Positions 1 through 64,000 of a stretch of 64,000 bases of DNA are shown one piece after another; the stretch's first letter is position 1; every line of letters starts with the position of its first letter. The stretch lies in the NCBI GenBank assembly GCA_022072175.1, contig JAJVIE010000003.1, positions 1,134,483 through 1,198,482 on the forward strand, read 5' to 3'. The DNA is from Candidatus Omnitrophota bacterium (GTDB lineage: Bacteria; Omnitrophota; Gorgyraeia; 2-02-FULL-51-18). The notes below the pieces were generated by a model. The model worked only from the letters and a program-made list of their open reading frames with translations, was not told the origin of the DNA and did no database searches. A program made the translations under genes and the position numbers.

Positions 1-121
1 CGGTTTTACCATGGGACTGCTGGGCGGGCGCGCAGCCGGCGAAGAACATCGCCGTCAACACGAAGATCGCCGCGAAACGGCGCAAAAGCGTCAATTCATA
101 AAACTTTTTAAAAGAGTGCAT
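1..121 (-). CDS. Partial lipoprotein gene: N-terminal 40 codons only, with the body running off the left edge of the window
   Basis: Reverse-complement of 1-121 reads ATG CAC TCT ... = MHSFKKFYELTLLRRFAAIFVLTAMFFAGCAPAQQSHGKT. This is a classic lipoprotein signal: positive n-region, hydrophobic core, lipobox FAG-C. It is absent from the ORF track because it is under 60 codons inside the window. An AT-rich putative promoter region lies at 122-282. Confidence 0.45.
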   Translation of the reverse strand, partial: MHSFKKFYELTLLRRFAAIFVLTAMFFAGCAPAQQSHGKT

Positions 122-282
122 TCGCGTATGCTATCAAGGCTGCCTAAGGTTCGTCAACTGTTGTTTTTGCTGATTATTGATGCGCTTTACTTTCCGGCCA
201 TCGCCGGTGCCCTGGGGGAGGGTCGTGGGGATCGTATATCGTAGTCTATCCTCCACAGCGCCGCGTTTCAAGGGGCTCTTGC

Positions 283-774
283 TCAATCGCGGGAAGTTCC
301 GCCCTGCTCCAGACAGCCCTTGGCGATGAGCTCCTTCCAGGCGGACGGCTCGCGGACCCCTTTCATGACGATCTCCACGCCGTCGGTGCCCGCGGTGCCG
401 ACCAAGAGATCGCCGAAATGCAGGAGCCGGCCGATGAGGTTCTGCTTCACGTTCATGGACCTCACGTGCGCCACAAGGACCTCGTCCACGCTCCGGGACA
501 GGATGCCCCCCCGGGCGCTCACACGCAGATCGGTGACCCGGTACAAGCGGTTCATACGATCGAGCCAGACGTATCCGATCACCAACAGCCCCGCGCCGAA
601 CAGAGGCAGAAGAAGCGCGCCGAACAACAGTTCCAGCCAGTAACTGGCCCAGACGGGGCGCTCGCTCGCCAACACGCGCTCTTCCAACGACCGCTCCCCG
701 AGACGTTCTCCGCAATAGCGGCACCGGACGGCCTCATCGCGGACCTCCTCGGCGCAGGCGGGACAGGTCTTCAT
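283..774 (-). CDS. Zinc-ribbon, TM and bacterial PH-domain (YdbS/DUF304-like) membrane protein, translationally coupled to ppc
   Basis: The internal Met (MKTCPACAEEVRDEAVRCRYCG) of track ORF 283..1269 sits at 772-774 and forms an ATGA overlap with the ppc stop at 774-776. CxxC..CxxC ribbon, one TM helix (WLELLFGALLLPLFGAGLLVIGYVWL), then a PH-like beta region. The upstream part of the track ORF overlaps ppc in another frame and is spurious. Confidence 0.6.
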   Translation of the reverse strand: MKTCPACAEEVRDEAVRCRYCGERLGERSLEERVLASERPVWASYWLELLFGALLLPLFGAGLLVIGYVWLDRMNRLYRVTDLRVSARGGILSRSVDEVLVAHVRSMNVKQNLIGRLLHFGDLLVGTAGTDGVEIVMKGVREPSAWKELIAKGCLEQGGTSRD

Positions 775-3494
775 CAGCCCGTGCTTTTCATGCCGAAAGC
801 GATGCCGTTGACCGTCAACAGAAGGACATCGTGGAGGCCCGGCTCCTCCGAACCGCGCCGGATCTCCTCCATGAAACGGACCTGCATGTAATGGAGCGGG
901 TCGATGTAGGGATTGCGGAGACGGATCGATTCCTTGAGCACACGGTTGAAATCCAGGAGTTCCTTGTGGCCCGCTAACCGGAGCGCCCCTTTGACCGAGC
1001 GCTCGTATTCCCCGGCGATACGGCGGTGAAGGTCCTCGGCCAGACGCGTGTCCGAGGCGAGCTTGACGTAGTGCGCGGCCATGTCCATATCGGCCTTCGC
1101 CAGGGACACCTGCACGTTGTTGATCAGGGAACGGAAGAACGGCCAGTGCTCGTACATTTCCCGGAGCTCCGCCTCCCCGCCCTCCCGGCGTGTGTACTCG
1201 TCGAGCGCGTGGCCGATACCGTACCAGGCGGAGATGATGTACCGGGACTGGATCCAACTGAACACCCACGGGATCGCGCGCAGGTCCTCGAAAGAACGGC
1301 GGGCCGAACGCGCCGCCGGGCGGGAAGCGATCCGCGCGTACTGCAAAAGCCCGATGGGCGTCACGTCCTGGTAGAAATCCAGGAACCCGGGCGTTTCGTA
1401 GATCAGCCCCCTATAGTAGGAGAACGACAGATCGGACAGGCGCTCCAAACGCGACTCCCAGACCGGCAGGCGCGGATCGCTGCGGTGCTCGCCGGAGCTG
1501 ACCAGGTTGGTCCAGGCGACGGCCGTGATGAGCTGTTCGATGTTGCGCTCGGCGATGGCCGGATTGGCGTACTTCTGGGCGATGACCTCACCCTGCTCGG
1601 TGATCTTCATGCTCGCGCCGCTGGCGGCGAACGGCTGGGCCAGGATCGCGCGATGGGAGGCCCCGCCGCCGCGGTCGATGGTCCCGCCCTTGCCGTGGAA
1701 CAACCTCAGAGCGATGCCGTGCCGAGCCGAGGTCTCGGCGAGTTTCTTCTGCGAGACGTACAGTTTCCAGTTGGCGGTGAGATAGCCTCCGTCCTTGGAG
1801 CTGTCCGAATAGCCGAGCATCACCTCCTGCTCCAACCCGCGCGCTTCCAGGTACGACCGGTACAGCGGCACCGAGAAGAGCCGGTCGAGGATCTCGTGAC
1901 AGCGTTCGAGCGAGTGGATGGTCTCGAAGAGCGGCACGATCCCGATGCGCGCTTGCGTCACGCGGCCCTTCTCGACCCGGATCAACCCCCTCGACCGCGC
2001 CAGGCAGAACAGGCCCAGGAGGTCCGCGGGCCCCTCGGTCATGCTCAGGATGTAATCCTCCACGCTTCCGGGGCGCTTGCGGTCGAGACGGGCCAGCATG
2101 TCGAGCTGCTCGATCAAGTCGCGGGACACCGGGCTCAACCGGGACAACTGCACACGGACCGGACGCTTGACCCCGATCTGGGCGACGAGGAACGCCTCGT
2201 TGACCTCCTGGCCCGAGTAGATCTCCGACAGAGCCTGGCGCACCTTGCCGCTGTGGTCCCGGAGATCGAGCTTGGCCAGATGGAACCCGAAGCACTCCGC
2301 CTGACGCATCAGACGCTCGACCTCGACCGCGGCCAGCTGACCGCGGTTCTCCCGCAGGCTGTCGCGCACCAGGCGCAGGTCCTCGACGAATTCGGCCGGT
2401 GATGCGTAACCGCAACGCCGCCCGCTCTGCGTCTCCTGGAGCTTGCGATGCACGAACGACAGTTTTTTGCGGTAGACCTCGTTGTGCTCGTAGCGCTCGA
2501 GCTCCGCGGCCAGGGACGGGAAATCCTTCTTGTGCTGGGCCAGGGACCTCTTGAGCCGGTCGCTGACCGCGACCAGCCGCTCGGACTGGCTGAAACGCCG
2601 GATGAGCGTCTCGACGGCCGACAGATAGTGCCTGAAAATGACGCGTTCCTGCAGTTCGAGCGTGCGGCGGGTGGTCTCCGGCCGGACCTCGGGGTGACCG
2701 TCGCGGTCCGCGCCCACCCAGGAGCCGAACTTCAGCTGGGGCCGTCCGACGGCCTGGCGGCCGTACACGCGGCGGTACTCGCCGGCCACGCGCTCCTGGA
2801 CCTCGGGCACCAATCCGAGGATCGTCCGCTGAAAATAGAACAACACTCCCTCCACCTCATCGAAGACCTCGACCTTACGGCGGCGGGTTTCGGAGGTCTG
2901 CCAGAGCACTTCGAGGGCGCCCTTGATCACGTCGGCGCAGGCGGAACGCTCGCGCGGAGTCAGGTCCTCGCGCGCCGACACCGGCAGCTGCGAGGCGACG
3001 CGGAGCAGGTGATCGAGCACCGTACGGCGCTTGGCCTCGGTCGGATGGGCGGTCAACACCAGCTCCAGTCTCAAGCGCCCCAGGAACTCCCCGACGGCCT
3101 CGGGCGAAAGCCCTTTGAGACGGAGGTCGGTGAACAGCTTGCGCAGCGACATGTCCTGCAGCGTCGCCTCGTCGCGGTCGTACTCGCGGATGCGGCGCAC
3201 ACGCTGAGCTTCCTCGGCGAGATTGACGAGCTGAAAGTAGATCGTGAACGCCCGGGCGACCTTGAGCGACTCCTCCAGCGAGAGACCCCGGATGACACGG
3301 CGCAGTTCCGTGACGAGCGAGGGCTGGGGGGAGGTCCGGATCTTCTTGGCGAGGCTCCGGACGAGCTCGATCGTGGCGAAAAGGCGCTCCCCCTCCTGCT
3401 CACGGATAACGTCCCCGAGGAGCGTGGTGAGGTACCTCACGTCCTTGCGCAGCGGACCCATGGTCTCGGTCGAAGTCTTGCGTTCGGGGGTCAT
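774..3494 (-). CDS. ppc: Phosphoenolpyruvate carboxylase
   Basis: 906 aa. Motifs VLTAHPTE and FHGKGGTIDRGGG, C-terminal ...GMKSTG. Length and architecture typical of bacterial PEPC. Confidence 0.95.
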   Translation of the reverse strand: MTPERKTSTETMGPLRKDVRYLTTLLGDVIREQEGERLFATIELVRSLAKKIRTSPQPSLVTELRRVIRGLSLEESLKVARAFTIYFQLVNLAEEAQRVRRIREYDRDEATLQDMSLRKLFTDLRLKGLSPEAVGEFLGRLRLELVLTAHPTEAKRRTVLDHLLRVASQLPVSAREDLTPRERSACADVIKGALEVLWQTSETRRRKVEVFDEVEGVLFYFQRTILGLVPEVQERVAGEYRRVYGRQAVGRPQLKFGSWVGADRDGHPEVRPETTRRTLELQERVIFRHYLSAVETLIRRFSQSERLVAVSDRLKRSLAQHKKDFPSLAAELERYEHNEVYRKKLSFVHRKLQETQSGRRCGYASPAEFVEDLRLVRDSLRENRGQLAAVEVERLMRQAECFGFHLAKLDLRDHSGKVRQALSEIYSGQEVNEAFLVAQIGVKRPVRVQLSRLSPVSRDLIEQLDMLARLDRKRPGSVEDYILSMTEGPADLLGLFCLARSRGLIRVEKGRVTQARIGIVPLFETIHSLERCHEILDRLFSVPLYRSYLEARGLEQEVMLGYSDSSKDGGYLTANWKLYVSQKKLAETSARHGIALRLFHGKGGTIDRGGGASHRAILAQPFAASGASMKITEQGEVIAQKYANPAIAERNIEQLITAVAWTNLVSSGEHRSDPRLPVWESRLERLSDLSFSYYRGLIYETPGFLDFYQDVTPIGLLQYARIASRPAARSARRSFEDLRAIPWVFSWIQSRYIISAWYGIGHALDEYTRREGGEAELREMYEHWPFFRSLINNVQVSLAKADMDMAAHYVKLASDTRLAEDLHRRIAGEYERSVKGALRLAGHKELLDFNRVLKESIRLRNPYIDPLHYMQVRFMEEIRRGSEEPGLHDVLLLTVNGIAFGMKSTG

Positions 3495-3509
3495 TCGGTC
3501 TCCTTTGCA

Positions 3510-3534
3510 GACACCGGATTATATCACTGGTGTC
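3510..3534. promoter_or_regulatory. Inverted repeat GACACC-N13-GGTGTC in the ppc/purK divergent promoter region
   Basis: gacaccggattatatcactggtgtc lies between the ppc start (3494, minus) and purK start (3589, plus). The AT-rich core (attatat) resembles a -10 region. Candidate operator. Confidence 0.3.
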
Positions 3535-3588
3535 CACGGACGGGCATGGCTCTTTATCTTTGGGGCCGGGCGTGCTAATTTAAGCCCC

Positions 3589-4734
3589 ATGAACCCCTTC
3601 CGCAAATCCTCTTACCGCTTGGGCATCGTCAAAGGCGGTCAGTTGGGCAAGATGATGCTGCAAGCCCTCTCGGACTGGAACGTCCGCACCGCCGTGATGG
3701 ACCCGGATCCCGACGCGCCCTGCCGGACCTTGTGCGACACCTTCGTGCTCGGTGACCCTTTGGACGCCGAAGCGCTCTACCGCTTCGGACGCGGGTTGGA
3801 CGCGCTGACACTGGAGTTCGAGAACGTGAACGTCGAGGCCCTCGAACGCCTGGCCAAGGAGGGCGTGCGTGTCTGCCCTCCGCCGGCGGCCCTGCGCATC
3901 GTGCAGGACAAGGGCCTGCAGAAGCTCTTCTACGCCGAACGCGGCATCCCCACCTCCCCGTTCGCGTTGGTGGACGGACGCCGCGAGGCCTCGGGCCACA
4001 CCGGCCTCTACCCCGCTTTCCTCAAGAAACGGCGCTCGGGATACGACGGCCGCGGTGTGATGCGGCTGGAGGATCCCGCCGAAGCGCTCTCCCGGGGGTT
4101 CGAAGGGCCGTGCGTGCTCGAGAAGGCCGCCGACTATCGCGCGGAGATCTCGGTGATCGTCGCGCGGACCGCTTCGGGGCAGAAGGCCTGCTTTCCACCG
4201 GTGGAGCTGGAGTTCCACCCGACCAAGCACCTGGTCGAGTTCTTGCTGGCCCCCGCGCGGCTCGAGGAAGCGGTGCTCTCAAGGGCCCGGGAGCTGGCCG
4301 AACGGCTGAGCGACGAGCTGGAGATCGTGGGTCTGTTGGCGGTCGAGATGTTCGTGATGAAGGACGGCGCGGTGTGGGTCAATGAGATCGCGCCACGCCC
4401 GCACAACAGCGGCCACCACACGATCGAGGCCAACCGCACCTCACAGTTCGCCCAACATCTGCGCGCCGTACTGGACCTGCCTCTGGGGCCGGCCGAGGCG
4501 CTCCTGCCGGCGGTGATGGTCAATCTGCTCGGCGAAGAAGGTCATGAGGGTGAGGCACGCTACACTGGACTCGAGGAGGCGCTGGCCCTGCCCGGCGTCT
4601 ATCCGCATCTTTACGGCAAGAGGTACACGGCCCCGTTCCGCAAGATGGGGCACATCACGATCACCGACACGGACCTGTCCCGGGCCAGACGCGTCGCCGG
4701 GCTGGTGCGCGACAAAGTGAGGGTCCTGGCATGA
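3589..4734 (+). CDS. purK: N5-carboxyaminoimidazole ribonucleotide synthase
   Basis: Starts at MNPFRKSSYRLGIVKGGQLG, which is Met116 of track ORF 3244..4734. The upstream extension overlaps ppc. ATP-grasp PurK motifs are present. A 4-nt ATGA overlap with purE follows. Confidence 0.9.
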   Translation: MNPFRKSSYRLGIVKGGQLGKMMLQALSDWNVRTAVMDPDPDAPCRTLCDTFVLGDPLDAEALYRFGRGLDALTLEFENVNVEALERLAKEGVRVCPPPAALRIVQDKGLQKLFYAERGIPTSPFALVDGRREASGHTGLYPAFLKKRRSGYDGRGVMRLEDPAEALSRGFEGPCVLEKAADYRAEISVIVARTASGQKACFPPVELEFHPTKHLVEFLLAPARLEEAVLSRARELAERLSDELEIVGLLAVEMFVMKDGAVWVNEIAPRPHNSGHHTIEANRTSQFAQHLRAVLDLPLGPAEALLPAVMVNLLGEEGHEGEARYTGLEEALALPGVYPHLYGKRYTAPFRKMGHITITDTDLSRARRVAGLVRDKVRVLA

Positions 4735-5237
4735 GCAAACCCTGGGTGGGCATCATCATGGGCAGTCCGTCGGACCTCGAGGTCATGTCGGGTGCCGCAT
4801 CGGCGCTCGAAGAACTCGGCGTCCCGCATGAGGTCACGGTCGTTTCGGCCCACCGCACGCCCAAGAGGATGTTCGATTACGCCTCGAGCGCCGAGAAGCG
4901 GGGCCTGCGCGTGATCATCGCCGGAGCGGGAGGCGCCGCCCACCTGCCGGGCATGGTCGCCGCGATCACGCCCCTGCCGGTCATCGGCGTGCCGGTCAAG
5001 TCGCGCAACTCCATCGATGGATGGGACTCGATCCTCTCCATCCTCCAGATGCCGGCCGGAGTGCCGGTGGCGACGGTCGCGCTCGACAACGCCCGCAACG
5101 CCGGCATCCTCGCGGCCCAGATCATCGGGGTCCACGATACGGCCGTGCGCTCGCGCGTCCGGTCCTACAAGGAATCCCTCCGGTCCAAGATCGAGAGCTC
5201 CGCCAAGGAGCTCGAGAAGAAAGCCCGCAAGCGCTGA
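4731..5237 (+). CDS. purE: N5-CAIR mutase
   Basis: 168 aa. MSKPWVGIIMGSPSD..., AGGAAHLPGMVAA. Classic PurE. Confidence 0.95.
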   Translation: MSKPWVGIIMGSPSDLEVMSGAASALEELGVPHEVTVVSAHRTPKRMFDYASSAEKRGLRVIIAGAGGAAHLPGMVAAITPLPVIGVPVKSRNSIDGWDSILSILQMPAGVPVATVALDNARNAGILAAQIIGVHDTAVRSRVRSYKESLRSKIESSAKELEKKARKR

Positions 5238-5250
5238 GCGGCGCGCGCCG

Positions 5251-6189
5251 CTAGGAGTGGGCGGCGCCGTCCTTGCGGGGCCAGAGGATCGAGGCGATCA
5301 CGGACAGGGCCAGCACACCCACGATCACACCCAGAGCGATCCCGATCGGCACATGATAATAGTGCGAAGCGAGCATCTTGCAGCCGACGAACACCAGGAT
5401 CACGGCCAGTCCGTAGTTGAGGTAGTGGAAGAGCTTCATCAGTCCCGCCAGCGCGAAATACAGCGCCCGTAGACCCAGGATCGCGAAGACGTTGGACGTG
5501 TAGACGATGAAGGGGTCCGTCGTGATGGCCAGGATCGCCGGGATGGAATCCACCGCGAACACCACGTCCGTCGACTCGATGATGATCAGCACCAGGAACA
5601 GCGGGGTCACGTACCAGCGGCGGTCTTCCTTGACGACCAAGCGGCCCTCCCGATACCCGTCGGTGACCGGCAGGATACGGCGGAAGAACAGCATGACGGG
5701 GTTCTTCTCGGGATGCATCTCCTTATCCTTGCCGCTGCCGATCTTGATGCCCGTGTACACCAAGAACGCTCCGAAGACATAGATGATCCAGTGGAAGCGC
5801 TCGATCAGCGCCACTCCGGCGAGGATGAAGACGGCCCGCATCACCAGAGCCCCGAGGATACCCCAGAACAGCACCCGGTGCTGGTACATCGACGGCACCT
5901 TGAAGTATGAGAACACCAGCACGAACACGAACAGGTTGTCCACGCTCAGGGATTTCTCGAGCACATAGCCGGCGAGGAACTTCATCGCCTTCTCGGGTCC
6001 GGCGAAATGATAGACGCCCAGGTTGAAAGCCAGCGCCAGCGCGATCCAGAACGCGCTCCAACCGAGCGCCTCCCCGAGATGGACCTCGTGGGCCTTGCGG
6101 TTGAACACCGCCAGGTCCAGCCACAACATGACCGCAACGAACGTCACAAAACCGCCCCACAACAACCAAGGACTCATCGTCTCCCCCAT
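5251..6189 (-). CDS. TerC-family integral membrane protein (Alx/YoaE-like)
   Basis: Multi-TM protein with SLSVDNLFVF and AVDSIPAI motifs. Chosen Met (MGETMSPWLL) at 6187-6189 forms an ATGA overlap with the malQ stop. The longer track ORF overlaps malQ. Confidence 0.85.
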   Translation of the reverse strand: MGETMSPWLLWGGFVTFVAVMLWLDLAVFNRKAHEVHLGEALGWSAFWIALALAFNLGVYHFAGPEKAMKFLAGYVLEKSLSVDNLFVFVLVFSYFKVPSMYQHRVLFWGILGALVMRAVFILAGVALIERFHWIIYVFGAFLVYTGIKIGSGKDKEMHPEKNPVMLFFRRILPVTDGYREGRLVVKEDRRWYVTPLFLVLIIIESTDVVFAVDSIPAILAITTDPFIVYTSNVFAILGLRALYFALAGLMKLFHYLNYGLAVILVFVGCKMLASHYYHVPIGIALGVIVGVLALSVIASILWPRKDGAAHS

Positions 6190-8045
6190 CAGATCCGCCC
6201 GGTCCGCTCGACAAGCCCGCGGATCAGCGATGTTTCGGCCAGTTTGGTCAGACGCTCGATCGGAGCCGGCAGCACGATCGACCAGTTGGCATCGCTGGTC
6301 ACTCCCGGAAAGTTGATCCGGTAGTCCCAAGCGTCCATACCGGGCAGTTCCGCCGGCGCCAGCCAATCCTGCAGGAGCTGGACACTGAAGACCGACGCGC
6401 TGTTCAGCGAAGCGCCCAGGGCGGCCCGCAAGAACTCAGGCGTGGCGCGCTCGGACGGCGTCCCCTTGAGCCCCACGGCCGACCAATAATCGCTCCGCTC
6501 GCGGGACGTCGACCGGAAGGCCTCGAAGAGCGCCCTCGGCCGATGACCGCCGACCAGCCGAGACAGGGCCTCTTCGCTGTCCAGGGTCTCTTTCCAGCGC
6601 AACCGCCCGTAGCGCGAGCTCTTCTCATCGAACAGCTCGCCCCGGAGCGTTTCGGCGTCGAGCCCGGCCTCGGCGCACCAGCTGGCGAAAGAATACGTAT
6701 CGATCGTGCCCGCCTCGGCCTCCCACCATTGCCGCAAAGGCGAGATATCATGCGTCGAAACGACGCACACGGCGTTGGGGCGGTATTCCTCGGGGGACTT
6801 GAAAGCGGCGCCGGGGCGGTCCCAGTGCCGGCTCCAGCGCTGGATATCGGTACCCGGAAGCCCGGTCTCGCGGAGCAGGGCGTAGGAACAATCGGGCACC
6901 GTGCCCAAGTCCTCGGCCACCGGCAGCATCCTCGTCGAGCTCAGGATGGCCGACAGGATGCGGCGGCCGTGCGCCTCCCAGATATCGGTATCGGGCGGAT
7001 CGAAGGCCCCCTTGCCGCCCGGAGCGTCCTGAAAAGCCCAGACGCGGAAGATCCCCACGAAGTGATCGAGGCGGAAAAGATCGTAGAACGTCTCGGCGTA
7101 CAAGAGCTTGCGGCGGAGATACCGGTAAGCGTCCTTCTCGATCGCCGGCCAATCGTACGGTGGCATCCCCCAACGCTGACCCTCGGCGAAGCACAGGTCC
7201 GGGGGAGCTCCCGCGGCGAGGTCCAATTTGAAATACCGCTGTTCGGCCCAGACGTCGGCGCTGTCGCGCGACACCAGAAACGGCAGGTCCCCCAAAAGAA
7301 GGACGCCCATACGGCCGAGCGCGGCGTGCGCGGCCGCGAACTGCTCATGGCACTGCCACTGCAGCCATTCGTGGTACTCGATCTCGACCGCGCGCTCTCG
7401 CAGGAACGCCTCGTACTCGGCCCCGCTGCGGTGACGGAACGGCTCCGGCCAGTCCCACCAGGCCCGCTGACCGTAGATCGACTTGAGGACCTTGTACTGC
7501 GCGTACGGCCCGAGCCACTCGGCGCACCGGCGGCGGAACGCCGCGAACGCGGCCGGACGCTTGCCCTGCCGATCGAAGATCGATCGCAGCGCTTCGAGCT
7601 TGGCGCGCTTGACGGCGGTATCGTAGCGGACGCGGCCCTGGGGTCCGTACGTACGGCGGATACGGGCCGCCGCCAGACGTCCCGCTCCGGCGCCGCCGCC
7701 GCGCACGGCCCCGAGGCACAGGTGCATCGGCTCGAGCGCGATGGAACTCTCGGCATCGTACGGTCGGAACGTGTAGCCGACGTCGTTCATCGGCAGGAGC
7801 TGGAGGATGGACAGTCCGGCGGCGCGGGCCCATCGACCCAGCGGCACCAGGTCCGGGTACTCGCCGACACCGGCGGAGGTTTCCGAGTAGACGGAGAACA
7901 GGGGTGTGGCCACGCCCGCGCGGCGGCGGGCGCCGATCCGGGACCAATGCGCGCGGGCCGGACCCTGCAGGAAGGACGCGTACACCGTACCTCCGGTGCC
8001 GGTCGCGCGTCGAGCTCGCCTGAGAGATGGTGCTTGTTTGGTCAT
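6189..8045 (-). CDS. malQ: 4-alpha-glucanotransferase (amylomaltase, GH77)
   Basis: SILQLLPMND motif and GH77-length product. Start MTKQAPSL is Met22 of the track ORF. The upstream Met would overlap the divergent gene. Confidence 0.9.
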   Translation of the reverse strand: MTKQAPSLRRARRATGTGGTVYASFLQGPARAHWSRIGARRRAGVATPLFSVYSETSAGVGEYPDLVPLGRWARAAGLSILQLLPMNDVGYTFRPYDAESSIALEPMHLCLGAVRGGGAGAGRLAAARIRRTYGPQGRVRYDTAVKRAKLEALRSIFDRQGKRPAAFAAFRRRCAEWLGPYAQYKVLKSIYGQRAWWDWPEPFRHRSGAEYEAFLRERAVEIEYHEWLQWQCHEQFAAAHAALGRMGVLLLGDLPFLVSRDSADVWAEQRYFKLDLAAGAPPDLCFAEGQRWGMPPYDWPAIEKDAYRYLRRKLLYAETFYDLFRLDHFVGIFRVWAFQDAPGGKGAFDPPDTDIWEAHGRRILSAILSSTRMLPVAEDLGTVPDCSYALLRETGLPGTDIQRWSRHWDRPGAAFKSPEEYRPNAVCVVSTHDISPLRQWWEAEAGTIDTYSFASWCAEAGLDAETLRGELFDEKSSRYGRLRWKETLDSEEALSRLVGGHRPRALFEAFRSTSRERSDYWSAVGLKGTPSERATPEFLRAALGASLNSASVFSVQLLQDWLAPAELPGMDAWDYRINFPGVTSDANWSIVLPAPIERLTKLAETSLIRGLVERTGRI

Positions 8046-8056
8046 TTCTCGTCTTC

Positions 8057-8062
8057 TATAAT
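8057..8062 (+). promoter_or_regulatory. Candidate -10 box (TATAAT) for the AI-2E transporter gene
   Basis: tctTATAATaacagaggccaaacgacccgATG. A perfect TATAAT sits 20 nt upstream of the 8083 start, in the 37-nt divergent intergenic region. Confidence 0.35.
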
Positions 8063-8082
8063 AACAGAGGCCAAACGACCCG

Positions 8083-9144
8083 ATGGAACAAAAAAACCCC
8101 CTCATCACGTATTCGTTCGCGATCCTGCTGCTGTTCGTGCTGTATCAGGTCACGTTGATCCTGTGGCCGTTCTACATCACGCTCTTCTGGTCGGCGATCA
8201 TCGCTTTCGCCTTTCATCCGGCTTACCGGCGACTGGCGGACCGGATGGGTGGCCGCCGCACCGCGGCCGCTCTCCTGGTGACGGTGGTGATCCTGCTGGC
8301 CTGCGCGCCGCTGGCGTCCCTCTTCCTCTTCAGCCTGGTCTCCGAGTCGCTCCGCTCGTACGCGTGGATCTCGGAGAAGATCACCGGCGGTTCGCTCAAG
8401 AGCACTTTCGACTGGTTCGACGCCTTGCCGATCGTCAACCGGTTGGAGTCGTTCATCGGTTTCGACCTCACGCGCGACCACATCAAGCGCTGGATGCTGC
8501 AGGCCGCGGGGTCCGCCGCCAACTACGCCGCCGCGCACGCCGCGACACTCACCCGGGATGTCCTGAGCGGTATTTTCAACTTTTTCCTGACGTTCTTCCT
8601 GGTGTTCTTCATGCTGAGGGACGGCACCGGGATCCGTCGTTTCGTCTATGACCTGACGCCCCTGGGCAGTGACACCAAGGAACAGATCTTCACGATGCTC
8701 GAGGAGACGTTCGCGGCCGTGCTTCGGGGACAGATCCTGACCGCACTGGCCCAATCCCTGGTGGCGGGCCTGATCTTCTGGGCGCTGGGACTGCCTCTGC
8801 CGGTCCTGTTCGCGACGGTGATGTTCTTCACGTCGATGATCCCGGTGCTGGGAGCGACCTCGGTGTGGCTGCCGTTCGTCGTCTATCTGGTCCTGCAGGG
8901 GGCGATGGTCAAGGCGGGGATCCTGCTGGTGCTGGGGGTCTTCGTGATCAGCTTCATCGACAATCTGCTCAAGCCCTGGCTCATCGGGGACAAGACCAAG
9001 CTACCCTACCTCCTGCTCTTCCTGGGCATCCTCGGAGGTCTCCAGCTCTACGGGATCGTCGGGATCTTCATCGCCCCGGCGGTCCTGTCGCTGTTCTTCA
9101 CCCTCATCAAGATCTATCGCGAACAGTTCCTGACGAGCCGCTGA
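8083..9144 (+). CDS. AI-2E family transporter (PerM/YhhT, UPF0118)
   Basis: 353 aa, 8 TM helices. Its 3' end overlaps the convergent gene by 38 nt. Confidence 0.85.
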   Translation: MEQKNPLITYSFAILLLFVLYQVTLILWPFYITLFWSAIIAFAFHPAYRRLADRMGGRRTAAALLVTVVILLACAPLASLFLFSLVSESLRSYAWISEKITGGSLKSTFDWFDALPIVNRLESFIGFDLTRDHIKRWMLQAAGSAANYAAAHAATLTRDVLSGIFNFFLTFFLVFFMLRDGTGIRRFVYDLTPLGSDTKEQIFTMLEETFAAVLRGQILTALAQSLVAGLIFWALGLPLPVLFATVMFFTSMIPVLGATSVWLPFVVYLVLQGAMVKAGILLVLGVFVISFIDNLLKPWLIGDKTKLPYLLLFLGILGGLQLYGIVGIFIAPAVLSLFFTLIKIYREQFLTSR

Positions 9145-10789
9145 GCGGACGCCGTTTGGAGAAGATGGTGTAGAGGTACGGAGCGGCCAGCGCCGCGTAC
9201 AGCACCTGCCTCAACCGCTTGACCAGGCTCAGCGCGATGCCATGGGCCGCGCTGCCGCTCGAATAGGCCGCCAGATACGCCAACCCCTGTTCCTGGGCCC
9301 CGAGATTGTGGGGGATGAAGAACGTCACGGTCTGCACCGCCTGCATCACCTGCTGGATCACGAAGGCCTGCGTCAGCGTGATCTCCACGCCGAAGATACG
9401 GAACACGAAATAGACCTCGAGCAGGAAAGCCGTCCATCCCAGAGCGTGCCACATCGAGGACCTCAGCAGGTCCCCGCGCCGTTCGTTGAGCAACGACCGC
9501 AGTTCCAAGCCCATGAAACCCTTGAGCCGGGCGACCTCCTCATCGGACAAGCTCGAGCCGATCCTCGCGGCCATGCCGGGCAGGAGCTTGGCCAACCCCT
9601 GCCCCGACCCCCACAGGAGCCCCACGTAGATCACCGAGAACACGGTGGCCGCGCCCCCCACCCACAGGATGGCCGCGTCCGCGCCGCGCGCCAGTACGAT
9701 ACCCAGCGCGACCAGCACCACGAGGATCTCGCTGGTGGCGTACACGAGACGGGCGAAACAGATCGCGCGCACGGATTCCTCGAGCGTGGCCAAGCCCTTC
9801 TTGTACACCAGGAGGACCTTGAGCGGCTCGCCTCCGATATCCACGAACGGCGTGATCTTGTTGAACGAATCCCCGGCCAGGAAGATCCCGTACAACCGGC
9901 CGAACGGAATGGAACGCCGCGTCCTCTCGGGAAAGAGGTCGTACAGACCGAGCGTGTACAGCAGGCCTGTCAGCGGGAACACGAGCATCACCAGTCCCAG
10001 GCCCAAGCCGCCCTTGGACAGCAGGCCTCCGACCTCGGACCATGTCACGCCCTTCAGCGCCGACCAGAAGAGCCACAACCCCAGACCCAGGGCCGCGGAC
10101 TTACCCGCCCACAGGAGCGTGCGTCCGGACGACCAGCCGGTCAGCCGCTCCCAATTGGTGACCAGCCGCGTGATCCAGAGGATGTTGATGTAACCGGCCC
10201 CGACCGCCAGGAAGCCGGCGACATTGAGCGTGAGGACCGCCAGCCAGGCCAGGACGATGGAATCGCCGTTGTGGCTGAGCGTATCAAGAAAGGAGAAGAA
10301 GAGGCTTTTCTTGCGTCCCTCGCTGACGCCGTCCGCATGATAGGACGTACTGCATCCGACCGCGCGCTCCCGAACGACGATCAGGGCATGGAGGATCGAT
10401 CCCAGTACGGCCGCGACGTAGAGCTCTTCGGCCGGGAAGTCCCTGAACATCGCGTAATGACGGACGCCGAAGTACGCGCCCGTCCAGAGCGACAGGTCCA
10501 CCAGCAGGTCCGAGAACAGGTCGTACCACTTACCGAAGCGGGTGCGCCAGTCCCGCAGCCGCGCCAGCTCTCCGTCGCAGTTGTCCAACAGGAACGACAA
10601 GTGCAGCCAGGCGACCCCCAAGAGCAGGCAGGTCTGCGTGCCGAACGACACCGTCGCTCCGGCGAACACGCCGCAGAGCAACGCCAGGGTCGTCACGAAG
10701 TTCGGGGACACGCCGGTGCGGGCCAAGAACCGCGTCAGGAGGCCGGAGATCTTGCGGTTGACCTGAAGATAGGGTCTAAGGTCTTTCAT
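9107..10789 (-). CDS. Fusion protein: N-terminal CDP-alcohol phosphatidyltransferase with a C-terminal flippase-like domain (UPF0104 / lysyl-PG-synthase-TM-like)
   Basis: N-terminus carries the CDP-OH transferase signature DNCDGELAR...G...D...D. The remaining ~380 aa are polytopic with glycine-rich helices, typical of the TIGR00374/UPF0104 flippase-like family. Confidence 0.75.
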   Translation of the reverse strand: MKDLRPYLQVNRKISGLLTRFLARTGVSPNFVTTLALLCGVFAGATVSFGTQTCLLLGVAWLHLSFLLDNCDGELARLRDWRTRFGKWYDLFSDLLVDLSLWTGAYFGVRHYAMFRDFPAEELYVAAVLGSILHALIVVRERAVGCSTSYHADGVSEGRKKSLFFSFLDTLSHNGDSIVLAWLAVLTLNVAGFLAVGAGYINILWITRLVTNWERLTGWSSGRTLLWAGKSAALGLGLWLFWSALKGVTWSEVGGLLSKGGLGLGLVMLVFPLTGLLYTLGLYDLFPERTRRSIPFGRLYGIFLAGDSFNKITPFVDIGGEPLKVLLVYKKGLATLEESVRAICFARLVYATSEILVVLVALGIVLARGADAAILWVGGAATVFSVIYVGLLWGSGQGLAKLLPGMAARIGSSLSDEEVARLKGFMGLELRSLLNERRGDLLRSSMWHALGWTAFLLEVYFVFRIFGVEITLTQAFVIQQVMQAVQTVTFFIPHNLGAQEQGLAYLAAYSSGSAAHGIALSLVKRLRQVLYAALAAPYLYTIFSKRRPLSGSSGTVRDRS

Positions 10790-10849
10790 CGCGGGGGTCG
10801 ACTCACGGGACTGAGGTTACCCCCTGAGCGCGAGGATGTCAATTTGGCA

Positions 10850-10885
10850 CAAAAAAAGACCCGCCCCGGCTGTCGGGGCGGGTCC
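10850..10885 (-). terminator. Rho-independent terminator downstream of the OMP gene
   Basis: Minus strand reads GACCCGCCCCGacagcCGGGGCGGGTC followed by TTTTTTTG. Perfect 11-bp stem plus T-run, immediately 3' of the stop at 10899. Confidence 0.8.
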
Positions 10886-10898
10886 GGGCGGCTCGAGG

Positions 10899-11456
10899 TC
10901 AGCCGAAGAGGTACTTGATGCCCCCGCCTACGGCCACGTAATCGAGATCGTCATTGGCGGTCGAACCGCTCGGCAGGTCGCCCGGGTCCGTCCAACTGGC
11001 CTCGAAGTTGAGCGCCCAGTTGGAGTTGACGAACCAATCGACGCCGCCGCCCAACTTCCAAGCGAAAGCCGAATCGTCGCGGTCATCACGGTCCTCGATG
11101 GACGCGTAACCCGAAGCGGCGCCGAGGCCGAGCACACCGTAAGGCACGAACTCCTGTCCCTCGATATGCCAGCGCAGGATCACGTCGCCCATGATGTTGG
11201 CGATACCGACCTCGCCGGGCTCGGACTCATGCTCGCCCTGCTGCCAACCACCCTCCACACCCAAGGCGATCCACGGGGTCACACCGTAAGACATATTGAG
11301 CCCCACATAGGCCGCATCATCGATGGAGTTGTCGTTGAACGCTCCTGCCACGTAGCCGCCCAGATCGACCTTCCCCACGCGGTCGGGCGCCGTAGCCAAG
11401 GCGCTACCGCTGATCCCGAACATCATGACCATGGCCAGAACCGAGATCTTTTTCAT
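10899..11456 (-). CDS. Small outer-membrane beta-barrel protein (OmpW/OmpA-TM-like)
   Basis: Signal peptide MKKISVLAMVMMFGISGSALA, alternating amphipathic strands, C-terminal ...YLFG. AT-rich promoter region at 11457-11517 and a G-rich RBS. Confidence 0.8.
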   Translation of the reverse strand: MKKISVLAMVMMFGISGSALATAPDRVGKVDLGGYVAGAFNDNSIDDAAYVGLNMSYGVTPWIALGVEGGWQQGEHESEPGEVGIANIMGDVILRWHIEGQEFVPYGVLGLGAASGYASIEDRDDRDDSAFAWKLGGGVDWFVNSNWALNFEASWTDPGDLPSGSTANDDLDYVAVGGGIKYLFG

Positions 11457-11517
11457 ACGACCCCCCCTGAGAAAGCGTTATTAAAAAATAACAATGACCA
11501 CGAACAATTTATCAAAA

Positions 11518-12711
11518 CTAAGCTTTTCCGTCAATCCTCGTCGTCGCCGGACGGCGGCTTTCCAGGTGATAGGTCAGTTCAGTGGGTGCGATATCCGCGA
11601 TCTGCAGGGATTCGGGTAGGGCAAAATCGGCCGGACCGAGCGTCAGCGTACCGGTCCTCCGGCGCACATGCTGGGCGTGCACGCGCACGCGGATATCCTC
11701 GGCGCTCAAGAAATAGAACTCCTTGCGGGGACCGGACAGCGTCACATCGACCCGCTCCGGCAGGATCGTGGCGCCCTTGAGGGCCGGAGGCAGCTCCAGG
11801 CGCGCGGCGGGGATCACGTAGGTGCGTTGGACGATACCGGCGCCGTGCACGTTGACGAACCAGAGCGAAGAAGACAACACCAGGGCGAGCATCTTCTCGG
11901 CCCAGTTGCGACGAACAAAACCCGCGAACGCCGAACGCGGGTCTTCCGGACGCACCCGCTCCAAATGCGCCCGGATACGCCGCTCGAGCACGCTGGCGTC
12001 CTCCGCCCGTTCGATGCGTCCGGCCTCGGCCATCGACAGCGTCCCTTTCTCTTCGGAGACCACTAGGCACAGCGCGTCGGACACTTCGGACAATCCCAGA
12101 GCGGCGGCATGCCGCGTACCCGACCGATCGAGCTGGGAGAGGCTCTTGGACAACGGTAGGTGCGCCGAGAACAGCGTCACGCGTCCGTCCTCGATGACGA
12201 TCGCCCCGTCATGCGATGGCGAGGTCGGCTCGAAGAGACTCTTGATCAACGGTTCGCTCAGCCGTCCGCCGAGCTCCACCCCACCCGTCAGGTGCCGTGA
12301 CAACAGATCGTTACCGCGCAGGACCACCAAAGCCCCGACACGCTCGCGCGCCAGATCGGCCAGCGTGCGCGCCAGGAGGACCGCGTCGGGCGAGCGGTCG
12401 CCCGTCGAGCGGCGCCGCCCGGGATGGAGCCCCCAGAGCGCGACCTGCTCGAAGAAATGCCTCAACTCCTCTTGAAAGAGGACCACCGCGGCGATCAGGA
12501 TGACCGTGAAGAAGGCCTGAAAAACGGCGGCCGTCATCCACAACTGGAACTGCCGCGCCAGAACGTAGACGACGCCCATGATGAGGATACCGATGAGCAC
12601 GAAAGCCGCCCGGGTGCGCTTGACCAGCACGAGGGCCGTGTAGATCAGGAGAGCCAGGATCAGGATATCGGCGGCACCGGACAGCATGGTCGGCTCCCAG
12701 GTCAGGTTCAT
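11518..12711 (-). CDS. cdaA: Diadenylate cyclase CdaA with fused C-terminal YbbR/CdaR-like domain
   Basis: Three N-terminal TM helices. DAC domain motifs HDGAIVI and TRHAAALGLSE. About 200 extra C-terminal residues are beta-rich and YbbR-like. The chosen Met (MNLTWEPT) gives an ATGA overlap with the NUDIX stop. An alternative Met lies 24 nt downstream. Confidence 0.85.
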   Translation of the reverse strand: MNLTWEPTMLSGAADILILALLIYTALVLVKRTRAAFVLIGILIMGVVYVLARQFQLWMTAAVFQAFFTVILIAAVVLFQEELRHFFEQVALWGLHPGRRRSTGDRSPDAVLLARTLADLARERVGALVVLRGNDLLSRHLTGGVELGGRLSEPLIKSLFEPTSPSHDGAIVIEDGRVTLFSAHLPLSKSLSQLDRSGTRHAAALGLSEVSDALCLVVSEEKGTLSMAEAGRIERAEDASVLERRIRAHLERVRPEDPRSAFAGFVRRNWAEKMLALVLSSSLWFVNVHGAGIVQRTYVIPAARLELPPALKGATILPERVDVTLSGPRKEFYFLSAEDIRVRVHAQHVRRRTGTLTLGPADFALPESLQIADIAPTELTYHLESRRPATTRIDGKA

Positions 12712-13283
12712 CGCCGGGGACCCGGCCAAGACAACCCCAAGAGCGAGGCGGTCTTGACGAGCGCGACGATGCTCTGCCCGTCGGACAATACCCCCGAACG
12801 GAGCATCCGCGCCAACTCCGCCCAAGGGACGAAGCGCAAGTCGCTGATGCCTTCGGCGGCGGAGCCGTCCGGACGCGGAGCGTGCTCGAGGTCCTTCGCC
12901 AGATAGGCGTAGGACAGTTCCCCGGAAAGGCCGTTGACCGTCTGCCAAACGCCCGCGCTCCTCCAGGAGCGGGCGCTCAAACCCGTCTCTTCGAACAGCT
13001 CCCGACGGGCCGCGCGCAGAGGGGGCTGTCCTTCGGAGTTGCCTCCGGGCAGTTCCCACGAATCGCGGTCCGTCGGATAACGATGGATGCGGATGAGCCC
13101 GACCCGGGAACGCTCGTCGAGAGCGACCACGAAGACCGAAGGCCCCCGCGTCTCGATGACGTAGTACGCGCCGGGGCGGCCGTCGGGACGGCGGATACGG
13201 TCACGCCGGACGTGGTACCAGGGATTACGATGGACGACGCGTGAACCCAGGCGCAGCCAGGGTCCGCGGCGCTCAGTTGCCAT
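12708..13283 (-). CDS. NUDIX hydrolase
   Basis: Nudix box ELPGGNSEGQPPLRAARRELFEETG. Overlaps the glpX stop by 11 nt. Confidence 0.85.
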   Translation of the reverse strand: MATERRGPWLRLGSRVVHRNPWYHVRRDRIRRPDGRPGAYYVIETRGPSVFVVALDERSRVGLIRIHRYPTDRDSWELPGGNSEGQPPLRAARRELFEETGLSARSWRSAGVWQTVNGLSGELSYAYLAKDLEHAPRPDGSAAEGISDLRFVPWAELARMLRSGVLSDGQSIVALVKTASLLGLSWPGPRR

Positions 13284-14187
13284 GATAGACGGTGAACCAG
13301 CGGACCGTACCGCTGGTGGAGCGCATGAACACGCTGTGCGTGACCGGGCCGCGCGTCGTGTACCGGACCCCGCGCAGCAAACTGCCGTCGGTGATGCCGG
13401 TGGCGGCGAACGCGCACTCGCTCCTCACCAGGTCATGGAGCTCGTAGACCCTGGGCTCCGTGCCGCCGTCCTTGCGGACGATCTGGGTCTGCATGTCCCC
13501 TTTGAGGCACTTGATCGCGCAGGCCGCCAGAACCGCCTCGGGCGAGCCGCCGATACCGACGAGCAGGTCGATACCGCTCTCCTCCTGACAGGTCGCGATG
13601 GCCGCCGACACGTCGCAGTCCTGGATGAGCTTGATGCGCACGCCCAGCGACCGGAGCTCCGCGATGAGCTTCTCATGACGCGGCCGGTCGAGCACGCACA
13701 CGAGGATGCGGCCCCGGTCCTTGCCGGTGGCCTTGCTGACCAGGTCGACGGTGCGCGACAAAGGATCGGTGATGGAGAGCTTCGTCTTGGCCGCGATCTC
13801 CGGGCCATAGGCGAGCTTGTTCATGTAGAACTCCGCCGTGGAGAACAGCGCGTCCTTTTCGGCCACGGCCAGCACGCTCAACGCCTCGGGCCCCGAGTGC
13901 GCCGTAGGCCGCGTCCCCTCGATCGGGTCGACAGCCAGATCATAGACCTTCGCGGACGGGTTGCCGAGGTCCCCGACCACCTCTCCGGCGAAAAGACCGG
14001 GGCTCTCGTCCTTGATCCCCTCTCCGATGACGACGCGGCCCTTGAAATCCATCGTGTCCAGACGCTTGCGCATCGCGTCCGTCGCGGCCTGGTCGGCCGC
14101 TTTCTTGTCGCCGCTGCCCACCCACGCCGAGGCCGAGATCGCCGCGGCTTCCGTCACACGCACCATGTCGAGATTGATATGTTTCAC
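13273..14187 (-). CDS. glpX: Class II fructose-1,6-bisphosphatase
   Basis: 304 aa, MKHINLDMVRVTEAAAISASAWVGSGDKKAADQAA. Canonical GlpX N-terminus and length. Confidence 0.95.
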   Translation of the reverse strand: MKHINLDMVRVTEAAAISASAWVGSGDKKAADQAATDAMRKRLDTMDFKGRVVIGEGIKDESPGLFAGEVVGDLGNPSAKVYDLAVDPIEGTRPTAHSGPEALSVLAVAEKDALFSTAEFYMNKLAYGPEIAAKTKLSITDPLSRTVDLVSKATGKDRGRILVCVLDRPRHEKLIAELRSLGVRIKLIQDCDVSAAIATCQEESGIDLLVGIGGSPEAVLAACAIKCLKGDMQTQIVRKDGGTEPRVYELHDLVRSECAFAATGITDGSLLRGVRYTTRGPVTHSVFMRSTSGTVRWFTVYHGN

Positions 14188-14219
14188 GTAAGCCCTCGGG
14201 GTTGATGGGGCTTATCTTA

Positions 14220-15701
14220 TCACGAAGCTCCGCCGACCGCCTCCAGTGCCGCGGCGATCTCCGTCGTCGACGACGGCGCCGGGCGTCCAAGACCGTAGTA
14301 GACGACCGGTACGCGCGCGTCGTAGGCATAAGGCGTTCCGTGCGAAGCGCGGGTGTTCTTCTCCGAGGAACGCACGAGGATCGTGCCGGGACGCTGCAGC
14401 AGGTACACATCGCCTCCGGCCGACGGCGCCAGCGAGCGGCGCGCATGACGGGGACCCTGTCCGGCCAAAAGGTCGCTGGCGGTATAGGCGTTGCGGAGCC
14501 TGCCGTCCCTGCGCAGATACCGCACCGCCTCGCGCGCGGCCTCGCCAGGGTCCGCTCCCACAGCGGACAAGGCCGTCCGGTCCAGATAGATCAACGGCCC
14601 GGCCCAACCCCGCACGGCTCTCCCGACCCCGTAACGCGCCTTCAAGTACCCATCGAGGTCCGCCGCTATTCGATCTCCGTCCACCCTGTCGGATGGCTCG
14701 ACGGCTCTTGAGAAACCATGGTCGGAAGTCAGCGCCAACACGTAGCCGGACGGCCCCGCCGTACCCTCGAGAACCTCGATGAGTTCCGCCAGATGGATCG
14801 ACAACCTCCTCAGCACCCACGCCGACTCCGGACTTTCCGGGCCCCACCGGTGATTGGCGGCATCGAGCGCTGAAAACCCGACAGCCAGAACGTCCGTCCT
14901 CCCGCTCCCGGCGCCGATGCCGGTGGATGCGATCAGCTCCCGGACGAAAGCCAGCGTCGCCTCGTCCCGCGTGAGGATGTTGGACCTCCAGCGGGAACGA
15001 CGCGCTCCCGGGGCGGCCCGCTCGCTCCTAGCGTAGTAACGCCTCCACCATGCGGGGTAATCGTGGCGATAGTAGCGGCTCGTAACGAACCGCGCGCTGC
15101 GATCGCTGAAGAAGTACGCCTCACCCCGCCGGCCGGCCAGCAACACGGCCGACCGGTCCTTGGCGGCCACCGCGTAATACAACGTCTCCGGGCGCGAGGC
15201 CTTCCAGCGGTCGCCGAACGTGTCGGCGAGCAGATGCTTGGGAGAGATCCCGGAGCGGTCCTTGAGACGATCCCCCAAGACCGGATAAGCGCTATCCTCG
15301 ACACAGTAGACCTTGTGTCCGGAGGCGGGGTCGATCCATGAGTTGGCGCAGACGCCGTGCGTGGAGGGATGGACGCCCGTGGCCAACGTCGCGTGTCCGG
15401 GGGCCGTATACGTGGCCGCGTACCCGTAACTCGCGCGGCCGTTGACCGACGAAGCCGCCAGGAGCTTTCTAAGAGACCGAGGCGCGGAAGGGCCTGAAAA
15501 CTCCGAGAACTGACGTGAGGTAAGTCCGTCGATCACGATCAAAACCGCAAGCCGGGGCGGCATCGAAGCGGCCGGTGCCTCGACGAGCGATCGAGCGGCC
15601 GGAGCGGCTGAACCGGCCGTAATGAGACCCATCAGCGGGACGATCAGGCTGAGACGAACGACGTTGGACCGGATGCACCATGGCTTCACCTCGCTTTCCA
15701 C
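14220..15701 (-). CDS. Secreted alkaline-phosphatase-superfamily nucleotide pyrophosphatase/phosphodiesterase (ENPP-like)
   Basis: Signal peptide. Motifs VIDGLTSRQF and TYTAPGHATLATGVHPSTHGV match type I phosphodiesterase (PF01663-like) metal and catalytic Thr sites. Confidence 0.75.
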   Translation of the reverse strand: MESEVKPWCIRSNVVRLSLIVPLMGLITAGSAAPAARSLVEAPAASMPPRLAVLIVIDGLTSRQFSEFSGPSAPRSLRKLLAASSVNGRASYGYAATYTAPGHATLATGVHPSTHGVCANSWIDPASGHKVYCVEDSAYPVLGDRLKDRSGISPKHLLADTFGDRWKASRPETLYYAVAAKDRSAVLLAGRRGEAYFFSDRSARFVTSRYYRHDYPAWWRRYYARSERAAPGARRSRWRSNILTRDEATLAFVRELIASTGIGAGSGRTDVLAVGFSALDAANHRWGPESPESAWVLRRLSIHLAELIEVLEGTAGPSGYVLALTSDHGFSRAVEPSDRVDGDRIAADLDGYLKARYGVGRAVRGWAGPLIYLDRTALSAVGADPGEAAREAVRYLRRDGRLRNAYTASDLLAGQGPRHARRSLAPSAGGDVYLLQRPGTILVRSSEKNTRASHGTPYAYDARVPVVYYGLGRPAPSSTTEIAAALEAVGGAS

Positions 15702-15744
15702 GATGATCTCAGTCTAGCGCCGTTCCATGAAGATAGGATGAAGC

Positions 15745-16179
15745 TCATTCCTTACGCGGAGCGACCTTGGGCCACTCGGCATCGGGGTCCTCCTGGCGGG
15801 CTTCGAGGTAAGCAACGACGTCCGCCAACTGCCGGACGGTCATGACCTCGGAGAAGTTACGCATCGGGGACAGCCCGTTCTCAGCGGGCGCGAATCCTGG
15901 AGCGAACTCATGGGACGGGCGCGTGATGGCCAAGACCAGCTCTTGACGGGTCCGCACGGCATTGAGCCCGCCCAGCACTGGGGCCGGTACGCCCGAGATC
16001 GGCTCCGGCAGGTCCGCGTCCCCCAACACCCGGTGACAGGCGGAACACTGCAATCTCTTGAACGCCGCGCGTCCGGCCAGAGGGTTGCCGTCCACCGGGA
16101 CGGTCAGTACCGGCTCCTCGGCCGCCGCCGACAAGCACAACAACAATGAACCCACAAGACAGGACGTAGCGGTCTTCAT
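15745..16179 (-). CDS. Mono-haem c-type cytochrome (exported)
   Basis: Signal peptide MKTATSCLVGSLLLCLSAAA, haem motif CSACH. Confidence 0.7.
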   Translation of the reverse strand: MKTATSCLVGSLLLCLSAAAEEPVLTVPVDGNPLAGRAAFKRLQCSACHRVLGDADLPEPISGVPAPVLGGLNAVRTRQELVLAITRPSHEFAPGFAPAENGLSPMRNFSEVMTVRQLADVVAYLEARQEDPDAEWPKVAPRKE

Positions 16180-16202
16180 GACCGACCCCCTCTGGATCGA
16201 GC

Positions 16203-17390
16203 TTACTCCCCGGCGGCGGGCGGGGCCGTGACGGAGGTCACGCCCTGTGAGCCTTCTTCCTGAGAGGCGGCGGAGGGCGCCTCGGCCAGCAGCGCGTCGA
16301 GAAAATCCTGCTGGATAGGGCTTCCGAGTTGTTTGGCGCGCTGGGCATCCTCCAAGCTCTTGGCGTACTCGCCCTTGGCGAAGTAGGCGACGGCCCGGTT
16401 GTGATAGGCCTTCGCGTACTGGGGATCGATCTCGATGGCACGGCTGAAGTCCGCCACGGCCCTGTCGTCATCTCCCAGACGACCGTAAGTGACGCCTCTG
16501 TTGAAATACGCCCGCGCGTAGCCAGGGTCGGCCGTCACCGCCTCGGTGAAATCCGCGATCGCACGGTCGTTCTCGCCGATGGCCTGACGGGACAGGCCTC
16601 TGTTGTTGTAGGACCCCGCGAGGTTGGGGTTGATCTCGAGGGCTTTATTGAAGTCCCGGATCGCGCGGTCGTGTTGATCGAGCTTGGCGTAAGCGCGGCC
16701 GCGCGCGTGGTGCGACTCGGCGTCCGCCGGCGACAGCTCGATGGCGCGCGAGAGGTCGGCCAGCGCCGAGGCCGCCTCGCCCATCTCCAACCGGCAGTAG
16801 CCGCGGTTGAAATACGCGTCGGCGTCGGTCGGGTCCGACTCGATCTGGCGCGTGTAGTCGATGATCGCGTAGCCGTAGTCGCCCATCTCGGCGTAAGCGG
16901 CCGCGCGCGTCGAGCGGATCTGCGGGTAGTTCGGGTCCAGCTCGATGACCCGGCCGAAATCCTTGACCGCGTCCTCCAGGTCGCCCCGCAACTGGCGGGC
17001 CACGCCCCGATGGAAAAGCGCTTTGGCGCGGTCGGGTTCGAGCTCGAGAGTCTTGTTATAGTCCGCGATGGCCCGGTCCAGCCGGCCGGATTTCAGATGG
17101 CAATACCCGCGGTTGTTGTAGGCCTCGGCCGTCGGCGCGCTCTCGATCACCCGGTCCAGCAACCGCGTCGCGCCGGCATAGTCCCCCGCCGTCCCGGCGA
17201 CGAGCGCCCTCCGGTGGAGCTGTTCCGGCGACTCCGCGGAACAGCCGCTGAGGATCACGCCGCAAAGGCATACGGCCGTCAGCAGCGTTCTTTTCGAGCG
17301 CTCTGCCGGCACTTCTACGATGAGACCGGGCGAGGAGGTCATGCTTTCATTGTAGTCGAGCCCCGGTTCCAAGGAAAGGCGTCTGCTCAT
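16203..17390 (-). CDS. TPR-repeat lipoprotein
   Basis: Lipobox LSGC after a hydrophobic stretch, then at least 8 TPR repeats (AYNNRGY..., AYFNRGV..., etc.). An ATGA overlap with the upstream hydrolase stop occurs if Met1 is used. An alternative start at Met17 is 17342. Confidence 0.8.
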   Translation of the reverse strand: MSRRLSLEPGLDYNESMTSSPGLIVEVPAERSKRTLLTAVCLCGVILSGCSAESPEQLHRRALVAGTAGDYAGATRLLDRVIESAPTAEAYNNRGYCHLKSGRLDRAIADYNKTLELEPDRAKALFHRGVARQLRGDLEDAVKDFGRVIELDPNYPQIRSTRAAAYAEMGDYGYAIIDYTRQIESDPTDADAYFNRGYCRLEMGEAASALADLSRAIELSPADAESHHARGRAYAKLDQHDRAIRDFNKALEINPNLAGSYNNRGLSRQAIGENDRAIADFTEAVTADPGYARAYFNRGVTYGRLGDDDRAVADFSRAIEIDPQYAKAYHNRAVAYFAKGEYAKSLEDAQRAKQLGSPIQQDFLDALLAEAPSAASQEEGSQGVTSVTAPPAAGE

Positions 17391-18232
17391 TCTCGGAGCA
17401 CCGATCGGACCCAGGCGGAGACCCCGTCCCGGTATTCGGGCCTCCCGTCGGGTACCGCGTGCGGGCCGCCGATCTCAAGGAAGGTCGCCCGGCCGGAAGG
17501 AGCGGCCTCGAACAGACGGCGCCCCTCCCCGTACGGGACCACGTCGTCCTCGCGGCTGTGCACGATGAGCGCCGGACTGCGCAGGAGCCCGATCTTGGAC
17601 AGGTTGTCATAACGGTATTTCAGGAAGAGGTCCACCGGCGCCCAAGGATACAAGCGCAGGGCCATGCTCCGGATGGAGCTGAAGGCCCCCTCCAGCACGA
17701 CGCCCGCGGACCCCCGCTCGACCGCCAGGTCCAGAGCGATGGCCGCGCCGAGCGACCGCCCCCAGATCAGGATCCGCTCCGGACGATGCCCTTTGACCTC
17801 CGTCAGGTATGCCCATGCCGAGCGCGCGTCCAGATAGGTCCCCTCTTCGTCGGGCTTGCCCTCACTGCGCCCGTAGCCGCGATAGTCGAAATACAGCGTA
17901 TCGAGCCCCATCGCGCGGAACAGCTTGAGCGAATCGACGTCGCCGGAGATGTTGCGCGCGTTGCCGTGGCAGAAGAGGACCGCTCCGCGGGACGCGCCCG
18001 GAGCGGGCACGTACCACGCCGACAACTCCGTTCCGTCGGCGCTCCGGAACCGCACATCCTCGTAGACGAACCCGAGGTCGGCCGGGGTCGCGGTCCACTC
18101 CCGGGTCGGATGATACAGGTGCGAGGCTTGATCCAGCGCCAGGCCGCCGACCTTGGCGCCGTAGACGCAGGCCAGGACCCCGGCTGTCAGGAGGAGCGGG
18201 ACAAGACTCGAGGAGCGGCGGGGACGGCTCAA
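17387..18232 (-). CDS. Alpha/beta-fold hydrolase
   Basis: Signal/TM N-terminus, HGNARN oxyanion region, GRSLG nucleophile elbow, and a downstream Asp/His. Confidence 0.8.
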   Translation of the reverse strand: MSRPRRSSSLVPLLLTAGVLACVYGAKVGGLALDQASHLYHPTREWTATPADLGFVYEDVRFRSADGTELSAWYVPAPGASRGAVLFCHGNARNISGDVDSLKLFRAMGLDTLYFDYRGYGRSEGKPDEEGTYLDARSAWAYLTEVKGHRPERILIWGRSLGAAIALDLAVERGSAGVVLEGAFSSIRSMALRLYPWAPVDLFLKYRYDNLSKIGLLRSPALIVHSREDDVVPYGEGRRLFEAAPSGRATFLEIGGPHAVPDGRPEYRDGVSAWVRSVLRE

Positions 18233-18786
18233 GGTCCGATCAGCACCGGAGTACCGACATCGACACGGTCGTACAGCTCCGCGACGTCCTCGTTCGTCAT
18301 CCGGATACAGCCGTTGGAGGCGGGCTTGCCGATCAGCCCTTCACTGGGAGTGCCGTGGATATAGATGAGCCGGCGGAAAGAATCGATACGACCGCCACGG
18401 TTCACGCCCCGCTCGAGCCCCTCGAGCCACAGGATGCGCGTGGTCACCAGATCCTCGGGAGCGCCCTTGGACGTGCGGTCGATCCGCGCGCGGACGCGGG
18501 TGTTCACCCGGTTGCGGAAAACGGTGTTGAGGGGCGCTCCGCCTCCGATCTTACGGGCGATGCGGTGGCGTCCGAGCGGGGTCTTGAGACTGCCGAGCTT
18601 GTTGCCCGTGCCGTACTTGGAGGTCGAGATCGGGTAGGTTCGCACGGCCCGACGGCCTTCGTAGAGCGTCATCGTCTGCGCCGAGACGCTGACCTTGAGC
18701 GAGAGTCCAGGACGCTCGGCGGCGGTCGCGGCGGCAGGTTGGACCGCCAGCGCGGCGACTACGACGGCCGTGAGCGCTCTCTTCAC
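18229..18786 (-). CDS. L,D-transpeptidase (YkuD domain)
   Basis: Signal peptide. Catalytic motif IHGT...SNGCIRM. Confidence 0.85.
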   Translation of the reverse strand: MKRALTAVVVAALAVQPAAATAAERPGLSLKVSVSAQTMTLYEGRRAVRTYPISTSKYGTGNKLGSLKTPLGRHRIARKIGGGAPLNTVFRNRVNTRVRARIDRTSKGAPEDLVTTRILWLEGLERGVNRGGRIDSFRRLIYIHGTPSEGLIGKPASNGCIRMTNEDVAELYDRVDVGTPVLIGP

Positions 18787-21416
18787 GCTCCGGCGGTCTG
18801 TGTCCGGCGGCTCACGGACCGTTCATCGGCCGTCGCGTAGGCCCCGAGCCAGGCGTACACCGTATCGCCGTCCCGGCGGGCCCAGCGCGAGGTGCTGCGC
18901 GCGGTCTCGATGGCCTGCTTGACCGACCGTTCGGTCCCGCGCACCGGATGTTGTCTGAGGAAAGCCTCGGCCGCCGAGATCTCGGAAGGATCGACGAACG
19001 ACGAGACCGCTCCTTCGATGATGCGCGACAGGAGCCCGACGTTGCCGCCTCCGAAGCGGCGCGACAACTCCGCCCATCGGGAGCGGATGAACTCCCAAGC
19101 GATCGCGCGACCGCGCGGATTGACGCCGAACCCGGACAGCACGATGAACGTATCCTGCTTGCGGACGTCCGCCGACAACGCCAGCTTGAGCGAAGCCCTG
19201 ACGGCGGAGACCTCGCGTGTGCGCGTGAGCGCCCGCAGGATGCGGACCTTCTCCTCCTGCAGGTCCGAAGCGCGATAGAGCTCCACCAACCTTTCGTGTT
19301 CGGCCTGACCGCCGGTCTCCGAGACGATGCCGTAAACGGTGGTCCGCAGGGTCGGGTCGATCGGCCTGCCTTTGAGGTGGCCCGCGAAACGTTCACGTGC
19401 TTCGGCGACGGTCCCCGCGTCGGCGTAGTGCCCCATGCGGGACAACAGCAGGGGTCTCAGCATCAAGGACAGATGGTCGTCCGAAGGGGATGCCGACCAG
19501 CCCATCCGCGCGGAGGCGGGCCCGAACAGGGTCCGGGCGAAGTTGGCCAGACGATGCTCGGCCAGCCCCTGCCCCTCGATCAGGCTCTCGATCTCGCCGA
19601 GGATCCCCGCGAGCGTCAGCCACACGTTGTAGTCGAGTTGACGGGCGCACGAACCGACCAGATCGAGCAAGAGCGTCACCGGCAGACGTCCGGCTCGACA
19701 GAGCGCGGCCGCATCATCGAGCACGCCCAGCATGTCGATCGCCTCAAGCCGGCCCGACCGAAGCGCCTCGGAGAGCGGCCCGAGCAGTTCCTCGGCGTAC
19801 CGGACCCGGTAGAACCCGCTTTGTCCGGGATTGACTTTGATCCAGCCGGGAGCGGTCTTGAAGGCGATCGTGCCGGTGGTGGCGTCGAGCAGCGTCGCGA
19901 CCTCACCCTGCCGCTCGGTCCTCACGGCGACCGGCACGCTCCAGGAAAGACCGCGGGCATCGGAGCCCCCGTCGAAGATGAAGCGCGACTGGCGCAGGTC
20001 CAGTCCGCGGCCGCGCGACCCTTCCGTCTCGGCGACCTCCACGACCGGAAATCCCTCCTGCCGGGTATAGGCGGCCATGAGCCGGCGGACCGGCTTTCCG
20101 GAGACCTGCTCGAGCACCGACCAGAGGTCGACCGTGCGCGCGTTGCCATAGGCGTACTTCTTGAGATAGACGTTGAGGCCCTTGCGCAGGACCGGCTCGC
20201 TCAGATAGTGCTCGAGCATGCGATTGACCGATGCGCCCTTGCTGTAGGTGATACCGTCGAAGATCTCGCGGATCTCATGGGGATTCTTCACGTCGATCTC
20301 GATCGGGTGGGTGTTGCGCAGCGCGTCGTCCCGCAGGGCTCCGAGATACTCGGTGGCGATGAACTGGCCCCAGATGTCCCACTCGGGGAACTGGTCGTGA
20401 ACGGCCTTGGGCCCCATGTACGAGGCGAAACCTTCGTTGAGCCACAGGTCGGTCCACCACTCCATGGTGACAAGATTGCCGAACCACTGGTGGGCCAGCT
20501 CATGGTCGATGACCTCGGCGACGCGCTGGCGGGCCTGCACGGAGGAGTTGTCCGGGTCCACCAGGAGAGCGGTCTCGCGATAGGTGACGAGTCCCCAGTT
20601 CTCCATCGCGCCCGAGGCGAAGTCGGGCAGGGCCACCATGTCCATCTTGGGCAGGGAGTAAGGGATGCCGAACCAGTCCGCGAAGTACGTGAGCGCGTGC
20701 TTGCCGACCTCGAGGGCGAAGCGGGCCTGCTTCTCTTTGCCCGGCGTGGTGTAGATGCGGATCGGCACGCCGTTCTTGTCCCGCCCGGCCACGTACACGA
20801 GATCGGCGACGACGAAACAGACCAGGTAGGTGGGCATCACCGGAGTGGTCCGATAACTGACCGCCTTGAGCTCCCCCGAGACGCGCTGGGACTTGACCGG
20901 CATGTTGGAGAGCGCGGTCAGCTGCTTGGGCACGCGGAGCGTGATGTCGAACGTCGCCTTGAGGTCCGGCTCGTCCCAGCACGGGAAACAGCGCCGGGCG
21001 TCGGTGGCCTCGAACTGCGTGGCCGCCCCCCAGCGCGTGGCGCCGTCGACGGTGTAGCGGGTGCGGTAGAAGCCGTGCATCTTGTCGTTGAGCTCGCCGG
21101 TGTACTCGAGAGCAAGCTCCCGCGCCTCCGACGGGCGCACGGTCCTCGGGAACACGAGCGTGACCGTCTCTTTGTCCTTATCGAAAGCGATGCGGGACGC
21201 TTTGAGCGGTCCCGAGGCGGTCGACAGTTCCGCCCGCTGGATCCGCAGGTCGAGCGCATGGAGCGTGATCGATCCGAAGGCCGATGCCGCTTTGATGCGG
21301 ACCGACTGACGGCCTTTGAACGCGAAGTTCGCGATATCGACGGTCAGATCGATCGCGTAGTGGACGGGAGTGACGGTGCGCTCGAGACGATAGGGGTTGG
21401 TCGCGGTCTTGGGCAT
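18783..21416 (-). CDS. pepN: Aminopeptidase N (M1 family)
   Basis: GAMEN exopeptidase motif and HELAHQWFGNLVT...E zinc site. 877 aa. Confidence 0.9.
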   Translation of the reverse strand: MPKTATNPYRLERTVTPVHYAIDLTVDIANFAFKGRQSVRIKAASAFGSITLHALDLRIQRAELSTASGPLKASRIAFDKDKETVTLVFPRTVRPSEARELALEYTGELNDKMHGFYRTRYTVDGATRWGAATQFEATDARRCFPCWDEPDLKATFDITLRVPKQLTALSNMPVKSQRVSGELKAVSYRTTPVMPTYLVCFVVADLVYVAGRDKNGVPIRIYTTPGKEKQARFALEVGKHALTYFADWFGIPYSLPKMDMVALPDFASGAMENWGLVTYRETALLVDPDNSSVQARQRVAEVIDHELAHQWFGNLVTMEWWTDLWLNEGFASYMGPKAVHDQFPEWDIWGQFIATEYLGALRDDALRNTHPIEIDVKNPHEIREIFDGITYSKGASVNRMLEHYLSEPVLRKGLNVYLKKYAYGNARTVDLWSVLEQVSGKPVRRLMAAYTRQEGFPVVEVAETEGSRGRGLDLRQSRFIFDGGSDARGLSWSVPVAVRTERQGEVATLLDATTGTIAFKTAPGWIKVNPGQSGFYRVRYAEELLGPLSEALRSGRLEAIDMLGVLDDAAALCRAGRLPVTLLLDLVGSCARQLDYNVWLTLAGILGEIESLIEGQGLAEHRLANFARTLFGPASARMGWSASPSDDHLSLMLRPLLLSRMGHYADAGTVAEARERFAGHLKGRPIDPTLRTTVYGIVSETGGQAEHERLVELYRASDLQEEKVRILRALTRTREVSAVRASLKLALSADVRKQDTFIVLSGFGVNPRGRAIAWEFIRSRWAELSRRFGGGNVGLLSRIIEGAVSSFVDPSEISAAEAFLRQHPVRGTERSVKQAIETARSTSRWARRDGDTVYAWLGAYATADERSVSRRTQTAGA

Positions 21417-21450
21417 GAGCTCTCCTTGGAAGTGTCGTGGAGTATTCTAG

Positions 21451-21487
21451 AGAAAAGCCCGTCAAAAGGGAACGATTAACGGGCTAA
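21451..21487 (-). terminator. Candidate terminator hairpin at the 3' end of the DksA-like gene
   Basis: Minus strand reads AGCCCGT-N16-ACGGGCT followed by TTTTCTCT. The stem includes the stop codon. Confidence 0.45.
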
Positions 21488-21843
21488 CGGCCGGCTCGGG
21501 ACTCCGCGCGGCCCTGACAAGCGACGCAGTTGGCGGCCCACGGCACGGCCAGCAGGCGCTCATCGGGAATGCGTCCACCGCAGGTCCCGCAGGATCCGTA
21601 GCGGCCGGTGCGGAGCCGCTCGAGCGCCTCGGTCACGAGCCTCAACTCGCGGGCCTCGTGCTCTTCCTCCGCTTCCCTCAGTTCGATCTCCTCCTTGACC
21701 GGCGCGGCCTCCTCGGAGTCGGCGGGCAGGAGCTCCGAGGTTTCGCGTTCCCGGTCGTCGAGCTCGCGACCGAGCTCGCTCAGCTTGGCTTTCAGGAGCT
21801 TCTCAAGACGCGCGGCGAGGGCCGGGTCCGGTCGTGTGTCCAT
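21484..21843 (-). CDS. DksA/TraR-family C4 zinc-finger protein
   Basis: Coiled-coil N-terminus and C-terminal CGTCGGRIP...CVACQ four-Cys finger. Start is Met60 (MDTRPD) of the track ORF. Confidence 0.7.
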   Translation of the reverse strand: MDTRPDPALAARLEKLLKAKLSELGRELDDRERETSELLPADSEEAAPVKEEIELREAEEEHEARELRLVTEALERLRTGRYGSCGTCGGRIPDERLLAVPWAANCVACQGRAESRAGR

Positions 21844-21887
21844 GGCTGATCCCTCCGCATCGATTATACGCCCGCCGCCGCCCGCGG

Positions 21888-21926
21888 CCAAAAAAGAACA
21901 ACCCGGACGCCCGAGCGTCCGGGCTC
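21888..21926 (-). terminator. Strong Rho-independent terminator on the minus strand
   Basis: Minus strand reads CCCGGACGCtcgggGCGTCCGGG followed by TTGTTCTTTTTTGG. It lies between the promoter of the small plus-strand gene and the DksA-like gene, so it would stop read-through from the sensor operon. Confidence 0.6.
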
Positions 21927-22032
21927 CGTCCCCAAAGGGGGGTTCGAGGACGGATCGCAGCTTGTGCCCCGCGGCGGACCGTCGGGCGGTCCGGCGCTGA
22001 GCTATGTTATAATCTTGCATCCGGAGGCTTCG

Positions 22033-22329
22033 ATGCCGCAGAAGAACAGGGCCCCATCACCGTACGACAAGAACCTCGACTACGGCGAACTGCGTTTCCG
22101 GATGTCCACCTCCTACCCGACCTCCGCTCTCGAGTCCCTGCAGGACATCGTCTACGAGGCCGTCTGCATGCGCGACGGCGGTGTCCTGCGCGAGATCTCC
22201 GAGGGCGACATCGTCCAGCACTACGAGTGCCCCAAGTGCAAGAGCCAGATCGCGTACGCCGACATGCAGACGCTGGAACTGCGCGCGATCACGGACTACC
22301 GCGCCTGGCTCAAGAAGTGCTTTTTTTGA
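22033..22329 (+). CDS. Hypothetical small protein (98 aa)
   Basis: Strong signals upstream: gtTATAATc (about 22007-22013) and GGAGG 7 nt upstream of ATG 22033. Contains ECPKCK. No family recognised. Confidence 0.5.
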   Translation: MPQKNRAPSPYDKNLDYGELRFRMSTSYPTSALESLQDIVYEAVCMRDGGVLREISEGDIVQHYECPKCKSQIAYADMQTLELRAITDYRAWLKKCFF

Positions 22330-23904
22330 TCAGAACTCCAGCCGCCGGATCTTCTCGACGGCCTTCGCGTCGTCCTTGAAAAGTTCCTCCAACTTGCCCC
22401 TCACCGACTCCAGGACCTCCTGACGGGCCCTGCGCATCGCATCGGCCCAGGACAACTGGTCCTTGGGATGGCGCAGGATCAACTGCACGCCCGCGATCCG
22501 GCCGTCATGACGGACGGCGCTCGGGTACGCCTCGAGGGGGATCCGCACACCGTCCTCCGCGGCCAGCTCGAACGGGATCGCCGGCTCCTCCATCCCCTGC
22601 ATGACGTTACGGATCATCTGCAGCATCCGCGGTACGGTCGCCGGCGCCAGGAACGTCGACATCACGAAGATGCGGCCGCTGAGCGTCCGGCCCTCGCATC
22701 CGAGAAGGCGCTCGGCGGAAGGATTGACCATCGAGAAGCGGCCGTACTCATCCAGCACGACCACCGCTTCGGGCATCTCGCGGTAGAGGCCGCTCAGATG
22801 CTCGCGCGCCTCCTTGAGCGCCCTCTCGGCGCTGCGCAGGGCGGTCACGTCCCGCAACACCAGCACGCGGGCGACCAGACGGCCCAGACTGTCACGGATC
22901 ACCGACTCCTTCACGGACAGGTCCCGCTCGCGGCCGTCGGCCAGCTCGTGGCGCACCTCGATGTGCTCTCCCGCGACAGTGGTCTCGACCGGCTTCTCCA
23001 GCACGGGCGCCACCAGGGCGAGCGCCGAGCCGATCAGTTCCATCCGGTCCATTTTGAACAGATCGCAACAGGCGTCGTTGGCCAACCGCACGATACCCTC
23101 GGTATCGGACACGAGCACGGCCTCGCTCATGGTGCCGATGATGCTCTCGGCGGCGAACGAGGGCGTGATGTCCACCAGCCGGTAGCGCGTGACCGCGACG
23201 GCCGAGACGAGGGCGAAAACGAAGATACAAGCGTATCCGAACGGATAGACGGGCAGACCGAACTTGGCCAGATAGTCCACCATCGCCACGTCCGCGATGA
23301 GGAACGCCGCCAACAGACAGCGGATACGGGACCGGTGCACACTGGGCTGGGAACGCCGGGACTCGCGGACGAACAGCATCAGACTGACGACCATCACAGC
23401 GCCGAAGAAGAGCAGGAACGGCAGAGCCCCCGCCGCGTACTCCGGATAATACCCGTACGGTCTCAGGCTGACCCCCGAGAGGATGAGCTTGGAGAAGATC
23501 GCCACCGGAGCGAAAGCCGCGGCGGCGAAGAACGCCGCCAGCACCTTGCGCCGGTGCGCCTGATAGTGCCCCAGGACCCTGAGCGTGAAGTGCAGCACCG
23601 CCGCCGGAATGAAGGGTACACCCAGGTACTCGGCGCGCGCCCACACGTGAGCGACGGCCTGGCGCTCCGAGCAGAGCATCATGCCGAAAGCGAACAGCCA
23701 TATCGCCGCGGGCAGGGTCATCAGGAAGAACGCGACGCTGACCGCCGAATGCCTCTCTCTGAGCAGCACATAGATGCCCAGGATCAGGGTCGCGGCCAGC
23801 GTGAAGAAGACCGGAAGCGCGTGCGGGTTGGCGGTGTAGCAGGTGACGTCGGCGACGTCCTTGAGGACCGGGTACAGCAATGAGAAGTTCTGCACGTAGA
23901 ACAC
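22330..23904 (-). CDS. Membrane sensor: N-terminal 7-TM domain (7TMR-DISM-like), two PAS domains, no output domain
   Basis: About 240 aa with 7 hydrophobic helices, then two PAS-like segments (..GIVRLANDACCDLF.., ..AVVVLDEYGRFSMVNPSAERLLG..). No kinase, GGDEF, EAL or HTH. A GTG start at 23902-23904 avoids overlap with the upstream gene. The first ATG is at 23970. Confidence 0.7.
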   Translation of the reverse strand: MFYVQNFSLLYPVLKDVADVTCYTANPHALPVFFTLAATLILGIYVLLRERHSAVSVAFFLMTLPAAIWLFAFGMMLCSERQAVAHVWARAEYLGVPFIPAAVLHFTLRVLGHYQAHRRKVLAAFFAAAAFAPVAIFSKLILSGVSLRPYGYYPEYAAGALPFLLFFGAVMVVSLMLFVRESRRSQPSVHRSRIRCLLAAFLIADVAMVDYLAKFGLPVYPFGYACIFVFALVSAVAVTRYRLVDITPSFAAESIIGTMSEAVLVSDTEGIVRLANDACCDLFKMDRMELIGSALALVAPVLEKPVETTVAGEHIEVRHELADGRERDLSVKESVIRDSLGRLVARVLVLRDVTALRSAERALKEAREHLSGLYREMPEAVVVLDEYGRFSMVNPSAERLLGCEGRTLSGRIFVMSTFLAPATVPRMLQMIRNVMQGMEEPAIPFELAAEDGVRIPLEAYPSAVRHDGRIAGVQLILRHPKDQLSWADAMRRARQEVLESVRGKLEELFKDDAKAVEKIRRLEF

Positions 23905-23905
23905 G

Positions 23906-24115
23906 TCAGCCCCCGCAGCAGCCGTCGCGCAGGCGCTGGCGCGGAGGACAATAAGCGTCCGAGTAGGCACAGAACACGCAACACTCGCCGCTCTTGGCGA
24001 TGATCGGCGAGGCGCAGGACGGACAGACGCACTCGACGGGGCTGTAACCCTCCGGCATGGCCTCCCGCGTGGTGTGTCCGCACGCCGGACAGGTCAGCGT
24101 CGCGGTGAGGATCAT
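23906..24115 (-). CDS. Cysteine-rich mini-protein (69 aa, 10 Cys), GDCCVxC-like
   Basis: MILTATLTCPACGH...CVCPSCASP...SGECCVFCAYSDAYC...DGCCGG. ATGA overlap with the BTLCP gene stop. The GECCVFC core resembles the GDCCVxC small-protein family. This is a family resemblance I recalled, not one I verified. Confidence 0.55.
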   Translation of the reverse strand: MILTATLTCPACGHTTREAMPEGYSPVECVCPSCASPIIAKSGECCVFCAYSDAYCPPRQRLRDGCCGG

Positions 24116-24684
24116 GACGTCGCGCCTTTGCGGCGCGTATAGCGCTGCGAATACTTCGTCAACCCCGAGTAGCGGTTGACGGACAGAAGTTCGCGCGTGA
24201 ACGTCTTGAAGTCGGATTGTTCGGTGATCACGAATCGGTCATTGTCCGTATACCCCCAGTACAACGTACCCCCGATGTCATAGCTGAAGATGCAGATCGC
24301 GTGCGACGCGGCCCAACGCTCCACCACGTAGATGTCCGCGCGGTGGCCGAGCACGCGCAGGACCGCGCGGTTGAGGATCGCGTAATCCTCGCAATCGCCC
24401 GACCCTCTCTTCAGCGTCACGATCGGTGAGCTCCAGTCATCTCCGTTCAGGTCCTTGTTGTAGCGGATATTCTCCGACAGCCACTGGCGCCACGCATAGA
24501 TGTCGCGGATGTTCCTGGAGTCGAGAAAATCCGCGATCAGACGATCCGCCCCGTCATGGACCTTGTATCCGGCCTGCCGGAGCAGGCCGGCCTGAGCGTC
24601 CATCGCCATGAACGCACCGGCCAGCGCGAGCGCCGCCAACACCGGAGCTCGCCGGACTTTCCTTATATAGCCTCTACGGAACAC
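24112..24684 (-). CDS. Bacterial transglutaminase-like cysteine proteinase (BTLCP / LapG-like)
   Basis: Signal peptide. GDCEDYA catalytic-Cys motif with downstream His/Asp (HAICIF...D). About 190 aa. Confidence 0.8.
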   Translation of the reverse strand: MFRRGYIRKVRRAPVLAALALAGAFMAMDAQAGLLRQAGYKVHDGADRLIADFLDSRNIRDIYAWRQWLSENIRYNKDLNGDDWSSPIVTLKRGSGDCEDYAILNRAVLRVLGHRADIYVVERWAASHAICIFSYDIGGTLYWGYTDNDRFVITEQSDFKTFTRELLSVNRYSGLTKYSQRYTRRKGATS

Positions 24685-24851
24685 GCCTTGGACTCCGGTT
24701 TCAAGTTGCCCAAAGTATAGTTAACAGGATTGAGTTTTACAATCTATCGCTAGGTTTTGCTTAAATAATATAATTAAAAATAAAGACGGATACGCGCGCA
24801 TTCGTTTTCAGACTTGAGCGGGTCAAGTACAGTGTTTATACTGTTGGTCTT

Positions 24852-26254
<1,403 letters not shown>

Positions 26255-26258
<4 letters not shown>

Positions 26259-26905
26259 ACCCGTTCACCGCTCACCGCGGCAAGGTCGTCACGCTGGACC
26301 GCGCCAACGTCGACACCGACCAGATCATCGCCAAGCAGTTCCTCAAGTCCATCTCACGGACGGGCTTCGGTCCTCACCTGTTCCATGACTGGCGATACCT
26401 GGCCGACGGCAGGCCCGACCCGTCGTTCCCGCTCAACCTTCCCCGCTTCAAGGACGCCAGCATCCTCGTGACGCGCGACAACTTCGGGTGCGGTTCCAGC
26501 CGCGAGCATGCCGTTTGGGCGATCCAGCAGTACGGTTTTCGTGTCGTGATCGCGCCTTGGCGCCAGAACCCCGGAGGCCGCATCCCGGCCTTCGCCGACA
26601 TCTTCCGCAACAACAGCTTCAAGAACGCGCTCCTGACCGTGGAGCTGGCCCCGGAGCAGGTGGACCGGATCTTCCAATGCACCCGGGACATCGCGGGCCT
26701 CGAGCTGACCGCCGACCTCGTCGGCCAGCGCATCGTTGTCCACGCCCCGACCGAAGAGTCGTATCCGTTCGAGATCGACGCGACCGTCAAGGAACGGCTG
26801 GTCAAAGGTCTCGACGACATCGGCCTGACCCTGCAGCATACCGCGGCGATCGACGCGTTCGAGGGCCGGCACGATACCCATCTACCCGCTCCCGCGCGCC
26901 GCTAG
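26255..26905 (+). CDS. leuD: 3-isopropylmalate dehydratase small subunit
   Basis: Starts at [11 protein letters not shown], an ATGA overlap with leuC. 216 aa. Confidence 0.95.
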
Positions 26906-26935
26906 ACGGCACGACGGGGTCCGGAGACCTTCCTC

Positions 26936-27346
26936 ATGACCCGCATGGACATCTTGTACGAAGGCGACCTGCACTGCCGTCTGACGCACGGCCCTTCGGG
27001 AGCGATCGTGCAGACCGACGCTCCCAAGGACAACATGGGCAAGGGTGAGGCTTTCTCGCCCACCGATCTGACGGCGGTGTCCCTCGGGGCCTGCATGTTG
27101 ACGGTCATGGGGATCCACGCCCGCAAGCGCGGCCTTGAGCTTCAAGGGGCGGTGGCCCAGGTGACCAAAGAGATGATCCCGGCGCCGGACCGGAGGATCG
27201 GAGCGATCACGGTAAGTCTTGCGATGCCGGCCGGCATCCCGCCCGGGGAGCGCGCCGGACTTGAGGAGGCGGGTCACACCTGTCCCGTCCGCAAGAGTCT
27301 TTCGGATCGGGTGAAAGTGAGCGTCTCTTTTGTCTATCCGGACTGA
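26936..27346 (+). CDS. OsmC/Ohr-family peroxiredoxin-like protein
   Basis: 136 aa with the OsmC-fold pattern (..GEAFSPTDLTAVSLGACMLT.. and the C-terminal ..GHTCPV.. Cys). Confidence 0.85.
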   Translation: MTRMDILYEGDLHCRLTHGPSGAIVQTDAPKDNMGKGEAFSPTDLTAVSLGACMLTVMGIHARKRGLELQGAVAQVTKEMIPAPDRRIGAITVSLAMPAGIPPGERAGLEEAGHTCPVRKSLSDRVKVSVSFVYPD

Positions 27347-27356
27347 GCTCCGGTCC

Positions 27357-28727
27357 TCAGGTGCGGTTGCCGACGCGCAACACACCCTGAGCCAGCACGG
27401 CCGCGATCTCGTCCCTGCGGTTCCATAAAAAGCCCCACCCGGAAGGTCTCAGGAGCATCCCGGCCGTATGGAGCGGCGTCAGCTTGTTGTCGTACAGGTC
27501 CCCCGCCAACAGCATGCGCCGGACGGCCCTGGTGTCCGGGTCGAGCACCGCGAAATCCGCTCCGACGAACAGCGCGTCGGTCCCGTACGGTTTCGAACAC
27601 CAGTCCGAGAGCGTCGCTGAATACGCGGCGATATGCGCTTCCTCGCCGGGCCAGACCCTCGCGCGCGCGGCACCCAGATCGATGGCGATGACCTTCCCCA
27701 GGTCCGGCACGCGCACGCGCAGGAGCGGCGCGATCCCGCTGAACGGCCCCAAGTGCTGGCGCAGATGCCTCAGGTAAGCGTCGAGTTCGAGCTGTAGCCG
27801 ATCGAACGGAACGCTGGGACCCCGGGGTTTGAGCGTGGGCCGGGATTCCTCGAGCGACGGCTCCAACCGCTTGATACGGGGTCGATCCGCTCCCCCACCG
27901 AGATCGCAGACATCGCCAAAACCCAGTCGAAGCACGCGCGGGTCCAGACGCTCCAGGTCCGCGGCAGTGAGCATCGCGCTGTTCTGGTCCTGTGAATCGG
28001 ACGAAAGGTAGCGATGCATCGACGCGAAAGGCACCACCCAACGCGGACGCAGCGCATCAAGGATGCGCAGGAAGCGCGCCGACAGCGCCTCTTTGATCCG
28101 GTCCGGGGGCGCCACATCGAGGAGCTTGTAGGCGTGATTGAAGTTCGTGAAGAGCACGTCCACCGGGCCGGTCCGTCGAGCCAGTTGGCGGATCGCTCCC
28201 ACCGGAAGGTTGCAGTCATTGAAATTGAGCAGGCGCGCGGACGGGGTCTCCATCACCAGGCAATTGTCGATGCCCGTACAAGGATGTCTGCGGATGGACA
28301 GCTCCCCTCCGAGCTTCTCCCACCGCAGCTCACCGAAGGGCCTGACGTCCTTGAACCCGGCGGCCCTGAGCGGCGTCACCATCTCGAAGTTCGCGGACAC
28401 GTTGGCATGGACGCGCAGGTCCGGCCGCAGAGCGGCCAGCTTGCGCAGTGTCGGGATGTGCAGGTGATCCCCGTGATAGTGGGAGATCCACAGGTCCGTC
28501 GCGGTGGCCGCTTCAGTGTAGGCGCCGGGGTTGTCATAACGCAATCCCCACCCGCCCTTGAAACAGGTCCCTTCGTACCACGGGTCGGACAATAGCCGCA
28601 CGGCCCCTGCCGTCAGCAGGATCGAGGCGTGATTGATCAGCTCGAACGAGAGCTCACTCACCCGAGAAGTCGAGCGCGCCCGAGTTGATGCAGTATCGGA
28701 GCCCCGTCGGGCGGGGGCCATCGTCAA
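27357..28727 (-). CDS. MBL-fold metallo-hydrolase
   Basis: HYHGDH (HxHxDH) metal motif. Start uncertain because the N-terminal ~25 codons overlap the msrB 3' end. Alternative starts lie near 28661. Confidence 0.7.
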
Positions 28728-29151
28728 AAACGTGACCCAAGTGCGCGCCGCAGCGCGAACACAGGACCTCCGTGCGCTTCATGAAGTGACTGTTGTCCTC
28801 CTCGGTCTTGACCTTGGAGGCATCCGCCGGCTCCCAGAAGCTCGGCCACCCCGAACCGGAATCGTACTTGGCCGAGGACCCGAAGAGCTCCTGTCCGCAA
28901 GCCGCGCAGAGATATTTGCCCTTCTCCTTGTGGTTCCAGTACTTGCCCGTGAACGGCGCCTCGGTGCCCTTGAGCCGGCAGATCTGGTATTGTTCCGGAG
29001 TGAGTTTCTTTTTCCAATCCGCGTCGTTCATACCGGACGGGTCCATCGGCACATCCTCCTTTCGGGATCCTTCGGCCATCGCCGAGACCGTACCGGCGAC
29101 GAGCCCTCCACACACCATGACGACCCACACCAGCGATGATCGGCCGCTCAC
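28654..29151 (-). CDS. msrB: Peptide-methionine (R)-S-oxide reductase MsrB, exported
   Basis: GWPSF and RYCINS motifs, CxxC x2 zinc site, preceded by a signal peptide ([20 protein letters not shown]). Confidence 0.9.
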
Positions 29152-30059
29152 TTCAACACACCTCCTTCACGACGATGACGACGGCACTCCTCCCAGATCC
29201 AGCGGCTGGCGTCCAATCCCGCATAGGGCTCATCGGGATTGCCGTTGGCCAGACCCGCGCGCCCTCCGGGCCAAGCATGGCCCCCGCCGCGCACCGTGCA
29301 GACCACGACTTCAGATCCACCCCGACCTCCGCCGTAACGCTCGATCCGGTGCGATCCCGCCGCGAATTCCTCGGGGATGGCCCGACAGCGATCACGCTCG
29401 ACCCAATAACGTACGGACTCCGCGAACGAAACGTCCGTCCTCGCCGTACCCACGATGCTCTTGCGAGGCCGTCCCCCGGCATAGGGCACATAGTCGTCCG
29501 AGGTCCCGTGCAATAGCACCGCGGTCACGGGTTCCCCCGCGCTTTGCCGACACGCTTCAGGCAAAGACCCCGCCACCGCCGCGAACGCCGCGATCCGGTG
29601 CGGACGCTCTGCCGCGAAGCGATGACACATCATCGCGCCGTTGGAGAACCCCGTCATGTAGATGCGGTCCGGATCGACGCCGTGAACGGCGGCCAGCTGG
29701 GCGCACAGTTCCTCGAGGAACGTGACGTCGTCCGCCTCCGAGCGAAAACGATCAAGCTCTCTTCCGCCGGAGTTCCAGAACAGGAAGCGGTCCGGCGCGG
29801 GACCGGAGCCGTCCGGGAAAACCGCCAGGAACCCTTCTTCGCGCGCCAGACGGTCGAAACCGGACATCCGCACGGCTCCCAGCGCGTTGGCTCCGGCCCC
29901 GTGCAATAGGACGACCGCGGCGGTACGCTCGGCGCGGACGGCCGGACCGGCCGAGAACCAGAGGCGCTCCCGGCCGCCGGACGACAAGACGTGCCGCTCA
30001 AGACCCTCGGGGATCGCGGCGTTCTGGAGCAGCGGCTCATCGGAGGATCTGGGACGCAT
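29148..30059 (-). CDS. Esterase of the PHB-depolymerase/LpqC family
   Basis: GFSNGA nucleophile elbow and HGTSD. ATGA overlap with msrB. Confidence 0.8.
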
Positions 30060-30079
30060 GACCGAGGTTCGATCGGCCC

Positions 30080-30523
30080 TCAGACGGACAGCTCGCGAGG
30101 AGAAGAAACCACGCGCAGATCGTTGACGACCGTATCGATCCCTTCGAGAGAACGGACGCTGCGTTCGAGCGCTTGGGCGTCCTCGGCCCTGAGCACCCGT
30201 CCCGACAGGGTCACCGTGCGGCCCTTGGACACGACCTTGAGACGGGCTACGATGTCGGCGGTCGCTGGGTCCTCCTGCAGGTGACGCAACACTTCCGCGA
30301 CACGGTCACGGGAGTACTCGACGGACGCTTCCGCGGGGATGCGCGCGTCACGGTCCCAGCGGCCGCGCAACGCTTCCTTGCGAAGGTTCTTCTCGACGCG
30401 CTCACGCGGGGTCAGCAGTCGGTCAGCGGCCGGGCCGGCAGCGGTGGTTTCCTTGGCGTCAGCCGATGATCCGGAGACCAGTAACGTTAGAGCGCAGATC
30501 ATGATGGGCAGGCGTACGGGCAT
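30080..30523 (-). CDS. BON-domain protein (OsmY-like)
   Basis: Signal peptide and C-terminal BON domain. Start is Met9 (MPVRLPIM), with AGGAGG 6 nt upstream. A TATAAT sits at 30548-30553, just upstream. Confidence 0.7.
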   Translation of the reverse strand: MPVRLPIMICALTLLVSGSSADAKETTAAGPAADRLLTPRERVEKNLRKEALRGRWDRDARIPAEASVEYSRDRVAEVLRHLQEDPATADIVARLKVVSKGRTVTLSGRVLRAEDAQALERSVRSLEGIDTVVNDLRVVSSPRELSV

Positions 30524-30605
30524 GGCGCACCTCCTTGATGCTCTCATTATAATCCCGGGGGCGTGCGACGAGCAAACGAACGCCGGGCCTCGAGAAGCCC
30601 CGGAG

Positions 30606-31511
30606 CTACTTGCCCGCCGCGTACAAGCGGTGGAACAGTCTCAGATAGGTCCGTCCGAGCGGATGATCGAGCCAGCGCTTACGCCGTGATTCCAGCGACT
30701 CTGGATCGAAAGAGCGGACACGCACCGGCTGGCCGTAAAGACTTTCGTACCCCTTCTTCATTCTCAGCGCCGAGCTCTCGGCGACCAGGCGCGCGGCCGC
30801 CTTGAACGGCCAGGGGTATCGTCCGGCCAGGTCCAGCCGCAGATCGTGACAGGCATCCACGACGCTGCCGGCTTGCTCGCTGAGGTCCTGCTCTCCGGAG
30901 ATCCGGTAATAAGCCATCGGCGCGTCGAGGATCAGGACCTTCCCGGCGTCCATCAGGCGGACCCAGAAGCGCATGTCGGCGTTCGGATACTCTCCGGGAC
31001 GAAAACCGCCCAATCTCCGCGCGAGCTCGACGTTGAAAACGACCCCGGGGAACGGCGAGAGGTTACCCGTCAAGAACCTCCAAACGTTGCACGATCGGAC
31101 GCGGCGGCCCGGCTCGATGTCCAGATGCACGGCGTCCGCGTCCTCTCCCCACGGGCACTCGACAGCGACCGCCGCGATGTCCGGACCGAGGTGCGGCAGC
31201 ACGCCGGCGATGAAGCGCTTGCCCAGCAGATCATCGTCATGAAGGATCGACAGCCATGGGGTCTCACAAAGCTCGATGCAACGGTTCCAGTTGGGGATGA
31301 TCCCGAGGTTTCGAGGATTGCGGTGATAGCTCACTCTCGGGTCCCCCAGCGCCTCCACCGCCCGCTCGAACCGGTCGTGGTCCGAGGCGTCATCGACGAC
31401 CTTGACCGCGCAACGCACCGTCTGCCGGACCGCGCAGCGCAGCGCCTGAGCGAAATACCGGTCCCGGTTGTACGCGGTCAGCGCGATGGTGATCCGGTCG
31501 GTGCTCAGCAC
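30606..31511 (-). CDS. Family-2 glycosyltransferase
   Basis: ITIALTAYNRDRYF..VVDDASDHD..DDD. GTG start with a 7-nt overlap of the sulfotransferase stop. The N-terminal part of the track ORF is a wrong-frame extension. Confidence 0.75.
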   Translation of the reverse strand: MLSTDRITIALTAYNRDRYFAQALRCAVRQTVRCAVKVVDDASDHDRFERAVEALGDPRVSYHRNPRNLGIIPNWNRCIELCETPWLSILHDDDLLGKRFIAGVLPHLGPDIAAVAVECPWGEDADAVHLDIEPGRRVRSCNVWRFLTGNLSPFPGVVFNVELARRLGGFRPGEYPNADMRFWVRLMDAGKVLILDAPMAYYRISGEQDLSEQAGSVVDACHDLRLDLAGRYPWPFKAAARLVAESSALRMKKGYESLYGQPVRVRSFDPESLESRRKRWLDHPLGRTYLRLFHRLYAAGK

Positions 31512-32224
31512 GGCGCGGCGCTCCGGGGCTCGTGTCTGGAGAGCGGGTCGCGGGCCCAACGTCGAGCCTCCTCGGCGTTCGTGAAGACCTCCAGCGGATC
31601 TCCGTCGGAGACGCGTCGCAGGGTCGGGCGGACACACGCGCCCGGACACCCGATGGCGGCGCTCAGCCCCCCGTCGAACACCCTCTGGGCATCGTCCCGG
31701 AGGTCCTCGTAGCGGACCCAGTAGACCGGGTCCGCGGCCGTCTCCGCCTCGAAGCCCGCGTACAGACGCCGGACCTCGACCGTGTAGCGCCGGAAATCCG
31801 CGGACCTGAACTCCGCCCGCCGTCGAAGCGGGACGACGGGCTCGTCGGCGCGGCGGGCCCACGTTCCGGTGAGACCGGCGCGTACGGCCGAGGCGTATTG
31901 GGCCAGGAGGTCCTCGCGGTACAGCGCGATCCAGCCGTTCGGAGAACAGGCCTCGCGCACCCGGGACAACGGCCAGCGGAGGTCTCGCAGCTGCTCGAGG
32001 GGCAGCTTGAACCCCCGCGCTTGGGCCTCGATACCGGACAAACCCTTCCTCAACGCCTCTTGGGCCGCGTCCACGGGCCGTCCGAACCATCGCGGGCGGC
32101 GGTCCGCCAAGGCCGGATTGAGGAGCTCCCCGCGGAAAGCCGCCCCCGGGACGGAGTTGAGACAATCGATAAGGTACCAGCTGCCCGAGCGCCCCGTGCA
32201 GACCACCACGTAAGTGCGGATCAC
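31505..32224 (-). CDS. Stf0-like sulfotransferase
   Basis: N-terminal YVVVCTGRSGSWYL (5'-PSB-like P-loop), about 240 aa. GTG start in a GGAGG-N7-GTGA arrangement overlapping the upstream TGA. Confidence 0.65.
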   Translation of the reverse strand: MIRTYVVVCTGRSGSWYLIDCLNSVPGAAFRGELLNPALADRRPRWFGRPVDAAQEALRKGLSGIEAQARGFKLPLEQLRDLRWPLSRVREACSPNGWIALYREDLLAQYASAVRAGLTGTWARRADEPVVPLRRRAEFRSADFRRYTVEVRRLYAGFEAETAADPVYWVRYEDLRDDAQRVFDGGLSAAIGCPGACVRPTLRRVSDGDPLEVFTNAEEARRWARDPLSRHEPRSAAPC

Positions 32225-34302
32225 AGGAACACCTCCGGATGCAGGGCCCGCAACGTCCTCTGATGCTCCCGATGACGCGCGACCGTCGCGGTGAGCATGG
32301 AGCTCGGGTTGACCCGGTAATAGAACAACGGCTTGGGTACGCGGCGGCCTGAGATGCCCTGTTTGCCCAGATGCAGCCAGAACTCCCAATCCTCATAACC
32401 GGGCACGTCGGCCTTGTAACCCCCGGCATCCTCCCAATCGGCCTTGCGGAACATCGCGCAGGCATCGATATAATTGGCCTCGGCCAGCCTTTCCAGCGAG
32501 TATTCCGGCGTTTCGACACGGACCGTCCTCTTGCCGAAACGGTACAGGTCCGTATACACGAATCCCTGTCCATGCTTTTCGATGTGGTTCAGACAAGTGG
32601 CCGCCATCGCCGGGTCCAGCAGGTTGTCCGCGTCCAACGGTACGATGTACCGGCCCCGCGCCGCCAGGATGCCCGTATTGCGGGCGGCGGCCAGCCCCCT
32701 GTTCGAATCGTGGTACACCACCCTCAACTTGGAGTGACGGCGCGCCAAGTCCCGGAGCAGGCGACGCGATCCGTCCGTCGAACCGTCATCGACGACCACC
32801 ACTTCAATACCCCTCAAGCTCTGGGTCAGCGCGGACATCACGCTCTCTCGCAGATGACGGGCATGGTTGTAGTTCGGGATGACGATGCTGACGTACGGGC
32901 ACCAGGACTTCCGGATGCCGGAGAGCCAGTAGCGCCGCCGCAGATACATGGATAACCATAGGCACAAGGTCCCCAACGCCGTCAGTGAACGCAGCCGCAT
33001 CGGACCGCGGCCCATGAAGAGCAGCCGCTCGAAGTCGCTCAACCGCGCTCCGAGACGCTCCACGAGCGGCAGCAAGGCGTCGTGCGCTCGCCGCAATGGA
33101 GCGGTGATCCGCCAGGAGACGGAACGCTCGAACCGGCCGATCGTCGCGTACGCCGCCGTAAGCTCCGAGCTCTTGCGCTCCAGGCGACGCCGTAAGTGCT
33201 CGACGCGGACGGAGGCCGGGAGCGCCGGCGCGGCGGGGGAGGTGCTGTCGGCCCGTGAGGCGGCGAAAACCTCCGGATGAAAGGAGCGGATCCGCTCGTG
33301 ATAGACACGATGGCGGCGGCGGGCGTTCCAGACCATGGACATCGGACGCACCTGGTACCAGAATCCGTGCATCTCCAAACGCTGGCCGGTGACGCCCATC
33401 TTGCCCAGCTGTATCCAGAATTCCCAGTCCTCGTACCCGTCGATCCCGCGCTTGTAACCGCCCGCCTCGACCCAGTGGTCCCGCCGGTACATGGCGCAGG
33501 TATCGATATAATTGGCCTTCTTGAGCTCCTCGTAATCGTACTGCGGCACGAAGACCTTGGCGGTGCGGCCGTCAGCGCGGAACTGATACAAGTGCGGGTA
33601 CACGAAACGGTCGGGAGCGGCGTCCAGCGCCTTGACGCACTCGCCGATGAGGTCCGGCTCGATGAAATTGTCCGCGTCCAGAGGCAGGATATAGCGGCCT
33701 CGAGCGGCTTCGACGGCGCGGTTGCGTGCCGCCGCCGGTCCTTGCTTGGGACACCCGAAGAACGCCCGGATCCGCGGATCCTTGTGCGTCTGACGCCGCA
33801 CCGCCTCGTCAGAACCATCGCTGGACCCATCGTCCGCGATGATGATCTCGTAGTCCGTATAGGACGACAACAACACCGAATCGACCGCCGCATCCAGGTC
33901 CGCACCGGCGTTGAAGTGCGGGATCACGACGCTGACCGTCGGCGACCAATGGGGCTCCTGTGCGACAGGCCGGCGCGCGGCGGCCGCCTTCTGTAAGCGC
34001 TCGCGAACCCTGCGCGCGTCGATGCCCGGCTGCGGCGTGAACATCGGTCTTCCGGCGAGCGTACGGCCATCGGTGGCGACGGTATCCGCCGCAACACCGC
34101 CGGTCCCGCCGCCCCCGCGGCCCAATCTGTCGCTGAGCCAGCGCAGTGGCGCCGTCCAGCGCCAGGAGCGCGAAGCGGCGAAATCCTCGATGACCCGCTT
34201 GGCCGCGTCCAACTCGATCGACAATGTCCTGTACCGGGTCTCGAGCGCGTCGTCCACAGCGGCCTCGGCCGGGGGTCCGGCAACGGGTATCGAAGGCGTC
34301 AT
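32221..34302 (-). CDS. Tandem-duplicated GT2 glycosyltransferase (two GT2 domains)
   Basis: Two homologous halves, each with VIP.YN...DDGS.DGS...PLDADN...DGYEDWEFW. Each half is preceded by a coiled-coil with an SWR(W/I)TAPLR motif. Confidence 0.85.
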   Translation of the reverse strand: MTPSIPVAGPPAEAAVDDALETRYRTLSIELDAAKRVIEDFAASRSWRWTAPLRWLSDRLGRGGGGTGGVAADTVATDGRTLAGRPMFTPQPGIDARRVRERLQKAAAARRPVAQEPHWSPTVSVVIPHFNAGADLDAAVDSVLLSSYTDYEIIIADDGSSDGSDEAVRRQTHKDPRIRAFFGCPKQGPAAARNRAVEAARGRYILPLDADNFIEPDLIGECVKALDAAPDRFVYPHLYQFRADGRTAKVFVPQYDYEELKKANYIDTCAMYRRDHWVEAGGYKRGIDGYEDWEFWIQLGKMGVTGQRLEMHGFWYQVRPMSMVWNARRRHRVYHERIRSFHPEVFAASRADSTSPAAPALPASVRVEHLRRRLERKSSELTAAYATIGRFERSVSWRITAPLRRAHDALLPLVERLGARLSDFERLLFMGRGPMRLRSLTALGTLCLWLSMYLRRRYWLSGIRKSWCPYVSIVIPNYNHARHLRESVMSALTQSLRGIEVVVVDDGSTDGSRRLLRDLARRHSKLRVVYHDSNRGLAAARNTGILAARGRYIVPLDADNLLDPAMAATCLNHIEKHGQGFVYTDLYRFGKRTVRVETPEYSLERLAEANYIDACAMFRKADWEDAGGYKADVPGYEDWEFWLHLGKQGISGRRVPKPLFYYRVNPSSMLTATVARHREHQRTLRALHPEVFL

Positions 34303-35222
34303 GCGGCCCTCCGCCGGAGCAGGAGGTTGCGCAACACCACATGCGCGGCGAACCTCAACGTCGCTACGGGTCTGACGGCGGCATAGAGCGCCAGCGCGGC
34401 GCTGTCGCGCGCGTCAGCGATGCGTTGGAGCGCGCGCGCAGCTCTCAAGCGCTCGCGCTCGATCCGATCCGACCCCGCGCCGCGCTCGAACGAAGCGCAC
34501 AATCGATCCAGGAAGACCTTGAGCTTGAGGATGCGCCTGAGCGTCATCGGTCCGTACGCGGCGCTGTGCTCATGGATCCGCCACCGCGTCAAACGTCCCG
34601 GCACCCTCCAGAACAGGGTCTCGGCGCTGACGTGCGCCAGGACCCACCAGTCGAGATTGGACCGGTGGCACCCGAGGCGGGGGACCCGCTCGAGCCACCG
34701 CCGTCGGACGATGAAGTGAGTGAACGACGCCACCGGATTACGCTGGAGCAGTTGGGGCCAAAGGCTCAAGGCGCGGCCCGACGGTACGCTCAGCGCGTTG
34801 GCCCACTCGTAGAGGGTCCAGTACACGACGCCTCCGGGCCGCCCGAAAGGCCTGTAGCGCGCGTACACCACGCCCACCTCGGGATGCTCGTCGAGCACGC
34901 GCATCTTGATCTCGAGGTTACGCGCTTCCCAAACATCGTCCGCCTCGATATAAGCGATGACCGGCGCCCGCGCTGCTGCGAGGGCCGTTTCCAGGGCCGT
35001 CTGAAGCCCCCGATTCACCTCATGCCTTATCACGCGCATCCGGACCGGGTCCCTGCGGCGCCAGCGCTCCAGGACCGCGGGAGTTCCGTCGCTCGACCCG
35101 TCGTCGACGACGATGAGCTCCAGATCGCCGCGGGTCTGCGCCAGCACCGAAGCGATCGCTCCGTCCAGATAACGCTCATAGTTGTACGTCGCAAGGAGGA
35201 CGCTGACCGCGGGGCCGCTCAC
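34299..35222 (-). CDS. Family-2 glycosyltransferase
   Basis: VSVLLATYNYERYL..VVDDGSSDGT..EADD. 4-nt overlaps on both sides. Confidence 0.85.
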   Translation of the reverse strand: MSGPAVSVLLATYNYERYLDGAIASVLAQTRGDLELIVVDDGSSDGTPAVLERWRRRDPVRMRVIRHEVNRGLQTALETALAAARAPVIAYIEADDVWEARNLEIKMRVLDEHPEVGVVYARYRPFGRPGGVVYWTLYEWANALSVPSGRALSLWPQLLQRNPVASFTHFIVRRRWLERVPRLGCHRSNLDWWVLAHVSAETLFWRVPGRLTRWRIHEHSAAYGPMTLRRILKLKVFLDRLCASFERGAGSDRIERERLRAARALQRIADARDSAALALYAAVRPVATLRFAAHVVLRNLLLRRRAA

Positions 35223-36250
35223 GCCGCGTTCCCCGGACGGCCGCCGCCGATCCGCCAGACGATCTCCCAGAGCGCTCCCGAGAACATCCCGAGCGTCATC
35301 GCGCAGGCATCAGGCACGAGCCAAAAGGCCGCCGACACCGCAAAACCCGCGCCGCGGCGCGTCGTCAGACGCGCCAGGAAGGCCCCCCAACAGACCGTCA
35401 ACATCGTCACGGCGAAGACCAACCATGCCAGCGCCGGGCCCGGACCCCACAACGCGCCCCAGACCGCGGCCGGCACGCTCAAGGTCGCCGCGAGCTGAAG
35501 GACCGAAGCGTGCGAAAAGGCCCCCCGGGCGGCGCCGCGGGCGCGGTAGCGCAGACACATCCTCGCGAAGAGGAACGGGATCACATAATCGTTGCGCAGC
35601 AATCCGAGCGGGCCGTAAGGCTTGAGGTGTTTGAGGAGCAGGCGGTGCTCCAACCGCACCTTGCGGCCGCGCGCGGCCAGACGCAACCCGAGCTCCGAGT
35701 CGGCCACTAACGATCCGAAAGGCCCCCGGATGGGCTCGAAGACGTCCAGCTCCGAGGCACGCACCGCGAACGCCGAACCGTAGAGGAAGTCGACCTCCTC
35801 CGGGCGGCTCCTAAATACATGTTCCATGTACTCGTTCTTGAAATCCCCCCACCAGGTGCCGGTCCGGTGACCGCCCTCGAGCAACCCGGTCACCGCGTCT
35901 GCCCGTCCGTCCAACACCGGAGCGCACAAGAGCGCCAGGCCGCCCGGCGGCAGGATCACGTCGGCATCCACGAACACCAGCACCGGACACTCCGTCGCGG
36001 CGAGGACGCCGGCATAGCGCGCCTCCATGGGTCCGGTGGCCGGTCCTTGGCGTGACACCACTTCCCAACCCAGGCGGCGCGCGATGGACGCGGTGCCGTC
36101 GGAAGACCCGTCGTCGACGACGATCCGCCGAAGAGGCCGCTCCATCTGGGAGTCGATGGACCCCAGACAGGCTTCGAGCGTGCGCTCGGCGTTGCGCGCG
36201 GGGACGATCACCGCGCAGGGCTGGACCGGAGCGCCGGCCGGATCAGGCAT
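35219..36250 (-). CDS. Family-2 glycosyltransferase with C-terminal transmembrane helices
   Basis: CAVIVPARNAE..VVDDGSSDGT..VDAD, then about 100 aa of hydrophobic helices. Confidence 0.8.
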   Translation of the reverse strand: MPDPAGAPVQPCAVIVPARNAERTLEACLGSIDSQMERPLRRIVVDDGSSDGTASIARRLGWEVVSRQGPATGPMEARYAGVLAATECPVLVFVDADVILPPGGLALLCAPVLDGRADAVTGLLEGGHRTGTWWGDFKNEYMEHVFRSRPEEVDFLYGSAFAVRASELDVFEPIRGPFGSLVADSELGLRLAARGRKVRLEHRLLLKHLKPYGPLGLLRNDYVIPFLFARMCLRYRARGAARGAFSHASVLQLAATLSVPAAVWGALWGPGPALAWLVFAVTMLTVCWGAFLARLTTRRGAGFAVSAAFWLVPDACAMTLGMFSGALWEIVWRIGGGRPGNAA

Positions 36251-37634
36251 ACACGACCTCCTCGAGCGCCGGTGAAGGACGCTCCTTGCGGAGATAGGCG
36301 CGCGCCGCTCCCAGGCCGCTCAAGAGGGCCTGATCGCTGTTGTCGTAACGGAACAACCCCGCCCGTCCGGCCAGATGAAGGTTCGGGATGCTCCGCAGAT
36401 AATCCAGCACCGTGTTCAAGGGCTCGCGATAGCCGACGCGGTACACCGGATAGGCGTTGGCCACGCGCACCGCGAAGCCTTCGCGGAGCGCCCGGTGCGG
36501 CGCCAGACCCATCCGATCGAGCTCGACGGCGCTGCGCCGGACCAGCTCGCTCTCCTCCATCGACCAGATCGGGTCCTGCGCGGAGACGAAGTACTCCACT
36601 CCGAGCGTGGTCAATCGCTCGGACGGCACCATGTCGGCGCTCCAGTTGCGGTAGTTCTGCACCCGTCCGAACGGCACCTCTGGGGCGTGCACATAGATCC
36701 AATTGTCGGGAAAGCTCTCGCCGTGCTCGTAGATCAGGTTGACGGTGATGAAGTGCCTGAACGACAGCCGCGCGCAGGCCTCGAGCACCGACGGCGGGGG
36801 CGGCGGATGGATCTTGCCGACGAGCGCCGTGATCGGGATGCTGGAGAAAACCTCCGAGCAGTCGCGCCTCTCGACGCCGCCCCGCGCATCCCCGAGGAGC
36901 ACCGCCGCGACCCGCTCCCCCTCTCTGAGAACGGACAATACCGGCCGGCCGTACTCGAGGAGCGCGCCGTTGCGGCGCGCGCGCTCGGCATAGCGTTCAC
37001 AGAACTGCCCCGGGCCCCTGCGTGGATAGTAGAACTCCTCGCTCAAGGACCTTTCGCCGGCGGCCGGCGGCCAGAGCGCCTTGCGCACGGCTCGCCCGAG
37101 CGAGAGACCGCGCACGCGCTCCTGGGCCCAATCGGACGACAATTGCGAGCACGGGATGCCCCAGACCTTCTCGGTGTAGGTCTTGAAGAACGTTTCGAAG
37201 AGCCTGCGGCCGAACCTCGAGCTCATCCAGCTGTCGAAATCCTCCCCCATCGCCGCGGGCCCTAGACGGGAGGCGGCGTAACTGGCCAGACAGCGGGCCG
37301 CCTCGACCGGGCCGAGCCCCGCCAGAGCGTTGAGCGGTCTCAGCGGGTAGTCGAAGAAGCGGCCCTGGTAGAAGATACGAGAGCGCCTGCGGACCCGCAG
37401 GAGGTCCTCGCCCATCACCTCCGACCAGATCGCGTTGACCTCCGGACTGTCCGAGAGGAAGCGATGGCCGCCGATATCAAAATAACAGTCCTTGTACCGC
37501 ACGGTCCGACACAGACCGCCGGGCTGCAGGTCCCTCTCGATCAGGGACGGAGCCGCTCCGGCGGAGGCCAGGGCATCGGCGCAAGCCAATCCCGCCGGAC
37601 CGGCTCCCAGCACCAACAGCGAGGGCCGGCTCAT
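36243..37634 (-). CDS. UDP-galactopyranose-mutase-like FAD-dependent oxidoreductase
   Basis: Rossmann motif LVLGAGPAGLACA. LFETFFKTYTEKVWG and AGRAGLFRYDNSDQAL resemble Glf motifs. Start is Met65, an ATGA overlap with the upstream stop. Confidence 0.7.
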   Translation of the reverse strand: MSRPSLLVLGAGPAGLACADALASAGAAPSLIERDLQPGGLCRTVRYKDCYFDIGGHRFLSDSPEVNAIWSEVMGEDLLRVRRRSRIFYQGRFFDYPLRPLNALAGLGPVEAARCLASYAASRLGPAAMGEDFDSWMSSRFGRRLFETFFKTYTEKVWGIPCSQLSSDWAQERVRGLSLGRAVRKALWPPAAGERSLSEEFYYPRRGPGQFCERYAERARRNGALLEYGRPVLSVLREGERVAAVLLGDARGGVERRDCSEVFSSIPITALVGKIHPPPPPSVLEACARLSFRHFITVNLIYEHGESFPDNWIYVHAPEVPFGRVQNYRNWSADMVPSERLTTLGVEYFVSAQDPIWSMEESELVRRSAVELDRMGLAPHRALREGFAVRVANAYPVYRVGYREPLNTVLDYLRSIPNLHLAGRAGLFRYDNSDQALLSGLGAARAYLRKERPSPALEEVVYA

Positions 37635-39487
37635 GGGCGGGTCTCCGTCGTGCGGGCGGGTACCGCCGTCCGGCCCGAGCCGAGCATCGACGCTTGCCGC
37701 TCGGCCCGCGCGGCGCCGGCGAGATCCCCGCGGCGACGCAGTGTTTCGGCCAGCAGGCGATACAGCGGGACGCCGGAGGCGCCCGAGCGGATCGCGCCGC
37801 GCAGTTGTTCTTCGGCCTTCCGCCAATCCCCCGAGGCGGCGGCGATGCGGGCGCGGAGGACCGGCAGTTCCGGCAGGCGCGGATGCAGACGCGACAAGTG
37901 TTCGAGCGCCTCGGCGGCCTCGGCGATCCGGCCGAGGGCCAGGCGCATGGAGATCAGATTGAGATGCGTGAGCGCATCACGCGACCCCTCCTCGACGGCC
38001 AGCCTCAGGCGCGCCTCGGCGCGGACCAGGTTGCCGGATGCGTGATCGATCATCGCGCGCAGACGGTGCGCCGCCGGATGTCCGGGCGCGGCCGACTCGA
38101 ACTTCCCGGCCAGATGCACCACTTGAGCGCGGCGGCCGCGCTCGATGCCGATCCGCATCAGGGCCTCATAAGCGTCCGGATCGGCCGGATAGTTGTGGAT
38201 CAGCCGCCGATAGATCCGTATCGCCTCTTCGGTCCGGCCGGTCAACAGATGATCGTCCGCCAGGAGCCACAGCGCTCTTTTGTCCTCAGGATGGTACCGG
38301 AGGGCGGCTTTCGCGTGAGAGGTCCCGTCCTTCCAATCCGGCAGTGCTCTCATCGTCAACGGCAGGCCGAGGATCGCGGAGGCCAGGACGATCGGAGCGG
38401 CCCAGCGCCTCAGCGGCCCCGGGGCCAAAGCCAAACCTGCGGGCACGGCCACGAGCGGCAGGTACAAATGGCGGGTCCCGATCGGAGCCCCGATGAGCGC
38501 GGCCGGCAGGACCAGCAGGACGAACCAGGCCGCCCAGTATCCCCACGCGCGGCGCCGCAGACAACCGATGACCGCAAGGCTCGTAACGAGCGCGGCGAGG
38601 GCCGCGTGCAGAAGGATCCATTCCGGCCGTCCGTACAAGGCCGACTCTTCGAACTCGTAGATGCGGGGTTCCTGAGGCCACAGGGCCAGACGCGCGTAGT
38701 AGCCCAGCATCGACACGGCGCGACAGCCGGACTCCATCGCTCCATCGGATGCCCAACGCTCGAGCGAGACGGGGAATCTCGCCAGAGTGAGCGCTCCGAT
38801 GAGGGTCGCGGGCACCACCAGGAGCGCGAACGTCATGCGGACGTTCCGGGAGGCGGTCCGGTCCCCGATCCCGCAGTGGGTCAGCAGCGCCGACAGCGGT
38901 ACCAGGACCACGGCCGTCACCTTGGATAAGATCGCGGCGGCCAGGCAGAGCGGACCGGCCCATCGTCCCCGGCCGCGGACCATCAGATTGAACCCCGCCA
39001 ACGCGAATGCCGCGCACAGCAGGCTCTTGCGTTCCGAGATCCAGGCCACGGGCTCGACCTGCGCGGGATGCCAGGCGAAGAACAGCGACCCGGCCAGAGC
39101 GGTCGGCGCCGAAACGCCCAGGGCGCGCAGGAGCAGACAGACCAGGGCGGCGTTCAGACAATGCAGCAGCAGGTTGGTCCTGTGGTGGCCGCTGACAGGG
39201 TCGGAGGCCCACAGCAGACGGTCCAGATCGAGGCTGGCCAGTGTCAGCGGCACCTGCAAACCCAGCGGAGAGCTGAACCACGCCGCGACGGCGTCCAATG
39301 GAGCGGTGCCCGGAGGCGTACGGAGAACGACGTAGCGGGCGTCGTCCACACGCACGGTGCCATATCCGGCGACCGGGGCGAAGACGACTGCTGCGGCCAG
39401 CGCCGCGGCGCAAGCCGTCAGCGCCGATGCGTATTTTCCGAGGGGATCGGCTCCGATCACGGCATCAAGTATACGCCCGCCGGACAC
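37631..39487 (-). CDS. TMTC-like GT-C membrane glycosyltransferase with C-terminal TPR domain (paralog 1)
   Basis: TM region with the ...HHRTNLLLHCLNAALV... and HPAQVEPVAWISERK motifs shared with paralogs 2 and 3. C-terminal TPR repeats. Start is ambiguous: GTG at 39487, or ATG at 39547 overlapping the wzm ATG. Confidence 0.65.
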   Translation of the reverse strand: MSGGRILDAVIGADPLGKYASALTACAAALAAAVVFAPVAGYGTVRVDDARYVVLRTPPGTAPLDAVAAWFSSPLGLQVPLTLASLDLDRLLWASDPVSGHHRTNLLLHCLNAALVCLLLRALGVSAPTALAGSLFFAWHPAQVEPVAWISERKSLLCAAFALAGFNLMVRGRGRWAGPLCLAAAILSKVTAVVLVPLSALLTHCGIGDRTASRNVRMTFALLVVPATLIGALTLARFPVSLERWASDGAMESGCRAVSMLGYYARLALWPQEPRIYEFEESALYGRPEWILLHAALAALVTSLAVIGCLRRRAWGYWAAWFVLLVLPAALIGAPIGTRHLYLPLVAVPAGLALAPGPLRRWAAPIVLASAILGLPLTMRALPDWKDGTSHAKAALRYHPEDKRALWLLADDHLLTGRTEEAIRIYRRLIHNYPADPDAYEALMRIGIERGRRAQVVHLAGKFESAAPGHPAAHRLRAMIDHASGNLVRAEARLRLAVEEGSRDALTHLNLISMRLALGRIAEAAEALEHLSRLHPRLPELPVLRARIAAASGDWRKAEEQLRGAIRSGASGVPLYRLLAETLRRRGDLAGAARAERQASMLGSGRTAVPARTTETRP

Positions 39488-39533
39488 CCCCGCAAAAGCG
39501 GAAAAACCCGCCGGGGACGGGCCCGCTTTCAGG

Positions 39534-39539
39534 TATAAT
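39534..39539 (+). promoter_or_regulatory. TATAAT -10 box 6 nt upstream of the wzm ATG (possible leaderless transcript)
   Basis: aggTATAATcggaccATG. Preceded by inverted repeat AAAGCGG-N21-CCGCTTT (39495-39529). Confidence 0.35.
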
Positions 39540-39545
39540 CGGACC

Positions 39546-40322
39546 ATGTCCAACCCTCTTTTCCGAGGTGACGCGGCGCTTTTCCGGGCGCTCTGCCGCA
39601 ATCAGATCATCTCCAGCGACTACCGCAGCGGCCTGGGCGTGCTGTGGAGCTTTCTGGGACCTCTTCTCAAGGCGACCGTCTTCTATCTGATCTTCCATGA
39701 GATCTGGGGACGGTCGGTGACACATTTCGGCCTCAAGATCCTGGTCGGCGTCGTTGCCCTGCAGTTCTTCCATTCGATCGTGCAGTACTCCCAACAGGGG
39801 ATCCGACAGGGGCAGGGCACCGCCCTGCACACGACAGTGCCGTTCGAGGTGCTGCTCTTCCCCACCTACGCCGTGCCCACGCTCAAGCTGATGACGGAAC
39901 TGACGATCTGCTGGCTGGCAGCGGCGTTCTTCGCGGGCGCGGGTATCATGGTCTGGGTCCGGCTGTTGGCCCTCGGTCTTCTTCTGTTGGCTTTTTCGAT
40001 CGGCACCGGCCTCTTGATCGCGTCCCTGCAAACACTGGCCCGGGACATCTCCGAGATCTGGCACCACCTATCGCCTCTCCTGCTGTTCCTGACGCCCGTC
40101 TTCTATTCCCTGGACCGCCTGCCCGAGAACGTCGCGGGGATCGTTCGCGCGCTCAATCCCCTGTGTCCGTTCGTTCTGGCCTTCCAATCGTCGTTGACCG
40201 CCTCCCCGGTGCCCGGGGCCGGCGGGGCCTGGATCGCGAGCATCGCCTGGTCCGCGGGCGCTCTGGCGGCGGGCTACACCGTCTTCCGCGCTCTGGAAAA
40301 AGAGATCGTGGAGAACCTGTGA
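39546..40322 (+). CDS. wzm: ABC-2 type polysaccharide exporter permease
   Basis: 258 aa, 6 TM helices, ABC-2/Wzm/TagG-like. Confidence 0.85.
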   Translation: MSNPLFRGDAALFRALCRNQIISSDYRSGLGVLWSFLGPLLKATVFYLIFHEIWGRSVTHFGLKILVGVVALQFFHSIVQYSQQGIRQGQGTALHTTVPFEVLLFPTYAVPTLKLMTELTICWLAAAFFAGAGIMVWVRLLALGLLLLAFSIGTGLLIASLQTLARDISEIWHHLSPLLLFLTPVFYSLDRLPENVAGIVRALNPLCPFVLAFQSSLTASPVPGAGGAWIASIAWSAGALAAGYTVFRALEKEIVENL

Positions 40323-41101
40323 GCGGCGGAACGGTCCTGAGGCTTGCCGGCGTCTCCAAGAAGTTCCGCGTCTACCGGTCCGAGCGGACGCTCTTCCGCT
40401 ATCTGATGCGCACCCTGAGCGGGGAGCCGATCCACGACACGCTCTGGGCCTTGCGCGGCGTGGACCTGGAACTGCGGCGGGGGGACAAGGTCGCCGTGCT
40501 CGGCCGCAACGGAGCCGGCAAGAGCACCCTTCTGCGTCTGGCGGCGGGTATCTACGGTCCGAGCTCCGGCACGATCGAGCGCTCGGAGCCGGGGCTGGCG
40601 CTGTTCCGCTACGGCGTGGGCATGCAAGCCGACCTGCCGGTCATCGAGAACATCCTGACGACCGGCGCCTTCTACCGGATCCCTCTTGCGCGGCTCCGGG
40701 AGCGCTCCGAGGCGATCCTCCGCTTCTCGGGGCTCGAGCATCTGCGCTATCATCCCGTCAAACGCCTCTCCTCAGGCCAGGTCCAGCGGCTCAACTTCTC
40801 GATCTTCCTGGAAGCGGGTTTTTCCTTCCTGGTCTTCGACGAGAGCACCAGCATGGCGGACATCGAGTTCAGGGCCCGCGCGGCCGTTGCCCTGCGGGAA
40901 CTGCTCCGTTCGGACAAGACGGTCCTCTTGGCGACGCACCAGCTGGATTTCGCGGCGCAGAACTGCGACCGAGCGATCTGGCTCGAGGACGGGCGGGTGG
41001 TCCAGAGCGGCGGCGTGCGGGAAGTGTCCGAGGCTTACGAAGCGTTCTGCGAGAAGCTCGCGCGAGGTCCGGCGGTCAATGCAGGGAAGGCCGCCATTTG
41101 A
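40319..41101 (+). CDS. wzt: ABC polysaccharide exporter ATP-binding protein
   Basis: GTG start overlapping the wzm TGA. Walker A GRNGAGKST, signature LSSGQ, Walker B LVFDE. No C-terminal carbohydrate-binding extension. Confidence 0.85.
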   Translation: MSGGTVLRLAGVSKKFRVYRSERTLFRYLMRTLSGEPIHDTLWALRGVDLELRRGDKVAVLGRNGAGKSTLLRLAAGIYGPSSGTIERSEPGLALFRYGVGMQADLPVIENILTTGAFYRIPLARLRERSEAILRFSGLEHLRYHPVKRLSSGQVQRLNFSIFLEAGFSFLVFDESTSMADIEFRARAAVALRELLRSDKTVLLATHQLDFAAQNCDRAIWLEDGRVVQSGGVREVSEAYEAFCEKLARGPAVNAGKAAI

Positions 41102-41666
41102 GCGAGCGTATGATCGCCTCCTCCTCGCGGACCAGGCGCTCCAGCCGGGCGTCCACCGTACGTTCATCGAAGTATTCGAGCGCCAGGTTCACGAACAGAT
41201 TGCCGTGCCGCGCCTCGGCGACGCAGAACTCCTTGTAGAACGCCTTGAGCTCGGGGTCCTCGAGGGCCCGATAGACGATCTGGAACCGCTCGGCCCCGCG
41301 CGCTTCGACGATGGAGGCGACCAAGAGACGGTCCAGGAACCGCTCCTCGCGGCCGCTCCGGCAGTGGGCCATCAGTCGGCTGACGTAGGGGTCCTTGATG
41401 AAATTGGGTTTGAGCGGCAAACCGCGTTTCTCAAGGATGCGGTGCACCTGCCTGAAATGCGCCAGCTCCTCCAGCGCCAGGTCGATCATCGGGCCGATGA
41501 TCTTCGTCCGGTCCGGACACTTGACCACGAAACCCAGCGCCATGGCCGAGGCCTTGAGCTCGCAGTCGGCGTGGTCGGCCAGGAACTCGTCGAAATGATC
41601 CAGGATCACACGCACCCAGGACGGGTCGGTCTTGCAGGTCAGCTGGACGGTCTTGGTCGGCATCAT
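41076..41666 (-). CDS. miaE: tRNA-(ms2io6A37) hydroxylase
   Basis: Ferritin-like di-iron helices with E..H motifs (DHADCELKA..., EARHGNLF). Start is MMPTKTV, with the exact start +/-3 nt. Confidence 0.75.
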   Translation of the reverse strand: MMPTKTVQLTCKTDPSWVRVILDHFDEFLADHADCELKASAMALGFVVKCPDRTKIIGPMIDLALEELAHFRQVHRILEKRGLPLKPNFIKDPYVSRLMAHCRSGREERFLDRLLVASIVEARGAERFQIVYRALEDPELKAFYKEFCVAEARHGNLFVNLALEYFDERTVDARLERLVREEEAIIRSLKWRPSLH

Positions 41667-41677
41667 CTCCCCCGGGT

Positions 41678-43246
41678 TCAGCGTATTGTATCGGACCCCG
41701 GCCTTCGCGGCCAAGAACCCTCCGGGCCCGGAGCGATCTCCCGCGAACGACCGCCGTCGAGATAGAACACCCGAAGGGGCCTGTCCCCCCGGCGTTCGGG
41801 CCGGAAGAGCAGTTTTCGGGGACCCCGCCCGATCACCGTCCCGAGCTTGGGGAGACCCTGAGCCGGCGGCCATTCGATCAAACGCGATGTCCCCGTCTCA
41901 GGCTCGAGCCGGAGAACCCCTTCGTCCAGCTGGGTGGCCCGAAAATCCCCGGATCGCCGGTGAGCGTAGAGCATCACGCCCTCGACCGCTCCGGAACCCC
42001 GGCCCGCGGCAAGAAGCGCGGCGGACGTCAGTCCGTTGCGTAGAACATATCGGCCCCGATAGCTGTCGGGCACATTGAGCACCACCACATCGGACGAGCG
42101 CGAGGCGGCTGCCACCGGACCCAGGACCGCGTCACGCAAACGCGCTGCCGCCGCCCAATCCGCTTGCGCCGCCCACGTTCGCGTCAACGCGTATCCGATC
42201 AGAGCGGCCGAGACCGCGATCCGGAGCGTCCGGCCCCGGACGGCGTCATGGATCGCCCCCGAGACGCACAGCGCCGCGAACACGGTGGACCAGTAGAGCA
42301 GGCGCTCGTTCTCAGGCGAGCCCGGAGCCGCCCCAAAATTGACGGTCGGCAGGAACGCGACCGTCATGAGGACCGCGCAGGCGGAAGGGATCGTACGCCA
42401 CCACCGGACGACGAGGAGCCACACGCACAACCCCGCCCCGATCAGGATCGGCCGGGCGGCCGCTCCCCATGCGGCGACATCCCCGGTTCCGGACAGACAT
42501 CTGGCGGGCAGGGACGCGACGTTGAAGAACAACCGCCCCGGATCGAAGTTCAGATGAAAACGCTGTCCGTATCCGCCGATCGGATCGCCGAGATAAGCTC
42601 CCCTGGCCAGGATATAAACAACGGTCAGGACAAGGAACGGCCAGGGCAGGGCCCGGCCGAGCGGCCGCTGTCCGCGGCCGCGTGCCAACACATCGTGCGC
42701 GGCCAACACCAGAGGGAAAGCGACCGCCGATTCCTTGGTGAACAAGAAAAGGACGAAGATCGTCGCGCAGACGGTTTCGTAGCGCCGGCGTCCGGTCTCC
42801 CGGTAGACCACGTACGCCCAGTATCCCGCCGTACCCCACAACGCGGCCAACACATCACAGCGCCCGGTGATCCAGCTGACCGCCTCCGAGTGGACCGGCA
42901 GGACCACGAAGAGCGACGCCGAGAGCAGCGCCGCTCCCCTGGAGCCGGGATACAACCGCCGCGCCAGACCGTAGAGCACGGCGGCCACGATCAGGTGGAG
43001 AACGAGGTTGGTGAGATGATGTCCCGGAGCCCACGGACCGCACAGGCGGATGTCCGCGAGCCACGTCGAGGCGGTCAAGGGGCGCACGAACATCGGCCAC
43101 CAGAGCGTCCACACGCTCTCGTCCCGGATCAAAAAGTGGCGGAGGATCAGGTAGTCGTCGGAGAGGAACCCGAAGCTCAGGGACGATCCATAAGCGACCA
43201 GACCGAGAACGACGATCAGGAGCGCCTCTCCGATCCGGCGGAACAT
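41678..43246 (-). CDS. TMTC-like GT-C membrane glycosyltransferase, paralog 2 (no TPR; distinct soluble C-terminal domain)
   Basis: DDYLILRHF...GHHLTNLVLHLIVAAVLY and HSEAVSWI motifs. Start is Met89 of the track ORF, a TGATG junction with the putA stop. Confidence 0.65.
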   Translation of the reverse strand: MFRRIGEALLIVVLGLVAYGSSLSFGFLSDDYLILRHFLIRDESVWTLWWPMFVRPLTASTWLADIRLCGPWAPGHHLTNLVLHLIVAAVLYGLARRLYPGSRGAALLSASLFVVLPVHSEAVSWITGRCDVLAALWGTAGYWAYVVYRETGRRRYETVCATIFVLFLFTKESAVAFPLVLAAHDVLARGRGQRPLGRALPWPFLVLTVVYILARGAYLGDPIGGYGQRFHLNFDPGRLFFNVASLPARCLSGTGDVAAWGAAARPILIGAGLCVWLLVVRWWRTIPSACAVLMTVAFLPTVNFGAAPGSPENERLLYWSTVFAALCVSGAIHDAVRGRTLRIAVSAALIGYALTRTWAAQADWAAAARLRDAVLGPVAAASRSSDVVVLNVPDSYRGRYVLRNGLTSAALLAAGRGSGAVEGVMLYAHRRSGDFRATQLDEGVLRLEPETGTSRLIEWPPAQGLPKLGTVIGRGPRKLLFRPERRGDRPLRVFYLDGGRSREIAPGPEGSWPRRPGSDTIR

Positions 43247-46200
43247 CAACCTCGTTCCACGAACTGCGCCAGGTAGTCGGGGCCTCCGGCCTTGGTTCCC
43301 AGGCCGGAGTGCTTCAATCCGCCGAACGGCTGGCGTCCGACCAGGGCCCCGGTGATCCCGCGGTTGAGATAGAGGTTGCCGACCTCCAGCTCCCGGCGCG
43401 CGCGGGTCAAGGTCAACGGCGACTGGGAAAAGACCCCCGCGGTCAACCCATAGGGCACCGCCGAGCACAGGCGCAGTGCCTCGTCCAAGTCCCGCGCGGG
43501 GGTCAGGCACAGGACCGGGCCGAAGATCTCCTCGGAGAACAACCTCGAGGAAGCGGGCACGTCCGCGTACACGACGGCGGGCGCGTAGTAGCCCCGTTCG
43601 TCCGCGGCGCCCTTCCTCTCAGCGGGGATATCCCTCCAAGCCAGCGGACGCAGCCCCTCGGATCGCCCGCGTTCGATGTACGCGAGCACCCGCTCCCTCG
43701 CCGCCCGATCGATGAGCGCCGACAGACGCACGCCGGGCTCCTGCGGCGAGCCAGCGACCATCGCGTTGAAGCGCCTGCGGAGCCTCTCCTCGAAAGCCGC
43801 CCGGATGGGCTCGAGCACGATCACGCGCGAGCAGGCCGAGCATTTCTGACCGGCGTACCCGAACGCCGACTGGATCACGGATGCGGCCGCCTCGTCCGGA
43901 TCGGCGTCGGCGTCCACGATGATCGCGTTCTTGCCTCCCATCTCGGCGATCACCGACCGGGGATCGCCCGAAGCGCCGAGGGCCTCCGCGTACAACGACA
44001 GTCCGACCTCGCGTGAGCCCGTGAACGTCACGGTCCGCACGTCCGGATGAGCGGCCAGGACCGCACCGGCACCCGGCCCGTCACCCGGCACCAGATGCAG
44101 GGCGCCTCCGGGCGTTCCGGCCTCGAGAAGAAGACGCGTCAGCGCCCAACCGGTGACGCTCGACTGCTCCGCTGGCTTGAACACGACCGTGTTGCCGGTG
44201 ACCAGCGCGGCGGCGGCCATCCCCGCCGGGATCGCGAACGGGAAGTTCCAGGGCGAGATCACCGCCGTCACCCCGCGCGGACGCCACGACCCCGGCAAAC
44301 GGCGGACGGTCTCCGCGTAGTAGTTGAAAAAATCGACCCCCTCGTCGACCTCGCGGACGGCCTCCTCGATGGGCTTGGCCACCTCGAGCGCGATGAGCCG
44401 CGCCAGGCCCGCGCGGTCGCGCAGCGCCAGCTGCGCCGCGCGGCGCAGGAGGGCCGAGCGCTCCTCGAGCGGCGTCCGGGCCCAACCCTCGAGGCTCCGC
44501 CGCGCCGCGGCCACCGCCAGCCGGACCTCCTCCTCCCCCGCCCAGTGCACGGCCGCGACCGCGCGGTCGGGACGGCAAGGGTCCTCGGACGGCACGACGT
44601 TGCCGGTGCGCACCGGCCGGCCGTCCACGATGGGACCGGGCTCACCGTCGATGAGCCGAGGCAGAAGAGTCTCGCCCTCCGCCAAGAAGCTCCCACGCCG
44701 TTCGCGCTCGTGCCAACGCAGTTCGGGCGTGCTCCTGAACCCGCTGACCCCGCCGCGGGAGCGCGGTTCCGGAGCGAAGCCGGCTTGCAGCGTGTTCTCG
44801 CACACGCTGACGGCGGCCGTCAGCTCCGGCCAGAGCTCGACGCTCCGCTCGGCTCGCACCCATCGAGGCGGCGTGCGGCGTTCGAGGGTCCGCTCGCTCA
44901 ACATCCGGCGCAGCGCCTGTTCGTCCGCCAAGCGGCCGACCACGCAGACCCACGCCAAGGCTTCCGAGCGAAGAGCCGCAGGTACGTCGGTCACGATCGC
45001 CGGGCTTCCGCCGCCGACACAGGAACTCAGAACGCCGGGAGAACCCGCCAGGCGCACAGGACCTCCGGCGCACAACGCGACACCGCACACGCGTCCCAGG
45101 AGCGCCGGATCGGCGCCCTCACCCGCGATCACCAAGCCGTCGCCCCTCGAGCGGTAGAGTATCGCGTTGAGCTCTCCGGGCAGGGACTGGACCCCGTCAC
45201 CGGCGGACCCGAGCGCGCGCCGAGCTTCCTGGATGCCGGCGCGCACCCCTTCCCCGAAGACCCCCGGAGCCGCGGACGCCAGACGCTCGGCTTCCCTGAG
45301 GCCGCGCTCCATCGCATCATGCGGAACGCTCCTCACCGCATCCTCCCGCGACGGTGTCGCGCCGCTCTCCGGCGCGGGCGGACGCAATTGACGCTCGATA
45401 TCCACGGCACGGTAGGACAGGCGCCGCAGGAACGAGTGGTTGGAAGAGTTCTCCAGCAGACGGCGCACCAGATAAGCCAGTCCCGGCAGCAGCTGTCCGT
45501 ACGGTGTGTAGTAACGCACCGGCCAGCCGCGGGCCGCTACGGCCGCGGCGATCTCATCGGGGATCATGCCGTACAGGAACTGGAATTCCAAGTCCGCGGG
45601 TCGCGACCCCGCTGCTTCCGCGCAGGCCAGCACCCAAGCGATGGAGCGTACATTGTGTGTTCCGAAAGCCCGGTACAGGCCGTGCTCTTCCTTGAAAAGC
45701 CGCATGGCCAGACGCTCGAAGGACCGGTCGGTGTCGGATTTCAGGTCGTAGAGGGGGTTGGGCCAACCCCGCCGGGCGGCCAGCACGGTGTCGCTGTCCC
45801 AGTTGGCGCCCTTCACCAAGCGCACGCCGAGCGGCCGGCGGACATCTCGAGCAGCGTGGATCAGCCGCGTCAGGTCGGTGTCGGTCTCATCGCGCACGTA
45901 GGCCTGCAGAGCCACGGACAAGCGCGCCGTTCCCGGATGAGCGGTCGCGGCCGCGACGACCGTCTCCAGCGTCAGGGACTTCTGCGTGTACTGCTCCATA
46001 TCGAGGGTGACTCGCGCGCCCTTGCGGTCGGCCGCTTCGAGCAGACGGCCGATCGCGGGCAGGACCGCGGCCAGTGTCCGATCCGCCGCTCCCGGATCGA
46101 ACACCGGATCCATCGCCGAGAGCTTCAGGGACACATCGTCGACACCCGCCTCGAGCAGTCGGAGGTACTCCGACATGTAGGCCTCCGCGTCGGCGGCATC

Positions 46201-46686
46201 CGCGCAGTTCTCGCCGAGCACATCGACGCTCACACCGTAACCACGCTCCCCGAGGCGCCTCCGGACGCGCAGGACATCGTCCAGTGCACAACCCGCGAAG
46301 AACCTCCCCGCCATCACACGCTCGATCAGGGACACGACCGTACGGGCGGCGGCGCGCTCGACGAGACCTCCCAGAAGAGGCGCGCGGCGGAGCGGGTCGA
46401 GCAGGACAGCGGGCGAGCGCAGAAGGGCCGGGATACCCTCGGCGCCGAAATATTGGACCAGATGGTCGCAGACACGCCTGTCATCGGCATGGATGAGCGG
46501 CAACAGGGCCGTGAAACGGAACGCGCGCTCTTTGAGCCCCGGATCGGACGCCGTCAGGCGCAGCAACGCTTCCGAGGGGTCCAGACGGCGTCGGAGCCGC
46601 GTCAGACGCGCGCGCCGGGCCGCCTCGAAGAGCTCGCGGCCGATCCGGCGCGCCGAGGGCTCGAGCTCAGCCCAGGAGGAACTCAA
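43246..46686 (-). CDS. putA: Bifunctional proline dehydrogenase / L-glutamate-gamma-semialdehyde dehydrogenase
   Basis: 1146 aa. PRODH barrel, then an ALDH domain with the FGYAGQKCSACSR catalytic-Cys region. No N-terminal RHH DNA-binding domain. Confidence 0.9.
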   Translation of the reverse strand: MSSSWAELEPSARRIGRELFEAARRARLTRLRRRLDPSEALLRLTASDPGLKERAFRFTALLPLIHADDRRVCDHLVQYFGAEGIPALLRSPAVLLDPLRRAPLLGGLVERAAARTVVSLIERVMAGRFFAGCALDDVLRVRRRLGERGYGVSVDVLGENCADAADAEAYMSEYLRLLEAGVDDVSLKLSAMDPVFDPGAADRTLAAVLPAIGRLLEAADRKGARVTLDMEQYTQKSLTLETVVAAATAHPGTARLSVALQAYVRDETDTDLTRLIHAARDVRRPLGVRLVKGANWDSDTVLAARRGWPNPLYDLKSDTDRSFERLAMRLFKEEHGLYRAFGTHNVRSIAWVLACAEAAGSRPADLEFQFLYGMIPDEIAAAVAARGWPVRYYTPYGQLLPGLAYLVRRLLENSSNHSFLRRLSYRAVDIERQLRPPAPESGATPSREDAVRSVPHDAMERGLREAERLASAAPGVFGEGVRAGIQEARRALGSAGDGVQSLPGELNAILYRSRGDGLVIAGEGADPALLGRVCGVALCAGGPVRLAGSPGVLSSCVGGGSPAIVTDVPAALRSEALAWVCVVGRLADEQALRRMLSERTLERRTPPRWVRAERSVELWPELTAAVSVCENTLQAGFAPEPRSRGGVSGFRSTPELRWHERERRGSFLAEGETLLPRLIDGEPGPIVDGRPVRTGNVVPSEDPCRPDRAVAAVHWAGEEEVRLAVAAARRSLEGWARTPLEERSALLRRAAQLALRDRAGLARLIALEVAKPIEEAVREVDEGVDFFNYYAETVRRLPGSWRPRGVTAVISPWNFPFAIPAGMAAAALVTGNTVVFKPAEQSSVTGWALTRLLLEAGTPGGALHLVPGDGPGAGAVLAAHPDVRTVTFTGSREVGLSLYAEALGASGDPRSVIAEMGGKNAIIVDADADPDEAAASVIQSAFGYAGQKCSACSRVIVLEPIRAAFEERLRRRFNAMVAGSPQEPGVRLSALIDRAARERVLAYIERGRSEGLRPLAWRDIPAERKGAADERGYYAPAVVYADVPASSRLFSEEIFGPVLCLTPARDLDEALRLCSAVPYGLTAGVFSQSPLTLTRARRELEVGNLYLNRGITGALVGRQPFGGLKHSGLGTKAGGPDYLAQFVERG

Positions 46687-49600
46687 GGTCCTCGCGGCCC
46701 AGGGTGCCGCGTGACGTTCCCCCGAGGGCTTGGCCCGCCAGCTCGGCCTTGCGGGATTTCAACTGCAGGATGCGTTCCTCCAGGGTGCCGCGCATGATGA
46801 GGCGGGTCACGAACACATGATTCTTCTGTCCGATGCGGTGAGCCCGGTCGGAGGCCTGGTCCTCGACGGCGGGGTTCCACCACGGGTCCAGATGGAAGAC
46901 ATGATTGGCGCGCGTGAGGTTGAGGCCGACGCCGCCGGTCCTCAGGCTGATCAGGAACACCGGCGGCGAAGCGCCGCTCTGATAGCTCTCGACGAGGGCC
47001 TTGCGGCGGGAAGCGGGCACGGTGCCGTCCATGCGCAGATACTCGATCCGCTCGGCCGACAGCGCCTCTTCGATCTCATCGAGAAAGGACGTGAACTGCG
47101 AGAACACCAGAGCGCTGCCCTCCTCCTCGAGGAGCTCGCGGAGCTTGAGCACCAGGAACTGCGTCTTGGGCGACGGTTCGGCGTGCGCGCGGTCGAACAG
47201 TCTCGGCGAGACGCAGATCTGCCGCAGGCGGGTCAGCGCGGCCAGCGCCTCGAGCGAGGCCTCACCGGCGCTCTTACGCACGAACGCCCGCTTGACCTGG
47301 GACCGCACCGACTCGAGCGTGCGGTCGTACAGCGCCCTCTGGCGCTTGGACATGGGCAGGAAGATCTCCTGTTCGGTCTTGGGCGGCAGTTCACGCGCGG
47401 CCGTGTCCTTGGTGCGCCGGAGCACGAAAGGCCGCGCCCGGTGACGCAGACGCTCGAGACGCTCGGCATCATCGGCGCGCCGGAACGTCTCGTACTCGCC
47501 CAACAACCCCGGCAGGGCGAGGTCCATCACCGAATAGAACTCCCCCAGGTGGTTTTCCAGCGGGGTCCCCGTCAGCGTCAACCGGAACGACGCTCGGAGC
47601 GACCGGGCCGCCGAGGTCCGCTCGGAGCGGATGTTCTTGAGGTACTGAGCTTCGTCAAAAATGAGCGTGTGGTAACGCCCGCGCTTGAGACGTTCGAGCT
47701 GTCGGCGCAGGGTCTCATAGCTGATGATCACCACGTCAGCTCCCGAGGGTAGCGCGCCCGAGGTCCATTCGACGACGCTCAGCGAGGGACAAAAATGCCC
47801 GATCTCCTTTTTCCAATTGAAGATCAAGGTCGGCGGCACGACCAGAAGGTGCGGCAAGCCGGAAACACCGGCGTGGAGCTTGATCTTGCCTTCTTTGAGC
47901 CCCCCGAGGAACGCGATCGCCTGCACGGTCTTGCCCAGACCCATGTCGTCGGCCAAACAGGCCCCCAAGCGGTGTTCGTACAGGAAAGCCAGCCAGTCGT
48001 ATCCGGTCTTCTGATAGTCGCGCAGGAGCCCGCGGAACGACGACGGAGGCTCCTTGGGCTCGATCCGCTCGAAACGCAGCAAACGTTGGACGCGCGCCTC
48101 GTCCTCGGCCGGCAGCGTGATCTCCACGCCGCGCGACCTCAGCCGCACCCAGTCCAGGAGTTCCAGCCGATCGATGCGCACCGGGTCATCGGCCGAGCGG
48201 CGCCGGGACAACGGCGGCATGAGCCCCGCCAGCGCCCGGAGGGTCTCGAGGCTCTTGTCATCGACGAGCATGAGGCGGCCTTCGACCTCGGACAACCCGC
48301 TGTCGGCCAGGATGCGCCGCCACTCCTCCTCGGGCACCGCTCGCCCGCCGGAGACGACCCTTGGCCGCGCCTCGAACCACTCCCCGCCCGCACGGGCCCG
48401 TCCGTCCAGATCGAAGCTCAGCGCCTGACGGCGCACCGGGGCCTCGCCCCACCACAACTCATAACCCTCGGCCGACAGCGCCGCGTACAGACGCCGCAAC
48501 CTCTCGTACAAACCCTCCGAGACCAGCGCCACCGCCGCGCCGCGCGTCCAGTCGCACACATCCCCGCCGAGCGCTTCGGCGGCCAGAACGGCCGACCGGA
48601 TCCGCCTGCGGGGTTCGGCCGTCAACGTGTAGAAGCCCTCACGCGAGGCCCTCAGCCGCTCGACCGGCTCCCCGGCGAAAGCCTTGCGGAAACGCCGGGC
48701 GGCCTCCTCGAGCTCGAAGGCCGCTTCCTCGAGCGGTGTGACACGCAGCGCCTCGCGGCGGAGGCGTTCCTGCGTGTCGGGCCCCTCGAACTCGAGCGCT
48801 TCGAGCAGGTACGCGCGACAGCGCTCTTTGGAGGACTTGCGGGACAACGCCGCGGAGCGGAACTCCAGGTGGGACAGGAACGCCGCGGCCGCTCCCTCCT
48901 GACCGCCTTCGTACGGTTTTCCGTCGAGAGCGCTCTCACAGCGTGCCCAAACCCTGCCATCCGGGCGGCGCCACACGACGATCCGCTGTTCGGGGCGGCG
49001 CGGACCGGCGGTCGAAGCTCCTCCGTCCACTTCGAACATCAGGTCCTTGAGGTAGGCCTCCCGCATCCCCGAGGGGAAGCTCAGGGCCTTCTCGTTGAGA
49101 TACGCGATGGGCAGGCGGCGTTCGCGCTCGCTTTCGTAGTGCCGCGGCGGCTCGACGGTCACACTGCGCGACGGACCCCGTGATCGCGTCGGTCTCGAGG
49201 GGACATAACCGTCCTCGGGGTCATAGCTGTCGCTCTCTTCGGTCTCGTACGCCAGTTCCTTGACCGCGGAGCGGGTACGGGTCTCCGTCGTCGTTTCCGC
49301 GGCGTCCGACAACAGAAGGTCCGCGACCTGCCAGCCGGAACGGTCGATGACGCGACCCAGCCGTCCGGTGGACAGGTCCGCCGCGAACGTCCGGCCGATG
49401 CGGACCGGCGAGACGATCGGCCGCGAGGGATCGCGGACATCGCAGAGCGCGCGGACGACCCCGACCTCACCCGCGCGGCCGTCGAGACGCAATCGCGTCC
49501 GGGCCCGCAGTTCCAGGTCCGGGTCCCAGCGCAGTTCGGTCGATCCGGCGGCCGTCTCCACGACCAGGCGCAACGCCTCTTCAGGAGCGTCGAGATAGTC

Positions 49601-49807
49601 CCGCAGATCGGCTTCCTCGGCGTCCGAGCGCAGTTCCTCGCGCACCAGGGCCCTGAGCCCGACGGGAATGGACAATGAGATGGACGGCAGCGCCTCGCCG
49701 TCCCTGCAGGGCACGAGGTTGATCGCCTCCCCGTCCAGACGGCCCGGTTCCAGGCGCAGTTCCAACCCGGGATCCGTGACCGCGCGCCGGGGAACGGACG
49801 TCGCCAT
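46667..49807 (-). CDS. SNF2-family helicase with long N-terminal bacterial SNF2-associated region
   Basis: C-terminal half: DDMGLGKT (motif I), DEAQ (motif II), and helicase-C ...[23 protein letters not shown]. About 560 aa of unique N-terminus. Confidence 0.85.
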   Translation of the reverse strand: [1046 protein letters not shown]

Positions 49808-49815
49808 ACGCTCCG

Positions 49816-51870
49816 CTAGCTCCTGCGGATGACGCCGTCCAGGCGCTCGGCCAGATCGGCCCGGCCGAGAGCGGTCAGCGCCTCGAGACGGCCTCGCGCG
49901 TCGGCCGGACGGCCGGCGCGCAGATAAGCGATGCCGAGGTTGTAGTGCGAGTCGGGGAAATCCGGATTGGTCTCTACGGCCTTGCGGCCGTACTCGACGG
50001 CGGCCTTCGGATCACCGAGGTCCAGACTGACGATGCACAGGTTGTTGTAAGCGTGGAAGAGCATCGGGTCGGCCTCGACGGCCTTGAGATAGTACTGCCG
50101 GGCGCGCTGTTTGTCGCCGCGCTGGGAGTACACGTTGCCGGCGTTGGAGTACGCGGCCGATACCGACAGTCGGTCTCCGGCCGATTCCCCCAGACGGATC
50201 GCTGTCTCGAACTGCCCGAGCGCCTCGTCCACTCGGCCGCTCTCGAAGTATGCCCCTCCGAGATTGGCGTAGTCCTTGGCGTGGCGCGGGTCGAGCTCGA
50301 CGGCCTTCACCAGGTACGGGATCGCCTCGCCCGGAAGGCGTGCTTCGGCATAGTGGTTGCCGAGCTGTGAATACGGGCGCGGGTCCTCGGGATATTTCTT
50401 CATCGCGTCGGTCCACAGCGACACCTCGTCCTTCCAGACGCGATTGCGCGTATGCGTCGTCACCGCCAGCGCCGTCAGGGCCGCCAGAGCGGAGGCGGCC
50501 AGCGGCCGGAGCGGGAGGCGTCCGTACGCCGGACCTAGCGCGACCGCGACGGCGACCCCGGCCATCGGCAGGTACAGACGATGCTCGAACATCACGTCCG
50601 GCAACGGTACCAGGGATTCCATCGACAGCGTCAGGAAGAACCAGGCGACACCGTATCCGACGGCCGGCGCGCGCCGACGCAGGACCCAGGCCGCCGCCGC
50701 CATCGCGGCCAGGAGCGCCAATGAGAGCGCGGTGCCAAGGTCCGCGGAGGTCGTGATCGGATAGTCGTGCACCACCGACTGTCCGGCGGGCCACACGATC
50801 ATGCGCAGATAAGACCGCAGGACATTGAGCTGGGTGAGATAGTAGTGCGCGCGGGGCATGTTGCGCTCCGACTCCCAGCGCGTGAAATCCTCCAGACGCG
50901 CCAACCCCGAAGCCGGCGCCTCCGCCTCGACCTTGGCGGGCGCGACGAAGAAGATGCCTTCGGACTGCGAACGGTTGAGCAGAAGGATCGGAATGATGAC
51001 CAGACAGGCCAGAAAAGGCGCCAGGGCGCGTGAACGCTCCTTCCAGAACGCGCCCGGCCGGCCGAACCACCAGAGCTCCGTCAATACCAGGGCCGCCGGC
51101 AACGTGAGGCTGATCTCCTTGCAGAACATCGCGGCGACCGTCAGCGTCCAGGCGGCGATGGTCCATCGCCGGTCCTGCCTCAGCCGGGCTTCGACGTACG
51201 TCCAGACCGCTCCGACGTAGCACACCGTGGCCATCACCGCCGCGCGCTGCCAGATGTAGTTGACCGCCTGGGTCTGCAGGGGATGTGCGGCGAACAGCGC
51301 GCCCGCTGCCAGCGGGGCGACCCAGAGCAGTCGCCCGCTCGAGCGGTCGGCTAGGGGACGGGCCGCCGGGGTCCGCATCAGCGCGGACGCCAACAGCGCC
51401 ACCAGGGCCGACGCGATCGCGTGCAGCGCCACGTTGACCGCGTGATACCCGGTCGTCTCGAGACCTCCCAACCGGTAGTTGAGCGCCAGTGTCAGGCCCG
51501 TCAGGAAACGCGCGTTGAACTGATCGAAAAGCCGCTTGAGATCACCCGCTTCCTTGATGACGGGATTCTGGACGATCGTATAGGTGTCGTCGAAATGAAA
51601 GGACCCGTCCAGCGCGTTGGCGTACACGAGCACGGCGATCGCGGCGGCGGACAGCGCGGCCGCCCAGGGTAAGACCGGACCTACGGCCCGTGAGGGCTCG
51701 GTGCCGGGAGGCGCGATCGAAGTTACGGACGGCTCCGGTGTAGGATCCTTGGGTGCCTGGCGCAGGACGGAGCGAACGTTCTTTTCACGGAGACCGGTGC
51801 GCTCGGCGATCTCACGGACCGTGAGACGCCCGGCGTTCTCGAGGATGAACTTCCTGGTCTCCGGGTGCAT
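49816..51870 (-). CDS. TMTC-like GT-C membrane glycosyltransferase, paralog 3, with N-terminal HTH-like segment and C-terminal TPR domain
   Basis: N-terminal 40 aa RLTVREIAERTGLREKNVRSVL is HTH-like. TM core: DGSFHFDDTYTIVQNP...FLTGLTLALNYRLGGLETTGYHAVNVALHA... and HPLQTQAVNYIWQR. At least 5 TPR repeats at the C-terminus. Confidence 0.7.
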   Translation of the reverse strand: MHPETRKFILENAGRLTVREIAERTGLREKNVRSVLRQAPKDPTPEPSVTSIAPPGTEPSRAVGPVLPWAAALSAAAIAVLVYANALDGSFHFDDTYTIVQNPVIKEAGDLKRLFDQFNARFLTGLTLALNYRLGGLETTGYHAVNVALHAIASALVALLASALMRTPAARPLADRSSGRLLWVAPLAAGALFAAHPLQTQAVNYIWQRAAVMATVCYVGAVWTYVEARLRQDRRWTIAAWTLTVAAMFCKEISLTLPAALVLTELWWFGRPGAFWKERSRALAPFLACLVIIPILLLNRSQSEGIFFVAPAKVEAEAPASGLARLEDFTRWESERNMPRAHYYLTQLNVLRSYLRMIVWPAGQSVVHDYPITTSADLGTALSLALLAAMAAAAWVLRRRAPAVGYGVAWFFLTLSMESLVPLPDVMFEHRLYLPMAGVAVAVALGPAYGRLPLRPLAASALAALTALAVTTHTRNRVWKDEVSLWTDAMKKYPEDPRPYSQLGNHYAEARLPGEAIPYLVKAVELDPRHAKDYANLGGAYFESGRVDEALGQFETAIRLGESAGDRLSVSAAYSNAGNVYSQRGDKQRARQYYLKAVEADPMLFHAYNNLCIVSLDLGDPKAAVEYGRKAVETNPDFPDSHYNLGIAYLRAGRPADARGRLEALTALGRADLAERLDGVIRRS

Positions 51871-51964
51871 GCAGTGATTATAAGCGATGCGGTCGTGCCC
51901 TCACAAGGCCGATGGGCTCAAGGCCCTTGCGCCCGGAGGCGGGGCGGTTTAGACTGCACTCCAG

Positions 51965-53305
51965 ATGGCCGCTCAACAGCCCCTCACCGCGTCACTCTTG
52001 CGCCCCGGACCGCTCTGGGCCGTGCTGGTGGCCGCCGTTCTCACCGCTCAGACCTTCTGGCTCCAGCACGGCAAGGGCGACGAGCTCTTCTACGTGGCGA
52101 CGGCCATGAAGCTCGAAGCCTCCGGCTGGAGCGGCTACTCCCTGCGCGGCGTGGACGATCGCCGAGTCCAGGGCATCTATCGCGAATTCACCCCCGCGGC
52201 CTCCGGAGCCGAGGGAACACTGCTGAGCGCTCTCAAGAAGAGCGGGGCGGTCTACTATGACGCTCCGCTCCTGACACAGCCCCCGCTCTTGAGCCTGCTC
52301 ATCCAGGGCTCTCATCGACTGCTGGACGGCCGCTCGGCGTACCGCATCCTGCCTTTTCCTCTGCCCTTCCCCCGGGATCTCCGCCCCTCCGAGGCCAATA
52401 CCGTCCGCTGGCGTGTCGTGCGCACGCAGTTGTACGCGGCGCTGTGGCCCTTCCTTTTCGGACTGCTTTCGGTCGGAGCCGTGTACGCGCTGACCCTGGA
52501 GCTGAGCGATGACCGCCGGGCGGCCACTTGGGCGTCCCTGCTGATGGCCGCCGCGCCCGAGCATCTGCTGGCCTCCTCCAAGATCTGGGCCGACACCGCC
52601 GTGACGGTCTTGGTGACCCTATCCGTTTGGGCCTGGATCCGCGCTCGAAGATCCGACAGCTCCCCGATGGCCCTGGCGGCCGGAGCGCTGTGCGGTCTTG
52701 CGGCCCTGGCCAAGACCACGGGCTACCTCCCTCTCTTGGTCGTCGCGGCGATGTACCTGCGCGGCCTGGTCCTGAGACAGCGCGAACGTTCGCTCGTCCC
52801 TTTCGCGGTCGGCACCGCGGTCCTTTCGGCCCCGTGGTATCTGTATGTGGCCGCGGTGTACGGCGACCCTCTGTACGTGAACATCCTCTCCCAGCCCGTA
52901 CCCGCGGGTGAGTGGTTCGGAGAGCTGGCCTCCCGCCCTCTCGGCTACTATCTCGTCAACCTGCCGTATCAGACACCGCTGATCCTGGCCGCCGCGGCCG
53001 CTCCGGTGGCGTTGTGGACGGCTCGCACGCCCGGCGCTCGGTCGTTGCTGGCGGCGTGGGTGCTCCTACCGTTGACGGTGCTCTACGCGACCAAGGAAAT
53101 GCGCTACCTGCTCCCGCTCTACCCTCCGCTGCTAGCCCTGGCCGGAGCGGGACTGGAGAGGGCACGGAGATATCTGGACGGGATCCGGCCTCCAACGGGA
53201 TCGCTCGTGACGGCCGCCGCGCTGGCGGCGTCGTTGTTGTGGTCGGCGTCCATCGGCCTGAGCCATGCGGCCGCCGGGTCCGGGCTCATCAAAGCCCCCT
53301 TCTGA
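51965..53305 (+). CDS. GT39/ArnT-like (PMT_2) GT-C membrane glycosyltransferase
   Basis: Polytopic protein with an early DE motif (GDELFYVATAMK) in the first loop. About 12 TM helices. Confidence 0.7.
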   Translation: MAAQQPLTASLLRPGPLWAVLVAAVLTAQTFWLQHGKGDELFYVATAMKLEASGWSGYSLRGVDDRRVQGIYREFTPAASGAEGTLLSALKKSGAVYYDAPLLTQPPLLSLLIQGSHRLLDGRSAYRILPFPLPFPRDLRPSEANTVRWRVVRTQLYAALWPFLFGLLSVGAVYALTLELSDDRRAATWASLLMAAAPEHLLASSKIWADTAVTVLVTLSVWAWIRARRSDSSPMALAAGALCGLAALAKTTGYLPLLVVAAMYLRGLVLRQRERSLVPFAVGTAVLSAPWYLYVAAVYGDPLYVNILSQPVPAGEWFGELASRPLGYYLVNLPYQTPLILAAAAAPVALWTARTPGARSLLAAWVLLPLTVLYATKEMRYLLPLYPPLLALAGAGLERARRYLDGIRPPTGSLVTAAALAASLLWSASIGLSHAAAGSGLIKAPF

Positions 53306-53351
53306 TCCCGGCTCTGGACGCCGGACCTCGCCACGGTTACAATACGCCCCC

Positions 53352-55634
53352 ATGAGCACCGAGACCGCACCGCAACCCCAGCCGGCGATCGAGGAGATCC
53401 TTTCCAAGGAGATCCAGGTCAAGCCGCACCAGGTCTGGGCCGCCATCAAGCTCCTCGACGGCGGCGCGACGGTACCGTTCATCGCGCGCTATCGCAAAGA
53501 AGCCACCGGCGGGATGTCCGACACGCATCTGCGTCTCCTGGCCGACCGTCTCGAGTACCTGCGTGAGCTCGAAAGCCGCCGCATCGCGATCCTGCAGAGC
53601 ATCGAGGAGCAGGGTAAGCTCGTACCCGAGCTCAAGGACAAGATCCTCGCGGTCACGTCCAAGAGCGAGCTCGAGGACCTCTATCTGCCCTTCCGCCCGC
53701 GCAAGCGCACCAAGGCCCAGGCCGCGCGCGAGATGGGCCTCGAACCTCTGGCCGACCTCCTGCTGTCGGGTCAGGAACCGTCCCCTGAAACGATCACCGA
53801 GACCTACGTCCGTCCCGAAAAAGGCGTCTCATCGGTCGCCGAGGCGCTCGGCGGCGCGCGCGAGATCCTCATCGAGCGCTTCGCTGAGGACGCCGCGCTC
53901 ATCGGCGGCCTGCGCCGCAAGTACACCGAGGAAGGTTGGATCCACTCGCGTCTGATCGAGGGCAAAGGCGAGGCGGGCATCAAGTTCTCGGACTATTTCG
54001 ATCACAAGGAGCCCATCAAAGGCATCCCCTCTCACCGCACCCTCGCTTTGTTGCGGGGCCGTCAGGAGGAGTTCCTGCGCGTGTCGCTCGAGCCGGGCTC
54101 TCCGGAGTCCGACGAGACCTACACCGAGACCACCTATGTCCAGCGCGTGGCCGAACGCTTCGGCATCGTCCGTGAGCGCTCGGGCGCCGGTCCTTGGCTG
54201 TGGGAGACCGCCCGGCTGGCCTGGCGGCTCAAGCTCCGTATCCACCTGGAGCTGGACATCCTGATGGAACTGCGCAAACGCTCCGAGGAAGAGGCGATCC
54301 GCGTCTTCGCGGAGAACCTCAAGAACCTGCTGCTGGCCTCCCCCGCGGGCGGCCGCCCCACGCTCGGGCTCGACCCGGGCTTCAGGACCGGCGTCAAGAT
54401 CGCGGCCGTGGACGCCACCGGCAAGCTCATCGCCACGGCGACCGTCTATCCCCACCCGCCGCAGGAGGAGTGGCGTCAGGCCGTGCAGGTGATCGCGACG
54501 ATGATCCAGCGCTACAAGATCGAGCTGGTGGCCGTCGGCAACGGCACCGCCTCGCGTGAGACGGAAAAACTCGCTCTCGAGGCGATCAAGCTCACCGGCG
54601 ACGCCAAGGTCCAGAAAGTCGTCGTCTCCGAGGCCGGCGCTTCGGTGTACTCGGCCTCCGAGCTGGCCTCCAACGAACTGCCCCGTATCGACGTGTCTCT
54701 CAGAGGCGCGGTCTCCATCGCCCGACGCCTGCAGGACCCCCTGGCCGAGCTCGTCAAGATCGACCCCAAGAGCATCGGGGTGGGCCAATACCAGCATGAC
54801 GTCAACCAGACGCGGCTGGCCCAGGCCCTGCACAACGTCGTCGAAGATTGCGTCAACGCCGTCGGCGTGGACGTCAACACCGCCTCGCCGTCCCTCCTGT
54901 CGTACGTTTCGGGTCTCAACAAGCGGACGGCCGCGAGTCTCGTCGCCCACCGGCACGACAAGGGCGCCTTCAAGGACCGGCAGGAACTGCTCAAGATCGC
55001 GGATTTCGGGTCCAAGACGTTCGAGCAGGCCGCGGGCTTCCTGCGCATCCGCGGCGGCGACAACCCCCTCGACGCCTCGGCCGTCCACCCGGAGTCCTAC
55101 CCGGTCGTCGAGCGCATCCTCTCCAAGACCCAGAAACCCATCTCGGAGCTCATCGGCAACTCCACCGCGCTCAAGAAGCTCGACGCCAAGGAGTTCACCG
55201 ACGAGCGCTTCGGTCTGCCGACGGTACAGGACATCCTCGCGGAGCTCGAGAAGCCGGGCCGGGACCCGCGTCCGGAGTTCCGCACGGCGACGTTCAAGGA
55301 GGATATCAACAAGCTCGAGGACCTCAAGCCGGGCATGGTCCTCGAGGGTTGCGTGACCAACGTCGCCAACTTCGGCGCTTTCGTGGACATCGGGGTCCAC
55401 CAGGACGGGCTGGTGCACATCTCCGAGCTCACGGACGGGTTCGTGGACGACCCGCACAAGATCATCAAGACCGGGCAGATCGTGAAGGTCCGTGTCGTCG
55501 AGGTGGACCTGGCGCGCCGGCGCGTGGCGCTGACCCTGCGCTCCGGCCCCGCCAAGCCGAAAGGCCGCGACAGCGGTCCGTCGCGGCCTTCCTCCGCCCC
55601 CAAGACGGGCGGCTTCAACACCCTGCGGATCTAG
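53352..55634 (+). CDS. tex: Transcription accessory protein Tex
   Basis: Start MSTETAPQ... Contains YqgF/RuvC-like, HhH and C-terminal S1 domains (..GMVLEGCVTNVANFGAFVDIG..). Confidence 0.9.
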   Translation: MSTETAPQPQPAIEEILSKEIQVKPHQVWAAIKLLDGGATVPFIARYRKEATGGMSDTHLRLLADRLEYLRELESRRIAILQSIEEQGKLVPELKDKILAVTSKSELEDLYLPFRPRKRTKAQAAREMGLEPLADLLLSGQEPSPETITETYVRPEKGVSSVAEALGGAREILIERFAEDAALIGGLRRKYTEEGWIHSRLIEGKGEAGIKFSDYFDHKEPIKGIPSHRTLALLRGRQEEFLRVSLEPGSPESDETYTETTYVQRVAERFGIVRERSGAGPWLWETARLAWRLKLRIHLELDILMELRKRSEEEAIRVFAENLKNLLLASPAGGRPTLGLDPGFRTGVKIAAVDATGKLIATATVYPHPPQEEWRQAVQVIATMIQRYKIELVAVGNGTASRETEKLALEAIKLTGDAKVQKVVVSEAGASVYSASELASNELPRIDVSLRGAVSIARRLQDPLAELVKIDPKSIGVGQYQHDVNQTRLAQALHNVVEDCVNAVGVDVNTASPSLLSYVSGLNKRTAASLVAHRHDKGAFKDRQELLKIADFGSKTFEQAAGFLRIRGGDNPLDASAVHPESYPVVERILSKTQKPISELIGNSTALKKLDAKEFTDERFGLPTVQDILAELEKPGRDPRPEFRTATFKEDINKLEDLKPGMVLEGCVTNVANFGAFVDIGVHQDGLVHISELTDGFVDDPHKIIKTGQIVKVRVVEVDLARRRVALTLRSGPAKPKGRDSGPSRPSSAPKTGGFNTLRI

Positions 55635-56452
55635 GCCGTCCGCCTCAAGCCCTTCAGCACCCCCGCAAGCGCCAGCGTCACCCCAAAAACGCACACGACG
55701 CTCGCCCCCGTCGGATAGTCCAGGAAGTACGACACGGCCATGCCCGCCAGACTGACGATCGCGGCGATCGTCCATCCGAGGAAGAGTCTCTTGCGAATAT
55801 CCTCGGTGATGAGCACCGCGGCGGCGGCCGGCACCACGAGATAGGCGAACACCAGGAGCACGCCGGCCACGTGCACGGAACACGTCACGACGATGCCGAA
55901 CGTCGCGTAGAAGAGAAAATCCCACCCCCTCACGTTGAGCCCCTCACGGAACGCCCCCTGCGGATCGGCGGAGATCCGGAAGAAAGGCCCGCGGAAGATG
56001 AAGTGCACGACGCCGACCGCCGAATAGATGGCCAGCATCTTGAGCACCTCGTGCGGCCCGGTCAGCAGGATGTTGCCCACGAGCATCTGACGAATGTGCT
56101 CATCGCCCTCGCCGGTCCGGCTGAGCACCATCACCAATGCCGCCGCGGACACCGCGTAGACGATACCGATGAGCGCCTCCTGCGGGATGCGCTGTTTTCT
56201 GAAGCGTGTCAGCGCGAACACCGCCGCGCCGCACACCGTGAAGACCAGCGACATCCCGTAGGCCCAGGCGTCATGGCCGTCGTGACCGAACAACAGCGCC
56301 AGACCCGCGCCCAGCGCCGCGATCTGAGCCAGGGCCAGGTCCACGAAGATGACCTCGCGCTGGATCACATGCAGGCCCAGATAGGCATGGATCCCCGTAA
56401 GGACCAGACAGGCCAGGAACGGCCACAACATGACGCCCAGGAACTCCTGCAT
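55631..56452 (-). CDS. znuB: Metal ABC transporter permease (ABC-3, ZnuB/MntB-like)
   Basis: 273 aa, 8 TM helices, ABC-3 family pattern. Confidence 0.85.
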   Translation of the reverse strand: MQEFLGVMLWPFLACLVLTGIHAYLGLHVIQREVIFVDLALAQIAALGAGLALLFGHDGHDAWAYGMSLVFTVCGAAVFALTRFRKQRIPQEALIGIVYAVSAAALVMVLSRTGEGDEHIRQMLVGNILLTGPHEVLKMLAIYSAVGVVHFIFRGPFFRISADPQGAFREGLNVRGWDFLFYATFGIVVTCSVHVAGVLLVFAYLVVPAAAAVLITEDIRKRLFLGWTIAAIVSLAGMAVSYFLDYPTGASVVCVFGVTLALAGVLKGLRRTA

Positions 56453-57382
56453 CTATTTCAGCGCCTCCGCCAACACCTGAAGGTTACGGTCGAAAAATGC
56501 GAAGTAATCCTCGTTCTCCGCGACCTCTCCGACGTTCTGTGCCACCGTGACGACCGGCACTCCGATCCTGCGGCCGAAGCTCTCCGCGATCCCCTTGGGA
56601 AAGTACGTCGGCATCACGATCGCCTTGACGGCTCCGGACCGAGCGTACTCTTCCAGCTCCTGCAGATGCCGCGGTGTCGGCGGCACTCCGGGCTTGGGTT
56701 CCAGGAAGCGCTCGGCCTTGAGGTCCAGGTAGTCCGCCATGTACTCGAAGTCGTCATGGTACGACAGCACCTCTTTGCCGGAGCAATGCGCGCACAGCAC
56801 CTGCCATTCGGCGAGCTTGGCATCGAGCTTGGCGAGGAACGCCTGATGGTTGGCGTCGTAGACGGACGCCCCCTCCGGATCGATCTCCTTGAGCTTGGCC
56901 AAGATCACTTCGCACATCGGCCGTGCATTGCGCGGATCGAGCGTATAGTGAGGATTGCCGTACAGATGGATATCACCCTCCGCGCGGGACGGTCCCGTCT
57001 GCGGGACCTTGAGCAGCTTGACTTGCGTCGAGACATCCACGGAGCGCGCGGCCCCACGGAAGAACTCCGGACGCCCGGCCGCCTCCACCAGAGGATCGGA
57101 CCACGCCTCCAGGTCCAATCCGGCATTGACGTACAGATCCGCTTTGCGCAGAGCACGCACATCACTGGGTCTGGGCTGGATGTAGTGGACGTTGAACCGC
57201 GGCGAGGCCACATGCCTGACCTCGACGCGTTCCTTGCCGATCTGCCGCACCAGGTCCGCCAGCAGCGACTGGGTCGCGACGACCTGGACCTTGTCCGCGG
57301 CCCTCGCGGCGGTCGGTACCGCCGCCAAGACCATCAGCACCGCGGCAGCGGCTAATGACCGCCATCCTTTGGGTCTGATCAT
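56453..57382 (-). CDS. znuA: Metal ABC transporter substrate-binding protein (TroA/ZnuA-like)
   Basis: Start Met29 (MIRPKGWRSLAAAAVLMV, signal peptide). The longer track ORF would overlap the porin gene by 71 nt. TroA-fold motifs. Confidence 0.85.
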   Translation of the reverse strand: MIRPKGWRSLAAAAVLMVLAAVPTAARAADKVQVVATQSLLADLVRQIGKERVEVRHVASPRFNVHYIQPRPSDVRALRKADLYVNAGLDLEAWSDPLVEAAGRPEFFRGAARSVDVSTQVKLLKVPQTGPSRAEGDIHLYGNPHYTLDPRNARPMCEVILAKLKEIDPEGASVYDANHQAFLAKLDAKLAEWQVLCAHCSGKEVLSYHDDFEYMADYLDLKAERFLEPKPGVPPTPRHLQELEEYARSGAVKAIVMPTYFPKGIAESFGRRIGVPVVTVAQNVGEVAENEDYFAFFDRNLQVLAEALK

Positions 57383-57395
57383 GATCTCCCCCGTT

Positions 57396-58691
57396 CTACT
57401 GAAGTTTGTGCTTGTGTTCGCCGATGGCGAAGGTGCCTTGGACGAAAACACGGTTGTCGTCGTCACCGCTCTGCAGGTCCAGATGCGAGTACTGTACCCT
57501 CCAGCGCGCGTATTCGCTCTGGTAGAAAGTCAGGTACGTGCTGAACCCGCGCTCGGTCTGCTGGGGATTGGCGAAATCCTCACTGGTCTCAATGAGCTGT
57601 ACGTTGTCATAACGCACACCGGTCGCCCACTGCGGCAGGAACCTCCAGTCCAGGAGCGCGTAGCCGCCCCACAGCGAACGGGCGTCATCAAGGTCCTGGT
57701 TGAAGATCTCGCTGGTCGTTTCATCCTCGAGCGGGTAGAACGACTCGCGGCGATTCACATGGTATGCTTCGCTCTGTAGCTTGATATGCCTCTGATCGCC
57801 GTAGCGGTGGATCAGCGTGCCGTCCAGTCCGATGACATTGACCTCGAACGACGAGTCGTCATCGCGTGATCCGACCAGATGCGACACACCCAGCTCCAGA
57901 CCGGTCACGTCATTGAGGTCGACGTAGTTCTTCAAGCGGTTGTAGATCGTCGGATGGCGGCGAGTCTCGCCGAAGAGAGAGCCCTCCTCGCCGTTGCCCC
58001 CCTCCAGCACGCCGAAGGTCCACTCATGGGTCATGTCCCACGGCAGTTCGATCGGACGGGTCAGGTCCACGCCGGTCTTGTTGTACCCGTGATGGCCGAA
58101 GTACTTCTCGAGCACCAGCGGCAGGTCGACCGTATCGAGGGAGTCGCGGTGCACCGGCAGGACCTTGCCGATCTTCGGCAGGAAGCGCCCGATGCGTGCC
58201 GTGAAGTCCAGCGGCAGATCGAAGCGTGTCGCGTACGCTTCCTCGAGGCTCATCTCCTCGAAATCCGCGATACCCAGCGTCACGTCCAAGCGGATGTACG
58301 GGTCTACGGCGCTGCCGAACACGATCTCCACCTCGCGGGCGCTGATGCGATCGGCGCCCTCCTCATCGGACTTCGGACTGTCCGACTGCATGACGATGTC
58401 GGCCACGACGCCGATATCGGGATTCCAGCGGCCGGTCGCTACGCCTGAGGGGCGTCCTCCCGTAACAGGCAGCCACGACGCGGGTCCGGATACCGGCCCC
58501 GAAGAACGCAGGCTCTGCAGCTCTTTCTGCTGTGCATCCACGGTCAGCTTGAGGTCCTTCACGAGCACGGACAGCTCCTGCACTTGAGTGCGCAGGGCTT
58601 CCATTTCATTGGCCCAGGCTTCTTTGGGCGCGGGCAGTCCGGCGCCGCAAGCCAGGCACCAGACCATCGATACGATCAGGGTCTTCTTCAT
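57396..58691 (-). CDS. Putative outer-membrane porin with N-terminal coiled coil
   Basis: Signal peptide, about 50 aa of coiled coil, then an alternating-strand beta-barrel region. GGAGG RBS 6 nt upstream. Confidence 0.6.
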   Translation of the reverse strand: MKKTLIVSMVWCLACGAGLPAPKEAWANEMEALRTQVQELSVLVKDLKLTVDAQQKELQSLRSSGPVSGPASWLPVTGGRPSGVATGRWNPDIGVVADIVMQSDSPKSDEEGADRISAREVEIVFGSAVDPYIRLDVTLGIADFEEMSLEEAYATRFDLPLDFTARIGRFLPKIGKVLPVHRDSLDTVDLPLVLEKYFGHHGYNKTGVDLTRPIELPWDMTHEWTFGVLEGGNGEEGSLFGETRRHPTIYNRLKNYVDLNDVTGLELGVSHLVGSRDDDSSFEVNVIGLDGTLIHRYGDQRHIKLQSEAYHVNRRESFYPLEDETTSEIFNQDLDDARSLWGGYALLDWRFLPQWATGVRYDNVQLIETSEDFANPQQTERGFSTYLTFYQSEYARWRVQYSHLDLQSGDDDNRVFVQGTFAIGEHKHKLQ

Positions 58692-58724
58692 CCTATCCTC
58701 CGTTAGAGTATGGTGGCAAAAGGT

Positions 58725-59048
58725 CTAGAAGTGCGGCGTCGCCGCAGGAGGACCGCGCAGGCTGTTGCGGAGAGAATGCGCGCGGTACGAAGGAGTGTCG
58801 CTGGGCGTACCGACGGCCCAAAGGAAGACCGGGGTTTCGGGTGCGGCCGATTCGATCGAGACGGCCGCCTGCGTAGCGGATGCGGCCTGATGGAGGACGC
58901 ACGAAGAGGCGTGCCCGCTATCGGCCGCGTCATGGAAGTGCGGTAGGAGCCCCACGCCGGAGACGACCAGACATACCAGCGATAGGGCGATCGGCAGGAC
59001 CGGAGAGATGATCCGACGTGAGGGCCTCACGCCGCGCACTCCGCACAC
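58725..59048 (-). CDS. Possible small exported His-containing protein (hypothetical)
   Basis: Signal-like ISPVLPIALSLVCLVVSGVGLL followed by HFHDAADSGH. Lies between zur and the porin gene, overlapping the zur 3' end by 22 nt. Confidence 0.25.
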   Translation of the reverse strand: MCGVRGVRPSRRIISPVLPIALSLVCLVVSGVGLLPHFHDAADSGHASSCVLHQAASATQAAVSIESAAPETPVFLWAVGTPSDTPSYRAHSLRNSLRGPPAATPHF

Positions 59049-59437
59049 TGCCCGTAGAATTTGAAATCATGGTGCGCGATCCTGAAGCGCGTGCGGCGCA
59101 CGAGCTTCTTGCGGAGCTGTTCGGCAAAACATTCCTCGAAGTCCTCGACGGAGCCGCAGTCGGTGCAGATCAGGTGGTGATGATGTTCGCGGTGGGCGTC
59201 GCTCAGCTCGTACCGCTCTCCGTCGACCGTCACATCGACGGCAACGAGCACGCCGAGTTTTTGCAACGTCCTCACGGTGCGGTAAGCGGAGACCAGGTCC
59301 GACCCGCCGCCGGAGAGCCGATGTGCCTCACGCACTGTCAGCGGCCGGGCATGCGAGAAGAACGCCGCAAGAAGACTTGCGCGCGAGGATGTCCAGCGCC
59401 CGCCGGCATCCAAGAGTTTCCGACGGATGTCCTCCAT
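59027..59437 (-). CDS. zur: Fur-family metalloregulator, probable Zur
   Basis: HHHHLICTDCG...CAEC. Best start is Met31 (MEDIRRKLL), which places the 23-bp palindrome about 45 bp upstream. Alternative starts at 59482 and 59527 would read through the palindrome. Confidence 0.8.
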   Translation of the reverse strand: MEDIRRKLLDAGGRWTSSRASLLAAFFSHARPLTVREAHRLSGGGSDLVSAYRTVRTLQKLGVLVAVDVTVDGERYELSDAHREHHHHLICTDCGSVEDFEECFAEQLRKKLVRRTRFRIAHHDFKFYGQCAECAA

Positions 59438-59480
59438 GGCCGGACCGCTGTGCTGCGTTGCGTGTTCGTGGGCGGGTTTC

Positions 59481-59503
59481 ATAATGCAATTGAATTGCAT
59501 TAT
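59481..59503. promoter_or_regulatory. Perfect 11-1-11 palindrome ATAATGCAATT-G-AATTGCATTAT: candidate Zur/Fur-family operator
   Basis: Read directly from the sequence. Located in the zur promoter region, upstream of the zur-porin-znuA-znuB array. Confidence 0.6.
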
Positions 59504-59558
59504 AGACGGCCGGAGGGACCCCGTCAAGACGGCTTCGCTCGAGACCCGACGGCGGACC

Positions 59559-61601
59559 TCACTCCGCGGAGGTCAGCTCCGAGACCCTGAAATAATGCGC
59601 CAGGATCTCCTCGGCGCTCTGGCCGGCCAGCGCGCGGCCTGCCGCTCCGGACTGGCACATCCCGACACCGTGCCCCCAACCGCCGCCGAAGAAGATGTGC
59701 TCCACCGGTGCTCCCGAGGCATCGAAGCGGGTCTCGACCTTGAACAGCGAGCTGCGCAGATCGCCCAGCGCCCGGCGGATGACGAGCTCCTTTTGGATCT
59801 CCACGGCCCCCTCCGTCCCGACGATGCGCACGTGAGAGATATGCCCGGAGCACTTGCGCTCGACGACCTCGATGTGACGTACGCTACCGACGTGCCCGAT
59901 ACGCGCGGCCATCTGGTCCATCTCCTCCGCCGAGTACACGCGGACCCAGCGGAAGCGGCTCGGCTGCGCCTGGATGGGCGCCCCGCAGTGGATACCCTCG
60001 GGTGGTGACTTGATCCATCGCTCAAGGTCCATCGGGGAGAGCGGGAAGATCCAGGGGGCCGCTCCGTCGGGGGACCCGCGCAGGTACGGCACATCCTCTC
60101 CGGCTCCATAGATATTATCCTGCGTGTGTCCTCCGCAAGAGCTGGAGTACACCGCGTCGATCGGTCGCCCCTCGTGCAAAAGCACGCGCCCAGCGGTCTC
60201 ATCGACGAGCTGGCAGACCTTGCGCGTCTCGCGGCTGGTCCCCGAGTAGACCTGACAGTGCGTCTCGGCGCATAGGTCGTATCCGTCCATCGCGTGACGC
60301 GCGATCTTCCTCAATGCCTCGGAGCGCGCGGCGATGGCCTGGGCCTTGAGCGCCTCCTCGGGCCACAATGCCGACATCTCCGACGGGACGACGCCGTACA
60401 GGTAGGATTCGAGATCGATACGGTTGATGACGGTGACGCCCGTCCCCGCCGAGGCCAGAAGCTCCAGATCGCCGCGGTACGAGCGGTCCTCGCGCTTGGC
60501 CCAGAAGTCCCCCCGGCCGGCCTCGACGTCGTAGAGCGTGAACACGCCTCCCGGTGCGACCGATTCCAGCCGCGCCGGGGCCAACACCCAATCCTGGCTC
60601 CGTGCCTGGCCGGAGACGGCCTCGATGAGCAATCTCCCCTCTCCGGCGGCGCTGATACGATAACGCGTGCCGGCGCGGCGCAAAGGCCCGTCCGACCGCC
60701 CGTGACGGACGATCCTGAAATCCGAGCTGAAGGAGAACTCCGCGGAGCGCACGTCCGTCCCCAGGCCGATACGGATGATCTTGGAGGTCTTGGGATGGGC
60801 GGGCTGATGCATGACGCGCGGTGCGGCGGCCGGCTCGGCGGCCCGGCGCGGGAGCTTGCGCCGCAACAGCGACAACCTTGCCCGCATGCTCTTATCGTCG
60901 GGGTAGAGCTTGAGGGCTCTCTCGTAGGCGACGACGGCTTTGGCCGTGTGTCCGGCCTGATCGTGCAGCTGGGCGACGATCCGGCGGGTCGAGCGGAGAC
61001 TGGGATCGATGCGCAGGGCCTCCGTGTAGTGCCTCAAAGCCCGGTCGATCTCACCGTGTCGCCGGAAACTCTCGGCCATCTCCAGATGAGCCAGCGTATC
61101 GTTGGGATCGGCGTCCAAAGAGCGCTTGAGCCACTTGCGGGCCTCGCGCTCCTTGTCCTGGCGTCTGAGCGTCAACGCCAGCGTGCGCATCGCGTGCGCG
61201 TCGGAGGGATCGCGGGCCAAGATCCCGCGCGCGACATGAGCCGACTCACGGTGCTGTCCGTTGAGATAATGCACCCAAGCCAAGAGGCGTGAGACCTCGG
61301 ACAGCTCGGGCTCCTCCTCCAAGAGCCCGCCAAGCGTATCGATGGCCTCGTCGTAGCGTCCGGCGTCCTTGTGCGCGACGGCGCGGTTGAACTCCGAGCG
61401 GATCCTGCGGTCGCGGAAAAGCTCCGCGCTCTCCGCCAGATAGGCCGGAAGATCGGCCTCGGTCATCGCGCTCGTCATCTTGAGCGGTGTTGCCCCGGGC
61501 TCGGCCAGGACGACGGAGCCATATGGTTGCGATAAGGCCAGGATGAGCAGAAGTGCCGACGTCTTGCGGGGGATCGTCAAGCGGATGGTCGCATACTCCA
61601 T
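59559..61601 (-). CDS. TPR-repeat plus SpoIID/LytB-domain protein
   Basis: Signal peptide, about 5 TPR repeats, C-terminal SpoIID/LytB motifs (CQVYSG..., SSSCGGHT). Confidence 0.85.
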   Translation of the reverse strand: MEYATIRLTIPRKTSALLLILALSQPYGSVVLAEPGATPLKMTSAMTEADLPAYLAESAELFRDRRIRSEFNRAVAHKDAGRYDEAIDTLGGLLEEEPELSEVSRLLAWVHYLNGQHRESAHVARGILARDPSDAHAMRTLALTLRRQDKEREARKWLKRSLDADPNDTLAHLEMAESFRRHGEIDRALRHYTEALRIDPSLRSTRRIVAQLHDQAGHTAKAVVAYERALKLYPDDKSMRARLSLLRRKLPRRAAEPAAAPRVMHQPAHPKTSKIIRIGLGTDVRSAEFSFSSDFRIVRHGRSDGPLRRAGTRYRISAAGEGRLLIEAVSGQARSQDWVLAPARLESVAPGGVFTLYDVEAGRGDFWAKREDRSYRGDLELLASAGTGVTVINRIDLESYLYGVVPSEMSALWPEEALKAQAIAARSEALRKIARHAMDGYDLCAETHCQVYSGTSRETRKVCQLVDETAGRVLLHEGRPIDAVYSSSCGGHTQDNIYGAGEDVPYLRGSPDGAAPWIFPLSPMDLERWIKSPPEGIHCGAPIQAQPSRFRWVRVYSAEEMDQMAARIGHVGSVRHIEVVERKCSGHISHVRIVGTEGAVEIQKELVIRRALGDLRSSLFKVETRFDASGAPVEHIFFGGGWGHGVGMCQSGAAGRALAGQSAEEILAHYFRVSELTSAE

Positions 61602-61690
61602 ACGGACATCACAGGCGGCGGCCCGACCGCCCTTGGCCTCCGGCAGCGGCCGCGCCGCTCCGGACCCTTGGAGATTCGACTGATATGGCG

Positions 61691-61721
61691 ATTATACTCC
61701 CGTCCGCGACGCTCCGGTCAA
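61691..61721 (-). promoter_or_regulatory. Candidate sigma70-type promoter for the TPR-SpoIID gene
   Basis: Minus strand reads TTGACC-N19-TATAAT (plus-strand ggtcaa 61716-61721, attata 61691-61696). Confidence 0.35.
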
Positions 61722-61830
61722 GAGCTTTTGACTTTCCAACGTGCACAGGGGGTCATCCGCTTAAAAGAGTCCCCGGGGATCGGGGTTCGGGGTTCATCAG
61801 GACAGAACGGCGGACGTGGTGGTCCGGACG

Positions 61831-63432
61831 CTAGAACTGCACCACGATCTCGGTATAGAACAGATCGTTGTCGCTCTCGGCCATGAAGTTGTTCTTGACC
61901 ACATCGCCGCCGAAGAAGTGCGCGTAGTAGACCGTGACGGTCGTTGAAGCGCGCAGCTGGTATGTGGCGCTGAGGTCGAGCTGAGTGCCGAGCTCCTGAC
62001 TTCCACCGGAGCTTCGAGCCGCGTATCCAGCCAAATTGCCGTCTGTAATCTCACCAGCGCCCAGATACCAGCGGTCCGCACCGTCCTGCAGATCGATCCG
62101 GTGCACCTCGGTCTTGAGGATCCATGCTTCGGACGGCTTCAGGATCAGCGACACGAACACATCCTCGGTGTTCATGAGATTGTACATGATCGACGAGGAG
62201 TACAGACGGGTCGTCGGCAGCATCTGATAGAACGTCCCATGCTCCGCGTCGAACCCATCATCATCGCCTGAACCGACGTTGTATCCGACGCGCAACCACG
62301 GCTTCCAAGGCACAGCTGTCCACTGGTGTCCGGCTTCGAGCGCCAGCGACCAAGCCTCATGATCCAGCTCGAGCCAGTCACCCTCTTGGTAGGCGCCCCA
62401 TACCAGATAGTCCACGACACCGATCCGCCAAGTCTGAGCGCCCGCCAAGTGCGCACCCCAAGAACCGATCTCGATGTCATGCGCCGTACCCGCGTGGACC
62501 AGGCGGCCGGCGTTATCCCGCCGGAGGATCGTTGCGCTCATCTGCCGCGAGTCGGCATAGTCGTAGTAAAAGAACTGTATTTCCGTCCCCGGCAGGAGAG
62601 TGCCAGCTTTGACCGTCGCCTCCAGCGTCAGCAGGTCTATGTCATAGAGCGTCCGTCCGGCGTTCTCGTCATAGCCGCCCTGCGTCGGGTTGGTCGCCGA
62701 CAAGTGCAGATGCGCATTCTCGTGATCCCACGCGGCATATCCTCCATCAAAAGAGCGCTGGTACTCGGACCAGCCGAATCCCCCGATGAGTCGATCACCG
62801 ACACGGTTGGACTTGAGCCACTGGATCTTCTTGATCGAGGGTGATGCATTGGCCCCCTCCGCCGCTCCGCGCCCTGTGCCCGCGGTGTAGTTGTTGCCGC
62901 TAGAGAGGTTCATGCGCCCGCCTCCGGCGGTCAAACCCGCGCCGGTCAGCTCCTTGAGTTGGAATTCGGCGTACTTGAGGTAAGTACCGTGAGTCTCATT
63001 GTCCCCCGTGCCGTTGGCGAAATAAAGCGTCCCAGTGCCCGCCCCTGCGCTGGTGCCCGTAGGCAGCAGCCAAGTCTGGCCGTATTGCCAAGCCGTGTGG
63101 GCCTTGAGCCAAGCGTTTTCCAAGCGCGTGCCCAGACGCAGTTGCTGCGCGAAGTGATCGTAGGCATTGTCGAACGGCGCTGATCCGAAATGGTCCCATA
63201 AGTACCAACGCGTGCGGCTCATGCCGTAAAAACCCATCTTTCCCGCCGAGCCGGGCAGCGCGATCACCACATCCTTGGGAAGTGTGGGTGATCCACTGGC
63301 GTTCTTGGCTTGGATCATGCGCTCCGCATCTTGACCGGCGAGCGCCGGCAAAGCCAGCAACAGACACAGAGCAACGATGACCCCGACCGACCGGCTCCCC
63401 ATACTTGCTCCTCTGTTGGTTGTTTGTTGCAT
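61831..63432 (-). CDS. Alginate-export-family (AlgE-like) outer-membrane beta-barrel
   Basis: Signal peptide, 533 aa of beta-strand-rich sequence, terminal aromatic ...VVQF. Confidence 0.7.
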   Translation of the reverse strand: MQQTTNRGASMGSRSVGVIVALCLLLALPALAGQDAERMIQAKNASGSPTLPKDVVIALPGSAGKMGFYGMSRTRWYLWDHFGSAPFDNAYDHFAQQLRLGTRLENAWLKAHTAWQYGQTWLLPTGTSAGAGTGTLYFANGTGDNETHGTYLKYAEFQLKELTGAGLTAGGGRMNLSSGNNYTAGTGRGAAEGANASPSIKKIQWLKSNRVGDRLIGGFGWSEYQRSFDGGYAAWDHENAHLHLSATNPTQGGYDENAGRTLYDIDLLTLEATVKAGTLLPGTEIQFFYYDYADSRQMSATILRRDNAGRLVHAGTAHDIEIGSWGAHLAGAQTWRIGVVDYLVWGAYQEGDWLELDHEAWSLALEAGHQWTAVPWKPWLRVGYNVGSGDDDGFDAEHGTFYQMLPTTRLYSSSIMYNLMNTEDVFVSLILKPSEAWILKTEVHRIDLQDGADRWYLGAGEITDGNLAGYAARSSGGSQELGTQLDLSATYQLRASTTVTVYYAHFFGGDVVKNNFMAESDNDLFYTEIVVQF

Positions 63433-63628
63433 CTTACCAGAACAGCCCCGGGCCCTTGGTGACCTCCATCACTGACCGTCAGGTTGCACAATCGACCCAT
63501 CCGGCCCTCTCCGGATCGGCGATGAGCCGGATCCGGGTCGCCGAAGGTCATCGGCGCTCTTGAGGAGGCGTAACACGCAGCCGCGCTCGAGCGGCGCGCA
63601 GTCGTTGCGGCGCAGCTTACAAGTACCA

Positions 63629-64000
63629 TCAACGTGCAGGTGGGGACAGGTCCAGGTCATCGGGGGCGTTGATGTTGGCCAGGCGTCTTGCGGCATCTCT
63701 CGGTTCCAACCGGATGACACGCGCAAGAGAACGGATATAGGAATGCATCGAGGGTCCCGAGGACAGATGATCGGGATCGATACGCCTCAGAGGCTCGGAC
63801 GCGTACAGACCCGGGAACGGCTGCTCCGCACCCTTTGTAGCGGCCGAGTAAAGCACAGCATCCACACCGGGGACGAAAGCGCCCAGAAGCCCCCTCAGAT
63901 CCTCCGCGTTCAAGTACGGCATGTCGCAGGTCAGGGCAAGTAAGGCGTCGTTCGGATACTCCTGATGGGCTCGATGAAGCCCGGCCAGCGGGCCGCAGTG
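63629..64000 (-). CDS. Partial MobA-like nucleotidyltransferase gene (C-terminal part; start beyond window)
   Basis: Reverse translation of 63629-64000 contains ...LTCDMPYLNAED..., the LxCDMP motif of MobA/MocA-type molybdenum-cofactor nucleotidyltransferases. Confidence 0.55.
   Translation of the reverse strand, partial: HCGPLAGLHRAHQEYPNDALLALTCDMPYLNAEDLRGLLGAFVPGVDAVLYSAATKGAEQPFPGLYASEPLRRIDPDHLSSGPSMHSYIRSLARVIRLEPRDAARRLANINAPDDLDLSPPAR

What the first reader, a model, noticed from the sequence alone, without database searches (positions are those of the whole stretch)
37631..53305. Three paralogous TMTC-like GT-C glycosyltransferases (two with TPR arrays) plus a GT39/ArnT-like enzyme: candidate bacterial protein O-glycosylation machinery
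The three minus-strand proteins at 37631..39487, 41678..43246 and 49816..51870 share a polytopic core. The core has an N-terminal acidic DD/DE loop motif and the conserved ..P..xYH.xN..LH.. and HxxxxEAVxWI motifs that I recognise from eukaryotic TMTC1-4 O-mannosyltransferases (DUF1736). Two of the three end in multi-repeat TPR domains, as TMTCs do. The third carries a different soluble C-terminal domain. A fourth GT-C enzyme, GT39/PMT_2-like with a DE loop motif, sits at 51965..53305. All four flank a glycan-assembly and export locus (GT2s, sulfotransferase, Wzm/Wzt). TPR-bearing GT-C enzymes are suited to recognising protein acceptors. A cluster of three in one locus suggests a multi-enzyme protein O-glycosylation or envelope-protein decoration system. 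I am not aware of one characterised in bacteria.
Basis: partly seen in the sequence, partly recalled or inferred. Interest (0 to 1): 0.75.

Follow-up and report, generated by a model that had tools for sequence, protein, structure and literature searches.

The report
Three bacterial TMTC-family membrane glycosyltransferases
Three genes in this Omnitrophota genome piece really are bacterial relatives of the animal TMTC protein O-mannosyltransferases, but they are ordinary members of a huge, uncharacterised bacterial family and sit in three separate gene contexts, not in one dedicated protein-glycosylation system.

Summary
Proteins A (37631-39547, -), B (41678-43246, -) and C (49816-51870, -) are paralogues with an 11-helix GT-C membrane core. 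A and C end in TPR arrays and B ends in a small beta-rich domain. D (51965-53305, +) is a separate PMT_2-type GT-C.

The TMTC call is correct. A profile of 117 bacterial cores, with no TPR, matches human and fly TMTC membrane domains over nearly their full length (138-162 bits). ArnT and Pmt1 controls score 12 and -10 bits. A profile of six animal TMTCs hits C, B and A but not D. The best solved-structure match for both models is yeast Pmt4.

The "one multi-enzyme system" reading is not supported:
- Only A sits in a conserved glycan module (FAD oxidoreductase, GT2, Wzm/Wzt, further GT2s, sulfotransferase).
- B follows putA.
- C is paired with D only in one close relative.

The family is very large (about 123,000 clusters at 50% identity). 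It often occurs in tandem arrays of up to seven copies. It frequently lies next to a polyprenyl-phosphate-sugar synthase, and in some lineages it lies in type IV pilus loci.

These are most likely periplasmic glycosyltransferases that use a lipid-phosphate-sugar donor. The acceptors are unproven. I rate this a new member of a known kind, of moderate interest.

The parts
37631..39547 (-). Protein A (638 aa): divergent TMTC-family GT-C core followed by a periplasmic TPR array (about 37682-38320). It is the first gene of a conserved A / FAD-oxidoreductase / GT2 operon.
   Evidence: The core profile hits A at E 8e-22. The animal TMTC HMM scores 37.0 bits. TPR Pfam hits cover residues 428-633 of the 656-aa ORF. 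The start site rests on the sequence and on P0156. The subfamily-specific substitutions KE->K[VTA], RP->VP and E->T/S/D in the ERxxY motif are conserved in P0157 and P0158.
41678..43246 (-). Protein B (522 aa): TMTC-family GT-C core (about 42101-43246) plus a non-TPR beta-rich C-terminal domain (about 41732-42100). The domain carries the subfamily motif NVPDxxRGxYVxRNGL.
49816..51870 (-). Protein C (684 aa) in three parts: an N-terminal cytoplasmic HTH-like module (51751-51870), a canonical bacterial TMTC-type 11-helix core (about 50431-51675), and about six periplasmic TPRs (49822-50427).
51965..53305 (+). Protein D (446 aa): PMT_2/ArnT-like GT-C with no soluble domain, transcribed divergently from C. 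It is not a TMTC-family member.
   Evidence: Pfam hits: PMT 1.3e-8, PMT_2 7.4e-7, Glyco_transf_22 7.5e-6. The NCBIfam ArnT model scores only 21.5 bits against a cutoff of 567. The core profile gives E 0.13 and the TMTC HMM 5.9 bits. The divergent C-D pair is kept in the 62%-identical relative L001, but D-like neighbours occur in 0 of 79 other loci.
36243..37826 (-). FAD/NAD(P)-binding amine-oxidase-fold oxidoreductase (PRK07208 family, weakly similar to UDP-galactopyranose mutase). It lies immediately downstream of A. The real start is probably near 37635.
   Evidence: Pfam Amino_oxidase and NAD_binding_8. NCBIfam NF005548 scores 510 bits against a cutoff of 389. It is 76% and 47% identical to the genes following the A homologues in L007 and L008.
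35219..36250 (-). GT2 (343 aa, GT2/GT21-like) with a C-terminal hydrophobic segment. It is the third gene of the conserved A module.
   Evidence: Pfam hits are. It is 59% and 41% identical to the GT2 genes at the same position in L007 and L008. The hydrophobic segment spans residues 274-292.
30606..35222 (-). Further glycan-assembly genes: GT2 (34299-35222), double-GT2 (32221-34302), Stf0-like sulfotransferase (about 31505-32221) and GT2 (30606 to about 31510).
   Evidence: Pfam and NCBIfam hits are. The sulfotransferase matches PF09037 at E 1.7e-5, 24.9 bits, above the cutoff of 22. GC3 shows that the 655-aa ORF 30606-32573 is really two genes.
39357..41101 (+). Wzm-like ABC-2 permease and Wzt-like ATPase, transcribed divergently from A. 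The real starts are later than the ORF starts.
   Evidence: Pfam ABC2_membrane and ABC_tran. NCBIfam galactan/teichoic-acid exporter models match below their cutoffs. The pair is 65% and 64% identical to the divergent pair next to the A homologue in L007.

Best explanation
A, B and C are three independent bacterial members of the TMTC branch (CAZy GT105 type) of the GT-C_A glycosyltransferases.

Architecture. Each has an 11-helix inner-membrane core. Its active site faces the periplasm and is built from the DD loop after TM1, the RPL...LN loop, the HPxxT(E/Q)AV loop, the K(E) motif and the E(x)RxY loop. Each also has a C-terminal periplasmic domain that selects the acceptor: a TPR array in A and C, and a beta-rich domain in B.

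Mechanism. By homology, each takes a single sugar from a flipped polyprenyl-monophosphate-sugar donor, made by a Dpm1/GtrB/PpgS-like GT2. It transfers the sugar to an extracytoplasmic acceptor.
- For C-type and B-type enzymes the acceptor is most likely Ser/Thr of secreted or envelope proteins, as for TMTC, PMT and TfpW.
- A belongs to a distinct subfamily with an altered catalytic signature. It works inside a conserved module (FAD oxidoreductase, membrane GT2, Wzm/Wzt, more GT2s, sulfotransferase). There it probably adds a sugar to an ABC-exported, possibly sulfated, glycan, or couples that glycan to its final acceptor.
- D is an unrelated PMT_2/ArnT-type GT-C.

What is shown and what is inferred. 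Shown: homology, fold, motif conservation, domain architecture and gene contexts. Inferred: donor type, periplasmic orientation, acceptor identity and catalytic activity.
For: Homology to TMTC:
- The reverse TMTC HMM hits C (91 bits), B (64.7) and A (37.0).
- The TMTC motifs M1, M2, M4 and M7 defined in PMC7801869 map onto the family invariants.
- Bridging relatives P0128, P0168 and P0206 carry PF08409 hits.

Fold:
- The AF2 models are confident: C has pLDDT 92.2 and B 85.7.

Donor:
- The commonest conserved neighbour in 79 related loci is a GT2 that resembles polyprenyl-phosphate-sugar synthases (best models PpgS, AglJ and Dol-P-hexose transferase).
- By BLAST clustering it occurs in 24 of 79 loci. 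By phmmer at 1e-10 it occurs in 18 loci, and in 11 cases it lies within about 500 bp of the GT-C gene.

Protein acceptors in some lineages:
- The Anaeromyxobacter dehalogenans homologue P0076 lies inside the type IV pilus locus, between pilA, an ABC-2 gene and the minor pilins.
- Prepilin genes lie directly downstream of tandem GT-C pairs in L076 and L077.
- TfpW is an experimentally shown GT-C plus TPR pilin O-glycosyltransferase.

Independence of the three genes:
- The A / oxidoreductase / GT2 triad is conserved down to 29% identity.
- B and C contexts are not conserved.
Against: - No biochemical or genetic data exist for any bacterial member of this family.
- Pfam's DUF1736 model does not hit A, B or C.
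- No polyprenyl-phosphate-sugar synthase or flippase is recognisable in the 64-kb window.
- No pilin or other obvious client is nearby.
- A lacks three residues that are invariant in the C-type alignment and that are proposed to bind the metal or phosphate in TMTCs: the R of RPL, the E of KE, and the E of ERxxY. A may therefore use another chemistry or be inactive.
- TPR domains also occur on polysaccharide-export and assembly proteins, so a TPR array does not prove a protein acceptor.
- Prepilin linkage is seen in only 5 of 79 loci.
Confidence: 0.6

Rival explanations
1. The enzymes modify glycans or lipids, not proteins. They would act like GtrC, ArnT, Emb/Aft or the newer three-component pentofuranose systems, adding side-chain sugars from Und-P-sugar to an exported polysaccharide, LPS-like lipid or peptidoglycan-linked polymer. 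The TPR or beta domain would dock them to envelope assembly machinery.
For: - A sits in a conserved operon with an FAD oxidoreductase and a GT2. It lies next to Wzm/Wzt, further GT2s and a sulfotransferase.
- Three-component systems that combine GT-C enzymes with FAD-dependent oxidoreductases are described for polysaccharide modification (PMC11194591).
- The TPR regions of A and C give weak, far-below-cutoff matches to models of TPR-containing polysaccharide-export proteins (PgaA, BcsC).
Against: - At sequence level the family is far closer to the protein-specific TMTCs than to ArnT (138-162 bits against 12 bits).
- The best structural match is Pmt4.
- Some members are embedded in pilin operons.
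- B and C have no glycan genes around them.
Confidence: 0.28
2. One reading: A, B, C and D together with the GT2, sulfotransferase and Wzm/Wzt genes form one coordinated multi-enzyme protein O-glycosylation or envelope-decoration system.
For: - All the genes lie within about 23 kb.
- C, the helicase gene, putA, B and miaE are co-directional with overlapping or near-overlapping junctions, so they may be co-transcribed.
- The C-D divergent pair is kept in one close relative.
Against: - putA, an SNF2 helicase gene, miaE and tex are interspersed and functionally unrelated.
- Only A's neighbourhood is conserved in distant relatives.
- D-like genes are absent from 79 related loci.
- Homologues of B and C lie in unrelated contexts elsewhere.
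- The family is so abundant, and so often multi-copy, that three copies in 14 kb is unremarkable.
Confidence: 0.07
3. One or more of the paralogues, especially A, is catalytically inactive. It would act as a TPR scaffold or regulator in the envelope.
For: A and its relatives P0157 and P0158 lack the Glu of the KE motif, the Arg of RPL and the Glu of the ERxxY motif. All three residues are invariant in the C-type alignment.
Against: - The substitutions are themselves conserved across 29-47% identity.
- DD, the His residues, K, and R..LY are retained.
- The gene stays in an operon with enzymes.
- This pattern fits a change of specificity better than decay.
Confidence: 0.05

Closest known systems
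Metazoan TMTC1-4 (CAZy GT105; Dol-P-Man:protein O-mannosyltransferases for cadherins and protocadherins)
   Same: - The membrane domains are homologous over their whole length.
- Motifs are shared: the DD loop, RPL..L(T/S)F.LN, G(Y/F)HxxNxxxH, HPxxT(E/Q)AV, KE(x)xxT and E(x)RxY.
- Both have about 11 TM helices followed by a C-terminal TPR array on the non-cytoplasmic side.
- Both occur as several paralogues per genome.
   Different: - The host is bacterial, so the donor would be an undecaprenyl-type phosphate sugar of unknown identity and the clients are unknown.
- Pfam DUF1736 is not detected in A, B or C.
- C-type enzymes have QTQAV and EHRLY variants.
- The A-type lacks the KE glutamate.
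- B replaces the TPR array with a beta-rich domain.
- C carries an extra cytoplasmic HTH-like module.
Fungal and actinobacterial PMT/POMT (GT39)
   Same: - Both have an acidic first-loop motif and use a lipid-phosphate-sugar donor.
- D matches the PMT and PMT_2 Pfam models.
   Different: - A, B and C show no detectable sequence similarity to Pmt1 (-10.4 bits).
- None of the four has a MIR domain.
- D has no soluble domain at all.
Pseudomonas aeruginosa TfpW (pilin D-arabinofuranosyl transferase)
   Same: Both are bacterial inner-membrane GT-C enzymes of similar size (TfpW is 646 aa) with 11 predicted TM helices, a DDx motif in periplasmic loop 1 and a periplasmic C-terminal TPR domain. TfpW glycosylates a protein from a polyprenyl-phosphate sugar. 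Some family members here lie in pilin operons.
   Different: - No pilin or D-Araf biosynthesis genes lie near A, B or C.
- The sequence relationship to TfpW could not be tested because no TfpW sequence was available.
ArnT and the GtrABC-type three-component glycosylation systems
   Different: - The acceptors of those systems are lipid A or O-antigen.
- They have no TPR domain.
- Sequence similarity is negligible (11.9 bits).

Membership tests
TMTC / CAZy GT105 | Significant sequence similarity of the whole membrane domain to TMTC1-4, and stronger than to other GT-C families | tested here: met
   [not shown]
TMTC / CAZy GT105 | M1: DD motif in the first extracytoplasmic loop | tested here: met
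   A has D68-D69, B has D30-D31 and C has D94-D95. The motif is invariant or nearly so in the family alignments.
TMTC / CAZy GT105 | M2 (S-H-K-S-Y-R-P-L..LTFRLN) and M4 (K-E-(T/Q)-x-x-T) | tested here: inconclusive
   - B has VRPLTA and TKESAV.
- C has ARFLTGLTLALNY and CKEISLT.
- A has QVPLTL (no Arg) and SKVTAV (no Glu), and its subfamily conserves these differences.
- The SHKS part of M2 is absent from all three.
TMTC / CAZy GT105 | Pfam PF08409 (TMTC_DUF1736) hit in the TM7-TM8 loop | tested here: not met
   There is no hit for the A, B or C cores at E <= 10, and none in 14 diverse cores. Related bacterial proteins do carry it: P0128 at 26.9 bits against a cutoff of 27, and also P0168 and P0206. 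The equivalent segment YLxTQ..YLRLLxxPxGQxxDxDYP does align to the TMTC DUF1736 region in the HMM alignment.
TMTC / CAZy GT105 | M7: E-R-x-x-Y loop between TM9 and TM10 | tested here: met
   B has NERLLY, which is exact. C has FEHRLY, with the Arg shifted by one position. A has TRHLY, keeping Arg and Tyr but lacking Glu.
TMTC / CAZy GT105 | About 11 TM helices in a GT-C_A fold, with a C-terminal TPR array on the lumenal or periplasmic side | tested here: met
   [not shown]
TMTC / CAZy GT105 | Activity: transfer of mannose from Dol-P-Man to Ser/Thr of specific protein domains | not testable with these tools
   This needs biochemistry or glycoproteomics.
PMT / GT39 (for D) | PMT or PMT_2 domain above the Pfam threshold, an acidic D-E first loop, and a lumenal MIR domain | tested here: inconclusive
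   PMT scores 35.2 bits (cutoff 22.7) and PMT_2 scores 29.9 bits (cutoff 26.1), and D39-E40 is present. There is no MIR or any other soluble domain. PDB sequence search finds nothing. D is therefore a member of the PMT_2 superfamily but not a demonstrable GT39 PMT.
ArnT / GT83 (for D) | Match to the ArnT equivalog model | tested here: not met
   NF009784 scores 21.5 bits against a cutoff of 567.
TfpW-type pilin glycosyltransferase | Gene adjacent to pilA, plus the GT-C and TPR architecture | tested here: not met
   The architecture is met. However, no prepilin gene was found in the annotated genes of the window. Sequence similarity to TfpW was not testable.
Wzy_C-type O-oligosaccharyltransferase or O-antigen ligase (PglL/WaaL) | Wzy_C / O-antigen ligase domain | tested here: not met
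   No such Pfam or NCBIfam hit was found for A, B, C or D.

The most novel reading that the evidence does not exclude
The bacterial TMTC-like proteins would be a widespread, so far unrecognised machinery for periplasmic protein O-glycosylation. There are about 10^5 clusters at 50% identity, often in tandem arrays of two to seven paralogues. Each paralogue's TPR or other C-terminal domain would pick a different client class, with type IV pilins as one class. They would be the prokaryotic ancestors of the animal cadherin O-mannosylation pathway. Within this scheme the A subfamily, with its conserved loss of the KE glutamate, would be a new variant that couples an ABC-exported, sulfated glycan to its acceptor.
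Probability: 0.2. Interest if true: 0.75.

Novelty: new member of a known kind. Interest (0 to 1): 0.4.

Why it matters
TMTCs are known only as animal enzymes that O-mannosylate cadherins. Their mechanism is still modelled rather than solved, and no bacterial relative has a known function.

The family is abundant in bacteria. It is frequently next to a lipid-phosphate-sugar synthase, it is sometimes inside pilin operons, and it has diversified into subfamilies with different C-terminal domains and catalytic signatures. These facts give concrete, testable entry points in culturable Anaeromyxobacter, Geotalea and Geobacter relatives. They address two questions: what these roughly 10^5 orphan membrane glycosyltransferases do, and where the eukaryotic pathway came from.

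For this particular window the result is mainly a corrected annotation. The public records call these proteins 'Ycf3', 'beta-barrel assembly-enhancing protease' and 'hypothetical protein'.

Tried and rejected
- Direct Pfam and NCBIfam scans of the cores gave no DUF1736 hit and no family at all for B. Two of 14 diverse cores hit PMT_2 only.
- Sequence search of the PDB found only TPR proteins with full-length C. It found nothing with the core-only profile at E <= 10 and nothing for D.
- I tested whether the C-D pairing is general. It is not: 0 of 79 loci have a D-like neighbour.
- I searched the window for a polyprenyl-phosphate-sugar synthase like the one next to relatives. Only weak N-terminal GT2 similarity appeared (E about 1e-6).
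- I checked B's relatives for a conserved context and found none.
- I first failed to find the sulfotransferase, because ORF 30606-32573 is a frame artefact that merges two genes. This was resolved.
- Comparison with TfpW was not possible because no sequence was accessible.
- Literature searches found no paper on a characterised bacterial TMTC homologue. The library does not cover subscription journals, so this absence is weak evidence.
Full report
**Source and gene map**

The window is about 66% G+C. It comes from a Candidatus Omnitrophica MAG: proteins A, B and C are 100% identical to P0156, P0121 and P0001 on a 1.59-Mb contig. The public names for them are 'Beta-barrel assembly-enhancing protease', 'hypothetical protein' and 'Photosystem I assembly protein Ycf3'.

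ORF listing, GC3 analysis and family scans give this map:

| Coordinates | Strand | Gene |
|---|---|---|
| 30606 to ~31510 | - | GT2 |
| ~31505-32221 | - | Stf0-like sulfotransferase |
| 32221-34302 | - | double GT2 |
| 34299-35222 | - | GT2 |
| 35219-36250 | - | GT2/GT21-like, one C-terminal hydrophobic segment |
| 36243 to ~37635 | - | FAD amine-oxidase-fold oxidoreductase, PRK07208 family |
| 37631-39547 | - | A |
| within 39357-41101 | + | Wzm and Wzt |
| 41076 to ~41660 | - | MiaE |
| 41678-43246 | - | B |
| 43246-46686 | - | PutA |
| 46667-49807 | - | SNF2 helicase |
| 49816-51870 | - | C |
| 51965-53305 | + | D |
| 53265-55634 | + | Tex |

The rest of the window is housekeeping.

**Checking the observation**

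The three proteins are homologous. Pairwise BLASTP gives E values of 4e-9 to 1e-11. I built an HMM from the membrane cores of 117 homologues of C, with the TPR regions removed. It hits A at 8e-22 across nearly the whole profile and B at 5.5e-34 over its N-terminal half. It does not hit D. Apart from an 11-bit fragmentary match to ORF 22333-24093 (E 0.0026), no other ORF in the window matches.

A and C carry TPR arrays. B has none. Its AF2 model (pLDDT 85.7) shows a beta-rich domain at residues 386-504. The few full-length relatives share the motif NVPDxxRGxYVxRNGL in that domain.

D passes the Pfam thresholds for PMT and PMT_2 and has D39-E40. The only coordinate correction is A's start, which is 39547 and not 39487.

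**Is it TMTC-like?**

Standard scans say nothing. Pfam finds no DUF1736 in A, B or C even at E <= 10. A PDB sequence search with a core-only profile is empty.

I therefore took the N-terminal domains of human TMTC1-4 and Drosophila TMTC1 and TMTC4 from the published alignment in the supplement of PMC7801869. The ArnT and Pmt1 rows of the same alignment served as controls.

- The bacterial core HMM matches all six TMTCs over profile positions 6-401 of 414. Scores are 138-162 bits, with E 1e-35 to 1e-42 even when scaled to 1.84 billion sequences.
- ArnT scores 11.9 bits and Pmt1 scores -10.4 bits.
- In the reverse direction, an HMM of only those six animal sequences hits C (91 bits), B (64.7) and A (37.0), but not D (5.9).

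The TMTC motifs defined in that paper map onto the bacterial invariants:

| TMTC motif | Bacterial counterpart |
|---|---|
| DD | FxFDD |
| YRPL..LTFRLN | RPLxxLTFALNY |
| HPIHTEAV..GRAD | HPLQTQAVTYIxQR (C-type) or HP/LPxHSEAVSWITGRCD (B-type) |
| KE(T/Q)xxT | TKExAxTLP |
| ERxxY | EHRLY (C-type) or ERLLY (B-type) |

Relatives that bridge to B and A (P0128, P0168, P0206) carry borderline PF08409 hits.

So A, B and C belong to the TMTC (GT105-type) branch of the GT-C_A enzymes. D is a different, PMT_2/ArnT-like GT-C.

**How unusual is it?**

It is not unusual. The core-only profile finds 122,768 representatives of 50%-identity clusters at E <= 1e-3, and 51,494 at E <= 1e-30.

A single peptide pattern finds at least 597 loci in one-genome-per-species bacteria. 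The phyla include Omnitrophota, Planctomycetota, Nitrospirota, Desulfobacterota, Bacteroidota, Patescibacteria, KSB1 and others.

In the 79 loci I retrieved, 27 hold two or more paralogues within 10 kb. Tandem arrays reach six (L031, L070) and seven (L075) copies. Three copies in 14 kb is therefore typical. JGI already labels some members 'protein O-mannosyl-transferase'.

**Context and mechanism**

*Donor.* The most frequent conserved neighbour in those loci is a small GT2. Its best models are polyprenyl-phospho-GalNAc synthase PpgS, AglJ and Dol-P-hexose transferase. It occurs in 24 of 79 loci by BLAST clustering. By phmmer at 1e-10 it occurs in 18 loci, and in 11 cases it lies within about 500 bp of the GT-C gene. 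This is the signature of systems that use a lipid-monophosphate-sugar donor, as TMTC and PMT do. No such synthase is recognisable in this window.

*Acceptor.*
- In Anaeromyxobacter dehalogenans 2CP-1 the homologue lies inside the type IV pilus locus, translationally coupled to an ABC-2 gene and followed by minor pilins.
- In two Deltaproteobacteria MAGs, prepilin genes sit directly downstream of tandem GT-C pairs.
- P. aeruginosa TfpW, a GT-C plus TPR enzyme encoded next to pilA, is shown to O-glycosylate pilin.
- Only 5 of 79 loci show prepilin linkage, so pilins can be clients of only a subset.

*Are the three window genes one system?* The evidence says no.
- A's neighbourhood is conserved. 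In L007 (47% identity) and L008 (29% identity) the A homologue is again followed by the same oxidoreductase (76% and 47% identical) and the same GT2 (59% and 41% identical). Wzm/Wzt lie divergently in L007, and a sulfotransferase and a GT2 lie divergently in L008.
- The A subfamily also shares a distinct catalytic signature: VP for RP, K[VTA] for KE, and [TSD]RHLY. This points to altered chemistry within a glycan pathway rather than decay.
- B follows putA, with the stop and start overlapping as TGATG. It precedes miaE. A 28%-identical relative has a different context.
- C is divergent from D, and that pairing survives only in a 62%-identical relative. D-like genes are absent from all 79 other loci.
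- The run C / helicase / putA / B / miaE looks like the tight gene packing of a small genome, not a functional unit.

**Verdict**

The idea of a single protein O-glycosylation system built from all four enzymes is not supported. Protein as the acceptor remains an inference, and for A a glycan-pathway role is more likely.

I found no paper describing a characterised bacterial TMTC homologue. TMTC-like genes are described only as widespread in eukaryotes. The function of this very large bacterial family is therefore open. This locus, however, is an ordinary representative of it: a new member of a known kind, of moderate interest.

Noticed in passing
window 51751-51870 (-), residues 1-40 of C: C begins with a confidently modelled three-helix, HTH-like cytoplasmic module (pLDDT 90-96) ahead of TM1. 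It gives weak Pfam hits to many HTH families (Sigma70_r4_2 at E 4.6e-4). The same module, M.PE..K[FY]ILENAG.LS..EIA..LGLKE..V..FL, heads 12 of the 361 collected relatives. A DNA-binding-type fold fused to a membrane glycosyltransferase is unexplained.
   Followed up: partly
[not shown]
   Followed up: partly
window 30606-32573 (-): The 655-aa ORF is an artefact of high G+C. Its first ~350 residues are Arg/Pro/Gly-rich out-of-frame translation. The real genes are a GT2 (30606 to ~31510) and, in another frame, a Stf0-like sulfotransferase (~31505-32221; GC3 0.86; PF09037 at 24.9 bits).
   Followed up: yes
window 41076-51870 (-): Five functionally unrelated genes (C, SNF2 helicase, PutA, B, MiaE) form one co-directional run with junctions of -20 to +14 nt. 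One junction is a TGATG stop/start overlap between putA and B. This suggests long mixed transcription units in this small genome.
   Followed up: partly
L075 3195-18995; L031 5537-16893; L070 5012-16357: Tandem arrays of seven (a KSB1 bacterium) and six (Omnitrophota and an uncultured bacterium) full-length TMTC-like paralogues on one strand.
   Followed up: no
P0225 (1270 aa): The best hit of the core profile is a 1270-aa protein with two matched stretches, the better one at residues 629-1031. It may be a fusion of two TMTC-like cores in one polypeptide.
   Followed up: no
L004 4688-11938 (Anaeromyxobacter dehalogenans 2CP-1, CP001359.1): A TMTC-like gene overlaps the preceding ABC-2 permease gene by 4 nt. 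It lies between pilA and the minor pilin genes, next to the pilD and pilR/S homologues. The organism is culturable, which makes this a good test case for pilin glycosylation.
   Followed up: partly
window 59559-61601 (-) and 16203-17390 (-): There are two further TPR proteins with no GT-C core. One is fused to a SpoIID domain (680 aa). The other is a 395-aa protein made only of TPRs. TPR proteins are abundant in this genome.
   Followed up: no
window 9107-10789 (-) and 11518-13059 (-): One gene encodes a fusion of a CDP-alcohol phosphatidyltransferase with a lysyl-PG-synthase-type TM domain. Another encodes a CdaA-type diadenylate cyclase.
   Followed up: no

Follow-up and report, generated by a model that had tools for sequence, protein, structure and literature searches.

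A candidate Zur operator at the promoter of a predicted metal-uptake operon without a linked ATPase gene in an Omnitrophota genome

The palindrome beside described metal-responsive operators

Canonical Zur boxes differ in architecture among bacteria (about 23 bp in E. coli, 7-1-7 in B. subtilis and cyanobacteria and 9-1-9 in actinobacteria), and they are bound by dimeric, zinc-loaded repressors of the Fur family and overlap the core promoters of znuABC, COG0523 and TonB-receptor genes (PMC6103462). Another type of box was predicted by Rodionov et al. (2004), who proposed the Zur_D box ATGCAACnnnGTTGCAT for znuABC-zur in two Desulfovibrio genomes, one of the predicted sites being ATGCAACtgaGTTGCAT (PMC545781). 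Here we describe a site comparable to these in an Omnitrophota metagenome-assembled genome (MAG), in a stretch of 64 kb that was analysed as a whole and is called the window below. The palindrome ATAATGCAATTGAATTGCATTAT, at window positions 59481-59503, very probably serves as operator for the Fur-family repressor encoded next to it, which is most likely a zinc-sensing Zur. The site is placed on the promoter of what would be an autoregulated operon of five genes.

The palindrome has the architecture ATAATGCAATT-G-AATTGCATTAT, a perfect 11-1-11 inverted repeat with 100% complementary arms and a spacer of 1 nt. It lies in the gap 59438-59558, between the stop of a SpoIID/TPR gene (59559) and the ATG of the reading frame that begins MEDIRRK (59437), at a measured distance of 43-44 nt from that ATG. 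The preliminary description had reported a perfect 11-1-11 palindrome some 45 bp from this start, and the sequence, the complementarity of the arms, the uniqueness of the site and the distance all bear it out. The palindrome has a G+C content of 22%, against 66% for the window. By chance, a window would hold about 0.26 palindromes with arms this long if composition is disregarded, and about 7e-6 if no more than two G:C pairs are allowed. No second match was found in the 64-kb window even when 3 mismatches were allowed, and 100 dinucleotide shuffles of the window gave no match at all. The palindrome is thus genuine and far above chance; a chance origin is excluded by its uniqueness and the expectation of about 7e-6 for so few G:C pairs, and a repeat element is rejected because neither the window nor any related contig has more than one copy.

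The closest described counterpart is the Desulfovibrio Zur_D box ATGCAACnnnGTTGCAT (PMC545781). The operator core of the window, ATGCAATtgaATTGCAT, and the Desulfovibrio core ATGCAAC-N3-GTTGCAT, both predicted sites, have 15 of the 17 bases of the 7-3-7 arrangement in common, including the central tga of D. desulfuricans, and the cores differ only in a symmetric change, C>T/G>A. Each stands at the promoter of a zur-znu operon. The window site differs in that ATAA/TTAT flanks extend the palindrome to 23 bp, and its operon, in an Omnitrophota MAG, begins with the regulator and includes a porin and a small ORF while lacking znuC. With the canonical Zur boxes the site shares the form of an AT-rich (pseudo)palindrome of 15-23 bp at a core promoter, but its half-site is TGCAA and not of the TGTTAT or TCGTAAT types, which places it in a different specificity class. 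The Fur box GATAATGATAATCATTATC has in common with the window site the outer hexamers ATAATG...CATTAT and a binder of the Fur family (binding here being predicted); in the window, however, these hexamers are 11 nt apart instead of 5 nt and the neighbours are zinc genes, not iron genes. On this spacing we rejected the 19-bp Fur box architecture, whose consensus is given in PMC545781.

Elsewhere in the 64-kb window we found no second good operator site, so that within these 64 kb the regulon named in the preliminary description amounts to one operon. One half-match to the operator core, ATGTTATAATCTTGCAT at 22004-22020, has 2 mismatches (0.46 such matches expected by chance) and is intergenic, upstream of a small CxxC ORF (ATG 22034, plus strand) and, on its other side, next to a DksA/TraR-like ORF with a CxxC...CxxC motif (21484 to about 21900, minus strand). 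For the most part this half-match appears to resemble an extended -10 box.

The operon and its promoter

Gene and domain annotation, together with a promoter scan, gave the following features around the palindrome, from upstream to downstream of the operon.

59559-61601, minus strand: SpoIID/TPR protein gene, the upstream neighbour
59522-59527, minus strand: -35 hexamer TTGACG of a predicted sigma-70 promoter (promoter scan)
59499-59504, minus strand: -10 hexamer TATAAT of the same predicted promoter (promoter scan)
59481-59503, no strand: candidate Zur operator, perfect 11-1-11 palindrome with the conserved core TGCAA-N5-TTGCA
59027-59482, minus strand: Fur-family regulator, putative Zur (PF01475, E 7e-18), 151 aa from the conserved ATG
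58725-59048, minus strand: small conserved ORF (maximal extent), motif-bearing, with a signal/TM segment
57396-58691, minus strand: outer-membrane porin-like protein of 431 aa with signal peptide, coiled-coil helix (residues 26-63) and beta-barrel
56453-57382, minus strand: ZnuA-type cluster A-I substrate-binding protein of 309 aa (PF01297, E 4e-50), start from an independent gene call
55631-56452, minus strand: ZnuB-type ABC-3 permease of 273 aa (PF00950, E 2e-34)
53265-55634, plus strand: Tex, convergent and overlapping the ZnuB stop

The order Fur-family regulator, small ORF, coiled-coil porin, ZnuA and ZnuB, followed by convergent Tex, is the one that the preliminary description had given. 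From the regulator to ZnuB the genes overlap or are separated by gaps of 0-33 nt, a tight packing from which transcription as a single unit is plausible. The operon shares with the ZnuABC importer a three-His binding protein of cluster A-I and an ABC-3 permease; it differs in having no ATPase gene and in the porin and the small His/Cys-motif protein that precede ZnuA and ZnuB.

The regulator carries two CxxC pairs, invariant as befits a structural Cys4 site, and an HHHH motif. Against the curated model of E. coli Zur (NF008646) it scored 16.9 bits, well short of the cutoff of 167, and the Fur and PerR models of NCBIfam outscored the Zur model yet stayed below their own cutoffs. Sequence comparison with PDB entries places it at about equal distance from the solved Fur, Zur, Nur and PerR structures. 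It represents a divergent branch of the Fur family, for which the Zur label rests on the context and on the type of operator.

In the binding protein, three His align with the His ligands of AdcAII (3cx3) and are invariant in nine homologs from related cassettes. Among cluster A-I proteins a set of three His is of the zinc type, the manganese/iron type having Glu at the third position. Scored against NCBIfam models, the protein matches AztC (zinc) and MntC (manganese) about equally well.

In the small ORF the motif PHxH(D/G)..D..H....C.(V/L)(H/Y)Q is accompanied by a second hydrophobic region and, at the C-terminus, by LR(G/A)PP; the ORF is 60-72% identical in the four close relatives (L001-L004). 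It matched no Pfam or NCBIfam family and may be a membrane-anchored protein that handles metal. The porin was modelled with AlphaFold (pLDDT 79), which gave a signal peptide, a long helix at residues 26-63 and a beta-barrel, and Foldseek matched the model to OmpM1, chitoporin, OprP/OprO and DcaP with E values of 1e-9 to 1e-11. The earlier identification of a coiled-coil porin downstream is supported by these models at the level of fold. The predicted barrel resembles the 16-stranded trimeric porins of the DcaP/OprP type, and a long mature N-terminal helix is also present in DcaP; unlike these, the window protein has only 8-13% identity to them, belongs to no Pfam porin family and ends in a His/Lys-rich tail, GEHKHKLQ, instead of an aromatic residue. 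No Pfam barrel family was matched among more than 400 homologs of the porin; the 431-aa protein itself matched no Pfam family and is 100% identical to a hypothetical protein from a 'Candidatus Omnitrophica bacterium' MAG. The tail itself (window 57396-57430) is conserved in the family as ..FAIGEHKHKLQ, without the usual aromatic last residue.

On the minus strand, the promoter scan identified TTGACG-17-TATAAT, which agrees with the sigma-70 consensus at 11 of 12 positions. The first five bases of the palindrome are the last five of the -10 hexamer. From the position of this hexamer, with a start about 7 nt downstream, transcription would begin at about 59492, the centre of the palindrome. A second promoter-like match, at 58719-58690, was weak and was dismissed, its -10 box abutting the start codon of the porin.

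The ATG common to the window and to the four close orthologs (73-91% identity) is at 59482 (MKPAHEH...), and the palindrome ends on the A and T of this codon. Besides these two bases, the palindrome takes in most of the -10 box as well as the predicted transcription start. The Met of MEDIRRK (59437) is not conserved, the four close orthologs having Ile or Leu there, and an independent gene call of the window's own regulator gene gave 151 aa. The regulator thus likely starts at ATG 59482 and not at MEDIRRK. The preliminary description had favoured MEDIRRK and held that the longer starts are unused. The second part stands for the two longest starts only (TTG 59527 and ATG 59500), which are excluded because the ATG common to the orthologs is 59482; the choice of MEDIRRK itself does not agree with the conservation. 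From ATG 59482 the leader would be only about 10 nt long, with no Shine-Dalgarno sequence. Three automatic calls of the regulator (P0001-P0003; L004 566, L002 2747 and L001 10001) begin at MQFNCIM... and give 157 aa. The ATG of MQFNCIM is inside the -10 hexamer and therefore upstream of the predicted transcription start, and these starts have probably been mis-called by six codons. The analysis thereby offers a correction of the regulator's start codon, several automatic calls beginning inside the -10 box.

Conservation, recurrence and competing readings of the site

We aligned the window with the intergenic regions of the contigs carrying four regulator homologs of 73-91% identity (L001-L004). 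Two blocks are invariant in these four promoters and the window, GTCTTGACG in the -35 region and CTATAATGCAA..CA.TTGC.TTATGA, which comprises the -10 box and the operator; the spacer and the flanks on both sides carry many substitutions. A metagenome scan with the Zur alignment yielded 4 loci, of which one was useful (L133). Its regulator ortholog is 46% identical, the gene order is that of the window, and it keeps TCTTGACG at -35 and TGCAA-N5-TTGCA at the same spacing, the outer ATAA/TTAT being lost. Five orthologous promoters, from loci with 46-91% protein identity, therefore keep the -35 box and TGCAA-N5-TTGCA unchanged amid flanks that diverge, and in all of the six orthologous loci (6/6) a Fur-family regulator gene lies directly downstream of the site. 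In aligned sequence, an invariant -35 box and core amid diverged flanks is a classical footprint of a promoter plus operator.

A search of species-representative genomes with ATAATGCAA-N5-TTGCATTAT (18 specified bases) returned at least 120 loci, and no close relative of the window locus was among the matches listed. Of these, 43 loci fall in long ORFs of low-G+C genomes, mostly in the Peptidase_M24 motif GNNANVLHY, and many others form the tips of long hairpins, an outcome to be expected by chance when the query is a palindrome. The coding motif, which contains the 23-bp pattern in L011, L017, L025 and about 30 other Bacteroidota loci (..GNNANVLHY..), inflates genome-wide counts of the palindrome; with the hairpin tips it makes raw counts uninformative, so that only the flanking genes were analysed. 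Among the matches listed, 96 ORFs flank 77 exact non-coding sites in unrelated genomes, and the commonest Pfam families in these ORFs are FUR (6) and CobW/COG0523 (5), followed by the TonB receptor and the ABC ATPase (3 each) and by ZnuA and ZIP (2 each). Since these families each make up about one thousandth of bacterial genes, the enrichment is very large.

Individual loci were checked. TonB receptors of Nitrosomonas have the motif upstream, and so do ABC ATPases of Cupriavidus and Pigmentiphaga and, in Verrucomicrobiota, Paceibacterota and Bacteroidota, genes of COG0523. A Pseudomonadales MAG has it in the interval that separates a ZIP gene from a divergently oriented Fur-family gene. ZnuA-homologous ORFs follow it within about 150 nt in two MAGs, one of Proteobacteria and one of Pigmentiphaga, and a MAG labelled Actinomycetota carries it ahead of a Fur-family gene with ZnuA next in order. 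The association with zinc genes holds in either orientation. The class of TGCAA-N5-TTGCA boxes appears widespread from these sequences: so far only predicted in Desulfovibrio, it turns up beside zinc genes in other genomes too, among them some labelled Betaproteobacteria, Verrucomicrobiota, Bacteroidota or Paceibacterota. Full-text literature searches that paired the motif with Zur, or looked for porins tied to zinc in Omnitrophica, retrieved nothing beyond PMC545781. Two of the matches, at L005 1036-1058 (Nitrospirales) and L051 336-358 (Hydrogenedentota), have in common the extended flanks cgtc[tc]ATAATGCAATCnGATTGCATTATagacga; the former is 17 nt upstream of a gene for an AAA_14/DUF4143 ATPase, a gene not connected with zinc.

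Regarded as a Zur box, the palindrome is an AT-rich inverted repeat within the range of 15-23 bp, overlaps a predicted core promoter, precedes a Fur-family gene and the ZnuA and ZnuB genes, is conserved amid diverging flanks and, in other genomes only, stands upstream of further families of the Zur regulon. The overlap with the promoter, the footprint, the match to the Desulfovibrio box and the enrichment of zinc genes all agree with the Zur-box reading of the preliminary description. We infer a mechanism, with Zur binding the site, zinc as the effector, transcription beginning within the palindrome and the five genes co-transcribed, that would operate as follows. A zinc-loaded Zur dimer, or two dimers, would occupy TGCAA-N5-TTGCA and the ATAA/TTAT flanks, and the bound repressor would cover the stretch from the -10 hexamer through the transcription start to the start codon, excluding RNA polymerase. 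In zinc-replete cells the single good promoter of the operon would be shut, for the uptake genes and for the regulator gene itself; on zinc depletion the repressor would leave and the uptake genes would be transcribed. Such a switch is of an ordinary kind in a little-studied phylum and does not overturn the current understanding of zinc homeostasis; what it provides is a concrete operator and promoter candidate for metal regulation in Omnitrophota, a phylum without genetics.

An unlikely competitor keeps the Fur-family operator and changes the metal, the regulator being a Mur-, Fur- or Nur-like sensor of Mn, Fe, Ni or Co and not Zur. It is consistent with a regulator that matches no Zur equivalog and whose weak best matches are the Fur and PerR models, with a binding protein that fits the AztC (Zn) and MntC (Mn) models about equally, and with the genes adjoining related cassettes, which include FTR1, FeoAB, TonB genes or a CsoR/RcnR gene. 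The third ligand of the binding protein is nevertheless His and not Glu, and the three His are invariant in the cassette family; the motif in other genomes flanks COG0523, ZIP and ZnuA genes, which are hallmarks of zinc; and the site matches the predicted Zur box but not the spacing of the Fur box. These observations favour zinc at the window locus; for the cassette family as a whole zinc is a less certain substrate, because some cassettes adjoin iron-uptake genes.

It is improbable that the palindrome belongs to an unrelated transcription factor or is an AT-rich promoter element or repeat that plays no part in regulation. The pattern does also arise as a coding motif of M24 peptidases and, in many genomes, as the tip of a long hairpin, but it occurs once in the window and once in each related contig, its conservation reaches well past the -10 hexamer, and the gene directly downstream in the 6/6 orthologous loci encodes a cognate, dimeric regulator of the Fur family.

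Least probable of all is an RNA hairpin, serving either as terminator or attenuator for the SpoIID/TPR gene or as a 5' structure that controls translation of zur: the minus-strand RNA does fold into an 11-bp stem (-14 kcal/mol, z = -2.5), in which the single arm substitution of L003 would retain a G-U pair, but no U-tract follows the stem, the predicted start in the middle of the palindrome would deprive the zur mRNA of the 5' arm, inner pairs are lost in L001, L002 and L133 with no compensation, so that the orthologs conserve sequence and not pairing, and the association with zinc genes is independent of orientation. An Rfam scan of 58600-59700 at E<=1 gave no match, and an intrinsic terminator was rejected, as the stem is AT-rich, has no T-run and was not called by the scan.

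Related cassettes without a linked ATPase gene

The preliminary description had remarked that no znuC is linked to the operon. We found no ZnuC-type ATPase in the operon, in the 64-kb window or beside nine related cassettes, so this absence is itself conserved. The only ABC ATPase of the window, at about 40.2-41.1 kb, is paired with the membrane protein of an ABC-2 exporter. The nine further lineages examined all have the module of small ORF, porin, ZnuA and ABC-3 permease; in them a Fur-family gene is located upstream, located downstream or absent. The distant cassettes have in common, in the small ORF, the motif PHxH(D/G)..D..H....C and LR(G/A)PP. In L125-L132 the window-type operator motif is absent at up to 4 mismatches.

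A conserved uptake cassette of four genes without a linked ATPase is the more unusual aspect of the locus. We tentatively propose, as a possibility of rather low probability, that the operator controls one copy of a widespread, undescribed metal-uptake cassette that spans the envelope and is consistently ATPase-less across Omnitrophota and other uncultured lineages. If this were true, the cassette would imply an obligatorily shared nucleotide-binding subunit or an unusual mode of energisation, together with an outer-membrane route for zinc that is based on a porin and not on TonB.

The cassettes of L125-L132 and L138-L142, at about 7600-11000 in each, have 48-68% porin identity and no adjacent ABC ATPase. 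A small ORF precedes the porin in every cassette, for example at 7677-7964 in L125, 7660-7953 in L126, 7650-7937 in L129 and 691-996 in L133. In one lineage, that of L127 and L128 (7377-7399, 7388-7666), the cassette is translationally coupled to a gene of the CsoR/RcnR family and is followed by a CzcCBA-like RND pump. The CsoR/RcnR-family gene is preceded there by AGTATCCCCCCATGGGGGATACT, which we take to be an RcnR-like operator, and as read from these sequences this lineage represents a different regulatory logic for the same cassette.
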